In this document: positions 1-41,767 of the stretch, piece after piece
Layout of the letters: the number at the start of each line of letters is the position of its first letter
How positions within the stretch are numbered: the first letter of the stretch is position 1
From: an uncultured Pseudomonadales bacterium
Lineage (GTDB): Bacteria > Patescibacteriota > Microgenomatia > UBA1400 > MFAQ01
Direction: 5' to 3'
Assembly (NCBI GenBank): GCA_964592455.1
Contig: CAZQDQ010000001.1
Coordinates: 1 to 41,767 of the forward strand
Length of the DNA: 41,767 nt
Translations under genes and position numbers: made by a program
Notes under the pieces: generated by a model
Database searches by the model: none
Told to the model about the DNA's origin: nothing
The model's input: only the letters and a program-made list of their open reading frames with translations

Positions 1-302
1 AGTCTCGAAAAAGTTATGTCCTTCTCATATACTAGTGCGCTTGACGCCCAAATGAAGTGGATATTATTATCTCTGCAAAACGGTAGTAAATTTATAAAAC
101 TACCAACCGCTTCTGCAATATGAAAGTCAGGGTTTGACTCAAAAGGTAGGTGAGTAGGTGAGGCTAAGTTAAAAATCACCTTAACATCTCTTGTTGGCGT
201 GGATGTTACTTTACCACCCATCTTTTTAATTTTCATCTCCAATTCCTTACCGATAAAACCATGTCTGCCCAAGATGCAGAATTTATTTCCTTTAATTTTC
301 AT
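1..302 (-). CDS. NAD-dependent epimerase/dehydratase family protein (extended SDR). Only the N-terminal part is present and the gene runs off the window edge.
   Basis: The reverse-complement translation from ATG (complement of 300-302) reads MKIKGNKFCILGRHGFIGKELEMKIKKMGGKV...IWASSALVYEKD. It has a Rossmann GxxGxxG motif (GRHGFIG) at the N-terminus and stays open to position 1. This ORF is not in the supplied track because it lacks a stop in the window. Confidence 0.6.
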   Translation of the reverse strand, partial: MKIKGNKFCILGRHGFIGKELEMKIKKMGGKVTSTPTRDVKVIFNLASPTHLPFESNPDFHIAEAVGSFINLLPFCRDNNIHFIWASSALVYEKDITFSR

Positions 303-321
303 TGAGTTAAGCTAACACAGT

Positions 322-349
322 TTAACTTTTTATTCAATAATCATATAAT
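322..349 (+). promoter_or_regulatory. Candidate sigma70-type promoter for the first plus-strand operon: -35-like TTAACT (322-327), 16-nt spacer, perfect TATAAT (344-349).
   Basis: The motifs were read directly from the sequence. The -10 ends 7 nt before the GTG start at 357, and there is no SD-like purine run in between (cggcaat). Confidence 0.4.
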
Positions 350-356
350 CGGCAAT

Positions 357-1502
357 GTGAAGATTGTTTTTATTTCAAGCATGTTACCATCCGGACATTA
401 TTCTCAGGTAATTTGTTCTGGCTTAAGCAAAAAACTTGACTTGGTTGTTTATTCCGACAATCAAAAAGAAAACTTAAAAATTCAAAATTGTGGAACAGTT
501 AAAGCTGTATGGAGAAAATCACCTCACTTTATCTTTGACATTCTTACACATTTGTCAAAAGATAAACCAGATTTAGTTCATTTTCAACACGAATTAAATA
601 TGTTTGGTGGTCAAGCAACTGCCGTTCTTTTCCCTATAGCCCTCTTGCTCGTAAAAGTCCTTGGCTACAAAACCGCTGTAACTTTTCACGGCACCGTTGC
701 CAAAAAAGACATAAACCAAAAATTCCTTTATTTATTCCATCAGGATAAAAAATACATGACTCCAACAATAATTAGGTTGTTCTTTAACTACATATTCAAA
801 GTAACATCACTTTTTTGTGACCAAATATTTGTTCACACAAAAATGGCTAAAAATATTTTAGTTAATGACTATCAAATAGATTCTAAAAAAATATCAAATA
901 TACCAATACCAATACCAAAAGAAAAAGTTCTTAAGAAAAAACAAAAAAAGTATTTTTTTTATTTTGGTTATATGGTAAGGCGAAAAGGTTTAGACTACAT
1001 CATCAATGGATTTTCTGATTTTGTTAAAAAAAGCCCAAAAACACCATTTCAGTTAATACTGGCCGGCGGAGTGATTAAGGGGCAAGAGAAAGCATTAGAG
1101 GAAGTAAGGAATCTCATCAAAAAAAAGAAGTTAGACAAAAAAATTAAAATCGTAGGTTTCATAAATCAAAAACAGCAGGACGATCTTTACAACAATGCTT
1201 ACTGCACTCTGATTCCAGCTGTCATCACGGTTGGCTCAAGTGGCCCACTATTTCACTCCGATAGTTACTATAAATGCGTTATAGCCTCAAATATTGGGTT
1301 TTTTAAAGAAGATGTCAAACACAAGAGGACTGGAATATTGACAGAAAACCACAAATGGTCGTTCTGGTTGGACTATCTGGCAAAACACCCTAAGATCGTT
1401 AGCGAAATCGAACAAAACGTGAAACATAAGGCGATTACCAGAAGTCCAGGTAGCATTGCCCTGCTTTACAAAAAAACTTATGAAAAAATCACACACAAAT
1501 AA
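357..1502 (+). CDS. Glycosyltransferase, GT-B fold / GT4-like (group 1)
   Basis: 381-aa ORF. The N-terminus MKIVFISSMLPSGHYSQ is typical of GT4 enzymes. The second half (KYFFYFGYMVRRKGLDYII...FQLILAGG...KIKIVGFI) matches the C-terminal Rossmann layout of group-1 glycosyltransferases, although the EX7E motif is degenerate. It starts at GTG; an alternative ATG lies at 381. Confidence 0.6.
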   Translation: MKIVFISSMLPSGHYSQVICSGLSKKLDLVVYSDNQKENLKIQNCGTVKAVWRKSPHFIFDILTHLSKDKPDLVHFQHELNMFGGQATAVLFPIALLLVKVLGYKTAVTFHGTVAKKDINQKFLYLFHQDKKYMTPTIIRLFFNYIFKVTSLFCDQIFVHTKMAKNILVNDYQIDSKKISNIPIPIPKEKVLKKKQKKYFFYFGYMVRRKGLDYIINGFSDFVKKSPKTPFQLILAGGVIKGQEKALEEVRNLIKKKKLDKKIKIVGFINQKQQDDLYNNAYCTLIPAVITVGSSGPLFHSDSYYKCVIASNIGFFKEDVKHKRTGILTENHKWSFWLDYLAKHPKIVSEIEQNVKHKAITRSPGSIALLYKKTYEKITHK

Positions 1503-2538
1503 ACTTTCGGTGGTCATTGTAAATCTAAATGGCATTAAATATCTAAAGAAGTTAATAAAGTCGATTCATCAATCTGCTTACAAAAAACTGGAAATTATAG
1601 TTGTTGACAACGGTTCCAAAAAGGAAGAGCTTATAAGTCTATTAAAGCTCTCAAACACAACAAAAAACCTAAAAATTATTTTTCTGCACAAAAATTTTGG
1701 TCCAGCCATGGCCAGAAACATTGGTGTCCAAAATAGTACAGGAGAATATTTGTCCTTTTTGGATAACGATACCGAAGTTGATAAAAATTGGGCCAAGAAT
1801 GCCCTAGAATACTTCACCAAACACAGAAAAGTTGGTGTCATTCAATCTAAATTATTGTTGGAGAGCGACCATCGGAAAATTGACTATGTTGGTGAATATC
1901 TAGGATCAAACGGCTTCCTAGTCCAAGAATGTCCAGCTGGAACACTAGATCGTGGGCAATTCAATAAACCAAAAAAAATCCTAGCCGCCAAATCTGCTGG
2001 AATGTTTATTAGAAGGGATGTGTTTGACAGGGCCGGTGGTTTCGATGACGATTACTTCATTTATGTAGAAGAAACCGATCTTGGTTGGCGAAGTTGGTTG
2101 ACAGGTTTTGAAGTTCATTATTTACCAACTAGTGTGGTTTACCACCATTTTGGAACTAGCACTCTGATTTTGGGGCAAAAAAATGCTAGCAACTTAGCTA
2201 AGTATCACGGCCCAAAAAACTACCTATCTACGTTATACAAAAACCTGCCAAATGAGTTATTGTGGTCAATATTATTCAAGAACCTTCTTTTGTGGATATG
2301 CTTCATTATCTATCGTGCTCTTATATTCAAGCTAGATGATTCCTATTACATGAGCAAGGGAGTCCTATACTTTATTGTAAATTTTAAAAAGATAAACACA
2401 AAAAGAAAAGCGATTCAGTCAAATAAAGTTTATTACGTAGATAATAATATCAAAAAGCTAGTAGTCAGTCGTCCATTGTGGTATTTTATAAGCAAGGCAA
2501 TCAATAAACAAAAAATCGGTAATGCCAATAGCTACTAA
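1480..2538 (+). CDS. Glycosyltransferase family 2 (GT-A fold)
   Basis: Motifs: LSVVIVNLNG...LEIIVVDNGS, the DxD motif LDNDTEVD, and GGFDDDYFIYVEETDLGWR (rhamnosyl/galactosyl-transferase-like GT2 signature). The ATG at 1480 is preferred over the track's TTG at 1456 and overlaps the upstream stop. Confidence 0.8.
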   Translation: MKKSHTNKLSVVIVNLNGIKYLKKLIKSIHQSAYKKLEIIVVDNGSKKEELISLLKLSNTTKNLKIIFLHKNFGPAMARNIGVQNSTGEYLSFLDNDTEVDKNWAKNALEYFTKHRKVGVIQSKLLLESDHRKIDYVGEYLGSNGFLVQECPAGTLDRGQFNKPKKILAAKSAGMFIRRDVFDRAGGFDDDYFIYVEETDLGWRSWLTGFEVHYLPTSVVYHHFGTSTLILGQKNASNLAKYHGPKNYLSTLYKNLPNELLWSILFKNLLLWICFIIYRALIFKLDDSYYMSKGVLYFIVNFKKINTKRKAIQSNKVYYVDNNIKKLVVSRPLWYFISKAINKQKIGNANSY

Positions 2539-2539
2539 A

Positions 2540-3517
2540 ATGAAGAAACCAAGCATAACTGTTTGTATTCCAACAAAGAACAGAGAAAAATCTATAGGAA
2601 AAATGCTAAACACTTTGGTTAATCAAAGTTATAAAAACTTCGAAGTTGTTATCGTAGATGGCGGCTCAACAGACAAAACTGTCAGAATAGCTAAATCTTT
2701 CAAAAAAAAGCTCAAAATTAGAATTGTTTACAAAAAAGGAGGTTTAATTCCTCAGATGAATAAGGGGTTAGCGGTAGCAAGGGGCAAAATTTTTGTCAGA
2801 ACAGACGACGATGTTTTAGCTACAAAAAGCTGGTTAAAAACTATAAGTATGGTTTTTGAAAAGGATAGAAGAGTTGGTGGTCTTACAGGCCCAACTGTAA
2901 TACCCAAAAAATACGCCAGATCGCGCGATCTTTTTTATTTTCAAAAAAAACTAAGAAACGGCAACTTTTTTTGGAGGATTCTTGGAGTAATTTACTATGG
3001 ATATTTTATGGAAGGAAAGCCGATGAGGGTTAGCCACTGGTTTAAATCGGGGGCCTTTTCCCTGGGTAGTAATTTTTCAGTCTCAAGAAAAGTAAGATAC
3101 AAAAAGGTTAGCAACTTAGAAGCATGCAATTGGGCTGTTAGAACGAAGTTACTTAAGAGGGTGGGAGGCTTTGATAATAGTTACACAGGCATTGGCGAGT
3201 ATCATGAACCGGACGCATCTTTAAAAATCAGGAAACTTGGATATAAATTAATGTTTCATCCAAAAGCAGAAGTAAACCACTGCCCATCAACAGAGGGTTT
3301 CTTTTCGGAGAGGCCCTTAAGCTACCCAAGGATAATAAACTTTATAATTTTTTACAAAAGACATATTAAAATTAACTCTTTTGACAAGCTTTTAAGATTC
3401 TCAGCCTATTTAATTTTTCAAAATTTTTATTACATTTATCAAGCGGTTAACAAAAGACAGCTAGGCCTTTTGGGTTCAATACCAGGTACGCTCGTGGGTA
3501 TACTTTTTAAATCATAA
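2540..3517 (+). CDS. Glycosyltransferase family 2 (GT-A fold)
   Basis: Motifs: ITVCIPTKNREKSIGKML...FEVVIVDGGSTDKT, the acidic motif RTDDDV, and a GGFD motif. ATGs exist at both 2522 and 2540; the one at 2540 lies just after the upstream stop. Confidence 0.8.
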   Translation: MKKPSITVCIPTKNREKSIGKMLNTLVNQSYKNFEVVIVDGGSTDKTVRIAKSFKKKLKIRIVYKKGGLIPQMNKGLAVARGKIFVRTDDDVLATKSWLKTISMVFEKDRRVGGLTGPTVIPKKYARSRDLFYFQKKLRNGNFFWRILGVIYYGYFMEGKPMRVSHWFKSGAFSLGSNFSVSRKVRYKKVSNLEACNWAVRTKLLKRVGGFDNSYTGIGEYHEPDASLKIRKLGYKLMFHPKAEVNHCPSTEGFFSERPLSYPRIINFIIFYKRHIKINSFDKLLRFSAYLIFQNFYYIYQAVNKRQLGLLGSIPGTLVGILFKS

Positions 3518-4278
3518 TGATTATAAGAGCTAAAAGACTAGATCTCAGGAGGCTAAAAAAGTTTGGATTCCCATCAGACCTTATTTTTAGAGGTACAGAA
3601 CTCAAATTTATTACTAAAGAGTTATCAAAAATTAAACTTGTAGGGCCCTCTCTTGATCTTGGTTGTGGGGATGGATTTCTATGCAGGACGATTTTTAGAG
3701 AAAAATTTGATTATGGTCTAGATAACGACGAAGCTGGAGTAGTTAAAGAAGCGATCAAAAAAAAACGATATAAAAAGGTTATTATTGAATCAGCAACGAA
3801 TATATCTTTACCAAGCAAATCTCTAAATCTAGTTTTTAGTAACAGTGTTGTTGAACATATACCTAACAACTATGGAGTTTTACAAGAGGTTTCCAGGATA
3901 TTAAAAAAAAATGGCTACTTTATTTTTACCTGTCCCTCGGTCTACTTTACTGACTATCTTTCAAAAAACTTTGGTGGAAAATTGTACTCCAAATTGAGAA
4001 ATAGGCAGTTTAACCACTTTCATTTATATGACCACAAAACTTGGAAAAAAAGACTAGCTGCCAGCAAAATGCGCCTAGTTGATTACCGCTATTACATGAA
4101 CGAGACAGACTTGGTATTTTGGGAAAAACTACTATGGCAGCAAAAAATGTACAAATACTTCCCGTCACTTGTTAATAACCCTGTCTACTACCGAAAAGAA
4201 ATAATAAAAAGAATAAAAAAAGCTGTTTCAAGTAAGTATCACGGGGCAAATATATTAATTATTGCCAAGAAGAAATAA
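3517..4278 (+). CDS. Class I SAM-dependent methyltransferase
   Basis: Motif I is LDLGCGDG. The post-I acidic residue and LNLVFSNSVVEHIPN / GYFIFTCP match the Methyltransf_11/25 architecture. The start overlaps the upstream stop (TAATG). Confidence 0.75.
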   Translation: MIIRAKRLDLRRLKKFGFPSDLIFRGTELKFITKELSKIKLVGPSLDLGCGDGFLCRTIFREKFDYGLDNDEAGVVKEAIKKKRYKKVIIESATNISLPSKSLNLVFSNSVVEHIPNNYGVLQEVSRILKKNGYFIFTCPSVYFTDYLSKNFGGKLYSKLRNRQFNHFHLYDHKTWKKRLAASKMRLVDYRYYMNETDLVFWEKLLWQQKMYKYFPSLVNNPVYYRKEIIKRIKKAVSSKYHGANILIIAKKK

Positions 4279-4282
4279 CAGT

Positions 4283-5038
4283 ATGTATTACAAGCAGTTT
4301 AGAAAAGGAAAAAGAATTAAAGCAAAGGCACATTATGGCAATCTGTTCACTGACAAGTATATGGTTTTGAGATTTAATATAAATTACTTTTTTGCTAAAA
4401 AAGTACTCAAAAAATATAAAAGAATTAATGTTTTAGATGTAGGAGGTTATACCGCAGACAATCTCAAATTTTGGAAAAACTCTGGTGAAAAAATAAAAAA
4501 GATTGACTATAATGTTGCTGACTACGACACTGAGGCAGGAAAAATTGCCACCACAAGGGGCGCGAAGTATCACTACTATGATTTAAACTTAGATAATCTT
4601 CTTAAATTATTCCCAAACAAAAAATTTGACCTTATAATTTGCACAGAGGTGCTTGAGCATCTGTTAGACCCACACCGTCAAATGGGATATTTTCTGAGAT
4701 TACTTAAGAGAAATGGCAGGTTAATCATTTCTCTACCCAACGAAAACACCATTTTTCATAGAATCTATGCCTTACTTGGTCTTGGTATCGATCAGTATCC
4801 ATTTGTTTTATACAAACATCTTCACTTCCCAACCATTCAACAATCAGAGACCTTTGTCAAAAACTATTTTTGTCTAATTGACAAAAAATACTATATGAAC
4901 TTCGGTGGTATAGGGTCAAGATTTGCTTTTTTTGGTAAATTATTTAGGCTAATACCAGATAGTGTCTGGCGTACTCTTGTAGATCTTTTTCCTGGATTAT
5001 TGGCTCGCGGTACGGTCTTCTACCTCAGGAAAAAATGA
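4283..5038 (+). CDS. Class I SAM-dependent methyltransferase
   Basis: Motifs: VLDVGGYTADN (motif I-like), DLIICTEVLEHLLDP, GRLIISLPNE. The ATG at 4283 follows the upstream stop at 4278; the track's TTG at 4262 is less likely. Confidence 0.7.
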   Translation: MYYKQFRKGKRIKAKAHYGNLFTDKYMVLRFNINYFFAKKVLKKYKRINVLDVGGYTADNLKFWKNSGEKIKKIDYNVADYDTEAGKIATTRGAKYHYYDLNLDNLLKLFPNKKFDLIICTEVLEHLLDPHRQMGYFLRLLKRNGRLIISLPNENTIFHRIYALLGLGIDQYPFVLYKHLHFPTIQQSETFVKNYFCLIDKKYYMNFGGIGSRFAFFGKLFRLIPDSVWRTLVDLFPGLLARGTVFYLRKK

Positions 5039-5784
5039 TTTTAGAAAAACTAAGACTACTGCTTGAAATATTCTCTCAGGTCAAAAAGCCTTTCACTCTG
5101 TTGAGTTTATGGCTAGGGGTTGGCGGTAACAGTGTTGTCAGCTCAGGAAACACAAAAGCCTATCTTAGAAACAACAAAATTGATTATTGGATATTTCTAG
5201 AAAACATTATCAGTGATACTTATGGACTAAAAAACCTCCGGTATATAAGGTTTGACAACATTATCGACATTGGAGGTAATATTGGTCTGTTCACTATTAG
5301 TACCAAAAAATACTGGCCGAAAGCAAAAAGGGTCATTGTGGAGCCAAACAAAAACTCACTCAAAGTTCTTAAAAAAAACTTAAAACTAAACAAAATTAAT
5401 GCTATCACAACGAACAAAGCTGTTATCGGTAGTCAAAAGAAAAAATCGATTAAACTTTATTTAAACGAAAACCCAGCCATGTCATCGCTAACAAACTCAG
5501 CAGGAAAATACATTAAAGTAAGAACAGTCAGCATAAACCAAATAATTCCAGAAACTGGCAACACACTGGTAAAAATAGACATAGAAGGTGGTGAGTATAG
5601 TCTCCTAACAAAGAAGAATAAGTCCACTTTTAAAAAAATTGACGTATTATTAATGGAGACCCACGATCTTGGCAATAAAAAGAATAGTAAACATGTCGTA
5701 AACTGGCTAAAAAAAATTGGTTTTAGGGTCTACTATGAAAACAGAAGCATCACAGCCATCAGCACCACTAAAGCTAATTTCTGA
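5035..5784 (+). CDS. FkbM-family methyltransferase
   Basis: IIDIGGNIGLFT, LKKNLKLNKINAITTNKAV and IDIEGGEYSLL are the hallmark blocks of the FkbM (Methyltransf_21) family. There is an ATGA overlap with the upstream gene. Confidence 0.75.
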   Translation: MILEKLRLLLEIFSQVKKPFTLLSLWLGVGGNSVVSSGNTKAYLRNNKIDYWIFLENIISDTYGLKNLRYIRFDNIIDIGGNIGLFTISTKKYWPKAKRVIVEPNKNSLKVLKKNLKLNKINAITTNKAVIGSQKKKSIKLYLNENPAMSSLTNSAGKYIKVRTVSINQIIPETGNTLVKIDIEGGEYSLLTKKNKSTFKKIDVLLMETHDLGNKKNSKHVVNWLKKIGFRVYYENRSITAISTTKANF

Positions 5785-7792
5785 AATTTTATTCGTCATT
5801 TTTGTTTGTTTTATCTTTATTCGATCAGTATTTTTAAATAATGGACAGATTGGCCATAATTGGGACTTTACTTTTCCTTATTTTACCTCCAGTCACAACA
5901 ACATAAACTTTCTTTCGGCCTATACCTGGAATAGCTCAAACTTGGGCTATCAACAGCACCTAACAGCCGCACATCTAATTCCTAATTTTATTTACTCACA
6001 ACTTGTATTTTTCTTTGGTAATGTACTAGCTAGTAAAGTGCTTTTGCTAATTATTTTGGTCTTTTCAGTATTTGGATTCGCTAAATTTTCAAACCTATTT
6101 TTTTTAAGCAAGAATAGAGCTATTCCTCTGGTTCTGGGTTTCTTATATACCTTTAGCCCCTTTCTCTTTAATGAAATAGTTGGTGGGTCTTGGTATATGT
6201 GGCTTTCATATTCCTTTATCCCGTGGTACATATACTCGATTAATCAATTTTTTTCTGGCAAAAAATACTTTTTATTTTCTAGTTTAGTATTCTCTAACTT
6301 AGTTGTTTCCTCTCTTCAAAACTTTGTCTTGGTTCATGGATTAGCAATGATTTATTTTTTAGTGGTAAATGATGGCTTTAAACAGCAACTTGTTAGATTT
6401 TTTAAGTTACACTTTTTTCTCTTTATTACTAACTTTTATTGGATAGCTTTGACTTTAAGTATCGTTTTTAATTTAGCAAGCCATTATTCGTCAGTTGGAT
6501 TTACCAGTCAATTTGAACAAGTAAGAAGTAGCAGTCAAAACCTGGTTTCTATTTTTAGCTTGTACGGTTACTTAAATAGAGATTTTTATCAACAAACTCT
6601 TCCGCATGGCATCTGGATTACTTACTTACTAATTGTTTGCCTTGTTTGGGCTACTGGGATTACTTTGCTTTTTACCAAAAACAAAATAAGGGACAAAAGA
6701 ATCTTGTTATTTATATTGCTATTGTGTCTCATGTTCCTAATTGCTAAGGGGGGGAATTACCCATTCCCAAAATTTACTCTTTTCCTATTCAAAAACATTC
6801 CCTTTATGTCTCTTTACCGTAGTCCACAACACCTAATGCTGGCTGTCACAGGCGTTTTCTTAATTTTGCTAGTTTTAGTAACCAAGGCATGTAATCAAAA
6901 ATATGGTCCAAGACGAACCACCTTTTTTTTATCACTGTTCCTGGCCGTATACTCTTATGGATGGTGGTCTAACGGCGATCTAGGCCACAAAGCAATGTCT
7001 CCTAGCGGAAGGGATTATGTAGATTACTACTCCTTAGACCCTTATTTGGTTAGCAGTATTAGTTTTGCAGAATCAGGTAAGGGTAGTACCCGCCATTTAT
7101 TTTTACCAATCACCCAAAGCCCGCTATACATGCAGACTAATTATCAGAAGTCAGCACAGGGGGGCATATCAGAGTACATGTACCTAGTAACTCCAACCTT
7201 TAGCGCTGAGTCTAGTGCTGCTGGAAGGGAAATAGAAGCTGCTCTTTGTAACTCAGAAGCTAAAAAGTTCGAGTCGCTTTTATCCAAGTATTCCATAGGT
7301 TACATAACTTTGAGATATGACGTAATACCAATATTTACAAGTTGCTCTAAAGATTGGAGCGCACAAAATACCTATAACATCTTAGAGAAAATTAACATCT
7401 TAGAAAAAATTAATACAGGGGGGAATGTCGTTCAATACAAAGTAAAGAACCCAAAAAAAGTTATAAGTTCCAAAGAAAGCACTGAAATCAGAATTGAAAA
7501 AAAGAATCCTATTCAGTATGAATTTGTTATAGAAGACACACAGTCACCCTCAGAAATAGTCTTGAATGAAAACTTTAGTAAATTTTGGGTAATAAAGGAT
7601 AGTTCGGGAAAAACGATATCTAAGTCAACAAATATTGACGGTCTAAATCACTTTAAAGATTTAAAAGTGATTCCAGGAAAAAAGCATACGATATACTTTT
7701 CCATGCAAACCACTTTTATTATTTTTCTTATTATCTCAATAGTTGGTGGAATAACATCACTATATTTATCTACAAGTAAAAATGAAAAGTAA
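5735..7792 (+). CDS. Large polytopic membrane protein of about 685 aa. It has an N-terminal multi-TM bundle, a hydrophilic extracytoplasmic domain of about 230 aa and a C-terminal TM anchor. Possibly a YfhO/GT-C-like glycosyltransferase.
   Basis: Many hydrophobic segments occur through about residue 420. A hydrophilic region follows (GDLGHKAMSPSGRDYVDYY...), and the final helix is FIIFLIISIVGGITSLYLS. The architecture resembles YfhO/AftD-type GT-C proteins, but I recognise no diagnostic motif with certainty. The ATG at 5735 overlaps the upstream gene by 50 nt. Confidence 0.4.
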   Translation: MKTEASQPSAPLKLISEILFVIFVCFIFIRSVFLNNGQIGHNWDFTFPYFTSSHNNINFLSAYTWNSSNLGYQQHLTAAHLIPNFIYSQLVFFFGNVLASKVLLLIILVFSVFGFAKFSNLFFLSKNRAIPLVLGFLYTFSPFLFNEIVGGSWYMWLSYSFIPWYIYSINQFFSGKKYFLFSSLVFSNLVVSSLQNFVLVHGLAMIYFLVVNDGFKQQLVRFFKLHFFLFITNFYWIALTLSIVFNLASHYSSVGFTSQFEQVRSSSQNLVSIFSLYGYLNRDFYQQTLPHGIWITYLLIVCLVWATGITLLFTKNKIRDKRILLFILLLCLMFLIAKGGNYPFPKFTLFLFKNIPFMSLYRSPQHLMLAVTGVFLILLVLVTKACNQKYGPRRTTFFLSLFLAVYSYGWWSNGDLGHKAMSPSGRDYVDYYSLDPYLVSSISFAESGKGSTRHLFLPITQSPLYMQTNYQKSAQGGISEYMYLVTPTFSAESSAAGREIEAALCNSEAKKFESLLSKYSIGYITLRYDVIPIFTSCSKDWSAQNTYNILEKINILEKINTGGNVVQYKVKNPKKVISSKESTEIRIEKKNPIQYEFVIEDTQSPSEIVLNENFSKFWVIKDSSGKTISKSTNIDGLNHFKDLKVIPGKKHTIYFSMQTTFIIFLIISIVGGITSLYLSTSKNEK
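7376..7411 (+). repeat. In-frame 18-bp tandem duplication (2 copies, 1 mismatch) inside the 5735-7792 CDS
   Basis: AACATCTTAGAGAAAATT (7376-7393) is followed by AACATCTTAGAAAAAATT (7394-7411). Together they encode NILEKI-NILEKI. Confidence 0.9.
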
Positions 7793-9353
7793 GTTTGTTA
7801 CCATTGTAATTTTTTTCATTTGCTCCTTATACTTTTCTTTGTCACTAAATAAATCTGGGTTTCATTTACTAAGTTATGACCAAATTGGCAAAAAATCGGA
7901 AATCGTATTTGCTGAAGGACAACCATTACTTTCAGGTCAGGAGGTGGTTATCAAAACCAAAGCTGAATACAACAATTTGGGCAACATTTTAATTAGGTTT
8001 ACAAACAATGATCGAGATAGTGATGACCAATTAAGTTTTCGTTTGCATGACAGAAGTTTGAATAAAGAAATTTATTCCGCAGTCTATAACACCGATCAAT
8101 TTTTACCAGATGAATTTTTCCCATTCGGTTTTTTACCTATAGCGGACTCCAAAGACAAAGAGTACTCGGTCATAATAGAGTCATTAAACGGAAGCAGTCA
8201 AAGCGGTATTTACATATCAACCAAAAACCCAATTTTTGTTTTTCGCAGCATTTTAACTAAAGCCGAAGTTACAAAAAATCCTTGGCAACTATTAGAAATC
8301 ATACTTAGCAAAATAAAGTTTATTTTATCAAGTTATCAGCAAATCCTATCGCTACTAATTTCATATTCACCACTAGTTCTTTACCTCTTATTCACTTCTT
8401 TTAGTAGGTCCGCACCTATTTACCAAATAGTTGTCTTTGTTGTATCAACATGTTTTCTCTTTGTGGTAAACGGTGGGCAGCAGGACTACCTGTTAATATC
8501 ATTATCTATTTATTGGTTTGCTTTAAATATTTTTAGAGGTTTTCCAGACACAGCTAATCTAACATTCTTTTTTTTCTACTTTATTTCTGGTTTCATTTTT
8601 AACATTTTTAATTTTAGTTTTTACGCCAACACATCCTTCTCTCTAGGGTTAATGTTACTTATAACTTTTTTAGCCGCAAAGGTTCTTTTTTCAGAAAAAA
8701 AAGACAGCAAAACTCTAAGCAATTTCCTAAAAGATCTAAATAACTTTGAAAGAGAATCAGGTTTTAACTCAGCAAACATTATGATTTTTTTAGCCAAATT
8801 TATTTTTTATACGGTTATTCTTAAAAATGCGATTTACAGTTTTATGCAAATAGTTTCTATTCCAAAGACTTTAGCGGATTACCCAAGACTCTATAGTAAA
8901 GAGGCTCTCTCACTTCTTGTATTTGCTGTTTCTTTAATAATTGCCTACAAAATTGTGTATTTTTTAATAAAAAAAACTAAAGGTAGTTTTGTTTTTTATC
9001 CTTTACTTTATCTTGTTTTACATCTTTACTTTTTGGTCAATAGCAACATCTACGCCTATGTAATTAGTCACACATTGTTTCCAAAAATAATATCAATCAA
9101 TCCAAGCATCACTTCCGAGGCCTGGGTAGACGTTACTATCACTGGCAAAAATTTCCAAGACTTGCCCTTTGTTGGCAAGGTTACCCTGGCAGGGGAGGTT
9201 CAAGTAGAAAATGTCCACTACTGGTCCAACGAAAAAATAATCTTCCGCACTAACCCCACAACTACCAAAACTGGAGAGGTCTGTGTTCAAACTCTGTCAA
9301 AGGGTAATAGCAACTGTCTGCCTTTTGAGTACCACTTCGATGGTAAGAAATAA
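7782..9353 (+). CDS. Polytopic membrane protein. It has an N-terminal extracytoplasmic domain, a multi-TM core and a C-terminal IPT/TIG (Ig-like fold) domain.
   Basis: The N-terminal TM is FVTIVIFFICSLYFSLSL. A hydrophilic segment of about 165 aa follows, and then several TM segments. The C-terminal 90 aa (nt 9081-9353) read PKIISINPSITSEAWVDVTITGKNFQDLPFVGKVTLAGEVQVENVHYWSNEKIIFRTNPTTTKTGEVCVQT, which fits the IPT/TIG consensus pattern (P.I.sI.P......v.ItG.nF......v..g......v......i.......G.v.v). Confidence 0.6.
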   Translation: MKSKFVTIVIFFICSLYFSLSLNKSGFHLLSYDQIGKKSEIVFAEGQPLLSGQEVVIKTKAEYNNLGNILIRFTNNDRDSDDQLSFRLHDRSLNKEIYSAVYNTDQFLPDEFFPFGFLPIADSKDKEYSVIIESLNGSSQSGIYISTKNPIFVFRSILTKAEVTKNPWQLLEIILSKIKFILSSYQQILSLLISYSPLVLYLLFTSFSRSAPIYQIVVFVVSTCFLFVVNGGQQDYLLISLSIYWFALNIFRGFPDTANLTFFFFYFISGFIFNIFNFSFYANTSFSLGLMLLITFLAAKVLFSEKKDSKTLSNFLKDLNNFERESGFNSANIMIFLAKFIFYTVILKNAIYSFMQIVSIPKTLADYPRLYSKEALSLLVFAVSLIIAYKIVYFLIKKTKGSFVFYPLLYLVLHLYFLVNSNIYAYVISHTLFPKIISINPSITSEAWVDVTITGKNFQDLPFVGKVTLAGEVQVENVHYWSNEKIIFRTNPTTTKTGEVCVQTLSKGNSNCLPFEYHFDGKK

Positions 9354-9413
9354 CTTGATTTCTTCTGGTATCTTCCAATATTTTCTAATATTATCTAAAG
9401 TGTAAAATAAACT

Positions 9414-10811
9414 GTGGCTTGGATAAAAAAATATTTTTACCTTTTTCCTGTTTTATTTTATTTACCTGCGCTTGGTAACTTCTTTTCAGCTGACGACTGG
9501 TTTCATCTTCGTATCTCCCAAATAGACTCGCTTGAGCAGTTTTTTAACTTTTTTTCTTTTAGCCAAACCCCGCAATCCGCCAGCTTCTACAGACCTCTCT
9601 CAACTCAAGTTTTCTTTTTTATCTTCCAAAAGTTCTTTGGTTTAAATTCCGTTGCTTATTATTTGTTTGGTCTACTACTCTTTGGCTACTCAATATATCT
9701 CGTCAGAAAATTCAGCTCTTTATATCTGAGAACTGAGATCTGTAATCTAGCATCTATTATTTATGGACTATCTGCCTCAAACTTTACCAGACTTTACTTT
9801 GTTTCTGCTTTTCAAGAGTTATTTTTGGTAGTTTTCTCTCTTCTGACTTTAATTAACTTCAAGTCCAGGCCAAAGCTATCCCTTCTTTTTTTTGTTTTAG
9901 CTCTGCTTTCCAAAGAAACCGCCATCGTCCTCCCAGTCTTAGTTCTTCTCCTAAATTATAAATACATAGTTGCTAACAAGTTTAACAATCTGAGATCTGA
10001 GATCTTGGTATCTGTGATCTATTTGTATTTTAGGTTTTTTCATTTTGGTCTAGTCACAGGCGATAGTTATTTGTGGGACTTCTCACTAGTCAAAGCGGTC
10101 AATACGCTAATGTGGTATGTTCTTTGGTCTATTGGCTCGCCAGAACTGCTAGTAGACTACATTGGCTCCGGCCTAAAGCCAATACCCAGATTCTTTGTCG
10201 ATTATGCAAGCTGGTGGCCATTTATTGTTTTTCCACTTTTAGCAATCATTATCTCCACCATTACTATTTTCTTAAAAAACTTTAAAAAGTTAAACTCTTA
10301 TTTTTGGGTATTTACTTTGTTTTTTGTTATTAGCCTTTTGCCAGTTTTATTTCTGCCATCGCACAAGTTTGCACTAGAACTTGGCCTGCCATTAGTGGGT
10401 TTTGCTATTGCACTCTCAATCTTAATTAAAAAGTCAAACAATATTTTTTATTTTGTGTTTTTGGGAATTTTTATTTTTTACAATTTATCGATGAACTACC
10501 TAACTTACACCCGCCACTACTCAGTCAGTAGGGGACAGATCTCCAAAAATGTCTATCAATTTATTAATCAAAATTACCCTTCTCCTCCAGAAAATAGTTA
10601 CTTTGAATTCATAAACGATGCTCAAGATTACGGTCCCATCTGGGGGCAGTCAAAGCAGATATCCCAAAGCCTAAGCAACTCCGATTTTTTCAAAGTCTTC
10701 TATCATCAACCAGACTACATGGTTTATTATCAAGATGAGGTTGATGATAAACCATCTACAACCGGTTTTGCACCAATAGAACTTAGTACCAAGCAATTTT
10801 TAAACCAATGA
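9414..10811 (+). CDS. GT-C-fold membrane glycosyltransferase candidate (PMT/TMTC/YfhO-like)
   Basis: 465 aa with at least 10 hydrophobic segments. The acidic first-loop motif FSADDWFHL (D27-D28) sits directly after TM1, followed by FYRPLS, as seen in PMT/TMTC-type GT-C proteins. It starts at GTG 9414; there is no nearby ATG. Confidence 0.55.
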   Translation: MAWIKKYFYLFPVLFYLPALGNFFSADDWFHLRISQIDSLEQFFNFFSFSQTPQSASFYRPLSTQVFFFIFQKFFGLNSVAYYLFGLLLFGYSIYLVRKFSSLYLRTEICNLASIIYGLSASNFTRLYFVSAFQELFLVVFSLLTLINFKSRPKLSLLFFVLALLSKETAIVLPVLVLLLNYKYIVANKFNNLRSEILVSVIYLYFRFFHFGLVTGDSYLWDFSLVKAVNTLMWYVLWSIGSPELLVDYIGSGLKPIPRFFVDYASWWPFIVFPLLAIIISTITIFLKNFKKLNSYFWVFTLFFVISLLPVLFLPSHKFALELGLPLVGFAIALSILIKKSNNIFYFVFLGIFIFYNLSMNYLTYTRHYSVSRGQISKNVYQFINQNYPSPPENSYFEFINDAQDYGPIWGQSKQISQSLSNSDFFKVFYHQPDYMVYYQDEVDDKPSTTGFAPIELSTKQFLNQ

Positions 10812-12484
10812 CCAACAAATACAAAGCCGCCATTATTTTACTTTTTATTTTTTTTGGGGTTGGTTTTTTTCTTAGGGTTTATCGTCTAAATCAAAATGTT
10901 CCAGAGCTTTATTCTGACGAAGTAGGTCACTATTACTATTTAGAAAGCATTAGAAATGGGTCTGTGGGTTTAATTAGGCGTATTTCATATCTCTTTTTTA
11001 CAGCCAGCTGGCTTGTTGGCCTCAACCCTTTGGGTGTCCGTCTAGCTTCAGCCATTTTTGGATCACTAACTATTATCGTCGGTTTCTTCTTTGCAAAAGC
11101 TTTAGCAAAAAAATCACAAACCAATCTTTACCTTCGTGTCGCCCTCACTTTTAGTCTTCTTCTGGCTATTCTCCCGTGGAATTTTGCCATCAGTCGCCTT
11201 GGTCACACTCACATCCCTATTATTGTTTTTACGAGCCTTTTACATCTCTACCTCTATTTATCTGCTACCAAAACCCTCCCAAAAATTATCTCTTTTATTC
11301 CTTTCTTAATCGGCTCCTACTATTATCCAACCCTTATTCTTATGTCACCCTTAATTCTATTAATCCCTGCCAAACAGCTTTTTTGGGACAGTCAAAAAAA
11401 TAGAAAGCTAATTTTTTTAGCATCCATTATCTTTTTAGGGGTTACTAGTTCTTTTTTGGTCACCAAGTATAAAGTCTTTAACACCAGCTCCCGCGGCTTA
11501 GACCTTGCCATATGGCGCGATGTCAATGTTACCGCCGACTCAAATCTTTACCGAGGGCTAGCTAGGTCTAGTGTTCCTTCTATTTTTTCTTTTGGCAAAG
11601 ATCCAGAACAACTCTCTAACAAGATTCTCTATAACTACCCACTATCAATAATATTTAAATTCACCGAAAACTATTTATCTTTCTTCTCAGTTGACTCTCT
11701 CTTTTTAAGGGGTGACCCTATCTTGCGCCACTCCACCAGCATGACTGGCAATTTTTACTTATTTCTACTGCCATTTCTAATCTATGGTCTTTACAAGTTT
11801 TTTTCAGGTAAAACCGACAGACAGACAAAACTACTTATTACCCTCTGGTTGCTTGCTTCACCAATACCAGCCGCAATCACCAAGGATGGAGCCGGTTACT
11901 TGCTGCGCTCCATTAGTCTCTACCCACTTCTTACCTATTTTTGTGCTCTTGGTCTTGTTTATTCTTTAGAATTTTTTCAAAACAACTTTTCCAAAGTCAT
12001 TTACTTTGCCACTATATCAGTCATCGGCACTTTTTCTGTTTTTTACTATTTCTTTGGCTACTTTCATGTTTACCCAAGTTTAGCCAAAGACAGTTTTGAA
12101 TATGGCTTCAAAGCCTTGTCAGACTTTCAGCAAAATAATAAGTCTAAACTCCTCATTATTTGGGAAGATAAATATCCATATAGTCAATTCTGTTTTTGGC
12201 AAAAATTACCCTATTCTGTTTGTGACCCATCCAAAACCGATACCAGAGAATACTTGGGTGAAACCCGGGTAGATCTTCCCTCTCAAAGTATTTTCTTTAG
12301 TTTGCCAAGTACAGAAAGCGACCTGAAACAAGTAGTCAAAAAATACCAACCAGACTACGTTGCTTTATCTACTAGGTTTTTAGAAAACTATCCAAAATTC
12401 TTCCTAAACTACCAAGTAATCGAAACTATCAAAAATCCAGACGACACAGTTAGTTTCTTTATTTACCAATCTTCAGAAAAATAA
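10808..12484 (+). CDS. GT-C-fold membrane glycosyltransferase, ArnT/PMT_2 (GT39/83)-like
   Basis: 558 aa and polytopic. TM1 is followed by FLRVYRLNQNVPELYSDEVGHYY (D37-E38), the family's characteristic first-periplasmic-loop DE motif. The C-terminal third is hydrophilic. ATGA overlap with the upstream gene. Confidence 0.7.
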   Translation: MTNKYKAAIILLFIFFGVGFFLRVYRLNQNVPELYSDEVGHYYYLESIRNGSVGLIRRISYLFFTASWLVGLNPLGVRLASAIFGSLTIIVGFFFAKALAKKSQTNLYLRVALTFSLLLAILPWNFAISRLGHTHIPIIVFTSLLHLYLYLSATKTLPKIISFIPFLIGSYYYPTLILMSPLILLIPAKQLFWDSQKNRKLIFLASIIFLGVTSSFLVTKYKVFNTSSRGLDLAIWRDVNVTADSNLYRGLARSSVPSIFSFGKDPEQLSNKILYNYPLSIIFKFTENYLSFFSVDSLFLRGDPILRHSTSMTGNFYLFLLPFLIYGLYKFFSGKTDRQTKLLITLWLLASPIPAAITKDGAGYLLRSISLYPLLTYFCALGLVYSLEFFQNNFSKVIYFATISVIGTFSVFYYFFGYFHVYPSLAKDSFEYGFKALSDFQQNNKSKLLIIWEDKYPYSQFCFWQKLPYSVCDPSKTDTREYLGETRVDLPSQSIFFSLPSTESDLKQVVKKYQPDYVALSTRFLENYPKFFLNYQVIETIKNPDDTVSFFIYQSSEK

Positions 12485-14248
12485 ATGAGTTTTCTTAAAA
12501 AAAACTGGGCATACTTAGCAGTTGTTGTCTTTGCTCTTTTTTTAAGACTCTACAAATTGTCAGAAATTCCATCCGCGCTATACTATGACGAAATTGATTT
12601 GGGCTATCAAGTTCAATCCTTAAAGCAAACAGGTAAAGACTATAGGGGAGAATTTAGCCCTTTTTACTTTCGGTCTTTTAATACCGATAAGACTCCGCTT
12701 CCCATTTGGTTTTCGCTCCCCTTTAGCTATCTACCGGTTTCACCAGAGATTCAGGTAAGAGCAGGAACAGCCATAGCTGGGGTGTTTGTTGTTCTCTTGG
12801 CAATGAGCATAAGCAAACTTCTGTTTGGCAGTATTTCCACAACTATAATCACCGGTATTATTTTCGCCAGCTCGCCCTGGCTTATCCACTTTAGCCGCCT
12901 TGCTTTTGAGGCTCAGTTTGCTTTGCTTGGTCTATTTTCTTTCTTGTGTCTTTTTTTAGTATGGCAAAAGATCAACAGATACAAATACTTTTATCTTTCC
13001 TCACTGGCTCTTGGGCTCTCTGTCTACACTTACAGAACTATGAGTTTGCTATCCCCACTACTGGCGGGTGTAACTTTTGTTTTGTTTTATAAACAAATAC
13101 TTAAGTTGGGTTTTAAAAAAATATTAGTTGCTCTTATTGTGTTTGCCACGTTGTATTTTCCATTTGTCTATACAACTACCATAGGAGCTAAAGATCAAAC
13201 CAGAATTAGTCAAATATCAATTTTTTCCGACCCCAAAATCCCCATAGAGGTTCAAAGGAGTAGAGAGCTGGTTTCTGGAAACTTTGCAGATTCTTCGCTA
13301 GGTCAGTCGGCAACACTTCAATCTAAAATATTTCACAATAAAGCACTAACTTACATAGACAGATTCGTAAGTAATATTTTAAATAATTTTTCTGCTAACT
13401 TTCTCTTCTTAATAGGGGATAGCAACGGTAGACATTCAGCCAAAAACACCGGCGAGTTATTGTTAATAGACTTAGTTGCTCTTGTTGTTGGTTTCTATAC
13501 TTTACTTGGATTATTAAAAGATAAAAAAGTTGTTTTACTCCTTTTAGTGCTTTTCTTGGGGACTGTACCGGCCAACCTTACTCTAGACGGGGCCAATCAT
13601 GCCTCTCGGCTGATTACTTACGCTGGTCCCTTGCTCCTTGTAGTTGGACTGGGTTACAGCAAAATCTTAAACTTCTTGCAAAAAATAAAGTATGGCTGGT
13701 TGTTAAAACTTATTCTTATTCTCACTTGGATTTTTATTCTTACCCGTTTCTTAAATGTATATTTTTATCACTTTCCCATTACAAATGCCCGCGAATTTGG
13801 ATACGGATATAAGCAGGCGATACAAAAGATTGAAGAATATAAAAACAGTTTTGACAAAATTTATCTTACTGGTGTAAATGATCCTCCCATGTTGTATTAC
13901 TTTTTTTGGTCAAAAACCAACCCTGATCTGGTTCAAGAATACGGTACAGAATATGGTGACAATATCGTTAAGAACCATGAATTAGACAGAGTCAAACCTT
14001 TTTACCCCACTGATCTCTTGTGTAAGGAAAAAGAAATCGAAAAACTAAGCCCCAAAGCTATTTATATGGTCGATTTCAGAAACTTACCACTCGACTTTCG
14101 CAGTAGTGACAAAGACAAAGCTCCACAAGGCATAAAACTCCTCGACGTTGTTAAATATCCCGATAACGAAGTAGCTTATTATCTTGTAACCAGAGACACC
14201 AAAGAGGGAAAAGTAATTTCCCCAATCAAAGGCCAGTCCTGTAAATAG
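12485..14248 (+). CDS. GT-C-fold membrane glycosyltransferase, ArnT/PMT_2 (GT39/83)-like; paralogue of 10808-12484
   Basis: 587 aa and polytopic. FLRLYKLSEIPSALYYDEIDLGY (D35-E36) has the same layout as the preceding gene, and there is a C-terminal hydrophilic domain of about 170 aa. Confidence 0.7.
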   Translation: MSFLKKNWAYLAVVVFALFLRLYKLSEIPSALYYDEIDLGYQVQSLKQTGKDYRGEFSPFYFRSFNTDKTPLPIWFSLPFSYLPVSPEIQVRAGTAIAGVFVVLLAMSISKLLFGSISTTIITGIIFASSPWLIHFSRLAFEAQFALLGLFSFLCLFLVWQKINRYKYFYLSSLALGLSVYTYRTMSLLSPLLAGVTFVLFYKQILKLGFKKILVALIVFATLYFPFVYTTTIGAKDQTRISQISIFSDPKIPIEVQRSRELVSGNFADSSLGQSATLQSKIFHNKALTYIDRFVSNILNNFSANFLFLIGDSNGRHSAKNTGELLLIDLVALVVGFYTLLGLLKDKKVVLLLLVLFLGTVPANLTLDGANHASRLITYAGPLLLVVGLGYSKILNFLQKIKYGWLLKLILILTWIFILTRFLNVYFYHFPITNAREFGYGYKQAIQKIEEYKNSFDKIYLTGVNDPPMLYYFFWSKTNPDLVQEYGTEYGDNIVKNHELDRVKPFYPTDLLCKEKEIEKLSPKAIYMVDFRNLPLDFRSSDKDKAPQGIKLLDVVKYPDNEVAYYLVTRDTKEGKVISPIKGQSCK

Positions 14249-14268
14249 TTTAGTGTAAAATGCCTATT

Positions 14269-15297
14269 ATGAGTAAACAAAAAACTGCAGTCATTATTGG
14301 AGTTAGCTCGCAAGATGGATCTTACTTGGCTGACCTACTACTTACCAAAAACTACAAAGTTGTTGGTACTATTCGTCGATCTACTACCATGGTCCACGAA
14401 AACATCGAGCATTTAAAAGGAAAAATAATTATCACTGCAGCTGACCTTACCGATCAGGAATCTTTAAATAGAGTCATAATCGAACACAATCCAGACGAAG
14501 TTTACAACATCGCCGCCCAATCCGTCCCCGGCGATAGTTGGAGCCACCCCATTTACACTGGGGAAGTCACTGCGTTGGGACCAGTTCGGGTTTTTGAAGC
14601 CGTCAGACGTTTTGCTCCCAAAGCCAAAGTCTATCAGGCAACTTCCAGAGAAATTTACGGTGGCGTTGAAGGGGTGGAAAGTGCCAACGAAAAAACACCT
14701 GTTTTTGCCAATAACCCTTATGGTATCGCCAAGGCCTATGCCCATATGATGATTGATTGTTATCGAAAATCATACGGTATGTTTGTTTGTGGCGGTATGC
14801 TTTTTAATCACGAGTCACCAAGGCGTGGACTACACTTTGTTACTCGCAAAATCAGTATGGGTGTTGCCTGTATCAAATTGGGAATTAAAAACCCACCCAT
14901 AAATGAATTAGGCGAACCGCTGGTTGACAATAGCGGCAAAATTCACTTAGGTGACTTAGATGCCATGCGCGACTGGGGTTACTCCAAAGAATATGTAGAG
15001 GCCATGTGGCTTATGCTTCAGCAAGACACACCCAAAGACTACGTCATTGGCACCAATACCAATTACTCTATCAAAGATGCTTGTAAGGCAGCCTTTGACC
15101 ATGTTGGTCTAAAATGGGAAGAGCACGTTATTTCTAACCAAAAACTAATCAGACCAACAGAAATAACCGACATGAAAGGGGACTATAGTCTAGCCAAAAA
15201 GGAGCTGGGTTGGGAGCCAAAAGTTTTTATGCCAGAACTGATGGCAATTATGGTTGACGCCGACATTGACTGGCTTAAATCCCATAATGTAAAATAA
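14269..15297 (+). CDS. gmd: GDP-mannose 4,6-dehydratase
   Basis: AVIIGVSSQDGSYLADLLL, YNIAAQS, YQATSREIYG, PYGIAKAYAH (YxxxK) and LFNHESPRRG are all canonical Gmd blocks. The ATG at 14269 (MSKQKTAVIIG) is preferred over 14260. Confidence 0.9.
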   Translation: MSKQKTAVIIGVSSQDGSYLADLLLTKNYKVVGTIRRSTTMVHENIEHLKGKIIITAADLTDQESLNRVIIEHNPDEVYNIAAQSVPGDSWSHPIYTGEVTALGPVRVFEAVRRFAPKAKVYQATSREIYGGVEGVESANEKTPVFANNPYGIAKAYAHMMIDCYRKSYGMFVCGGMLFNHESPRRGLHFVTRKISMGVACIKLGIKNPPINELGEPLVDNSGKIHLGDLDAMRDWGYSKEYVEAMWLMLQQDTPKDYVIGTNTNYSIKDACKAAFDHVGLKWEEHVISNQKLIRPTEITDMKGDYSLAKKELGWEPKVFMPELMAIMVDADIDWLKSHNVK

Positions 15298-15300
15298 ACC

Positions 15301-16302
15301 ATGTCAGAACGACCAAAAATCTTCATCCCAGGTGAAACAGGTACATTGGGTCGTGGTGCTAACTTCGGCTTAAAAAATAAGTACGAATTGTTAGCTGGCA
15401 CAGCAAAAGAACTAGATCTTTCACTTGATGAAGGTTTTAGATATTTTGATTTTCTAAATCCTGACTCGCTCGAGCAAACTATAAAAAATGGTAATTTTGA
15501 TGTCATTTTAAATTTAGCGGGAGTGGCTAATCCAAACACTGCATCTGAGCAGGCAAAAATTGCTTGGCAAATAAACTGCTACGGTGTTTTGAAAATGTTA
15601 GATATTATTTCTAAAATGCCAATTGGACATAGACCAAAAGTAGTTTTACCTATGTCAGTACTTCAGTTTGATATCCAATCTTCTGGCACGGTTGACATTG
15701 ATCACCCTCTGAAAGCTTCTGGCAATGAGTACATTAATCAAAAAAACACTTTGTTCCATGAGGCTAAAAAGTTTTTAAAAGATGTAGATATATATTTCGC
15801 TTTTATTGCGAACACTACTGGTTACGCTCACCCAGAGGGTTACTTTGGACCGGATATTATGAGACAGTTAGTTAGAGGTGATAGTATTATTAAGCATGGT
15901 GACTTAGATCAAAAAAAGCCCTTTTTAGACTCTAGAAACGCTGGTCGAATACTAGCCTGCGCAATAAAAAATATGGGGAATGGTGGGCAACTTAGCATCG
16001 GAGATTCCTTTTTCATCGCTAGCGGTACAAATTTCCACATGATAGATTTTTTCAAAACAATGCAGAGAGTTGCCGGTAGAGTTGATGATTCTGAGTTAGA
16101 CGATCAAGATGATCCAAGGTTTGGCCAAAAAGCAAAAATTAAGGAAATAAAGTTCAACACGCAGATGTTAACCAAAATGGGTTTTAAGGAAGTTGGTGGA
16201 ATGGAATACATTGCTCAGTCACTTTATGAAGAAGCAATTAGAGTTAAGAATGGTTTGCCATTGCCACCGCGAGGGATATCCAAAAAACTTGAGGTAAGAT
16301 AG
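15301..16302 (+). CDS. Divergent extended-SDR (NAD(P)-dependent epimerase/dehydratase family). Candidate GDP-4-keto-6-deoxymannose reductase or epimerase-reductase.
   Basis: It has the N-terminal glycine-rich motif IPGETGTLG and a YxxxK motif (YINQK) at about residue 144. It lies immediately downstream of gmd. The sequence is too divergent to assign fcl versus rmd. Confidence 0.5.
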   Translation: MSERPKIFIPGETGTLGRGANFGLKNKYELLAGTAKELDLSLDEGFRYFDFLNPDSLEQTIKNGNFDVILNLAGVANPNTASEQAKIAWQINCYGVLKMLDIISKMPIGHRPKVVLPMSVLQFDIQSSGTVDIDHPLKASGNEYINQKNTLFHEAKKFLKDVDIYFAFIANTTGYAHPEGYFGPDIMRQLVRGDSIIKHGDLDQKKPFLDSRNAGRILACAIKNMGNGGQLSIGDSFFIASGTNFHMIDFFKTMQRVAGRVDDSELDDQDDPRFGQKAKIKEIKFNTQMLTKMGFKEVGGMEYIAQSLYEEAIRVKNGLPLPPRGISKKLEVR

Positions 16303-16306
16303 ATTA

Positions 16307-17563
16307 GTGAACAAAATTTTGGCTGTTTTTAAAACCCAAACCATCAAAGATGGGTTTTTGATGGGTTTAGGCACCTTCTTTACTGCTTTTTTTGGTTTTT
16401 TATTCACCATTATCATGGCCAGGAGCCTGTCTCCAGAAAAATTTGGAGTCTTTTCTGCTCTAACTTCGCTTGTTGCCATACTCTACAGTTTGGGTGACCT
16501 GGGTATAGGGCCAGCGATAATAAACTTTCTACCGCGTCACAGAAACCAAGAAACAAAAATAATTAGTACCAGTTTTTGGTTTCAATATGCTGTAGGTCTT
16601 GTTGTGGCCATAGGTTTATGGTTGATAGCAAACCAAAACAACATCATTATCCCAGGGTCATTACCTGGTCACTTTTACTTAGTAGGTTCTTTGTGCTTCA
16701 ATTACATCCTTATCGGCTGGGCCCAGTCTGTCTTAACAGCCAAAAGAGACTTTTTGCGGATTTCGCTAAGTCAGATTATTGATTCAGTAATCAAAATAAT
16801 TCTTGTTTACTATCTATACACTGATAGTGGTTTAAGTATTTCTCTTGCTTTAGCCGCTAACGCCTTATCTGTCTGCATCGCTCTTTTCCTTATTTTTAGC
16901 AAAGAATTAATTGTTGTCCCTTTAAAGTTTGACAAAAAAACATTTGTCAACCTCTTTCATTTTTCAAAATGGATAGCTTTATCTAGATTTTTTTCTGTAT
17001 TTTATTCCAAAGTAGACATTCTTTTGCTCAATCTGTTAGGAACCAGTTTTCAGGCAGGAATCTTTGCTGCCTCAAGCCGGATCACTCTTCTGTTTGCCAT
17101 TATTGTTTCTAGTTTAGGTTCAGTTATAAACCCCAGGTTTGCCCATTTCACACTCAGAAAGGACTTTTTAAACTATTCCAAAAAAGTTTTTTTACTTATC
17201 TCTGGCTTAGCAGTCATACTGTTATTAACAGTTCTATTTGCAAAGCCAATTGTTGTCTTTGTTTTTGGTGAAAAGTTTTCGGAATCTATTAAGGTTTTTC
17301 AGCTTCTTAGCCTGTCGATGATCCCTTTTCTTTACAGCGCTATTTTTACTGCTGCCACACTTTATACTTTTCAGATTCCGTCTTTTTATGCTTTTCTAAC
17401 CTTTTTAAATCTAGGGATAACAGTGGTGGCAAACCTGATTTTAATCCCTAAAATCGGCTACTTTGCCCCTATTTATGGCTCTTTGATAGGAAACACCACC
17501 TGTTTAATTTTAAGTGCTTGGAAAGTAAAACAGCTCTACCATAGCAGTCCTCTTTTAAAATAG
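16307..17563 (+). CDS. Polysaccharide/oligosaccharide flippase, MOP superfamily (Wzx-like)
   Basis: 418 aa with about 12 hydrophobic segments. The N-terminus (IKDGFLMGLGTFFTAFFGFLFTIIMARSLSPEKFGVFSAL) is typical of the Polysacc_synt/Wzx family. It starts at GTG. Confidence 0.7.
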   Translation: MNKILAVFKTQTIKDGFLMGLGTFFTAFFGFLFTIIMARSLSPEKFGVFSALTSLVAILYSLGDLGIGPAIINFLPRHRNQETKIISTSFWFQYAVGLVVAIGLWLIANQNNIIIPGSLPGHFYLVGSLCFNYILIGWAQSVLTAKRDFLRISLSQIIDSVIKIILVYYLYTDSGLSISLALAANALSVCIALFLIFSKELIVVPLKFDKKTFVNLFHFSKWIALSRFFSVFYSKVDILLLNLLGTSFQAGIFAASSRITLLFAIIVSSLGSVINPRFAHFTLRKDFLNYSKKVFLLISGLAVILLLTVLFAKPIVVFVFGEKFSESIKVFQLLSLSMIPFLYSAIFTAATLYTFQIPSFYAFLTFLNLGITVVANLILIPKIGYFAPIYGSLIGNTTCLILSAWKVKQLYHSSPLLK

Positions 17564-18265
17564 GTTGTATTTAATCACACACCACAGCGCCCAAAAACCA
17601 TCTTTCCAGCCTATTTTTTTACCTTGCTCATATTTTCTCCCCTTGTAGCTGATACCTATTTCGTACAGTCTGCAATTCATTTTTGCTATTTTTGCTGTTA
17701 CTTCTGGCTCAAAACCAAATCTATTTTCGTTTATTTTTACTCTCTTAATTACTTTTGTTCTAAAAACCTTATAACCAGTCTCCATATCGGTAAGATTAAG
17801 GTTGGTAAATGCGTTAGAAACCAAAGTTAAAAACCTGTTAGCTACCATGTGCCAAAAAAACAGTACTCTATGTGGTTGACCTCCCATAAACCGCGACCCA
17901 TAAACGACATCGGCGTACCCCAGTCTTATTGGCCTAACCAGTTTTCTGATTTCTCTTGGAGAATATTCCAGATCAGCATCCTGTATAACTACAGCTTGGC
18001 CTGTTACCCTTTTCAATCCCGCTCTAATTGCCGCCCCCTTCCCTCGATTAATACTCAGTCTAACGACCTTAATAGTTACTCCATACTTTTCCCTTTTTCT
18101 TTTAAAATTTTTAATTTCTTTGTATGTTCCATCTATAGATCCGTCATCTACAACTATAATTTCCTTCTTTAAACCATCAATTTTAACTTTAACTAGCGCA
18201 GAAAGTGTTTTTTTAATAAAACGCTCCTCGTTAAAAACTGGAACTATAATCGAGATTTTTTTCAT
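17555..18265 (-). CDS. GT2 polyprenyl-phosphate sugar synthase (DPM1/ALG5/GtrB-like)
   Basis: Motifs: ISIIVPVFNEE...IIVVDDGSIDGT, INRGKGAAIRAGL, QDADLEY, VVYGSRF, LTDMETGYKVF, FGFEPEVTAKI, ISYKGRKYEQGKKIGWKDG. This block order is characteristic of the dolichyl/undecaprenyl-phosphate glycosyltransferase subgroup of GT2. The ATG at complement(18263-18265) is preferred over the track's GTG at 18292. Confidence 0.75.
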   Translation of the reverse strand: MKKISIIVPVFNEERFIKKTLSALVKVKIDGLKKEIIVVDDGSIDGTYKEIKNFKRKREKYGVTIKVVRLSINRGKGAAIRAGLKRVTGQAVVIQDADLEYSPREIRKLVRPIRLGYADVVYGSRFMGGQPHRVLFFWHMVANRFLTLVSNAFTNLNLTDMETGYKVFRTKVIKRVKINENRFGFEPEVTAKIAKMNCRLYEIGISYKGRKYEQGKKIGWKDGFWALWCVIKYNLF

Positions 18266-18273
18266 GAAAAAGC

Positions 18274-18279
18274 TATAAT
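18274..18279 (+). promoter_or_regulatory. Perfect TATAAT -10 hexamer 5 nt upstream of the GTG start at 18285
   Basis: Read directly from agcTATAATcaattGTG. It lies in the 19-nt gap between the divergent start codons (18265 minus, 18285 plus). Confidence 0.4.
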
Positions 18280-18284
18280 CAATT

Positions 18285-19574
18285 GTGCCCACATTTTATC
18301 AGTATTTAGCCTTCATATTGCCTTTTGCTTATACACTAATAAATGGTTATTTTTTATCTGTTGAATTTAGTCTATACCCATATTTTATTTCAGTAGGACT
18401 TCTGCCTTACAAAAACATTGTTGACCAGCACTTTCCCAGTCATTTTTTTGGATTTTTTTCTTTCCCTTTTATCTTGGTAAACGACCCCAAAAAACTCTTA
18501 ATAATGCTTGTTAGTCTAAATCTGCTAACAATATACCTTCTGCTTGTTACACTAAAAAATCTCAAGGTCATCAGATATCAAGCTTGGACCTTAATATTCT
18601 CTCTTCTGCTTGTTTTTTTCTCCGTCAACACCTTGTGGATAGAGACATTTATTTGTTTTTATCTTACTCTCGTTTTTTTCTTAAGTACAAAAAAAGAGCC
18701 TTACTATCATTTTGTGTCTGGAATAATTATTAGCCAGGCAATCCTTTTACGTCCGACTATTGCCTTTTTCTTATTTGGTTACTTTCTTTATCTGGCCAAA
18801 AACAAGGCTCATGTTTTCTTTGGTAGCCTTTTTGGCTTTATTTTAAGTTTTTGGTACTTAGTAGAAAAAAATATTCTTTTAGACTTTTACCAAGTTGTCA
18901 TTGCTTTTAATAGAGATGTTTACGCTTTTGTTCAAAGCCAAGCTCCCACTTTTCGCCAAATATTTACCATTGGTTTGTTGATTCTTATTTTTACTGGATT
19001 AAATCTTTGGAAAAAAAAGTATCTTTACGCCATCCTTGGTTTATCAACCACAATTCTTGCTTGGCCCCGCTTTGGCTTAGAACATCTTCAGGTATTTATT
19101 CTCACCTTTGTTTATTTTTTGTCTCAGCTAAACTTAGATAAAAAAGTCATCAATTTTCTTTTGGCAATCTCTATTTTAGTTAGTGTGCAGTCCTGGTTGT
19201 CCATTTTAAAAGGTGTTTATGGAAACTACTTTTATACACCAACCGTTTTGGAAATATCAAAACAAATAAAACAACTACCAGATAAAAACATTTATTTGTA
19301 TGGTGCTTCTGACCTCATCTATCAGCTAGCCGAAAAACTACCACCCAACAACTACTACTTACCATCACTGCCATGGTATATAAACCATATGCCATTTCAA
19401 AAAAAGCTAAAACAATCACTCTTGCTCACTAAGACAGTAATTATCGACCCAGATTTTACCGTCGATGGTCAAAAATTGATTGACACCACACCAGAACTGC
19501 TCTCATATATTAAAATGAACTACTACAAAGACGGGAATATTAAACATTTAGAAATCTACAAATTAAAACAATGA
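18285..19574 (+). CDS. Polytopic membrane protein with a C-terminal soluble domain of about 100 aa; possible GT-C-like glycosyltransferase
   Basis: 429 aa with about 10 hydrophobic segments and a hydrophilic C-terminus (YGASDLIYQLAEKLPPNNYYLPSLPWY...). It is divergently paired with the polyprenyl-phosphate GT2. I recognise no diagnostic motif. Confidence 0.4.
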   Translation: MPTFYQYLAFILPFAYTLINGYFLSVEFSLYPYFISVGLLPYKNIVDQHFPSHFFGFFSFPFILVNDPKKLLIMLVSLNLLTIYLLLVTLKNLKVIRYQAWTLIFSLLLVFFSVNTLWIETFICFYLTLVFFLSTKKEPYYHFVSGIIISQAILLRPTIAFFLFGYFLYLAKNKAHVFFGSLFGFILSFWYLVEKNILLDFYQVVIAFNRDVYAFVQSQAPTFRQIFTIGLLILIFTGLNLWKKKYLYAILGLSTTILAWPRFGLEHLQVFILTFVYFLSQLNLDKKVINFLLAISILVSVQSWLSILKGVYGNYFYTPTVLEISKQIKQLPDKNIYLYGASDLIYQLAEKLPPNNYYLPSLPWYINHMPFQKKLKQSLLLTKTVIIDPDFTVDGQKLIDTTPELLSYIKMNYYKDGNIKHLEIYKLKQ

Positions 19575-20674
19575 GAGTTGCAATTGATATCAGTCAGTCA
19601 ATTTACGGTACTGGGGTTTCCGTTTACACCAAGGAATTAGTAAAAAACCTCACCAGTCTTTACCCAGAGACTGAATTTGTCTTATTTGGTGGATCTCTAA
19701 GGAGAAAAAAAGAGCTTTTAGCCATAGCTAAAAAGTTAGGCGGTGTCCCCAAAATATACCCTTTCCCCCCAAGCTTAATGGATTTTATTTGGAACTCGCT
19801 CCACATTTATCCAATTGAAAATTTAACAGGTAAGGTAGATATTTTTCACAGTTCAGACTGGACCGAACCACCTAGCAAAATTCCCAAAGTTACTACTGTT
19901 CACGACTTGGTGCCTTTTAAGTACCCACAAACCACAACAGATAGCATTAGAAACGCCCACAAGAAAAAAATTGCTTGGGTAATAAGAGAATCAAAAAAAA
20001 TTATTGCTGTCAGCGAATCAACAAAAGAAGACTTAATAAATATACTAAAGGTTCCGGAGGGAAAAATAGTTGTTATACCAGAAGGAGTAGAAGAAAAGAT
20101 GAGGCCGCAACCAATTGAAATACAAGAAATAGTAAAACGACGCTATAAAACCGGTGACGATTACCTCTTTGCGTTATCAACTCTAGAACCAAGAAAAAAC
20201 CAGACTGGTTTACTAAAAGCCTTTAAAATCGTCAAAAAAACCTATCCTAATCTAAAACTTGTCATCGGCGGCATGAAACGATCCGATGGTATCAAGATCG
20301 AGGATGACGATGTTCTTGTTTTAGGTTACATACCTCAATCAGATCTGCCGGCTTTATATTCTGGTTGTTTGGCATTCATTCACCCTGCTTTTTACGAAGG
20401 GTTTGGTTTAACCCCACTTGAGGCTATGGCTTGTGGAGCTCCTGTGGCTGTTTCGAACACCTCGAGTTTGCCAGAAGTTGTTGGTAAAGCGGGCCATTAC
20501 TTTGACCCAAAGGATGAAAACTCCATGGCTTCCAGTATAATCAAGACCATCCAAGACAGGGCTAAACTGAGGCATTTAGGCTTAGCTCAGGCACAAAAGT
20601 TCTCATTCAAACAAGCCGCACAAAGAACATATAAGGTATATAAGGATGTTCTGGAGGATCTTGGAAAACTATGA
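19571..20674 (+). CDS. Glycosyltransferase family 4 (group 1, GT-B)
   Basis: MRVAIDISQ... at the N-terminus, the EX7E region YEGFGLTPLEAMACGAPVAVSNTSSLPEVVG, and an ATGA overlap. Confidence 0.85.
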   Translation: MRVAIDISQSIYGTGVSVYTKELVKNLTSLYPETEFVLFGGSLRRKKELLAIAKKLGGVPKIYPFPPSLMDFIWNSLHIYPIENLTGKVDIFHSSDWTEPPSKIPKVTTVHDLVPFKYPQTTTDSIRNAHKKKIAWVIRESKKIIAVSESTKEDLINILKVPEGKIVVIPEGVEEKMRPQPIEIQEIVKRRYKTGDDYLFALSTLEPRKNQTGLLKAFKIVKKTYPNLKLVIGGMKRSDGIKIEDDDVLVLGYIPQSDLPALYSGCLAFIHPAFYEGFGLTPLEAMACGAPVAVSNTSSLPEVVGKAGHYFDPKDENSMASSIIKTIQDRAKLRHLGLAQAQKFSFKQAAQRTYKVYKDVLEDLGKL

Positions 20675-21792
20675 AAATAGGTATCGACATTAATGAAGCA
20701 AATATTCCTCAAAGAGTTGGGGTAAATAGACTTGCTTATGAGATTTTTCGTAATATGGTTTTGGCGCTTCCTGAAGACGATCAAATAATTGCTTTTTCCA
20801 AAGAGAATCCTTTGCCAGACATGCCTGTTGCCTCAAAAAAATTGACTTATGAAATTTTCGGGTCCAAAAGAGCTTGGGTGCTTACAAGTCTTACCAAAAG
20901 GCTCCTTTTTGGAAAACCAAAAGTGGATGTTTTATTTTCTCCCAGTCATTACACACCTCTATTTACCTTCACACCGTCATACATATATTTAATGGACATG
21001 TCATATGAGAGATTTGGTACTGAATATTTTACTACTTACGATATAAATCAGTTAAAAAAATGGACATCTCTTTCTGTAAAAAAAGCAAAAAAAATTTTAA
21101 CTATTTCTGAGTTCTCAAAAAAAGAAATTGCAGAGATCTACAAAATCAGTCCAAACAAGATTGAAGTCATATACCCCTCATTTGACAAAGAAGTGTTTCA
21201 CGGCAAGATTCCAAAAACAAAACTAGATCAAATTCGAAAAAAATACAAAATAAGAGGAAAATACTTATTTTATTGGGGAACACTTCAACCAAGAAAAAAC
21301 ATCAGCCGTCTAATAGACGCTTTTTCCCGTTTAAAAAACAAAACCTGCAAACTTGTAATTTGTGGAAAGCGAGGGTGGTTATATGATCAGATATTCGATT
21401 TAGCAAAACGTTTAAAAGTCGAAGACAGAGTTCAATTCATTGGATTTGCTCCTGATGAGGACTTGCCAGCACTCATAAAATCCAGCCAAGGCTTCATTCT
21501 ACCAAGTTTGTACGAAGGGTTTGGTATGCCAGTCATTGAGGCACAAGCAGTTGGTGTGCCAGTTGTAGTTTCCAACACTAGTTCGTTACCAGAAGTTGCT
21601 GGGGATTCAGCTATTTTTATAGATGACCCAGATTCGGTTTCAAGTATTCAAAAATCACTGCAGCAACTTTTATCTTTGACAAAAAAGGAAAAAGAGAAAA
21701 TAATCAGAGAAGGCAAAGAAAATGTAAAAAGATTTGACTGGTCCACGTCAGCCAAAAAACTTATAAAAATACTAAAAAATGAAAATACTTAA
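20671..21792 (+). CDS. Glycosyltransferase family 4 (group 1, GT-B); tandem paralogue of the preceding gene
   Basis: MKIGIDINEA..., YEGFGMPVIEAQAVGVPVVVSNTSSLPEVAG, and an ATGA overlap. Confidence 0.85.
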   Translation: MKIGIDINEANIPQRVGVNRLAYEIFRNMVLALPEDDQIIAFSKENPLPDMPVASKKLTYEIFGSKRAWVLTSLTKRLLFGKPKVDVLFSPSHYTPLFTFTPSYIYLMDMSYERFGTEYFTTYDINQLKKWTSLSVKKAKKILTISEFSKKEIAEIYKISPNKIEVIYPSFDKEVFHGKIPKTKLDQIRKKYKIRGKYLFYWGTLQPRKNISRLIDAFSRLKNKTCKLVICGKRGWLYDQIFDLAKRLKVEDRVQFIGFAPDEDLPALIKSSQGFILPSLYEGFGMPVIEAQAVGVPVVVSNTSSLPEVAGDSAIFIDDPDSVSSIQKSLQQLLSLTKKEKEKIIREGKENVKRFDWSTSAKKLIKILKNENT

Positions 21793-22414
21793 TTTGCACC
21801 TCACTTCATCAGGTCTCTATTTTACCGACAAAGACGATGAAAAACTTTCCTTGGCCGATTCTATAAAAAGAATAGTTATCCGCTTTTTTAGTATCTTTGT
21901 TGATTTGCAAATCTACCTCTTAAAAATAATTGCTAATTTCCCCTCTCACCTAGTCAGAAACTTCTTTTTTAGACTTTCTGGAATAAAAATAGGCAAAAAC
22001 TCAACTTTTCATGTTGGCGCAAAATTTTATTACCCCAAAAACATTGCCATTGGTGAGGGGACTATTATTGGCTATGGAGTCTTTATTGACGGTAGGGAAA
22101 AGGTAAAAATTGGAAACCATACTGATATAGCTTCAGAAGTTATGATTTACAACTCCGAGCACGACTTAAAAGACCCAAAGTTCAAAGCGATTACCGCCCC
22201 AGTCACAATCGGTGATTATTGTTTTATTGGTCCAAGAGTCATTATTATGCCAGGCGTAAATATCGGTAATGGCTCTATAGTAGCTGGCGGTGCTGTTGTC
22301 ACTAAAGATGTCGATGATTTCACCATTGTTGGTGGAGTTCCAGCAAAATTCATTGCCGTAAGACAAATCAAAAATCCAAAATACAGACTTGGCCGACCTA
22401 GACTATTTCAATGA
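21779..22414 (+). CDS. Sugar O-acetyltransferase, left-handed beta-helix (hexapeptide repeat) family
   Basis: Hexapeptide repeats: IGEGTIIGYGVFIDG...IGNHTDIAS...IGDYCFIGPRVIIMPGVNIGNGSIVAGGAVVTKDV...VGGVPAKFI. There is also an N-terminal hydrophobic segment, as in WcaF/WcaB-like enzymes. Confidence 0.8.
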   Translation: MKILNLHLTSSGLYFTDKDDEKLSLADSIKRIVIRFFSIFVDLQIYLLKIIANFPSHLVRNFFFRLSGIKIGKNSTFHVGAKFYYPKNIAIGEGTIIGYGVFIDGREKVKIGNHTDIASEVMIYNSEHDLKDPKFKAITAPVTIGDYCFIGPRVIIMPGVNIGNGSIVAGGAVVTKDVDDFTIVGGVPAKFIAVRQIKNPKYRLGRPRLFQ

Positions 22415-22962
22415 AACACCTTTATCTATTATTAACCATTTACTTGCTTGGAGTTGTTTACTTAGCTCAACCAATACCACAACTACCAACCTTAGATAAC
22501 GCAACTTTGTCTAATGAGGAAGGGGACACCTGGCAAAATCCGGACCAGAGAGGGTACTATACAAATCTGACAAGAAATGAAGTAACAAGCCAGATCCAAA
22601 AAAAAAGCCAGATTCAGATTTTTGGCAAAACTATTCCCAATTACCGATTAAACTATCGTCCAGAAGAGGCTCATGAGCTGATTCGCGACCAGCTAAAAAG
22701 CAACTACATGGAAGAGGTTGTTTACCCTTTAAGAAGCTCCATATTTATTAATGGTTGGGAACCAAAAAAATCACCTTTCTACGCCAACAAACCAGCCAAA
22801 GAAATTCCAGACATTTCAATATACGGAGTCCCATACGAAGCCAAAATAACTCTAAAACCCAACAATAGTCATTTTTTAGCACGGCTAATAATTTGGAGCA
22901 CAGCCTTTCCTTTGGCTTACCTTTGCTTTATCTCGCTCAAAAAGAGTTTTCTTTATGTCTAA
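22411..22962 (+). CDS. Hypothetical bitopic membrane protein: N-terminal signal/anchor, hydrophilic domain of about 140 aa, C-terminal TM
   Basis: 183 aa. The N-terminus is MKHLYLLLTIYLLGVVYLA and the C-terminal helix is LARLIIWSTAFPLAYLCFISL. It is translationally coupled on both sides (ATGA upstream, 8-nt overlap downstream). I recognise no family. Confidence 0.5.
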   Translation: MKHLYLLLTIYLLGVVYLAQPIPQLPTLDNATLSNEEGDTWQNPDQRGYYTNLTRNEVTSQIQKKSQIQIFGKTIPNYRLNYRPEEAHELIRDQLKSNYMEEVVYPLRSSIFINGWEPKKSPFYANKPAKEIPDISIYGVPYEAKITLKPNNSHFLARLIIWSTAFPLAYLCFISLKKSFLYV

Positions 22963-23869
22963 AGGTAATTATCTTTTCACTATACAGATTATTTCGCATA
23001 ATACTTGCAGTGTCCTCAAAGACTGTCTTGACTCTTTATACAAAAAAACTACTGATGTAAGCTTTGAGGTTATTGTTGTTGATCATAACTCCCAAGATGA
23101 TTCTGTAGAAATGCTCGCCATTTTCAAAAAAAAGCACCAGAATTTTACCCTTGTCAAGGAAAAAACCAACCCAGGTTTTGGAGTAGGTCATAACCATGCA
23201 GCCAAATTAGCCAGAGGTAAATACCTAATCCTTCTTAATTCCGACACTTTGTTTATCGATAACACTCTCAAAAACATTGAAAATAAAATAAAGAAAATTA
23301 AAGAACTTGGCATCTATTCAGTTAAGTTACTCAACAAAGATGGCAGCTTCCAGGGTTCAGGTGGATACTTTCCTACTTTAATTAACCTTTTTCTTTGGCA
23401 GCTTGGAATAGACGATATTCCATATCTTGGCAACATTTTTAAATCATTCCATCCAAAAGAATACAGCCTGGCTTACAAGCATGGACCGCAATGGGTAACT
23501 GGCGCTTTTATGGTTATACCAAAAGATACTTATGACACAGTAGGCGGCTTTGATGAAAATATTTTTATGTACACCGAAGAAATGGAAATGGCTTATAGAA
23601 TCAAAAAAGTGGGGAAAACTATTGTTTTTGATGGTGATGAGAAAATAATTCATCTTGGTGGAGCTTCGGGTGGAAGTTATCTAGCACTCACAAACGAAGT
23701 TAAAAATATTATTTATTTTTGGAAAAAACACAAACCTAGATGGCAGCTTCCTATAGTGAAACTCCTTATATCCTTAGGATCATTGCTTCGCCTGGTCTTT
23801 TTTGGGATAATAAGACAAAATGAAACCTCCAAAAAGGCCTATCTCGAGTGTCTTAGACTCTGCTCTTAA
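22955..23869 (+). CDS. Glycosyltransferase family 2 (GT-A)
   Basis: Motifs: FEVIVVDHNSQDDS, LNSDT (DxD-equivalent), GGFDENIFMYTEEMEMAYR. Confidence 0.8.
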   Translation: MSKGNYLFTIQIISHNTCSVLKDCLDSLYKKTTDVSFEVIVVDHNSQDDSVEMLAIFKKKHQNFTLVKEKTNPGFGVGHNHAAKLARGKYLILLNSDTLFIDNTLKNIENKIKKIKELGIYSVKLLNKDGSFQGSGGYFPTLINLFLWQLGIDDIPYLGNIFKSFHPKEYSLAYKHGPQWVTGAFMVIPKDTYDTVGGFDENIFMYTEEMEMAYRIKKVGKTIVFDGDEKIIHLGGASGGSYLALTNEVKNIIYFWKKHKPRWQLPIVKLLISLGSLLRLVFFGIIRQNETSKKAYLECLRLCS

Positions 23870-25124
23870 ATATTTAGCCGCCGCAATTCTCATATTTATT
23901 CCCTTATATCCTAAGTTTCCTTTATTTTTTGTTCCCTTCACTTACGTGGCTATCAGAGCAGAAGATTTTCTCATTGGTATCACTTTATTGGTGCTTTTTC
24001 TTAAATTTGTCTCAGATAGAAGCCTTAGGCTCCCAAAGATCAGCTTTCAGATCTTTGTCTTTTTATTAATTGCCCTGGTTTCGACATTATCTGCCATATT
24101 TGTTACCAAAACAGTAAATCCACCTTTAGCCATTTTGCATTTTTTGCGCCGTATTGAATATATGTCTGCTTTTTTTATCATTTATTTTGCTGCCCAAAAC
24201 TTTGGGAGTAGAAACTATCTTTTTAAGTTAAGTGTTTTACCTGCCATTGGAGTTTTGTGCTACGGATTGGCTCAAATATATCTAGGTGCCCCAGTCATCT
24301 CTACTATGGATTCTGAATCTAGTAAGGGAGTAGCACTTACCCTACGGCCAGGTGTCATGCTCAACAGCACATTTGCCGGCCACTACGACCTAGCTATCTA
24401 CCTTATAATGATAATGACTTTTTTGGCAGCCATTGCCTTTTCAAGTCCCAAAAAACATCAAATTGCTCTGTTAACAATTCCCTTTTGGACGCTTTTATGG
24501 CTGTTTATGCAAGCAGGATCTCGAATAGGCCTAATAGGGCTTACTTTTTCTATTCTGGTTCTTGGGTATTATTACAAAAAATACTTCCTTTCACTCATTT
24601 ACCTTTCTATAGTCTTCGCAACAATTTTCACCTCACCACAATACGTGGTTAGGTTTCAAAACATTATTAACATTGTCAAAGATAAAATTAGTCTCCAAAA
24701 TATCTTTACGGTTCATGCCTCAGAACAACCACAGCGAGCCATTCAAAAGGACACCTCTACGAGTATCCGCTTCGACGTAGAGTGGCCAAGAGCTATCCGT
24801 GCTTTTTACAAGAATCCGATTTTTGGAACCGGCTACTCTTCAATTTCTTTAGCCACAGACAACGACTATCTTCGTTTAATGGGTGAGGTTGGCTTGTTAG
24901 GTCTCATAAGTTTTATTAGTATTCTTATTTACATTTTTCAGTTTCTAAAAAAGTCTATTATCAGTACAAGTGGTCAAAACAAGCTGATAAATATTTCAGT
25001 CATGGGAATATTTGTGGCTTTTGTTACTTCTGCTATTTTTATAGATGTTTTTGAGTCCAGCAAAATAGCCATTCTTTTTTGGTCCTTTATAGGCTTAGCA
25101 TTTAGCACAATCAAAAGCGCATGA
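23820..25124 (+). CDS. O-antigen ligase / polymerase-like membrane protein (Wzy_C family)
   Basis: 434 aa and polytopic. It contains MQAGSRIGLIGLTFSILVL and a large loop, SIRFDVEWPRAIRAFYKNPIFGTGYSS, which is the typical R...W...P.fG.G pattern of the Wzy_C/O-antigen ligase family. It overlaps the upstream gene by 50 nt. Confidence 0.65.
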   Translation: MKPPKRPISSVLDSALKYLAAAILIFIPLYPKFPLFFVPFTYVAIRAEDFLIGITLLVLFLKFVSDRSLRLPKISFQIFVFLLIALVSTLSAIFVTKTVNPPLAILHFLRRIEYMSAFFIIYFAAQNFGSRNYLFKLSVLPAIGVLCYGLAQIYLGAPVISTMDSESSKGVALTLRPGVMLNSTFAGHYDLAIYLIMIMTFLAAIAFSSPKKHQIALLTIPFWTLLWLFMQAGSRIGLIGLTFSILVLGYYYKKYFLSLIYLSIVFATIFTSPQYVVRFQNIINIVKDKISLQNIFTVHASEQPQRAIQKDTSTSIRFDVEWPRAIRAFYKNPIFGTGYSSISLATDNDYLRLMGEVGLLGLISFISILIYIFQFLKKSIISTSGQNKLINISVMGIFVAFVTSAIFIDVFESSKIAILFWSFIGLAFSTIKSA

Positions 25125-26548
25125 AAAAAATATTAATTCTATTCCTCTTAGTTTTAGGTTTTTCTTTAAGGCTCTACAAAATTGACAATCCAATTGCAGA
25201 CTGGCACTCATTTAGGCAGGCCGATACTTCATCGGTAACTAGAAACTATTTAAAAAATGGTTTAAACCTTTTACTACCTACTTACCACGACTTATCCAAT
25301 ATCCAGTCAGGCAAAGACAATCCAAAAGGCTTTAGGATGGTTGAAATGCCTCTTTATAACGCCTTGCACTACTACATGTACAAAGCCTTACCACAGCTAG
25401 GACTAGATAAAGCTGGTCGTCTAACATCGGTAGTTTTGTCTACCGGATCGATTCTACTCGTTTTTCTTATTGGTAATTTTCTATCTGGTTTTTTTGTTGG
25501 CTGGTTATCTGGGTTTTTTATGGCTGTCCTACCATTTAGCGTTTATTACTCAAGAGTAGTTTTGCCAGAACCACTAATGATTTTTCTACTGCTGTTTTCG
25601 TATTATCTGCTTATTATTACAAACGAAAAAAGCAAACTGGTAAGGCATGTTTTATTTTTCTTCTCTGCTATAAGTTTGGCTGGGGCAATACTAGTTAAAC
25701 CGTTCGCCATTTTTTTTGCTCTGCCTCATTTGGCTTACTCAATAAGAATATTAGCTAGGCAAGACATCAATGTTTTATCATTTTTGTTCTATGGTTTAGT
25801 TTCAGTAGCCCCTTTTTACTTATGGAGAAAACACATATCAGGATATCCAGATGGTGTTCCAGCCAGTGATTGGCTGTTAAACTCTAACGGTATCCGCTTT
25901 AGGCCTGCTTGGTTTCGGTGGTTATTTGGTGAAAGACTCGGAAATCTAATTCTGGGTGTATATGGTAGTTTCTTTTTAATACTCGGACTAATATCTAAGC
26001 CTCTCAAAGAAGGTATAGCCTATTGGCTCTGGGCTATCGGCATCTTTGCCTATTTTTCTGTTGTTGCTGGAGGAAATGTTCAGCACGACTACTATCAATC
26101 CATCATTGTTCCATTCTTGTGCTTTTTCCTTGCTAAAGGAGTTGTTTTAGTGGTTAGTCTCAGCAAAACAGTTTATTCCCGATTTCTAAGTATTGTCACC
26201 ACATTATTGGTCATTGGTGTCATGATTTCATTGTCTTGGTATCACATAAAGGGTTATTACCAGGTCAACAATTGGCCAATAGTAGAGGCAGGAAAAAAAG
26301 TTGCGAAGATAACACCCACAAACTCTCTTGTTATTGCTCCTTATAATGGTGATACAGCCTTTCTATATCAAACAGAAAGGTCAGGCTGGCCAATAGGGTA
26401 CGATATCGAAGATAAAATCAAAAAAGGGGCAACGCATTATGTTAGTGTCAGCTATGACGATGAGTCTAAAACTCTAGAAAAAAAGTACACCGTTCTCGAA
26501 AAAAACGATAAATATATCATCATTGATTTGACAAACCTTAAAAAATGA
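25121..26548 (+). CDS. GT-C-fold membrane glycosyltransferase, ArnT/PMT_2 (GT39/83)-like
   Basis: 475 aa. TM1 is followed by SLRLYKIDNPIADWHSFRQADTSSVTRNY. It is polytopic with a C-terminal soluble domain of about 90 aa. ATGA overlap. Confidence 0.7.
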   Translation: MKKILILFLLVLGFSLRLYKIDNPIADWHSFRQADTSSVTRNYLKNGLNLLLPTYHDLSNIQSGKDNPKGFRMVEMPLYNALHYYMYKALPQLGLDKAGRLTSVVLSTGSILLVFLIGNFLSGFFVGWLSGFFMAVLPFSVYYSRVVLPEPLMIFLLLFSYYLLIITNEKSKLVRHVLFFFSAISLAGAILVKPFAIFFALPHLAYSIRILARQDINVLSFLFYGLVSVAPFYLWRKHISGYPDGVPASDWLLNSNGIRFRPAWFRWLFGERLGNLILGVYGSFFLILGLISKPLKEGIAYWLWAIGIFAYFSVVAGGNVQHDYYQSIIVPFLCFFLAKGVVLVVSLSKTVYSRFLSIVTTLLVIGVMISLSWYHIKGYYQVNNWPIVEAGKKVAKITPTNSLVIAPYNGDTAFLYQTERSGWPIGYDIEDKIKKGATHYVSVSYDDESKTLEKKYTVLEKNDKYIIIDLTNLKK

Positions 26549-27744
26549 AGATTCTAATGTTGACCCCATACCTGCCATACCCAGACTCATCTGGCGGGCA
26601 GATAAGAACGCAAAACTTACTAAAACACTTGTGTAAGGAACACGAAATTACTTTAATTTCTTTAATTAAGGACTACAAAGAAAACGATAATGTTAAGCAC
26701 CTTCTTAAATATTGTAAAAAAGTTATCACTTTTAAAAGAAGCACCAGTCCATGGACACTAAAAAACATTCTTAAAACAGGTTTCTCCCTCAACCCCTTTT
26801 TAATAGTCAGAAACTTTGCTCCAGGCGTTAGGGAAGCTGTCTCTCGGGAATTAAAAAATGGAGACTACGATCTTATCCATGCTGAAACTTTTTATGTTAT
26901 GCCCAGTATCCCCAAAACAAGCCTCCCCATAATTTTGGTAGACCAGACGATAGAATATCTAGTTTACCAGCACTATGTAAACGAGACGGCTCCATGGTTT
27001 CTGCGGCCACTATTGCAGATCGACGTTGAAAAAACCAAATACAAGGAAAGATACTACTGGCGCAAAGCAGATATGGTAATTGCTGTTTCGGAAACAGACA
27101 AAAAGGAAATGCTCAAACTCGAGCCGCACATCAAAGTAGATGTTGTCCAAAATGGTGTTAATCTGGATTTATTTAGAAAAAAAACTAACTGGAACACAAA
27201 AGAAAAAGTCATAATGCAGCTTAGCAACTTCCGTTGGTTACAAAACATTGAAGCAGCTGAAATGTTGATTAAAAAAGTCTTTCCTCTTGTCAGAGAAAAA
27301 GTCAAAAGTGCCAAACTCTGGATAGTTGGTCAGCATATCCCAAAAAACATTTCCGATATAGCTACTAGCGGCGTTATTATCAAGGACTTTCCCCAGGAGG
27401 ACTCGGAGTCTTTAGTTGATTGCTTACAAAATGCCTCTGTATTTGCAGCAACTATAAAAGGTCCAGGCGGATCTCGCCTAAAAAATTTGGCGGCTATGGC
27501 AAGCCAGTTGCCTATAGTTTCAACTCAAATAGGCGTAGAAGGGCTCGATGTTAAGCACAATGAACACGTTTTAATTGGAAATAGTCCTACTAAAATTGCC
27601 AAATACATTGTAAAACTCTTAAATAATCCAAAACTAGCTGAGCGTTTGGCAAAGACAACAAGAAAACATGTAGAGAGCAACTTTGACTGGAAAATTGTTG
27701 CCAAAAAACTAAGCAACTTATATATTCAGTTATCTAAAAGATGA
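26545..27744 (+). CDS. Glycosyltransferase family 4-like (GT-B)
   Basis: The N-terminus [22 protein letters not shown] is typical of GT4. The C-terminal half has the GT-B layout (KLWIVGQ..., [27 protein letters not shown]). Confidence 0.75.
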
Positions 27745-28664
27745 AACCAAAGGTAGTCAAAAAAGATCTTGCCATAATAATTGTCAATTACAACACAAAG
27801 GATTTGTTGTCTAATTGCTTAAAAACAATAAGGTCGGCTGAAAAACCAGCCAAGGGGGTAGAAGTTATTGTTGTTGATAATGGCTCGGTGGATGGTAGTC
27901 TACAAATGCTAAAAAAGGATTTTCCAGAAGTATCAGTCATTTCAAATAGCAAAAACCTTGGTTTTTCAAAAGCAAACAATCAAGCAGCAAAAAAAGCAAA
28001 TTCGAAATATCTATTGTTTCTAAACTCCGACACGGAGATAAAAAGGTATAGTCTGGTAAAGCCGCTAAAATATATCAAGACTCACCCAAAAGTAGGAGCC
28101 ATAACTATTAAGCTTTTTCTAAAAAACGGTGAGATTGATTACGATAATCATCGCAATTTCCCCACCCCCTGGGTTGCCTTTACTAAACTGTTTGGTTTGT
28201 CTTCTCTTTTTCCTAACTCTACAGTTTTTAACTCTTATCACTTAGGTAGAAAAAATCTAAATATCGTCCATGCCATACCTGTCACAGCAGGTTCATTTAT
28301 TATGATTCCAGACACGGTTTTTAAAAAAATAGGAGGTTGGGATGAAGCATATTTCTTTTATGGTGAAGACATTGATTTGTGTTATAGAATTGGCACTAGT
28401 GGCTACAAAATCATCTATTACCCCAAAACCTCTGCTCTTCATTTACGCGGCGCTTCATCTGGGCTTCGTAAAGAAAATAGTCTTTCTGCATCCTCTGATA
28501 AAACTAATCGGCTAAAAGTCGCCAATGCCTCTGTGGCTGCCTGGAAAAAATTTTATAAAAAGTTCTACCAGCAAAAATACCCAATTTGGCTAACGGGAAT
28601 AGTAGTCATTGGTATAAATCTACTTGGCACTATCAGGTTAATAAAGTACAAACTAAAGAAATGA
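27741..28664 (+). CDS. Glycosyltransferase family 2 (GT-A)
   Basis: Motifs: [14 protein letters not shown]...[39 protein letters not shown]. Confidence 0.85.
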
Positions 28665-29797
28665 GGATTGGCATAGACGCTAGGCTTTATGGCCCAGAGC
28701 ATACAGGTTTAGGTAGATATGTAACTAACCTTGTAAACAACTTACTAACTATCGACAAAAAAAATCAATACGTTCTTTTCGTAACAGACAAACACAACAA
28801 GGACTTTAAAACCAGTTCCAATCTAAAAATTGTTACCACCAATATTCCAATATATACTTTTGCAGAGCAAATTTTTTTACCCATAATATACCTAAGAGAA
28901 AAATTGGATATACTTCACGTTCCTCACTTCAACGCCCCAATACTTTATCCCAAAAAAATAATAATTACTTTACACGACTTAATAAAGCACAGTTCAAAAG
29001 GAAAAGAAACTACTACTAGGTCAGTAGCAGGTTACTTGCTAAAAAGAGTGGGATATATGATTGAGTTTTGGTTTATTAGTAAAAGAGCTTCTGCGATTAT
29101 TACCCCCACTAACTTTGTTAAAGAAGACATCTCTAAAAGTTTAAAAATTTCCAAGGACAAAATATTTGTTACCTACGAAGCAAGTGATGGAAAAATAAAA
29201 AAACAAAACTTAAGTCTAAAAGACTCAAGGCAAACGTTAACAAGTCATGGACTAACTCAACCTTTTGTTATCTACACAGGCAATGTTTACCCACATAAAA
29301 ATATCGACCTACTTATAGAGGCTATTTTATTGCACAACAGCAAAAAAGAAGTTGATCTTAACTTAGCTATTGTTTGTGCAAGGTCGGTCTTCTATAACAA
29401 GGTGGAGACTAAAATTGCCAAATTAAATGCCCAAAAGTATGTAAAACTTCTAGGGTTTATCGATGACAGGGAGCTCGGAAAGCTTTACTCTCTGGCTCTT
29501 TGTCTTGTCCACCCAAGTAAAATGGAGGGTTTTGGTTTAACTGGTATTGAAGCAATGTCAGCTGGTCTGCCAGTTATTTCATCCAACGCTTCGTGCTTGC
29601 CAGAGGTCTATGGAAATGCCGCTATATATTTTGATCCCAACTCGGTCGATGACCTGGTCAACGCACTAGAAAAAATAATTAGTAGTAGTCAGCTTCGTCA
29701 AGATTTAAGTAAAAAAGGCTACGCGCAATCAAAAAAGTATTCATGGAAGCGCCTAACCCAAGAAACAATTTCTATTTACAAGTCCCTAAGTAGATGA
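28661..29797 (+). CDS. Glycosyltransferase family 4 (group 1, GT-B)
   Basis: [20 protein letters not shown] at the N-terminus and [31 protein letters not shown]. The ATG at 28661 (ATGA overlap) is preferred over the track's upstream alternative start at 28586. Confidence 0.85.
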
Positions 29798-30867
29798 AGG
29801 TAGCCATTGTTTATGACCGTGTTAATAAGTATGGCGGGGCAGAGAGATTATTAGAATCAATTATCTCTATCTTTCCAGACGCCCCTCTCTTTACTCTAGT
29901 TTACGAACCAAAAAATGCAAAATGGACCAAAAAAACAAAAGTCACTCCTACCTTCTTAAATAAGTTTTTCTTTTTAAGGTCACATCACGAAATACTTGCT
30001 CCAGTAGCACCTATGGCATTTGAAACCCTGGATCTTAAAGCATTTGATCTAGTTATTTCGGTAACCAGCTCAGATGCCAAATCAATTCTTACAAGTCCAC
30101 ATCAAATACACCTTTGTATTTGTTTGACACCAACCAGATATTTATGGAAAGGCTCAAAAAGTTATCAGCAAGACTGGAAAATGAAATTTTTGCCAACCTT
30201 TATGTTTAATTACTTTCGCTTTGTTGATCAGATAACCGCCTTAAGACCAGATTATTTTTTGGCAATTTCCAACGAAGTTAGACGTAGAATCAAAAATTAT
30301 TATAATCGCGAATCTATTGTTATTTACCCACCAGTAAGTAAACTCTTTTTTAAAAAAAATAAAAAACACCAAAAAAAAGATTTTTACCTAGTGGCTGGCA
30401 GACTAGTCCCTTATAAAAAAGTAGATTTAGTTATTAACTACTTTAATAAATCAAACAAAAAACTTGTAGTAATTGGCGAAGGTTCAGAATTCAGTAAATT
30501 AAAAAAAATGGCTTCAAAAAATATTACTTTTTTGGGAAAAGTCAGCGATAGAGATCTAATAAAGTACTACTCACAATCAAAAGCCTTAATCTTTCCTGGG
30601 TTGGAGGACTTTGGTCTTATTCCCTTAGAAGTGCAGGCTGTAGGTACACCAGTGATTGCTTACAAAGCTGGTGGAGCTAAAGAGACTATTATCGACGGAG
30701 TCACTGGAGTTTTTTTTAAAAAACAGACTGTTAAGTCACTTTCAAAGGCTATAGAGAAATTTGAAAAATTAAGAATAAACCCAAATGATTGTATTAGAAA
30801 CGCCAAAAGATTTAATATCAAAGAGTTTAAAACTAAACTACTTGAGTTTGTTGTGTCGATTACTTAA
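29794..30867 (+). CDS. Glycosyltransferase family 4 (group 1, GT-B)
   Basis: [65 protein letters not shown]. Confidence 0.85.
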   Translation: MKVAIVYDRVNKYGGAERLLESIISIFPDAPLFTLVYEPKNAKWTKKTKVTPTFLNKFFFLRSHHEILAPVAPMAFETLDLKAFDLVISVTSSDAKSILTSPHQIHLCICLTPTRYLWKGSKSYQQDWKMKFLPTFMFNYFRFVDQITALRPDYFLAISNEVRRRIKNYYNRESIVIYPPVSKLFFKKNKKHQKKDFYLVAGRLVPYKKVDLVINYFNKSNKKLVVIGEGSEFSKLKKMASKNITFLGKVSDRDLIKYYSQSKALIFPGLEDFGLIPLEVQAVGTPVIAYKAGGAKETIIDGVTGVFFKKQTVKSLSKAIEKFEKLRINPNDCIRNAKRFNIKEFKTKLLEFVVSIT

Positions 30868-31885
30868 CTATTTCGCCAACTCTTCCTGACAAGTCTCTTC
30901 GGCAAACCAAAATACCATCTTTCCCTTCTATTACAATAGCATCATCATAACCTATAACAGCTACTTTTTTGCCACTATCTGAATAACAAAAATTGTTGCT
31001 CCCTTCGATTTGTACTAGGCCAGAGTGTTTGGGAGCAATATTATTATTTGTGTAGTGTTTTTCAACACTAGCCCAAGTTCCAAAATCAATCCACTCAAAA
31101 GGGTTTTCAATAACAAGCGATTCACCATTAATATGCGAAAGCTTTGTTACTTCTTCCAACTGACCACTTGCCATCTTAGAGTACTCAGTACCAACATCGC
31201 CCCCGTCTACAATTTTCTTTAGGGGTTCATACCAGTCAGGGCGATACTTTTTAAACATTTTTAACATTCCATCAGGCGTCATAGTTGTGTGATTTGTATG
31301 AAGTAGTAGTTCATCGGAACTCATCATTTTTTCGATTCTTTCTGTTTCTTGGCGGTCAATAAAGTCAGCTATCTCAAATGCTTTTACTCCATCTACACTA
31401 GTCAATAGCTTGCCCTTTTGCAGATAGTCAACCCCTGCCTGATGCCATTTTGGTGAAAATCCACCCGTAATGTATTTTCCCGTTTTTTGAGAAAACGTTT
31501 CTGCTACATCCATAAACTTAAAAATTGCATCTTCCGGCACTCGTAGGTCATCAGTTTGGATCAGCATAAAAGTTTTGTTTCCAAAACCTCGCATTTTTAA
31601 GTAGGCAGCTGCCAAACCTGAAGCTGGCCCCTGATTTTTTGTTTGTGGTTCAATAAAAATATTTTCTTGCAAAATTTCTGGAACCTGTTTTTTGGCTATT
31701 TCAGACTGATTAGAATTTGTTTGTATGTATATTTCTTTAGCAGAATACCTTTTTCTTAGCACTCTCCAATTCACTTGGAACAAAGACTCTCCATTTACCA
31801 GAGGTAAAAAATGTTTTGGTAAATTACTTGTACTTAGAGGCCACATTTTCGAACCAATGCCTCCACAGATTATAACTGGTATCAT
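30860..31885 (-). CDS. manC: Mannose-1-phosphate guanylyltransferase-like sugar nucleotidyltransferase (short form, no cupin/PMI domain)
   Basis: MIPVIICGGIGSKMWPLSTSNLPKHFLPLVNGESLFQ matches the GGxGxRLWPLS...PKQFL signature of ManC/CpsB. The ATG at complement(31883-31885) is preferred over the track's upstream start at 31927. Confidence 0.7.
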   Translation of the reverse strand: MIPVIICGGIGSKMWPLSTSNLPKHFLPLVNGESLFQVNWRVLRKRYSAKEIYIQTNSNQSEIAKKQVPEILQENIFIEPQTKNQGPASGLAAAYLKMRGFGNKTFMLIQTDDLRVPEDAIFKFMDVAETFSQKTGKYITGGFSPKWHQAGVDYLQKGKLLTSVDGVKAFEIADFIDRQETERIEKMMSSDELLLHTNHTTMTPDGMLKMFKKYRPDWYEPLKKIVDGGDVGTEYSKMASGQLEEVTKLSHINGESLVIENPFEWIDFGTWASVEKHYTNNNIAPKHSGLVQIEGSNNFCYSDSGKKVAVIGYDDAIVIEGKDGILVCRRDLSGRVGEIVK

Positions 31886-31891
31886 TTCGAC

Positions 31892-31897
31892 ATTATA
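31892..31897 (-). promoter_or_regulatory. Perfect TATAAT (minus strand) 6 nt upstream of the manC-like ATG
   Basis: The reverse complement of 31883-31900 reads ggTTATAATgtcgaaATG. Confidence 0.4.
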
Positions 31898-31962
31898 ACC
31901 AGAATAAAAGAAAATTATCCATACCATAAAGTCAAACTTTAAGTTAAAATTACTTCGAAACT

Positions 31963-32613
31963 ATGTTTTATGATCTAGCAAAAAGAGTTATGGATATTGC
32001 CGCCGCAATCATCCTGGGCGTTCTCTTTCTCCCCTTATGGATTATCATTCCCATATTGATTCGTTTAGATTCAAAAGGACCTATCTACTACCGCCCAGAA
32101 AGGGTGGGTCTAAAAGGCAAAAAGTTTGGTATGTACAAGTTTCGGTCCATGAAGATGTTTGAAGTGGACGGCAAAGAGGTTCATGCTACAGAATTTTGGA
32201 AGCATAATCCTGAAATTTTTGAGAAATACAAAAAAAACGGCTGGAAGCTCGAATTAGATGATGACCCAAGAATTACAAAACTAGGCAAAATTTTAAGGCA
32301 AACCAGTATTGACGAAATTCCACAGCTTTTAAACGTGCTCACAGGTGAAATGAGTTTGGTTGGGCCCAGAGCTTATGTAGAACCAGAACTAAAAGATGCC
32401 ATTAAAAGATATGGTAAAAACATTGAAAAGCTTATAAGCGAAAGTCTTACTGTAAAACCTGGTCTAACCGGACCGTGGCAAGTATCTGGACGAAACGAGA
32501 TCCCCTGGAACCAAAGAGTAGCAATCGATGCTGACTATGCTAAAAGAAGATCGCTAATTTATGATATCTACATCATCCTTAAAACACCATTTGCTATGAT
32601 TAGTAAGTGGTAA
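31963..32613 (+). CDS. Initiating polyprenyl-phosphate phosphoglycosyl transferase (small monotopic 'bacterial sugar transferase', WbaP C-terminal / PglC / EpsL-like)
   Basis: A single N-terminal hydrophobic helix is followed by LDSKGPIYYRPERVGLKGKKFGMYKFRSM, DPRITKLGKILRQTSIDEIPQLLNVLTGEMSLVGPR and GLTGPWQVSGRNE. All are canonical Bac_transf blocks. Confidence 0.85.
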   Translation: MFYDLAKRVMDIAAAIILGVLFLPLWIIIPILIRLDSKGPIYYRPERVGLKGKKFGMYKFRSMKMFEVDGKEVHATEFWKHNPEIFEKYKKNGWKLELDDDPRITKLGKILRQTSIDEIPQLLNVLTGEMSLVGPRAYVEPELKDAIKRYGKNIEKLISESLTVKPGLTGPWQVSGRNEIPWNQRVAIDADYAKRRSLIYDIYIILKTPFAMISKW

Positions 32614-32629
32614 TTTATTTAAACAAAAA

Positions 32630-34495
32630 ATGACAATGAAGAAAAAAATTCTAATTTTCCTGATTCCCGCATTAGTTATTTTGCTTGCTCTTGCCTCAAT
32701 TGGGTTTTACGGGTACAAAACAGTTATGAGTTTTACGCCAGAGATAAACAAAATTCAAACTACAACTGAGAGTTTAAAACAAGCCTTTCAAAATCAAGAC
32801 CTAATCTTAACAAAACAAAAAAGCCTTCAACTATCCGACGAAACAAAACAACTATCAGCAAAATATGACAAATATTCCTGGGTGGGAAAAATTCCTCTAG
32901 CTGGAAGATATTTTCAGGATGGTCAATCAGCTCTAAAAGCCGCCAATCACTTGGTAGATTCTCTTAATGTTTTAATTACTTCCATTGAGCCGTATGCAGA
33001 TCTTCTAGGGTTTGTCACCACAGCTAGCAGTGAAGCAAAATTAAAAGCCAACCAACCACAAACCATCGAGGACAGAATAATATTTATGGCTCAGACTTTA
33101 GATAAAATCAGTCCAGAGCTAGACAAGGTGGCAGTTGGTATGGATTCAGCTCAAAAAGAGCTGGATAAAATTGACCCAAAACGTTACCCAGAAAACCTGC
33201 GTGGTAAAAATATTCGTGCTAAAGTTGTCAATTTAAAATCCGCAGTTGCTGAGTCAGCCACACTGCTTTCTCAAGCAAAGCCACTAATAAAACTCTTTCC
33301 AGAACTACTAGGCAATCCAAACTCAAAAACCTACATGGTGCTATTACAAAACGATGGTGAACTACGTGCCACTGGTGGGTTCATGACTGCCTACGCCTTT
33401 TTAAGAGTCACAAAAGGAAAAATAGAACCTTTGGCTTCTTACAATATTTATGATTTAGACGATAGGTTCAAAAAAAGAGTTCCAGCCCCAGAACCAATCA
33501 AAAAATATCTAAACGAAAATTACCTCAACCTTCGCAATATCAACCTTTCCCCAGACTTTAAAGTCTCCATGGATGAGTTTTACAAGTACTATCGTGATAT
33601 TTCTGGGATGCCTAAAATAGATGGTATTGTTGCCATCGATACTAAATTCCCAGTAGAGATTCTTAAAGTTATTGGACCAATTGGAGTTGGGGGTTGGGGC
33701 AATTTCGGTCCGCAAATCGATAAAAGATGCGACTGTCCACAAGTTGTTTACGCCCTTGAAGACATGATCACCAAGCCAGTTGCTGGCATAAGACCAGATC
33801 GTAAAGCCGTTCTTGGTCCACTAATGCACTCTATGATGGCAAACGCCATGGGTAGCCCAAAACACACTTGGCCAAAATTGCTAAATGTTGGCCTAACTGC
33901 CATTAAAGAAAAACATTTAATTTTTTATTTTATAGAAGACAAATCTCAATTGATTGCTGAGGACTTCAACGCTGCTGGCAGAATAAAAGATTATGTGGGT
34001 GACTATTTACACATAAACGATTCCAACTTCGGCGGAGCAAAAACAGACATGTTCATTACCAGAGAAGTTGATCAGGAAATAACAACAGAAAACGGAGTTG
34101 TCACCAAAACCGTCTCCATTTCTTATAACAATCCTAGGAAAGGTGATAATTGTAACTTAGAAGCTGGTCAATTATGTTTGAATGGTATTTACAGAGACTA
34201 CGTTAGACTCTATGTGCCAAAGGGCTCGAAGCTTATTTCGGTAATTGGTTCCGAAGTAAAGGAGCAAACCTTGGAAGATCTTGGTAAAACTGTCTTTGAA
34301 GGGTTCTTTACTATGAGACCACAATCTCAGAGCAAAATTGTCTTTAAGTACCAGCTTCCACAAATGGACTTAAGCAACTACAAAATGCTTATCCAAAAAC
34401 AACCAGGTTTAAACACCGTTAAACACACAATTACTTTAGACGGTAACCAAACAACAGTTGACTTAAAAGAAGACAAAGAAATCGTTCTAAACTGA
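32630..34495 (+). CDS. DUF4012-like membrane-anchored extracytoplasmic protein
   Basis: 621 aa with one N-terminal TM (ILIFLIPALVILLALASIGFYGY). The central motif LLQNDGELRATGGFMTAYAFLRV matches the conserved N..E.R.TGG....ya block that I associate with DUF4012. Confidence 0.65.
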   Translation: MTMKKKILIFLIPALVILLALASIGFYGYKTVMSFTPEINKIQTTTESLKQAFQNQDLILTKQKSLQLSDETKQLSAKYDKYSWVGKIPLAGRYFQDGQSALKAANHLVDSLNVLITSIEPYADLLGFVTTASSEAKLKANQPQTIEDRIIFMAQTLDKISPELDKVAVGMDSAQKELDKIDPKRYPENLRGKNIRAKVVNLKSAVAESATLLSQAKPLIKLFPELLGNPNSKTYMVLLQNDGELRATGGFMTAYAFLRVTKGKIEPLASYNIYDLDDRFKKRVPAPEPIKKYLNENYLNLRNINLSPDFKVSMDEFYKYYRDISGMPKIDGIVAIDTKFPVEILKVIGPIGVGGWGNFGPQIDKRCDCPQVVYALEDMITKPVAGIRPDRKAVLGPLMHSMMANAMGSPKHTWPKLLNVGLTAIKEKHLIFYFIEDKSQLIAEDFNAAGRIKDYVGDYLHINDSNFGGAKTDMFITREVDQEITTENGVVTKTVSISYNNPRKGDNCNLEAGQLCLNGIYRDYVRLYVPKGSKLISVIGSEVKEQTLEDLGKTVFEGFFTMRPQSQSKIVFKYQLPQMDLSNYKMLIQKQPGLNTVKHTITLDGNQTTVDLKEDKEIVLN

Positions 34496-34496
34496 A

Positions 34497-35033
34497 ATGG
34501 GTGGTGAATTTAAGGATGTCGGTGTAGTAATTAAAACTGCAGACTATAAAGACGCCGATAAAATTATTACTATTCTCACTCGTAACCATGGTCTTATAAC
34601 CACCTTTGCACTTGGAGCAAGAAAGCAAAACTCAAAAAAGTCACCTCACTTAGACCTTTTGTCTCAGGTTAGTTTTCAAGTTAAAGGCAGGGATTATTTT
34701 TATCTGGAACAAGCAAGTACCATCAAGTCATTTTTTAAAATTAAAACTGACCTAAAAAAAATTTCACTTTGTATGTCATTTTTCGAAATCTTAAACCACT
34801 TAGTACCAAGTAGGGTAGAGGATAAAGAGCTCTACACTTCATTAATTATATTTTTAGAAAAAATTGAACAAACTAAAGAGGAGAAAGAACAAAATCAACT
34901 CTCTTCAAAATTTGCCCGTTATTTACTACGCCATTTGGGCTATCCAGAGAAACCACCACAAAAAATAAAAAATATTAGTACCTATTTTGAAAGTTTAATG
35001 AGTCGCAAGTTAATAGCTAAGGAAATAGTTTAA
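34497..35033 (+). CDS. recO: DNA repair protein RecO (short form)
   Basis: The N-terminal OB-fold block GVVIKTADYKDADKIITILTRNHGLITTFALGARKQNSKK is typical of RecO. The protein is only 178 aa and has a single Cys, so there is no Cys4 zinc motif. Confidence 0.7.
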   Translation: MGGEFKDVGVVIKTADYKDADKIITILTRNHGLITTFALGARKQNSKKSPHLDLLSQVSFQVKGRDYFYLEQASTIKSFFKIKTDLKKISLCMSFFEILNHLVPSRVEDKELYTSLIIFLEKIEQTKEEKEQNQLSSKFARYLLRHLGYPEKPPQKIKNISTYFESLMSRKLIAKEIV

Positions 35034-35042
35034 AATAAAACT

Positions 35043-35879
35043 ATGAACATCAAAAAAATACTTATCATTGCAAGTGTCGGTTTGTTATTATCTGCTTGCA
35101 GTGCAAAGAAACAGGTTACAGACACCAAAAAGACTAATATCAACACTAGTAAGGTACTTCTTAATGAACTCCCTTTTTCAGAGCGACCTTTCATTTCTCT
35201 AATACCCCACAGCACAAATCGCCTATTTACTTTTTATGGCCAAAACATAAATCTAGCTGAGGAGGCATCTATCGATTTAGAGTATCAATCTGGAGACTTA
35301 CTAAAAGGTATAAAGGCAAACATCGAAACTCCAATTAAAAGTAGCTACGTGAAGGGTATTATTCTTGGTAGTTGTTCAACTGGGGGTAAATGTAGCTTTG
35401 ATAAAGACTTAAAAACCGGAACCACGAAGTTAAGAATGAAGTTTCCTGGAAAGCCTGAAATTCACTTGTTAAAAGGGGACTTTACCTTTGTTTTGGGACA
35501 GCCTAGTTTACCGGATGGTAAAGTAAGTTTTGCACCAGCCAAGACAAGTGCCAAAGACAATTTAATTATGATGAACTCATTTGGTTTACCAAAACCATTT
35601 GATAAGGAAGTCATTTTGTATCCCGTTATCTTTTCCTCAACAAGTGATAAAGCTGTCTCGGGGCAACTTACCCTAAACTCACCAACCGCGAGCAATGCAT
35701 ACATTTACGACGGCAGTTCATACCAGCCTCTAAAATTTACCTCAAAGGAAGGTAACTTGGTAATTGACTTAAATCAGAAACCTTGGACCTTATCTGCAGA
35801 AATTACAAGAGATGACGAAAAAGGTAGCAAGGAAAATCTAAATCTCTACCTCGTCGGCCCAATCATTCTCACTAAATAA
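35043..35879 (+). CDS. Lipoprotein of unknown function
   Basis: It has a signal peptide with a lipobox: MNIKKILIIASVGLLLSAC|SAKK. The mature part is hydrophilic and rich in beta-type residues, and I recognise no family. Confidence 0.6.
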   Translation: MNIKKILIIASVGLLLSACSAKKQVTDTKKTNINTSKVLLNELPFSERPFISLIPHSTNRLFTFYGQNINLAEEASIDLEYQSGDLLKGIKANIETPIKSSYVKGIILGSCSTGGKCSFDKDLKTGTTKLRMKFPGKPEIHLLKGDFTFVLGQPSLPDGKVSFAPAKTSAKDNLIMMNSFGLPKPFDKEVILYPVIFSSTSDKAVSGQLTLNSPTASNAYIYDGSSYQPLKFTSKEGNLVIDLNQKPWTLSAEITRDDEKGSKENLNLYLVGPIILTK

Positions 35880-35897
35880 CCTAAACTCTTCGTCTTT

Positions 35898-35927
35898 ATA
35901 GGGTGCTTGATGCACCCTATTTTTTTA
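35898..35927 (+). terminator. Rho-independent terminator
   Basis: A perfect 9-bp stem, ATAGGGTGC (35898-35906) / GCACCCTAT (35912-35920), has a 5-nt loop (TTGAT) and is followed by a T-run (ttttttt). It begins 19 nt after the lipoprotein stop. Confidence 0.85.
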
Positions 35928-35950
35928 TTTACTTGTCTTATTTCTAGTTG

Positions 35951-35979
35951 TTGACAATCTATTTTTTCTGTTGCATACT
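35951..35979 (+). promoter_or_regulatory. Candidate dcw (mraZ) promoter: TTGACA (35951-35956), 17-nt spacer, CATACT (35974-35979), with TG at 35972-35973
   Basis: A consensus -35 hexamer and a -10-like hexamer at canonical spacing lie between the terminator and mraZ. Confidence 0.55.
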
Positions 35980-35982
35980 TGA

Positions 35983-36001
35983 AAGTGGTGATAAGTGGTG
36001 A
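35983..36001 (+). promoter_or_regulatory. Two direct repeats of AAGTGGTGA with a 10-bp period; candidate MraZ operator
   Basis: AAGTGGTGA occurs at 35983-35991 and again at 35993-36001, immediately downstream of the -10 element and about 40 nt upstream of mraZ. Known MraZ boxes are short GTGG/TGGG-containing direct repeats with a 10-bp period at the mraZ promoter. Confidence 0.55.
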
Positions 36002-36040
36002 AATATCTTATAACCACAAAAAAAAGCCTGCCTATGAATT

Positions 36041-36469
36041 ATGTTTATTGGACACTACTACCATTCGATAGAAGCCAAGGGAAGACTAGCAATTCCAGCT
36101 CTCTACAGAGAGGAACTAGCTTCAGGTGGGGTAGTCACTTGGGGTCTCGACGGGTGTCTTTTTCTTTTCCCCAACTCATACTGGCAGAAGCTCTCAGAAA
36201 AGCTGGCCTCGCTACCGATGACCAATCCACAGGCCAGAAACTTAACGCGACTATTAGTTCAATCTGCCTCAGATCTAAATCTCGATTCCCAAGGAAGAAC
36301 ACTTATACCCGAACATCTTCGAAAAATAGCCAATCTAAAAAAACAAGTGGTGGTGGCCGGATCCCTGAATCGAATTGAGATTTGGGATCGGGACAACTAT
36401 CATGAGCACCTTGATTTAATAGCAAAAACAGTCAGTACAAACCCTGACCTCATCAATTTAGATATATGA
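36041..36469 (+). CDS. mraZ: Transcriptional regulator MraZ
   Basis: MFIGHYYHSIEAKGRLAIPALYREEL is followed by a second SpoVT/AbrB-like half (LDSQGRTLIPEHLRK). The protein is 142 aa and occupies the first position of the dcw cluster. Confidence 0.92.
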   Translation: MFIGHYYHSIEAKGRLAIPALYREELASGGVVTWGLDGCLFLFPNSYWQKLSEKLASLPMTNPQARNLTRLLVQSASDLNLDSQGRTLIPEHLRKIANLKKQVVVAGSLNRIEIWDRDNYHEHLDLIAKTVSTNPDLINLDI

Positions 36470-37401
36470 TAAAAAACCAAACTCGTCATTTTTCCGCCTT
36501 CAAAGGTGAGCTAAGTAAACACTTTAACCTTCAGCAAAACAATTTATTTGTAGATTTAACTTTAGGAGATGGTGGACATACACAAGAAGCCTTGGAAGCA
36601 GGTTGTAAGGTCATATCTTTCGATGTTGACCCAGAGTCCATAGAAAGATCGATATTTTTTTTAAGGGATATTGCAACGCCTCTAGTGCTGGCAGGGGACT
36701 CTTCCCCAAGATCCGAAGAGGTTCAAAACCACAAATGGACAATTATCAATACCAACTTTGTTAACTTCGCAAACGAACTCAAGAAGCACAAAATAAACAA
36801 AGTTGATAATATCCTTGTTGATTTGGGACCATCGCAAAACCAGGTTCTAAAAGAAGATCGGGGCTTCAGTTTTAACAGTGACTCACAACTAGATATGAGA
36901 ATTGATCCTAGCTTAGCTGTAACAGCCAAAGATTTGGTAAATGTTTTAAACGAGGGGGAACTTAGAGAACTATTTTTACTCTCAGACGAAACCTATGCCA
37001 AACCAATTGCTAGGGCGATAGTAAACTACAGAAAATCCTCTCCAATAGTAACCTGTAAACAATTGGCAGATATCGTCTCCAGGGTAAAACGAGGACCTTC
37101 AGGAAAAATTCACCCAGCCACAAAAGTCTTTATGAGTTTAAGAATGGCCGTAAACTCCGAACGAGAAAATATCAAAGATTTGCTCGAGCTAATCCCCGAG
37201 GTCTTAAGTAAGGATGGGGTAGCGGGCGTTATTACATTTCACTCTACAGAAGATAGGGTTGTAAAAGAATCAATTAAGAACTTAGAAAAAGAAAAAACTA
37301 TTTTTGCTATTAACAAAAAACCAATTGAACCTTCAATTGAAGAATTAAAAAAAAGTATGCGCACCAGAAGTGCCAAATTAAGATTAATAAAAAAATGCTA
37401 A
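36466..37401 (+). CDS. rsmH: 16S rRNA (cytosine1402-N4)-methyltransferase RsmH (MraW)
   Basis: Motifs: FVDLTLGDGGHT, ISFDVDPESI, DNILVDLGPSQNQV, RGFSF, LDMRID, ITFHSTEDRVVK. It is in the conserved position after mraZ. Confidence 0.9.
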   Translation: MIKNQTRHFSAFKGELSKHFNLQQNNLFVDLTLGDGGHTQEALEAGCKVISFDVDPESIERSIFFLRDIATPLVLAGDSSPRSEEVQNHKWTIINTNFVNFANELKKHKINKVDNILVDLGPSQNQVLKEDRGFSFNSDSQLDMRIDPSLAVTAKDLVNVLNEGELRELFLLSDETYAKPIARAIVNYRKSSPIVTCKQLADIVSRVKRGPSGKIHPATKVFMSLRMAVNSERENIKDLLELIPEVLSKDGVAGVITFHSTEDRVVKESIKNLEKEKTIFAINKKPIEPSIEELKKSMRTRSAKLRLIKKC

Positions 37402-37676
37402 CTTACAAAACCATCGCAAACATAAGCTTCCTACTGCTCGTTGTTCTTTCCATCCTTAATTTGGTAAGTGCCAACATTCTATCTACCAAGGGCCTTGCCG
37501 TTGCCACACAAGAGAAAGAGGTTCTAAAGTTGGAAAAGGAAAATCGTCGTCTAAAAACCCAAATTGAAGAAGCTAGTCGTTTAAGTGATGTAGAGAATTT
37601 GTCTCAAAGTTTGGGCTTCGTAAGAACTGGCCAAGTGGTCTACTTACAGACATCTGCAGGTTTTGCCTTAAAATAA
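37395..37676 (+). CDS. ftsL: FtsL-like bitopic cell-division protein
   Basis: 93 aa with a single TM (ISFLLLVVLSILNLV) followed by a coiled-coil segment (KEVLKLEKENRRLKTQIEE). It sits in the conserved slot between rsmH and ftsI. The assignment rests on position and architecture. Confidence 0.55.
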   Translation: MLTYKTIANISFLLLVVLSILNLVSANILSTKGLAVATQEKEVLKLEKENRRLKTQIEEASRLSDVENLSQSLGFVRTGQVVYLQTSAGFALK

Positions 37677-37680
37677 ATGA

Positions 37681-39360
37681 ATGTCTCTTCACCTGGCAAG
37701 TACTCCACAAGATAGGCTAAAAATTATAACCATTTTTATACCAATCATTTTTGTAATTTTATTAGCCCGACTTTTTTATTGGCAAATTATTCGTGGACCA
37801 GAGCTAAAAGCCAGAGCCAGCAAACAACACGAGACCGTAATAACTTTAAAAGCGCGAAGAGGAGATATCTTAGATAAAGATGGAGGACTATTGGGTGGCA
37901 GTAAGGGCCTATACCACTTGTATGTTTACAAACCACAGCTTCAGATTCCAGAACAAAACCTTATAGATATCTTGACCCCTTTAATAACTCCCACCGCCGA
38001 AGCCAGCACCTCAGCTGATATTAAAAGTTTGCTAGAGTCAAGAATAAAACTTACTTCTAACTGGGTCTCTATAAAACATTTCTTAACCCCAGAGGAAAAA
38101 GAAAAAATAGAAAACCTCAAGATAGCGGGTTTGGGTTTCGAAGATGAATATGTCAGATTCTATCCAGAAGCAAGTCTGTCTGCACATTTACTAGGTTTTG
38201 TTGGTCAAGACATGGCAGGTCAAGAACAAGGATACTTTGGGGTTGAGGGTTTCTTTGATAGACAGTTAAAAGGTAGAGAGGGAAAAATAAGAACAGAGAA
38301 AGACGCTGTAGGCAATCCAATTCTAATCGGCAACTATCAGTTTTATCACGCCACCGAAGGAAAAAGTATCAAAACTTCAATAGATAAAAGTATTCAATAT
38401 ATAGCAGAAAAATACCTCAAAGAAGGTCTGGAAAAATATCAAGCCAGTGCCGGTAACATCATTATTATGGAGCCAGGTACAGGCAAAATTAGGGCCTCGG
38501 CATCACTGCCAAATTATGATCCAAATACTTTCTCAAAGTTTCCAAGTCAATATTACAAAAACCCTGTGGTTGCTGATCTTTTTGAGCCAGGGTCAATCTT
38601 TAAGGTTTTAGTGATGGCGGCTGGGCTAAATGAGAAGGTGGTAACTCCAGAAACACAATGTGATAATTGTGGCTCACCAGTTCAAATTGGAAAATACAGT
38701 ATAAGAACTTGGGACGAAAAATACAGACCAAACATTACCATGACCGAGACAATAGTCAACTCAGACAATACTGGCATGGTTTTTGTAGCCAATAAATTAG
38801 GAGGCAAAAAGTTTGCAGAGTATCTTCAATTGTTTGGCTTTGGGCAAAAAACAGATGTGGGTCTGCAAGATGAGGTAAGTGGTAATGTTATCTTGGATGG
38901 TGAAAAATACCGGGAGATAGACCTAGCAACAAACTCTTTTGGTCAAGGAATTGCCGTCACTCCAATTCAAATGATTGCTGCCGTAAATACAATTGCCAAC
39001 AAAGGTGTTTACATAAAACCTACGGTCCTAGAGGACGAAGAAAGAGTGGGTCGTGTTGTTTTGGGCGAACAGGCTGTCAGCGAAATAACAGAAATTATGA
39101 AAAAAGCTGTCGAGAGCGGTGAAGCAAAGTGGTCCAAGCCTAAGGGGCTTAGTGTGGCCGGAAAAACTGGAACCGCTCAAATACCTATAGAAGGTCACTA
39201 TGATCCAGACAAAACAATTGCCAGCTTTATAGGTTTTTTCCCTGCAGACAACCCAAGGTACACAATGCTAGTTAGTCTGCGCGAGCCAAAAACTTCTATT
39301 TGGGGCTCAGAGACGGCCGCTCCACTTTGGTTCCAAATTGCCAAACACCTTTTGCTTTAG
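37681..39360 (+). CDS. ftsI: Class B penicillin-binding protein (FtsI/PBP2-type transpeptidase)
   Basis: It has an N-terminal TM and a PBP dimerisation-domain block (FYPEASLSAHLLGFVG). The transpeptidase motifs are SxxK (GSIFK), SxN (NSDN) and KTG (GKTGTAQ). Confidence 0.85.
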   Translation: MSLHLASTPQDRLKIITIFIPIIFVILLARLFYWQIIRGPELKARASKQHETVITLKARRGDILDKDGGLLGGSKGLYHLYVYKPQLQIPEQNLIDILTPLITPTAEASTSADIKSLLESRIKLTSNWVSIKHFLTPEEKEKIENLKIAGLGFEDEYVRFYPEASLSAHLLGFVGQDMAGQEQGYFGVEGFFDRQLKGREGKIRTEKDAVGNPILIGNYQFYHATEGKSIKTSIDKSIQYIAEKYLKEGLEKYQASAGNIIIMEPGTGKIRASASLPNYDPNTFSKFPSQYYKNPVVADLFEPGSIFKVLVMAAGLNEKVVTPETQCDNCGSPVQIGKYSIRTWDEKYRPNITMTETIVNSDNTGMVFVANKLGGKKFAEYLQLFGFGQKTDVGLQDEVSGNVILDGEKYREIDLATNSFGQGIAVTPIQMIAAVNTIANKGVYIKPTVLEDEERVGRVVLGEQAVSEITEIMKKAVESGEAKWSKPKGLSVAGKTGTAQIPIEGHYDPDKTIASFIGFFPADNPRYTMLVSLREPKTSIWGSETAAPLWFQIAKHLLL

Positions 39361-39385
39361 TCGCATAAGGGTTTAAAATCATACT

Positions 39386-39754
39386 ATGTACAATCCTATT
39401 CGTATTCATCGTGTCTCCTTCAAGCATGCATTTAACGGTCTGATTCACAACATCAAAACTCAACCCAACTTCCGTTTCCATATGTTTGCTATTATTTGCG
39501 TCTGTATAGCGGGTATATATCTTTCAATAAGTAGTTTAGAGTGGCTTATTCTCATTTTTACTTTCAACTTGGTTTTGGTCTCAGAAATGATCAATACTGC
39601 GATGGAAGCAATCGTTGACCTGATTACCTTAGAAAAAAACCAAAACGCAAAAATTGCCAAAGATGTCTCTGCAGGAATGGTCTTGGTTTCAGCGATTTTT
39701 GCTGTAATAATCGGTGTGTATATATTCTTACCAAAAATATTACTACTAATATAA
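39386..39754 (+). CDS. dgkA: Prokaryotic diacylglycerol kinase family protein (DgkA / undecaprenol kinase-like)
   Basis: 122 aa with 3 TM segments. Motifs: SFKHAFNGL, NFRFH, SEMINTAMEAIVDL, AKDVSAGMVLVSAIF. These are the canonical DAGK_prokar blocks. Confidence 0.8.
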   Translation: MYNPIRIHRVSFKHAFNGLIHNIKTQPNFRFHMFAIICVCIAGIYLSISSLEWLILIFTFNLVLVSEMINTAMEAIVDLITLEKNQNAKIAKDVSAGMVLVSAIFAVIIGVYIFLPKILLLI

Positions 39755-39758
39755 AAAA

Positions 39759-40784
39759 ATGGACTTACTACTTGGCGTTCTCTTATTTTCTTTTATAGTT
39801 CATGCTGCTTCTATTGTTCCGTTTATAAACTCACTTTACCAGTTTAAGTTTTTTAAGAGTCGAACAGCGGTTAATAAAGACAAGAAGGACGAAGCGTCTG
39901 AGCATATCCGTTCCAAATCAAAAACACCAGAGGGGGGTGGCTTGCTAATTATAACTATCACAAGCCTAATCTTTGTTTTTTTAATGCCCTTCCTAAAATT
40001 TTTAGGATTCGAAATCATCCACGTTTATCCCATAAACGACGAAATAAACATTATCTTCTTTACCTTTTTGGCTTTTGGTTTACTGGGTTTATACGATGAT
40101 GTAATAAAATTTTTTGAACTAGACAGACAAGGTGGCTATGCTGGCTTAAGAACTAAGACAAAGCTTGCAATCCAATCTGTTCTGGGGCTCGTTGTCGGAG
40201 GCATGATGTACTTTAATCTCGGAATAGATATCGTTCACATCCCCTTCTTTGGGGTTATCCATTTCGGCGCTTGGTTTATCCCACTGGCGGCTTTTTTAAT
40301 TGTTGGCTTCTGCAACTCTCTAAACATAACCGACGGTATGGATGGCCTGGCTAGTGGCTTGTTGATGATTTCATTGTTTGGTTTCTTAATTCTGTCAGCC
40401 AGTATTCTCGATACTCCGCTTTCCTTATTTATTGCTTTGTGGTTAGGAGGTATTTTGGCCTTCCTGTACTTTAATGTTTACCCCGCCAGACTTTTTTTGG
40501 GCGACGTTGGCGCCTTATCTTTTGGTGCTTCGCTAGCTGTGGTAGGTCTGCTAACTGGCAAAGTTATAGCTCTTATGGTTATTGGTTTGCCATTTATTAT
40601 CGATGGTCTAAGTAGTTTCTTGCAAATTTTTTGGGTCAAGGTTTTTAAAAAAAGAATTATCCCCATTGCTCCAATTCACTACTGGCTTTTAAAGATTGGT
40701 TGGTCTGAGCCAAAAATTGTTCAAAGGGCTTGGCTCGTAAACATCTTTCTGGTCATTTTCGGTATTTGGTTAGCAATTATTTAA
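39759..40784 (+). CDS. mraY: Phospho-N-acetylmuramoyl-pentapeptide transferase
   Basis: Motifs: LYDDVIKF, NSLNITDGMDGLASG, FLGDVGALSFGA, PIHYWL. The protein is polytopic and 341 aa. Confidence 0.93.
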   Translation: MDLLLGVLLFSFIVHAASIVPFINSLYQFKFFKSRTAVNKDKKDEASEHIRSKSKTPEGGGLLIITITSLIFVFLMPFLKFLGFEIIHVYPINDEINIIFFTFLAFGLLGLYDDVIKFFELDRQGGYAGLRTKTKLAIQSVLGLVVGGMMYFNLGIDIVHIPFFGVIHFGAWFIPLAAFLIVGFCNSLNITDGMDGLASGLLMISLFGFLILSASILDTPLSLFIALWLGGILAFLYFNVYPARLFLGDVGALSFGASLAVVGLLTGKVIALMVIGLPFIIDGLSSFLQIFWVKVFKKRIIPIAPIHYWLLKIGWSEPKIVQRAWLVNIFLVIFGIWLAII

Positions 40785-40785
40785 G

Positions 40786-41767
40786 ATGAAAATTAAGCCA
40801 AACAAGCTTTCTCTTTCCATTTTTGTGTCTGGTATCTTAGTAGCTATTTTTGGCTTAATCGCTATTTACGATGCCTCAGTTGTAGATGCCTACAAGACAT
40901 TTAACGACAAATTTCATTACGTCAAACAGCAGGGAAGTTGGTTAATTTTGGGAATAATAGCCTCAATTATTGTTTCCAATCTACCTACAAAGTTTCTAAA
41001 AAAAATTGCTCCAATCGGCCTTATTTTAACAATACTCCTTCTTATCCTTGTTCTAATTCCTGGGATAGGATCAAAATTTTTGGGAGCAAGAAGGTGGCTA
41101 ATTTTTGGTCCCATTGTCATTCAGCCATCGGAAATATTAAAAATTTCCCTAATTTTGTACCTTTCTCATTGGCTCGAAAAACCAAGAGAGATTACCAAAT
41201 TTATTTCCCTAATAGGTTTTTGTTTGCTTCTTATCATGTTACAACCAGATCTGGGTACTGCATTAATTGTCGTGGGTAGTTCTTTTCTTGTTTACTACCT
41301 CTCCGGCGCGCCGATAAAATACATCCTCTATTTTTCCACATTTTTGCTCGCGTCTGTTCTTTTACTAATAACCATCTCACCTTATAGAATGAACAGAGTT
41401 AAGACCTTCTTAGACCCAACAGCCGACCCTCTTGGGGCTTCGTATCATATCAACCAAATACTTTACGGGATCGGATCCGGTGGCTGGACAGGTGTTGGTC
41501 TGGGTATGTCGAGACAAAAATATGCTTTTCTTCCAGAGGCAACAACAGACTCCATTTTTGTCATTATTGCTGAGGAGGTTGGGTTTATGGGGAGTCTTTT
41601 TATTATTTCAATACTAATTTACTTACTAATGTCTTCTTTTAAAGTTGCCACCAAAGCCGTTGATCGGTTCGACTTTTTGCTTGCCAGTGGTATTTCTCTT
41701 TTATTTCTAGTTCAGATTTTTATTAATTTAAGTTCTATGGTTGCTCTTGTTCCTCTTACTGGAGTAC
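40786..41767 (+). CDS. ftsW: SEDS-family peptidoglycan glycosyltransferase FtsW/RodA. The 5' portion is present and the gene is open at the window end.
   Basis: My own translation from ATG 40786 reads MKIKPNKLSLSIFVSGILVAIFGLIAIYDAS...IQPSEILKISLILYLSHWL...LQPDLGTALIV...TDSIFVIIAEEVGFMGSLF...ALVPLTGV. There is no stop before 41767. It is not in the ORF track because it is open-ended; the track ORFs at 40938-41279 and 41432-41617 are off-frame shadows of it. Confidence 0.88.
   Translation, partial: MKIKPNKLSLSIFVSGILVAIFGLIAIYDASVVDAYKTFNDKFHYVKQQGSWLILGIIASIIVSNLPTKFLKKIAPIGLILTILLLILVLIPGIGSKFLGARRWLIFGPIVIQPSEILKISLILYLSHWLEKPREITKFISLIGFCLLLIMLQPDLGTALIVVGSSFLVYYLSGAPIKYILYFSTFLLASVLLLITISPYRMNRVKTFLDPTADPLGASYHINQILYGIGSGGWTGVGLGMSRQKYAFLPEATTDSIFVIIAEEVGFMGSLFIISILIYLLMSSFKVATKAVDRFDFLLASGISLLFLVQIFINLSSMVALVPLTGV

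Follow-up and report, generated by a model that had tools for sequence, protein, structure and literature searches.

Leaderless initiation is often seen as the ancestral mode of translation start, and the best-documented bacterial cases are those of Actinobacteria and Deinococcus-Thermus. In mycobacteria, AUG and GUG are reportedly both used at the 5' end of the mRNA (work of Shell et al. from 2015). In the genomes that form 'group C' of GeneMarkS-2, genes that come first in an operon have a Pribnow box 6-8 nt before their start codon (PMC6028130). The members named for this group are Mycobacterium tuberculosis, M. smegmatis, Deinococcus deserti and Streptomyces.

The CPR bacteria form a huge, almost wholly uncultured radiation of organisms with small genomes and with several ribosomal proteins missing. 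Their S1 protein is mostly short, with 3-4 S1 domains (PMC9297842). Knowledge of the CPR sigma factor and its spacing rules is limited to transcription start sites (TSS) inferred by RNA-seq in Nanosynbacter lyticus (PMC12641261). The original prediction for the DNA studied here had doubted that leaderless initiation was established for such organisms, and the doubt was justified, as no paper linking leaderless mRNAs to CPR was found in the literature searched. The leaderless mode itself is already known and the mechanism is not new; its description for a CPR group seems to be.

The window analysed is a whole contig of 41.8 kb (GC about 36%) carrying a cell-envelope glycan biosynthesis cluster and no rRNA or tRNA genes. 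Judged from the best homologues of several of its genes, the contig comes from CPR/Patescibacteria, in the Microgenomates group, and is nearest to Candidatus Shapirobacteria. Among 34 loci related to its ManC gene, 9 are titled Ca. Shapirobacteria and 2 Patescibacteria, and homologues of its gene 357 carry the names Patescibacteria, Parcubacteria or Moranbacteria.

The window has exactly three divergent gene junctions, 302(-)/357(+), 18265(-)/18285(+) and 31885(-)/31963(+). As originally predicted, each has a TATAAT hexamer, carried by one gene of the pair, and the coordinates given for these hexamers, 7, 5 and 6 nt before GTG 357, GTG 18285 and ATG 31885(-), were all exact (sites 1, 2 and 3; Table 1). 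The promoter call scored all three boxes as sigma-70-like, with 10/12 matches each; a perfect -10 hexamer is combined with a weak -35 hexamer (4/6 matches), and the extended -10 TG is missing. Sites 1 and 2 have as predicted +1 a purine with a T before it; at site 3 the A of ATG 31885, seventh base after the hexamer, falls at the canonical +1 position. With the 7-nt spacing of site 1, A355 or T356 may also be a plausible TSS, which would leave a leader of 1-2 nt. Little secondary structure is predicted at the putative mRNA 5' ends (MFE -0.8 to -4.5 kcal/mol, z +0.2 to +1.3). The claim that Shine-Dalgarno (SD) motifs are nearly absent also holds: an SD core of at least 4 nt is found within 4-15 nt of 3 of the 41 starts, about what composition predicts, and start-proximal regions are A/T-rich across the window. 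Internal gene junctions are mostly ATGA overlaps; at least 10 of them are 4-nt overlaps.

Since the -10 boxes abut the start codons, the first genes can be read as leaderless. Sequence evidence makes it very likely that, in this Microgenomates lineage, the first genes of operons are made as leaderless mRNAs from sigma-70 promoters with weak -35 elements. The TSS positions and the translation mechanism that follow are those suggested by promoter geometry. Housekeeping sigma-70-type promoters would pair a weak -35 element with a -10 box of consensus sequence, TATAAT or TAAAAT, frequently preceded by G at -14. With the box ending 5-7 nt before GTG 357, GTG 18285, ATG 31885(-) and probably GTG 9414, RNA polymerase would begin transcription at the start codon's own purine, or no more than 1-2 nt before it. 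The resulting mRNA would have neither 5' UTR nor SD motif, and its 5'-terminal AUG or GUG would be bound directly by the ribosome with initiator tRNA. The downstream SD-less cistrons, mostly in ATGA overlaps, would be translated by termination-reinitiation coupling. The pattern is not universal, since the partner genes 18265(-) and 31963(+), at two of the three junctions, lack it.

Table 1. Promoter-like elements, genes and SD cores in the window
Feature	Position	Strand	Remarks
Weak -35-like TTAACT (site 1)	322..327	+	16-nt spacer to -10 box; 10/12 with TATAAT
-10 box TATAAT (site 1)	344..349	+	7 nt (cggcaat), then GTG 357
GT4 glycosyltransferase gene, GTG start	357..1502	+	Pfam; heads long + strand operon
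Extended -10-like TGtTAGCTT	309..317	-	6 nt before ATG 302; divergent epimerase-like gene
SD core AGGA	4 nt before 5035		
-10-like box TAAAAT	9403..9408	+	5 nt before GTG 9414
Membrane protein gene, GTG start	9414..10811	+	Begins 60 nt after preceding gene
SD core GAGG	12 nt before 16307		
-35-like TCGAGA (site 2)	18250..18255	+	18-nt spacer; within divergent GT2 coding sequence; 10/12
-10 box TATAAT (site 2)	18274..18279	+	5 nt (caatt), then GTG 18285; 19-nt divergent spacer
429-aa polytopic membrane protein gene, GTG start	18285..19574	+	Heads second + strand operon
Antisense TGaTAAAAT	18293..18301	-	Inside codons 3-6 of gene 18285
SD core GGAGG	13 nt before 20671		
Mannose-1-phosphate guanylyltransferase-like gene (ManC)	30860..31885	-	Pfam NTP_transferase; orthologues
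-10 box TATAAT (site 3)	31892..31897	-	6 nt (gtcgaa), then ATG 31885-31883
-35-like TGGATA (site 3)	31916..31921	-	18-nt spacer; 10/12

The interpretation of the hexamers as -10 boxes of mRNAs with essentially no 5' UTR, put forward originally, gains support from the 10/12 scores, from a clade-wide spacing peak and from conservation in orthologues. The distance from hexamer to start, whose tabulation against controls had been suggested, was surveyed in 653 kb of related loci (628 ORFs) sampled around a few gene neighbourhoods. In this sample, the distance from TATAAT to the start shows a sharp peak at 5-6 nt. Within the first 529 kb (540 ORFs), 17 hexamers lie at 5 nt and 16 at 6 nt, as against about 2 for 19 permuted hexamers; permuted A3T3 hexamers, including those that contain TAA, show no start-proximal peak in the related loci. 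Of the divergent genes, 25% have an exact TATAAT at 4-8 nt, against 3% of the genes that follow a same-strand gene at less than 40 nt; for TAnnnT at 5/6 or better, the figures are 51% and 20%. ATG starts (peak 56 and 82 versus about 9) and GTG starts (13, 8 and 5 versus about 2) both contribute, and TTG starts show no spacing peak in the sample, as would follow from a need for a purine at the TSS. The 59 exact cases represent 24 protein families, 9 of which recur in at least two loci. G occupies -14 in 31 of 56 clade-wide cases (55%) and T occupies -15 in 43%, with no conserved -35 element among them. A 150 kb low-GC SD-using plasmid, run through the same pipeline as a negative control, showed GGAG peaking clearly at 7-11 nt and no peak for the -10 hexamer. 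GTG accounts for about 14% of the clade-wide candidates, yet for three of the four best window cases; this excess could point to expression that is low or regulated and not to efficient leaderless translation.

In the window itself, TATAAT occurs 21 times on both strands versus 39.2 +/- 6.3 times in dinucleotide shuffles, and its density per kb is about a quarter of that in a Bacillus plasmid with comparable GC. This under-representation fits selection against stray promoters. These counts give an estimated probability of about 7.5e-4 for TATAAT at a spacing of 5-7 nt from any one start, and of about 1e-8 for at least three such starts among the six divergent ones (about 1e-6 when the AT-richness of intergenic DNA is taken into account).

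It could be argued that transcription starts farther upstream, within the divergent gene, and that TATAAT is an AT-rich, unstructured ribosome-binding element of S1 or other non-SD type, as in the 'group B' mode of Bacteroidota. The scarcity of SD motifs and the window-wide A/T-richness near starts would suit this idea, as would low GC and the A-rich sequence ahead of start codons, and GTG 18285 has another TATAAT 34 nt upstream (at 18245). This upstream copy is, however, not conserved in the orthologues. The 'group B' motif precedes all genes, internal ones included, and cannot be a promoter (PMC6028130), whereas the motif found here matches the -10 consensus of sigma-70 and clusters at genes that come first in transcription units, the exact hexamer strongly favouring divergent genes. 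Moreover, conservation concerns TATAAT or TAAAAT together with a G at -14, not AT-richness in general, and neither the permuted hexamers nor the TTG starts show the peak. The -7 consensus of Bacteroidota is TAnnTTTG, unlike the TATAAT of the promoters described here. Such a ribosome-binding element is thus an unlikely explanation of the pattern.

The start codons themselves also bear on the question, for the promoters might be real and translation might begin farther downstream (at ATG 381 in the first gene, at TTG 18318 in the second), with short SD-less leaders. GTG does initiate more weakly than ATG, and gene callers picked the ATG (MLPSGHYSQ) for the gene 357 homologues P0063 and P0068. 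The true starts had indeed been envisaged as possibly being downstream ATGs such as 381, but homologues conserve the residues encoded from the GTGs up to the next ATG. For gene 357, an in-frame stop lies at 303-305 with no other start codon between it and 357, and the homologues are co-linear from residue 1 (MK[IV]VFIS..MLPSGHYSQ); MK[IV]VFIS[GST] stands before the downstream ATG in 14 of the 16 homologues listed. MKIVF would be the first beta-strand of the GT4 fold. In the closest homologue (L045, protein P0063, 59% identity), TGaTAAAAT is followed by 7 nt and GTG, so that both the GTG and the length of the spacer, of different sequence, are retained, and the contig of that homologue encodes the conserved KIVFVSS in frame after this GTG. 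For gene 18285, the in-frame stop TAA sits within TATAAT itself. Homologues of 429-430 aa are co-linear from residue 1 with the N-terminus M/V-L-T-F-Y-Q-Y, and the closer ones share M-L-T-F-Y-Q-Y-L-A-F ahead of the downstream starts. At site 3, the longest ORF starts at 31927, with Pfam NTP_transferase beginning at its residue 17. The choice of 31885 over 31927 as the ManC start is upheld by Pfam and by orthologues: in 33 of the 34 ManC-related loci the alignment begins at or close to query residue 1, and all 33 loci whose starts were examined begin MxxV(I) at the equivalent of 31885 (MIPVI/MKPVI). The glycine-rich loop CGGIGSK is encoded before the next ATG. In seven ManC orthologues (L001, L002, L004, L005, L014, L017 and L025), TATAAT lies 5-9 nt before the ATG in upstream DNA that is otherwise unalignable. 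Initiation at a downstream codon is therefore quite improbable.

At site 2, TATAAT-caatt-GTG is invariant in 6 orthologues (51-68% protein identity) while neighbouring codons vary, the whole 19-nt spacer is nearly invariant and the GTG start is retained in 6/6; in the orthologue L040, the -35-like element reads TTGAGA. Symmetric bidirectional promoters, with overlapping -10 boxes that share a TAnnnTA core and divergent TSS about 18 bp apart, were reportedly described by Warman et al. in 2021. A similar distance, 20 bp, separates the start codons of 18265(-) and 18285(+), and a minus-strand TAGCTT (18275-18270) overlaps TATAAT by 2 bp, so that a shared -10 region might fire both ways and make both genes leaderless. 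Yet the symmetric core is absent, the site reading TATAATC, and the TAGCTT, which is the sole minus-strand TAnnnT in the spacer, lies just 4 nt from the ATG and becomes TAACTG in 4/5 orthologues, with loss of T-7. In addition, a better conserved minus-strand TGnTAAAAT is found 27 nt upstream of ATG 18265. We regard a bidirectional site 2 as very improbable. In the five codons covering this antisense element, the only substitution among the 6 orthologues hits the 'n' of TGnTAAAAT. It is a possible promoter for the GT2 gene 17555-18265(-), with a leader of about 20 nt, its conservation being confounded with that of the protein.

Chance in AT-rich intergenic DNA, helped by freedom in picking start codons, was also considered in view of the 36% GC and of the TAA in TATAAT, which can set an upstream ORF boundary as at site 2; it is effectively refuted by the depletion of the hexamer in the window, by its only three intergenic copies all lying 5-7 nt from validated starts, by the absence of a peak for permuted and TAA-containing controls, by a peak at in-frame (5) and out-of-frame (6) spacings alike, by the bias to divergent genes, by the site-2 orthologues and by the SD-using plasmid. 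The layouts kept in orthologues of sites 1 and 3 and of GTG 9414 likewise speak against chance.

Probable leaderless initiation at sigma-70 promoters brings the locus closest to 'group C'. Common to both are a -10 box 7, 5 and 6 nt before the first genes after divergent junctions and a positional enrichment biased to operon-first genes, here in 653 kb of related loci. The starts are backed as the true ones by comparative evidence (Pfam, co-linear N-termini and upstream in-frame stops), and ATG and GTG, with their purine +1, peak where TTG does not. Use of both AUG and GUG at the 5' end would be shared with mycobacteria. The predicted leaderless share is of the same order, about 25-50% of divergent genes here and 25-50% of operons in group C, and other genes in the same genomes keep leaders, some with SD. 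The differences are that the host is a low-GC (about 36%) CPR/Microgenomates organism instead of a high-GC actinobacterium or Deinococcus, that its leaderless mode is predicted from sequence, and that full-consensus TATAAT/TAAAAT, often with G at -14, takes the place of the degenerate mycobacterial TAnnnT. Genes that are not leaderless also make very little use of SD, which suggests that internal genes rely on overlap coupling instead. As in the archaeal 'group D' (haloarchaea, Sulfolobus), the mRNA would start at the start codon in a genome-frequent mode. Archaeal promoters, however, have a TATA box about 26 nt upstream (PMC6028130), in contrast with the bacterial -10 box 5-7 nt upstream found here. 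The G at -14, the T at -15 and the missing -35 conservation recall the -35-independent extended -10 (TGn) promoters, the full TGn being present in L045 and at the 302(-) candidate; sites 1-3 differ in this respect.

More broadly, we lean slightly towards the view that Shapirobacteria, perhaps with the wider Microgenomates or CPR, are a low-GC lineage in which about one third to one half of transcription units would be leaderless, with near-consensus -10 boxes, little -35 and marginal SD. Other cistrons would be mostly overlap-coupled, and initiation would be SD-independent, probably 70S-type, with conserved GUG leaderless genes. If a large leaderless share and scant SD are confirmed, they bear on start-site selection by the reduced CPR ribosomes. 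Gene-start annotation would be affected in thousands of MAGs; among the homologues, P0063/L045 and the gene at L038:1187, at least, were given a downstream ATG by gene callers. It would also become feasible to predict promoters and operons of organisms that are impossible to grow, with nothing but their sequence.

At the first junction, ATG 302(-) is a weaker candidate leaderless start. L045 does not keep the element before it in this form; the partner gene there has TATAAT, 7 nt and ATG. Starts of the same type also exist beyond the three originally described, notably GTG 9414, which is probably a further leaderless start. Its orthologues have TAAAAT, 6 nt and GTG in L038 and TACAAT, 6 nt and GTG in L040, and share the N-terminus W-x-KKYFYLFPVL.

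The window carries a tightly packed gene cluster for making a polysaccharide or glycoconjugate, including GT4, GT2 and PMT-like membrane glycosyltransferases, a GDP-mannose dehydratase and an epimerase, a Wzx-type flippase, a Wzy_C protein, a ManC-like guanylyltransferase and a Bac_transf priming transferase. The minus strand has just three genes, hence three divergent junctions. The TATAAT hexamers placed by the original prediction 5-7 nt ahead of one start codon at each junction are exact in sequence and spacing, and a simple sigma-70 scan gives 10/12 matches at all three sites (see table). The window (GC 36%) holds 21 copies of TATAAT on both strands vs 39.2 +/- 6.3 in dinucleotide-preserving shuffles, every one of which contained at least 21, and the density is about a quarter of that in a Bacillus plasmid with comparable GC. 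The intergenic copies number just three, each 5-7 nt from a start codon. Estimated from the window counts, the probability that at least 3 of 6 divergent starts carry TATAAT at a spacing of 5-7 nt is about 1e-8. The scarcity of the hexamer suggests selection against stray -10 boxes, promoters being mainly -10-dependent.

Promoter elements, minus-strand genes and examples of cistron junctions in the window
Feature	Strand	Position	Element	Spacing or context
Site 1, gene 1 (GT4 glycosyltransferase)	+	TATAAT 344-349; GTG 357	TTAACT-16-TATAAT	7 nt
Site 2, gene 2 (429-aa membrane protein)	+	TATAAT 18274-18279; GTG 18285	TCGAGA-18-TATAAT	5 nt
Site 3, ManC-like gene	-	TATAAT 31897-31892; ATG 31885	TGGATA-18-TATAAT	6 nt
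465-aa membrane protein gene	+	9403-9408; GTG 9414	TAAAAT	5 nt upstream; 60-nt gap behind preceding gene
Divergent epimerase-like gene (weaker candidate)	-	309-317; ATG 302	TGtTAGCTT	6 nt
Gene 31963	+		TCGACA-17-GAAAAT	~40 nt upstream
Antisense extended -10	-	18293-18301	TGaTAAAAT	inside codons 3-6 of gene 18285-19574
Minus-strand genes	-	1-302; 17555-18265; 30860-31885		
Overlapping or abutting cistrons (examples)		5035; 10808; 19571; 20671; 22411; 25121; 26545; 27741; 29794		

It had been considered that the true starts might be downstream ATGs. This is not tenable, given homologue N-termini, a Pfam boundary and in-frame stops. At site 1, an in-frame stop is found at 303-305 with no start codon ahead of 357, and homologues begin with MK[IV]VFIS..MLPSGHYSQ. 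At site 2, the in-frame stop is contained in TATAAT itself, and the homologues, 429-430 aa long, share the N-terminus M/V-L-T-F-Y-Q-Y. At site 3, the longest ORF opens at 31927 and the Pfam NTP_transferase profile begins at residue 17 of that form; the 33 ManC orthologues examined have their N-terminus, MKPVI or MIPVI, at the position of ATG 31885, and the next ATG occurs only beyond the essential CGGIGSK loop.

The spacing was then tabulated over the window and 42 related loci (653 kb, 628 ORFs of at least 100 aa), hexamer distances being measured to all in-frame candidate starts within the initial 90 nt, which made a choice of start unnecessary. As the original prediction would have it, -10-like hexamers are enriched, with a peak at 5-6 nt. 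Over the first 529 kb, with 540 ORFs, TATAAT occurs 17 times at 5 nt and 16 times at 6 nt, whereas the other 19 permutations of A3T3 average about 2 and reach at most 7. The exact hexamer stands 4-8 nt ahead of 25% of divergent genes, 6% of same-strand genes behind a gap of at least 40 nt and 3% of those behind a shorter gap; for TAnnnT at 5/6 or better, the values are 51, 38 and 20%, respectively. At 5 and 6 nt, ATG candidates number 56 and 82 over a background of about 9; GTG candidates peak with counts of 13, 8 and 5 against about 2, and TTG candidates show no spacing peak in this set. Such a pattern is consistent with a purine at +1 and with leaderless initiation that depends on AUG or GUG. 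In the promoter profile of the clade, G occupies -14 in 31/56 cases and a conserved -35 is absent. Grouped by protein, the 59 exact cases make up 24 families, MurB-like, RuvA, RuvC and Ddl-like genes among them; nine families recur in at least two loci. Run on 150 kb from a Bacillus plasmid that uses SD (33% GC), the same script found no -10 peak (0, 0, 0 at 5-7 nt), and GGAG peaked clearly at 7-11 nt.

Orthologues of genes 1 and 2 were obtained from protein searches, tblastn against the ManC-centred loci having returned none. The divergent GT2/membrane-protein pair of site 2 is found in five other loci (L035, L037, L038, L040 and L041; proteins 51-68% identical) with a spacer of 19-20 nt. TATAAT-CAATT-GTG, including the GTG start, is invariant in all six aligned sequences (alignment A1) despite variable neighbouring codons. 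For site 1, orthologues at 53% identity or less are mostly operon-internal and uninformative on the promoter. Only the closest homologue, L045 (59%), also divergent, is of use. It reads TGaTAAAAT-acaggca-GTG-AAA-ATC-GTT, that is, an extended -10 and a GTG at the 7-nt spacing of site 1 with a different sequence; its divergent partner, corresponding to gene 302(-), has TATAAT, 7 nt, then ATG. At site 3, the orthologue L001 (81% identity) retains TATAAT-agcaac-ATG while the rest of its upstream DNA is unalignable, and in six further ManC orthologues (L002, L004, L005, L014, L017, L025) TATAAT lies 5-9 nt from the ATG. Other orthologues have a leader, with TATAAT 25-45 nt upstream, and AGGAGG or AAGGAG occurs in the leaders of L007, L021 and L033. 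The lineage therefore has both modes and keeps SD recognition.

In L005 (9950-10000), L014 (5219-5239) and L017 (4431-4452), a gap of only 21-25 nt separates ManC from a divergent 156-aa gene; each gene has its own TATAAT 5-9 nt from its ATG, and the hexamers overlap (ATTATATAAT). From their sequences, these are putative back-to-back leaderless promoters. Nine leadered ManC orthologues (L006, L007, L008, L010, L011, L013, L018, L019, L033) have in common TATAAT-N3-TTAAGTTA at the predicted transcript 5' end, and the similar TTTAAGTTAAAA occurs at window positions 31938-31949, ahead of the sugar-transferase gene 31963. As a general promoter-proximal element this motif was rejected, since it is no general feature of the TATAAT promoters in the set.

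The original prediction had missed a further start of the leaderless type, GTG 9414. Its orthologues read TAAAAT, 6 nt, GTG (L038, 1113-1132) and TACAAT, 6 nt, GTG (L040, 1149-1168), with a conserved N-terminus in all three. In L038 the public gene call lies 19 codons too far downstream, and in L045 the gene caller took a downstream ATG instead of the GTG of the gene 1 homologue. A practical use lies in start-codon annotation in MAGs. The partner genes 18265(-) and 31963(+) are outside the pattern. The antisense extended -10 within gene 2 may serve the divergent GT2 gene 18265(-) as its promoter, which would give that gene a leader of about 20 nt. Codons 3-7 over it show a single substitution in six orthologues, a T-to-C in L040 on the 'n' of TGnTAAAAT, a constancy confounded by protein conservation. 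If this element drives the GT2 gene, two opposed promoters overlap almost completely. Site 2 as a symmetric bidirectional promoter was rejected on the orthologue alignment. Elsewhere in the window, a textbook TTGACA-17-CATACT promoter (35951-35979) precedes two overlapping candidate ORFs in different frames, 35995 GTG and 36041 ATG.

Taken together, the spacing peak, the conservation in orthologues and the start codons provide strong comparative support for a leaderless reading of the three starts. A sigma-70-type RNA polymerase would bind the near-consensus -10 box and start at the purine of the start codon: the A of ATG is the seventh base past the hexamer at site 3, and the G of GTG the sixth at site 2 and at 9414. 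At site 1 the G is the eighth base, and alternative starts at A355 or T356 would yield a leader of 1-2 nt. The predicted mRNAs would have no room for an SD; RNA folding predicts their first 45 nt to be weakly structured, which fits the model and is not discriminating. Translation would then proceed via 5'-terminal start-codon recognition, as in Actinobacteria and Deinococcus.

The reported near-absence of SD motifs holds: a core of 4 nt or longer within 4-15 nt is found at 3/41 starts, close to what composition predicts, and the sequence ahead of the starts is rich in A. In the clade census GGAGG spikes at 13 nt; this was rejected as an SD, being the ManC glycine-loop coding sequence before an internal ATG, and genuine SD enrichment in the CPR set is weak. 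The 16S 3' end was not present in any related locus examined. In a survey of CPR ribosomes, the anti-SD motif is lost in a Parcubacteria subgroup only, and S1 proteins are mostly short, with 3-4 domains (PMC9297842). Most internal cistrons share 4 nt with the stop before them (ATGA; at least 10 cases in the long operons behind these starts) or abut it. These overlaps without SDs point to termination-reinitiation coupling, by which internal cistrons throughout the cluster would be translated.

Among the GeneMarkS-2 genome classes, the architecture matches group C, where a Pribnow box lies 6-8 nt from first-in-operon starts. It matches neither group B, whose motif precedes all genes, nor archaeal group D, whose box lies at about -26. 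Group C genomes, in which 25-50% of operons are leaderless, are the usual type in Actinobacteria (90%) and Deinococcus-Thermus (97%), and few Proteobacteria and Firmicutes belong to the class (PMC6028130). The original prediction's doubt that leaderless initiation is established for such organisms stands: full-text searches found no leaderless mRNAs linked to CPR/Patescibacteria, Saccharibacteria, Microgenomates, Parcubacteria, TM7x or Shapirobacteria, co-mentions being reference-list items or leaderless secretion only. The only CPR transcription start site set found, inferred from RNA-seq, is that of Nanosynbacter lyticus (PMC12641261). The proposed mechanism is of a type already known, here in a CPR lineage, and bears moderately on translation-initiation evolution and CPR biology.

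The contig comes from a CPR bacterium, most probably a Shapirobacteria-like one, because its ManC relatives (one-genome-per-species GTDB contigs) with curated-looking titles are Candidatus Shapirobacteria or Patescibacteria group, gene 1 homologues are named Patescibacteria, Parcubacteria or Moranbacteria, and NCBI taxonomy places Shapirobacteria in the Microgenomates group of the Patescibacteria group. It is complete at 41,767 bp and is the sole contig given for proteins P0001 and P0062; no tRNA or Rfam family was detected in it, and the exact protein of gene 19571-20674 was matched in no other contig. Many Shapirobacteria-like public MAG loci (L001-L003, L006, L008, L010, L012-L016, L018-L021 and others) bear the title 'uncultured Gammaproteobacteria', 'uncultured Pseudomonadales' or 'Candidatus Methanoperedens', apparently a placeholder or an erroneous taxonomy label. 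In related genomes, copies of the glycan cluster that are otherwise syntenic contain inserted genes with Bro-N and Fic domains (L035:2239-3072 and L038:187-1125), which the window lacks.

Follow-up and report, generated by a model that had tools for sequence, protein, structure and literature searches.

The closest described counterparts of the locus analysed here are the multi-component transmembrane glycosylation systems, among them GtrA/GtrB/Gtr*, CsbB/GtcA/YfhO, GtlA/GtcA/GtlB, GacI/J/K/L and the Citrobacter ORF15/14/12 proteins (PMC8035078; PMC11127046). They combine a GT-A/GT2 polyprenyl-phosphate-sugar synthase with a flippase and with a polytopic GT-C glycosyltransferase, one extracytoplasmic loop of which has an acidic motif, and they are placed in or beside a Wzx/Wzy polysaccharide locus. 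Both characteristics recur here, with a Wzx protein as candidate flippase, and GacK is a precedent for a flippase of the Wzx type instead of the GtrA type.

A second relative is mycobacterial arabinan and mannan assembly by EmbC, EmbA and EmbB, encoded at embCAB, and AftA-D, with decaprenyl-phosphate-arabinose as donor (PMC2610374). As in the present locus, the genes of several GT-C paralogues are neighbours and carbohydrate-binding modules (CBMs) are found beside the catalytic core. We also count as a likeness that here, too, one lipid-phosphate-monosaccharide donor would serve all GT-Cs, each of which would form a different extracytoplasmic linkage. Third, the PMT (GT39) enzymes with their Dol-P-Man or Ppm1 synthases share with this locus the membrane core of the PMT_2 clan and a donor synthase that resembles DPMS; their loop 1 also has the Asp-Glu pair that is D37-E38 in protein D and D35-E36 in protein E (see below).

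The differences are equally clear. While the multi-component systems have one synthase per GT-C, five GT-Cs of two families are accompanied here by one recognisable synthase, to which a constant, translationally coupled pair of GT-C genes and an accessory protein with CBM-like and IPT domains are added. GtrA is missing, the synthase is devoid of transmembrane (TM) helices, and the lineage has no characterised member. In contrast to the mycobacterial system three of the enzymes are PMT_2-like and not Emb-like, the donor route is of the DPMS-type GT2 kind and not PRPP-derived, and the organism lacks a mycolate envelope. The PMT enzymes differ by their MIR domain and by a Pfam model that stays below its cut-off here, and the context here is polysaccharide synthesis. 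A sequence-only reading of this DNA had stated that no characterised system with this architecture is known, which is overstated in view of the multi-component systems and the tandem GT-C genes of embCAB. In our view the five-gene block provides the extracytoplasmic half of a large locus for a cell-surface glycan of Patescibacteria (Microgenomates-like), in which the GT-Cs would be fed by a lipid-phosphate sugar made by a GT2 enzyme (probability about 0.65).

Layout of the locus

The window, i.e. the whole stretch of 41,767 nucleotides that was analysed, encodes the following predicted products (evidence in brackets):

2522-3517, plus strand: GT2 (Pfam)
3517-4278, 4262-5038 and 5035-5784, plus strand: three SAM methyltransferases (Pfam)
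5717-7792, plus strand: A, glycosyltransferase with AftD-like GT-C fold (AlphaFold2 and Foldseek)
7782-9353, plus strand: B, accessory membrane protein, not a GT-C (Pfam TIG, AlphaFold2, Foldseek, synteny)
9414-10811, plus strand: C, PMT_2-like GT-C glycosyltransferase, 465 aa (hhalign, PMT_2 in relatives)
10808-12484, plus strand: D, PMT_2-like GT-C glycosyltransferase, 558 aa, paralogue of E (BLASTP, PMT_2 in relatives)
12485-14248, plus strand: E, PMT_2 family GT-C glycosyltransferase, 587 aa, variable extra paralogue (Pfam PMT_2)
14260-15297, plus strand: GDP-mannose 4,6-dehydratase, gmd (Pfam GDP_Man_Dehyd 3.4e-96, NCBIfam gmd 7.5e-91)
15301-16302, plus strand: second SDR epimerase/reductase
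16307-17563, plus strand: Wzx/MOP-family flippase (Pfam Polysacc_synt_3 2.8e-20, Polysacc_synt 5.3e-20)
17555-18292, minus strand: candidate polyprenyl-phosphate-sugar synthase, 245-aa GT2 of DPMS/GtrB/ArnC type (Pfam, PDB, NCBIfam)
18285-19574, plus strand: F, polytopic membrane protein (no match in Pfam or NCBIfam)
23820-25124, plus strand: G, Wzy_C-domain protein of O-antigen polymerase or ligase type (Pfam Wzy_C 1.8e-14, 54.2 bits)
25121-26548, plus strand: H, PMT_2 family GT-C, 475 aa, the fifth in the locus (Pfam PMT_2, hhalign)
30860-31927, minus strand: mannose-1-phosphate guanylyltransferase, ManC (NCBIfam GMP_PMI 3.1e-43)
31963-32613, plus strand: initiating polyprenyl-phosphate phosphoglycosyltransferase (NCBIfam EPS_sugtrans 2.8e-73, Pfam Bac_transf 1.8e-58)

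The five ORFs of the block A-E all lie on the plus strand and are tightly packed. The genes of A and B overlap by 11 nt, B and C are separated by 60 nt, C and D overlap by 4 nt, D and E abut, and gmd starts 11 nt past the end of E. Each of the five proteins contains at least eight hydrophobic segments of 19 residues (Kyte-Doolittle scan), in agreement with the earlier description of five consecutive polytopic membrane proteins; F and G, previously called polytopic as well, also are. The start of A is ambiguous, since a TTG at 5717 yields 691 aa and an ATG at 5735 yields 685 aa. The start at 5735 given before is thus a real ATG, but the length of 691 aa paired with it belongs to the TTG.

Beside the phosphoglycosyltransferase, Wzx, the Wzy_C protein, ManC and gmd the locus also holds GT4s, GT2s and an acetyltransferase. 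By their family assignments gmd and the second SDR protein (14260-16302) would supply a GDP-6-deoxyhexose, and the pair at 30860-32613 would provide GDP-mannose and the start of a Wzx/Wzy-type glycan. Protein F has no match in Pfam or NCBIfam and reaches just 72.6% over 148 columns against the C family (hhalign); it may be a polymerase of the Wzy kind or a remote GT-C.

GT-C glycosyltransferases and the accessory protein B

Four of the five block proteins (A, C, D and E) are GT-Cs, and H brings the number in the locus to five. The sequence-only reading had correctly named C, D, E and H, and had left out A, whose predicted fold is AftD-like. C, D, E and H can be assigned by sequence comparison to one PMT_2-like GT-C superfamily. 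In the profile-HMM searches E (28.0 bits) and H (26.5 bits) score above the gathering cut-off of PMT_2 (PF13231, 26.1 bits), of which C and D themselves fall short. The family is matched by 7 of the 29 close relatives of C (best 1.7e-9), by 12 of the 38 distant ones (best 4e-9) and by 2 of 18 homologues of D (best 3.7e-7). D and E align over their full length with 24% identity (BLASTP, 2e-17), and the joint D and E profile is matched by the profile of C (hhalign 96.1%, E 3.2e-9, 342 columns) and by H (94.9%, E 4.3e-8, 285 columns). E as a family-level PMT (PF02366, GT39) was rejected, as its score of 20.0 bits is below the cut-off of 22.7 and a MIR domain was found by Pfam in none of the proteins. 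The family of C is large, with 347 cluster representatives at E<1e-30. A search for solved structures matching any membrane protein of the locus by sequence found none.

All first-loop motifs quoted earlier are present, FSADDWFHL from residue 24 of C (D27, D28), LYSDEVGHYY from residue 34 of D (D37, E38), LYYDEIDLGY from residue 32 of E (D35, E36) and SLRLYKIDNPIADWHSFRQADT from residue 15 of H. A lone acidic pair near one N-terminus is trivial; here it means more than chance because the Asp is invariant across the homologues of A, C and D/E. D27 and D28 are invariant in the 29 close and 38 distant relatives of C, and the latter, which share 23-45% identity, also retain R60, P61, Y219, W238 and H317. 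D37 is invariant in 18 relatives of D, with E38 nearly so, and D35 in 23 of 23 aligned sequences of the D and E families. The motif is preceded by a short positively charged N-terminal tail and TM1. By the positive-inside rule, and by homology, the tail is predicted to be inside and the acidic motif to face outside, as the earlier reading had assumed. The hydrophilic domains contain conserved Cys pairs.

A begins with TM1 and the first loop; a polytopic core follows, then a periplasmic domain (~420-660), and a TM helix forms the C-terminus. Its AlphaFold2 model (pLDDT 91.4, pTM 0.91) has AftD as top PDB match in Foldseek (6w98_A, E 7.4e-10, TMq 0.52, 635 columns). All matches with E<=0.001 are GT-Cs, namely AftD, STT3B (2e-5 and 8e-5) and ArnT (8.4e-4), followed by ALG12 (7.5e-3). 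The Pfam family GT-C_AftD (PF11847) is weakly matched by 8 of 39 A homologues (best E 3.5e-4) and not by A of the window. In the first loop G46-H47-N48-W49-D50 is invariant, with D50 conserved throughout the 39 relatives, and K344, R368, W416, G420, D421 and G423 are invariant or near-invariant. On the basis of the predicted structure A is a GT-C whose fold is closest to mycobacterial AftD. AftD itself is ~1,400 aa long and has three CBMs on the periplasmic side; at its C-terminus a four-helix bundle binds acyl carrier protein, and K39 and D41 of its first loop are essential (bioRxiv 10.1101/2019.12.22.885152). With 691 aa A is half that size, and a single periplasmic domain and a single TM helix at the C-terminus take the place of the three CBMs and the bundle. 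Therefore we speak of an AftD-like fold and not of an AftD orthologue.

A's structural matches also bear on another explanation, in which one or several of the GT-Cs, especially A, would use a polyprenyl-diphosphate oligosaccharide and act as oligosaccharyltransferase, ligase or polymerase. It fits the STT3B matches, a further Foldseek match of A to the C-terminal globular domain of AglB (probability 0.99) and a locus glycan that is initiated by a phosphoglycosyltransferase and flipped by Wzx. A also has an invariant GWWxxGDLG where the membrane and periplasmic domains join; STT3, PglB and AglB have their WWDYG at a comparable position. However, WWDYG itself is not reproduced in A, the first loop has a single Asp and not DxD, and Pfam STT3 is found in none of the A relatives, whereas GT-C_AftD is, if weakly, in the 8 of 39 mentioned; A as an oligosaccharyltransferase of the STT3/PglB/AglB kind was rejected on these grounds. 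Among the structural matches AftD clearly stands first (TMq 0.52 versus 0.39), the conserved DPMS-type synthase favours monosaccharide-phosphate donors, and the role of polymerase or ligase is already filled by the Wzy_C protein. En-bloc transfer is therefore considered very unlikely.

In B, TM1 is followed by a conserved beta-sandwich (~30-160) and by a polytopic region of poor conservation; an IPT/TIG domain (434-517; Pfam TIG, 7.4e-6) forms the C-terminus. The structural comparison that identified GT-Cs for A revealed none for B: the matches of its AlphaFold2 model (pLDDT 79) are confined to IPT/Ig domains and to beta-sandwiches of the CBM6, CBM4 and BcsB kind, and B was accordingly ruled out as a GT-C. 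The beta-sandwich, which resembles a carbohydrate-binding module, and the IPT/TIG domain are probably located outside the membrane, and B is probably an acceptor-binding accessory, for which its synteny and a B-A fusion (see below) also speak. Separate acceptor-binding partners of small GT-Cs were predicted, speculatively, in a review (PMC8035078).

It could be argued that the block encodes transporters or structural membrane proteins and that the acidic motifs are coincidental. A, C and D of the window have no Pfam match of their own, staying below the reporting threshold of the current models, and B has none besides TIG; A weakly matches the NCBIfam model of the lipid delivery protein MmpA (1.4e-6, far below its cut-off), and B is apparently non-enzymatic. 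Transporter folds, however, reach a TMq of only ~0.1 against A, the PMT_2, BLASTP, Foldseek and hhalign results argue for GT-Cs in the case of A, C, D, E and H, and the acidic residues have stayed invariant over hundreds of millions of years of divergence, as judged by the 23-45% identity. This explanation is extremely improbable and, for A, C, D, E and H, already largely refuted. The conditions that the sequence-only reading had itself named as refuting were thus examined, and its interpretation withstood them.

Conservation of the C-D pair and a candidate donor synthase

The five-gene block, whose conservation as a unit had been put forward for testing, is not kept as such in related loci. 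Only the C-D pair is retained, along with B-like proteins, gmd, wzx and the GT2 gene of the candidate donor synthase. The conserved core in Microgenomates reads (B-like)-C-D-gmd-SDR-wzx with the synthase gene on the opposite strand. In 15 of the 23 related loci D comes directly after C; a match to D is also found after C in L008 and after a truncated match to C in L022 and L023. E follows C-D only in L002, L003, L004 and L012. Behind C-D a homologue of gmd (45-93% identity) is encoded in L001, L004, L005, L006, L007, L009, L016 and L021, being immediately adjacent in L001, L005, L009, L016 and L021, and wzx is kept downstream of C-D-gmd in nine loci. Short B-like proteins are encoded 5' of C in six loci (L005, L006, L007, L014, L017 and L021), directly upstream in some and at a distance of 1-3 kb in others, and full-length B is located upstream of C in five further loci. 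Protein P0162 joins the N-domain of B to an A-type enzyme. In L017 the order MT, MT, GT2, A, B-like, A, B-like directly precedes C-D.

The upstream module of GT2 and methyltransferases (2522-5784) accompanies A-type GT-Cs. GT2 domains fused to A homologues are closest to the GT2 at 2522-3517 (28-31% identity), and they are nearer to ordinary Leloir GT2s than to DPMS.

The protein encoded at 17555-18292 is a likely maker of the lipid-linked donor, as judged from its relatives. It matches Glycos_transf_2 (Pfam, 6.3e-33), its best PDB match is the Dol-P-Man synthase of P. furiosus (5mlz, 1e-21, residues 2-226), followed by GtrB sll0501 (1e-14) and ArnC (2e-13), and the top NCBIfam matches are AglJ, PgfS, PpgS and ArnC. 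The gene, located downstream of wzx on the opposite strand, is kept in 8 of 23 loci with C-D-(gmd)-wzx (50-67% identity). In one protein on a single contig, P0322, a GT2 of the synthase type is naturally fused to a C-family GT-C. This synteny and the one fusion make a polyprenyl-phosphate-linked sugar the candidate donor of the GT-Cs. A GT-A-fold enzyme of the polyprenyl-phosphate-sugar synthase type is hence encoded together with the GT-Cs, as in the multi-component systems. No TM helix is predicted in the synthase, so that it may need a membrane partner. F adjoins its gene in L001 and L002 and lies ~2 kb downstream of it in L018. The GT2 at 17555-18292 was absent from the sequence-only reading.

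The Wzx protein at 16307-17563 is the sole flippase candidate, and a GtrA-like small ORF is not found in the window. Its cargo could be the lipid-phosphate sugar or, equally, a repeat unit.

Proposed mechanism, acceptor and significance

In the cell-surface glycan pathway that we favour, the GT2 enzyme would load polyprenyl phosphate at the cytoplasmic face with one sugar from a nucleotide sugar, most likely a GDP-sugar (mannose, or a 6-deoxyhexose provided by the adjacent gmd and SDR). The lipid-phosphate sugar would then be flipped by Wzx, in analogy to GacK, or by another flippase, and the several GT-Cs would transfer the same sugar to different positions of an acceptor outside the membrane. 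C and D, as translationally coupled neighbours, may act as a pair. B would be non-catalytic, its extracytoplasmic beta-sandwich and IPT domain probably holding the acceptor glycan for a partner GT-C. The acceptor would most likely be a Wzx/Wzy-type polysaccharide made by the phosphoglycosyltransferase, the GT4/GT2 enzymes and the Wzy_C protein of the locus. Members of PMT_2 act on proteins, lipid A or polymers, so that the acceptor cannot be read from the family alone.

C, D, E and H might instead be PMTs that transfer mannose from polyprenyl-phosphate-mannose to Ser/Thr of secreted or S-layer proteins. E and H match PMT_2, E in addition weakly PF02366, the best solved match of the synthase is a Dol-P-Man synthase, and ManC is encoded in the locus. 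PMTs are described as obligate dimers (PMC12705809, PMC7759382), a dimeric action that could parallel the constant C-D pair. Against protein O-glycosylation stand the PF02366 score of E and the missing MIR domain, the position of the genes inside a Wzx/Wzy polysaccharide locus, and the resemblance of B and of the periplasmic domain of A to carbohydrate-binding or Ig-like modules, which fits a glycan acceptor. Moreover, PMT_2 also includes ArnT and teichoic-acid glycosyltransferases such as GtlB (PMC8035078). We consider protein O-glycosylation unlikely.

As in mycobacterial arabinan and mannan assembly, the conserved cassette might do more than decorate a polymer and might use a polyprenyl-phosphate monosaccharide directly, outside the membrane, to make a major glycopolymer or lipoglycan of the envelope that is specific to the lineage, with C and D as a heterodimer and B as glycan-holding subunit; this seems rather unlikely. 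The donor could in that case be polyprenyl-phosphate-6-deoxyhexose, of which we know of no description.

The locus represents a known type of surface-glycosylation system in a gene-rich variant, from a bacterial lineage that has received little study, and it reveals no new kind of mechanism. Several unannotated families gain a fold and a plausible reaction, the C family alone with its 347 cluster representatives, and a candidate donor synthase, a candidate acceptor-binding subunit and a conserved cassette are now defined. The locus is a natural example of many GT-Cs drawing on one putative donor pathway, and B would be an example of the separate acceptor-binding partner which until now was speculated for Gram-positive systems. 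The envelope glycans of the Patescibacteria (Candidate Phyla Radiation) have hardly been explored, yet the surface of these bacteria is the contact with the host cells that many of them depend on.

Genes of the surface-glycan locus

The window comprises 41.8 kb with about 35% G+C, and almost all of its genes are carried by the plus strand. Scans with Pfam and NCBIfam revealed a large surface-glycan locus, which is followed by recO and a dcw cluster of cell-division and wall genes (34497-41767). The five open reading frames for membrane proteins proposed by the sequence-only reading, here called A to E, are all present, and each of the peptide strings it quoted was found at its position.

Genes of the glycan locus (beyond A to E, the entries down to the initiating phosphoglycosyltransferase are Pfam/NCBIfam assignments) and of the region downstream
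5717-7792, plus: A, 691 aa from a TTG start (685 aa from the ATG at 5735)
7782-9353, plus: B, 523 aa
9414-10811, plus: C, 465 aa
10808-12484, plus: D, 558 aa
12485-14248, plus: E, 587 aa
within the locus: GT4 and GT2 enzymes
within the locus: WcaF-like acetyltransferase
3517-5784: three methyltransferases
14260-15297: GDP-mannose 4,6-dehydratase (gmd)
15301-16302: second SDR
16307-17563: Wzx/MOP flippase
23820-25124: Wzy_C protein
30860-31927, minus: ManC
31963-32613: initiating phosphoglycosyltransferase
32630-34495: DUF4012 protein, 621 aa, single N-terminal TM helix
34497-35033: RecO
36041-36469: MraZ
36466-37401: RsmH
37395-37676: FtsL-like small protein
37681-39360: FtsI-type PBP
39386-39754: DgkA/undecaprenol-kinase-like protein
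39759-40784: MraY
from 40786, running off the window end: FtsW/SEDS

The genes A to E overlap or abut (A/B overlap of 11 nt, B-C gap of 60 nt, C/D overlap of 4 nt, no gap between D and E), a pattern typical of a single operon, and each of the encoded proteins contains at least eight strongly hydrophobic segments of 19 residues. The DUF4012 gene lies directly 3' of the initiating phosphoglycosyltransferase gene. Comparison of the second SDR gave no match to fucose, rhamnose or talose synthesis specifically, and neither tRNAs nor Rfam families were found in the window. Homologues of the window proteins originate from metagenome-assembled genomes of Woesebacteria, Collierbacteria, Shapirobacteria and other Patescibacteria, so that the organism is regarded as a Microgenomates-like bacterium of the Candidate Phyla Radiation.

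Assignment of A, C, D, E and H to the GT-C glycosyltransferases

E and H, a protein encoded at 25121-26548, exceed the cut-off of the Pfam model PMT_2 (26.1 bits) with 28.0 and 26.5 bits, respectively. D is a paralogue of E along its full length (BLASTP 2e-17, 24% identity), and two of 18 D orthologues match PMT_2 (3.7e-7). C itself lacks a Pfam match; PMT_2 is matched by 7 of 29 close C relatives (best 1.7e-9) and by 12 of 38 distant ones (best 4e-9). In hhalign comparisons the profile of close C homologues showed a weak similarity to D (38.8%), and the relationship became convincing only after the C profile was diversified (96.1% probability, E 3.2e-9, 342 columns against the D+E profile). 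H aligned to the D+E profile with 94.9% probability. Pfam matches, paralogy and profile alignments together place C, D, E and H in one putative PMT_2-like superfamily of GT-Cs, polytopic glycosyltransferases using lipid-linked sugars, and the proposal that H is a further GT-C of the same type is borne out. Protein O-glycosylation of the PMT kind is nonetheless an unlikely role for them, as the PMT score stays below threshold, the MIR domain is absent and the gene context is that of a polysaccharide locus.

Long extra regions occur in some C-family proteins (P0216 with 1064 aa, P0262, P0338), which amount to about 600 aa beyond the GT-C domain in P0216; no match to them was found among the window proteins. 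Searches of PDB sequences with single sequences (A, C, E) and with profiles of the C, A, D and D+E families returned chance matches only, including antibody light chains and dynein, and sequence alone can therefore not tie the A, C, D and E families to solved GT-Cs.

A itself has no Pfam match either. AlphaFold2 modelled it with high confidence (pLDDT 91.4, pTM 0.91), and the top structural match in the PDB is the mycobacterial AftD (E 7.4e-10, TMq 0.52, 635 columns), followed by STT3B (2e-5), ArnT (8.4e-4) and ALG12 (7.5e-3). All significant structural matches are GT-Cs, transporter folds reaching a TMq of about 0.1, and Pfam GT-C_AftD is weakly matched by 8 of 39 A homologues. These matches point to A as a fifth GT-C, predicted to come from a family other than that of C, D, E and H; a profile comparison of A with D (hhalign) revealed no similarity. 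The GT-C count of the sequence-only reading had left A out, which by predicted structure belongs in it. That A, C, D, E and H are non-enzymatic proteins is very improbable.

A motif GWWxxGDLG (residues 412-424) is invariant in the A relatives (W416, G420, D421, G423). It lies at the junction of membrane core and periplasmic domain and is presumably placed like the WWDYG motif of the oligosaccharyltransferases STT3, PglB and AglB; the A model also matches the C-terminal globular domain of AglB (Foldseek, 3vu0, probability 0.99). The motif could speak for an oligosaccharyltransferase-like A that transfers glycans en bloc, but the predicted structure agrees better with AftD and none of the A relatives matches Pfam STT3, which makes such a transfer quite doubtful.

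The first-loop acidic residues, on which the sequence-only reading had built its GT-C proposal, turned out to be invariant in each family examined. This holds for D50 within G-H-N-W-D in 39 A relatives, for D27 and D28 in relatives of C, both the 29 close ones and the 38 distant ones of 23-45% identity, and for D37 in 18 D relatives; the equivalent Asp is present in 23 of 23 D and E sequences. Two residues of the first loop, K39 and D41, are indispensable in AftD (bioRxiv 10.1101/2019.12.22.885152). On family average a short N-tail with two to three Lys/Arg and almost no Asp/Glu precedes the hydrophobic TM1, which is followed by the net-acidic motif segment, and according to the positive-inside rule the acidic motif would be located outside. 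Conserved Cys pairs (A C511/C543, B C501/C512, E C513/C586) are consistent with extracytoplasmic hydrophilic domains of these three proteins.

Probable donor synthase and accessory proteins

A minus-strand ORF (17555-18292), about which the sequence-only reading was silent, occupies exactly the gap that separates wzx from the gene after it. The product is a GT2 of 245 aa (Pfam 6.3e-33), whose closest solved relatives are all polyprenyl-phosphate-sugar synthases: the Dol-P-Man synthase of Pyrococcus (1e-21 over almost the whole length), GtrB sll0501 (1e-14) and ArnC (2e-13). The top NCBIfam matches are AglJ, PgfS, PpgS and ArnC. The gene recurs with 50-67% identity in eight related loci, where it likewise follows wzx in inverted orientation, and in one single protein, P0322 (698 aa), encoded on a 104-kb contig, a synthase-type GT2 (44% identity, 2.6e-54) is fused to a C-family GT-C (1e-34). 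A shadow ORF on the plus strand (17849-18172) overlaps the synthase gene. No clear equivalent of GtrB, ArnC or DPMS was recognized among the four plus-strand GT2s.

In some A homologues (P0144, P0148, P0159, P0177) the N-terminus is formed by a GT2 domain, such fusions being found in at least four protein clusters. These domains are not specifically DPMS-like, since they score higher against chondroitin synthase and GT2s of the GalT1 type, and the fusions thus do not point to a second donor synthase. Upstream of A-type GT-C genes a GT2 gene is accompanied by SAM methyltransferase genes (three in the window, 2522-5784; two in the related locus L017, 186-2856), which suggests O-methylated sugars.

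The polytopic protein F (18285-19574, 429 aa) matches neither Pfam nor NCBIfam, and hhalign links it to the C family with no more than 72.6% probability, a weak similarity. It exhibits a conserved N-terminal signature, EFxLYPY...G..PY. Its gene is a neighbour of the synthase gene in L001 and L002; in L018 about 2 kb separate the two.

In B a C-terminal IPT/TIG domain is the only Pfam match. The solved structures matched by its AlphaFold2 model (pLDDT 79) are IPT/Ig domains and beta-sandwiches such as those of CBM6, CBM4, xylanase CBMs and BcsB, with no GT-C among them, and hhalign revealed no similarity between B and D. The membrane region is poorly conserved; highly conserved are the IPT domain and an N-terminal beta-sandwich (R72, F73, N75, R78, D79, S80, D82, Q106, F107 and others), which is not covered by any Pfam model. 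This beta-sandwich, with the invariant signature RFxNxxRDSxD...QFxP...FG, defines a family of short B-like membrane proteins (about 300-366 aa), whose genes either precede a C-type GT-C gene or come directly after an A-type one.

Short B-like genes in related loci
L005: 9007-9987
L007: 7871-8830
L017: 5293-6318 and 8802-9878
L021: 6242-7255

Conservation of the block and the proposed pathway

Conservation was analyzed in 23 loci with a C relative from GTDB species genomes. D follows C immediately in 15 of them; in L008, too, a D match comes after C, and in L022 and L023 one comes after a truncated match to C. In eleven loci the 4 kb or so ahead of C contain a gene for a B-like protein, either full-length or of the short kind (about 300-366 aa); downstream, gmd is present in eight loci and wzx in nine. 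E is restricted to L002, L003, L004 and L012, and A to L017 (two copies, a short B-like gene after each) and, more distantly, L007. Due to this scattered presence of E and A the five genes do not form a conserved unit. The conserved core is (B-like)-C-D-gmd-SDR-wzx together with the oppositely oriented synthase gene; E and a GT2-methyltransferases-A-B module are optional additions to it. The A-type, B and GT2 modules are tied together by fusion proteins, namely P0162, which combines the B N-domain with an A-type enzyme, and the GT2-A clusters. Several related contigs (L001-L003, L006, L008, L012, L018, L023 and others) are labelled 'uncultured Pseudomonadales' or 'Gammaproteobacteria', one 'Spirochaetia' and one 'Nitrospirota'; these labels are probably wrong, since the gene content matches Microgenomates loci.

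We propose, with a probability of roughly 0.65, that the DPMS-type GT2 makes a lipid-P-monosaccharide, for which ManC, gmd and the DPMS affinity make a GDP-sugar the likely substrate. The lipid-P-sugar would be flipped across the membrane, and each of the five GT-Cs would attach the sugar derived from it to a separate site of an acceptor outside the cytoplasm. This acceptor would most probably be the Wzx/Wzy polysaccharide for which the locus itself carries the genes. B may supply acceptor binding; such a partner was explicitly speculated on for systems with small GT-Cs (PMC8035078).

Multi-component transmembrane glycosylation systems are recognized by a polyprenyl-P-sugar synthase of the GT-A class, a polytopic GT-C that carries an acidic motif in one of its outer loops, and a flippase, which is of the GtrA type or, as in the case of GacK, of the Wzx type (PMC8035078, PMC11127046). 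The anatomy of the window fits these hallmarks, the Wzx/MOP protein being a candidate for the flippase. Mycobacteria likewise assemble arabinan with several tandem GT-Cs, encoded at embCAB, that draw on one lipid-P-sugar, decaprenyl-P-arabinose (PMC2610374), and loci with multiple candidate GT-Cs were noted in Xanthomonas and Bacillus (PMC11127046). In view of these systems it was overstated that no characterised system has such an architecture. Literature searches yielded nothing relevant on GT-C arrays in Patescibacteria/CPR and no description of the cassette. New are the lineage itself, how many GT-Cs there are per synthase, the constant pairing of C with D and B as a putative dedicated accessory protein, and so is the finding that A, B, C and D themselves stay below the reporting threshold of current Pfam models.
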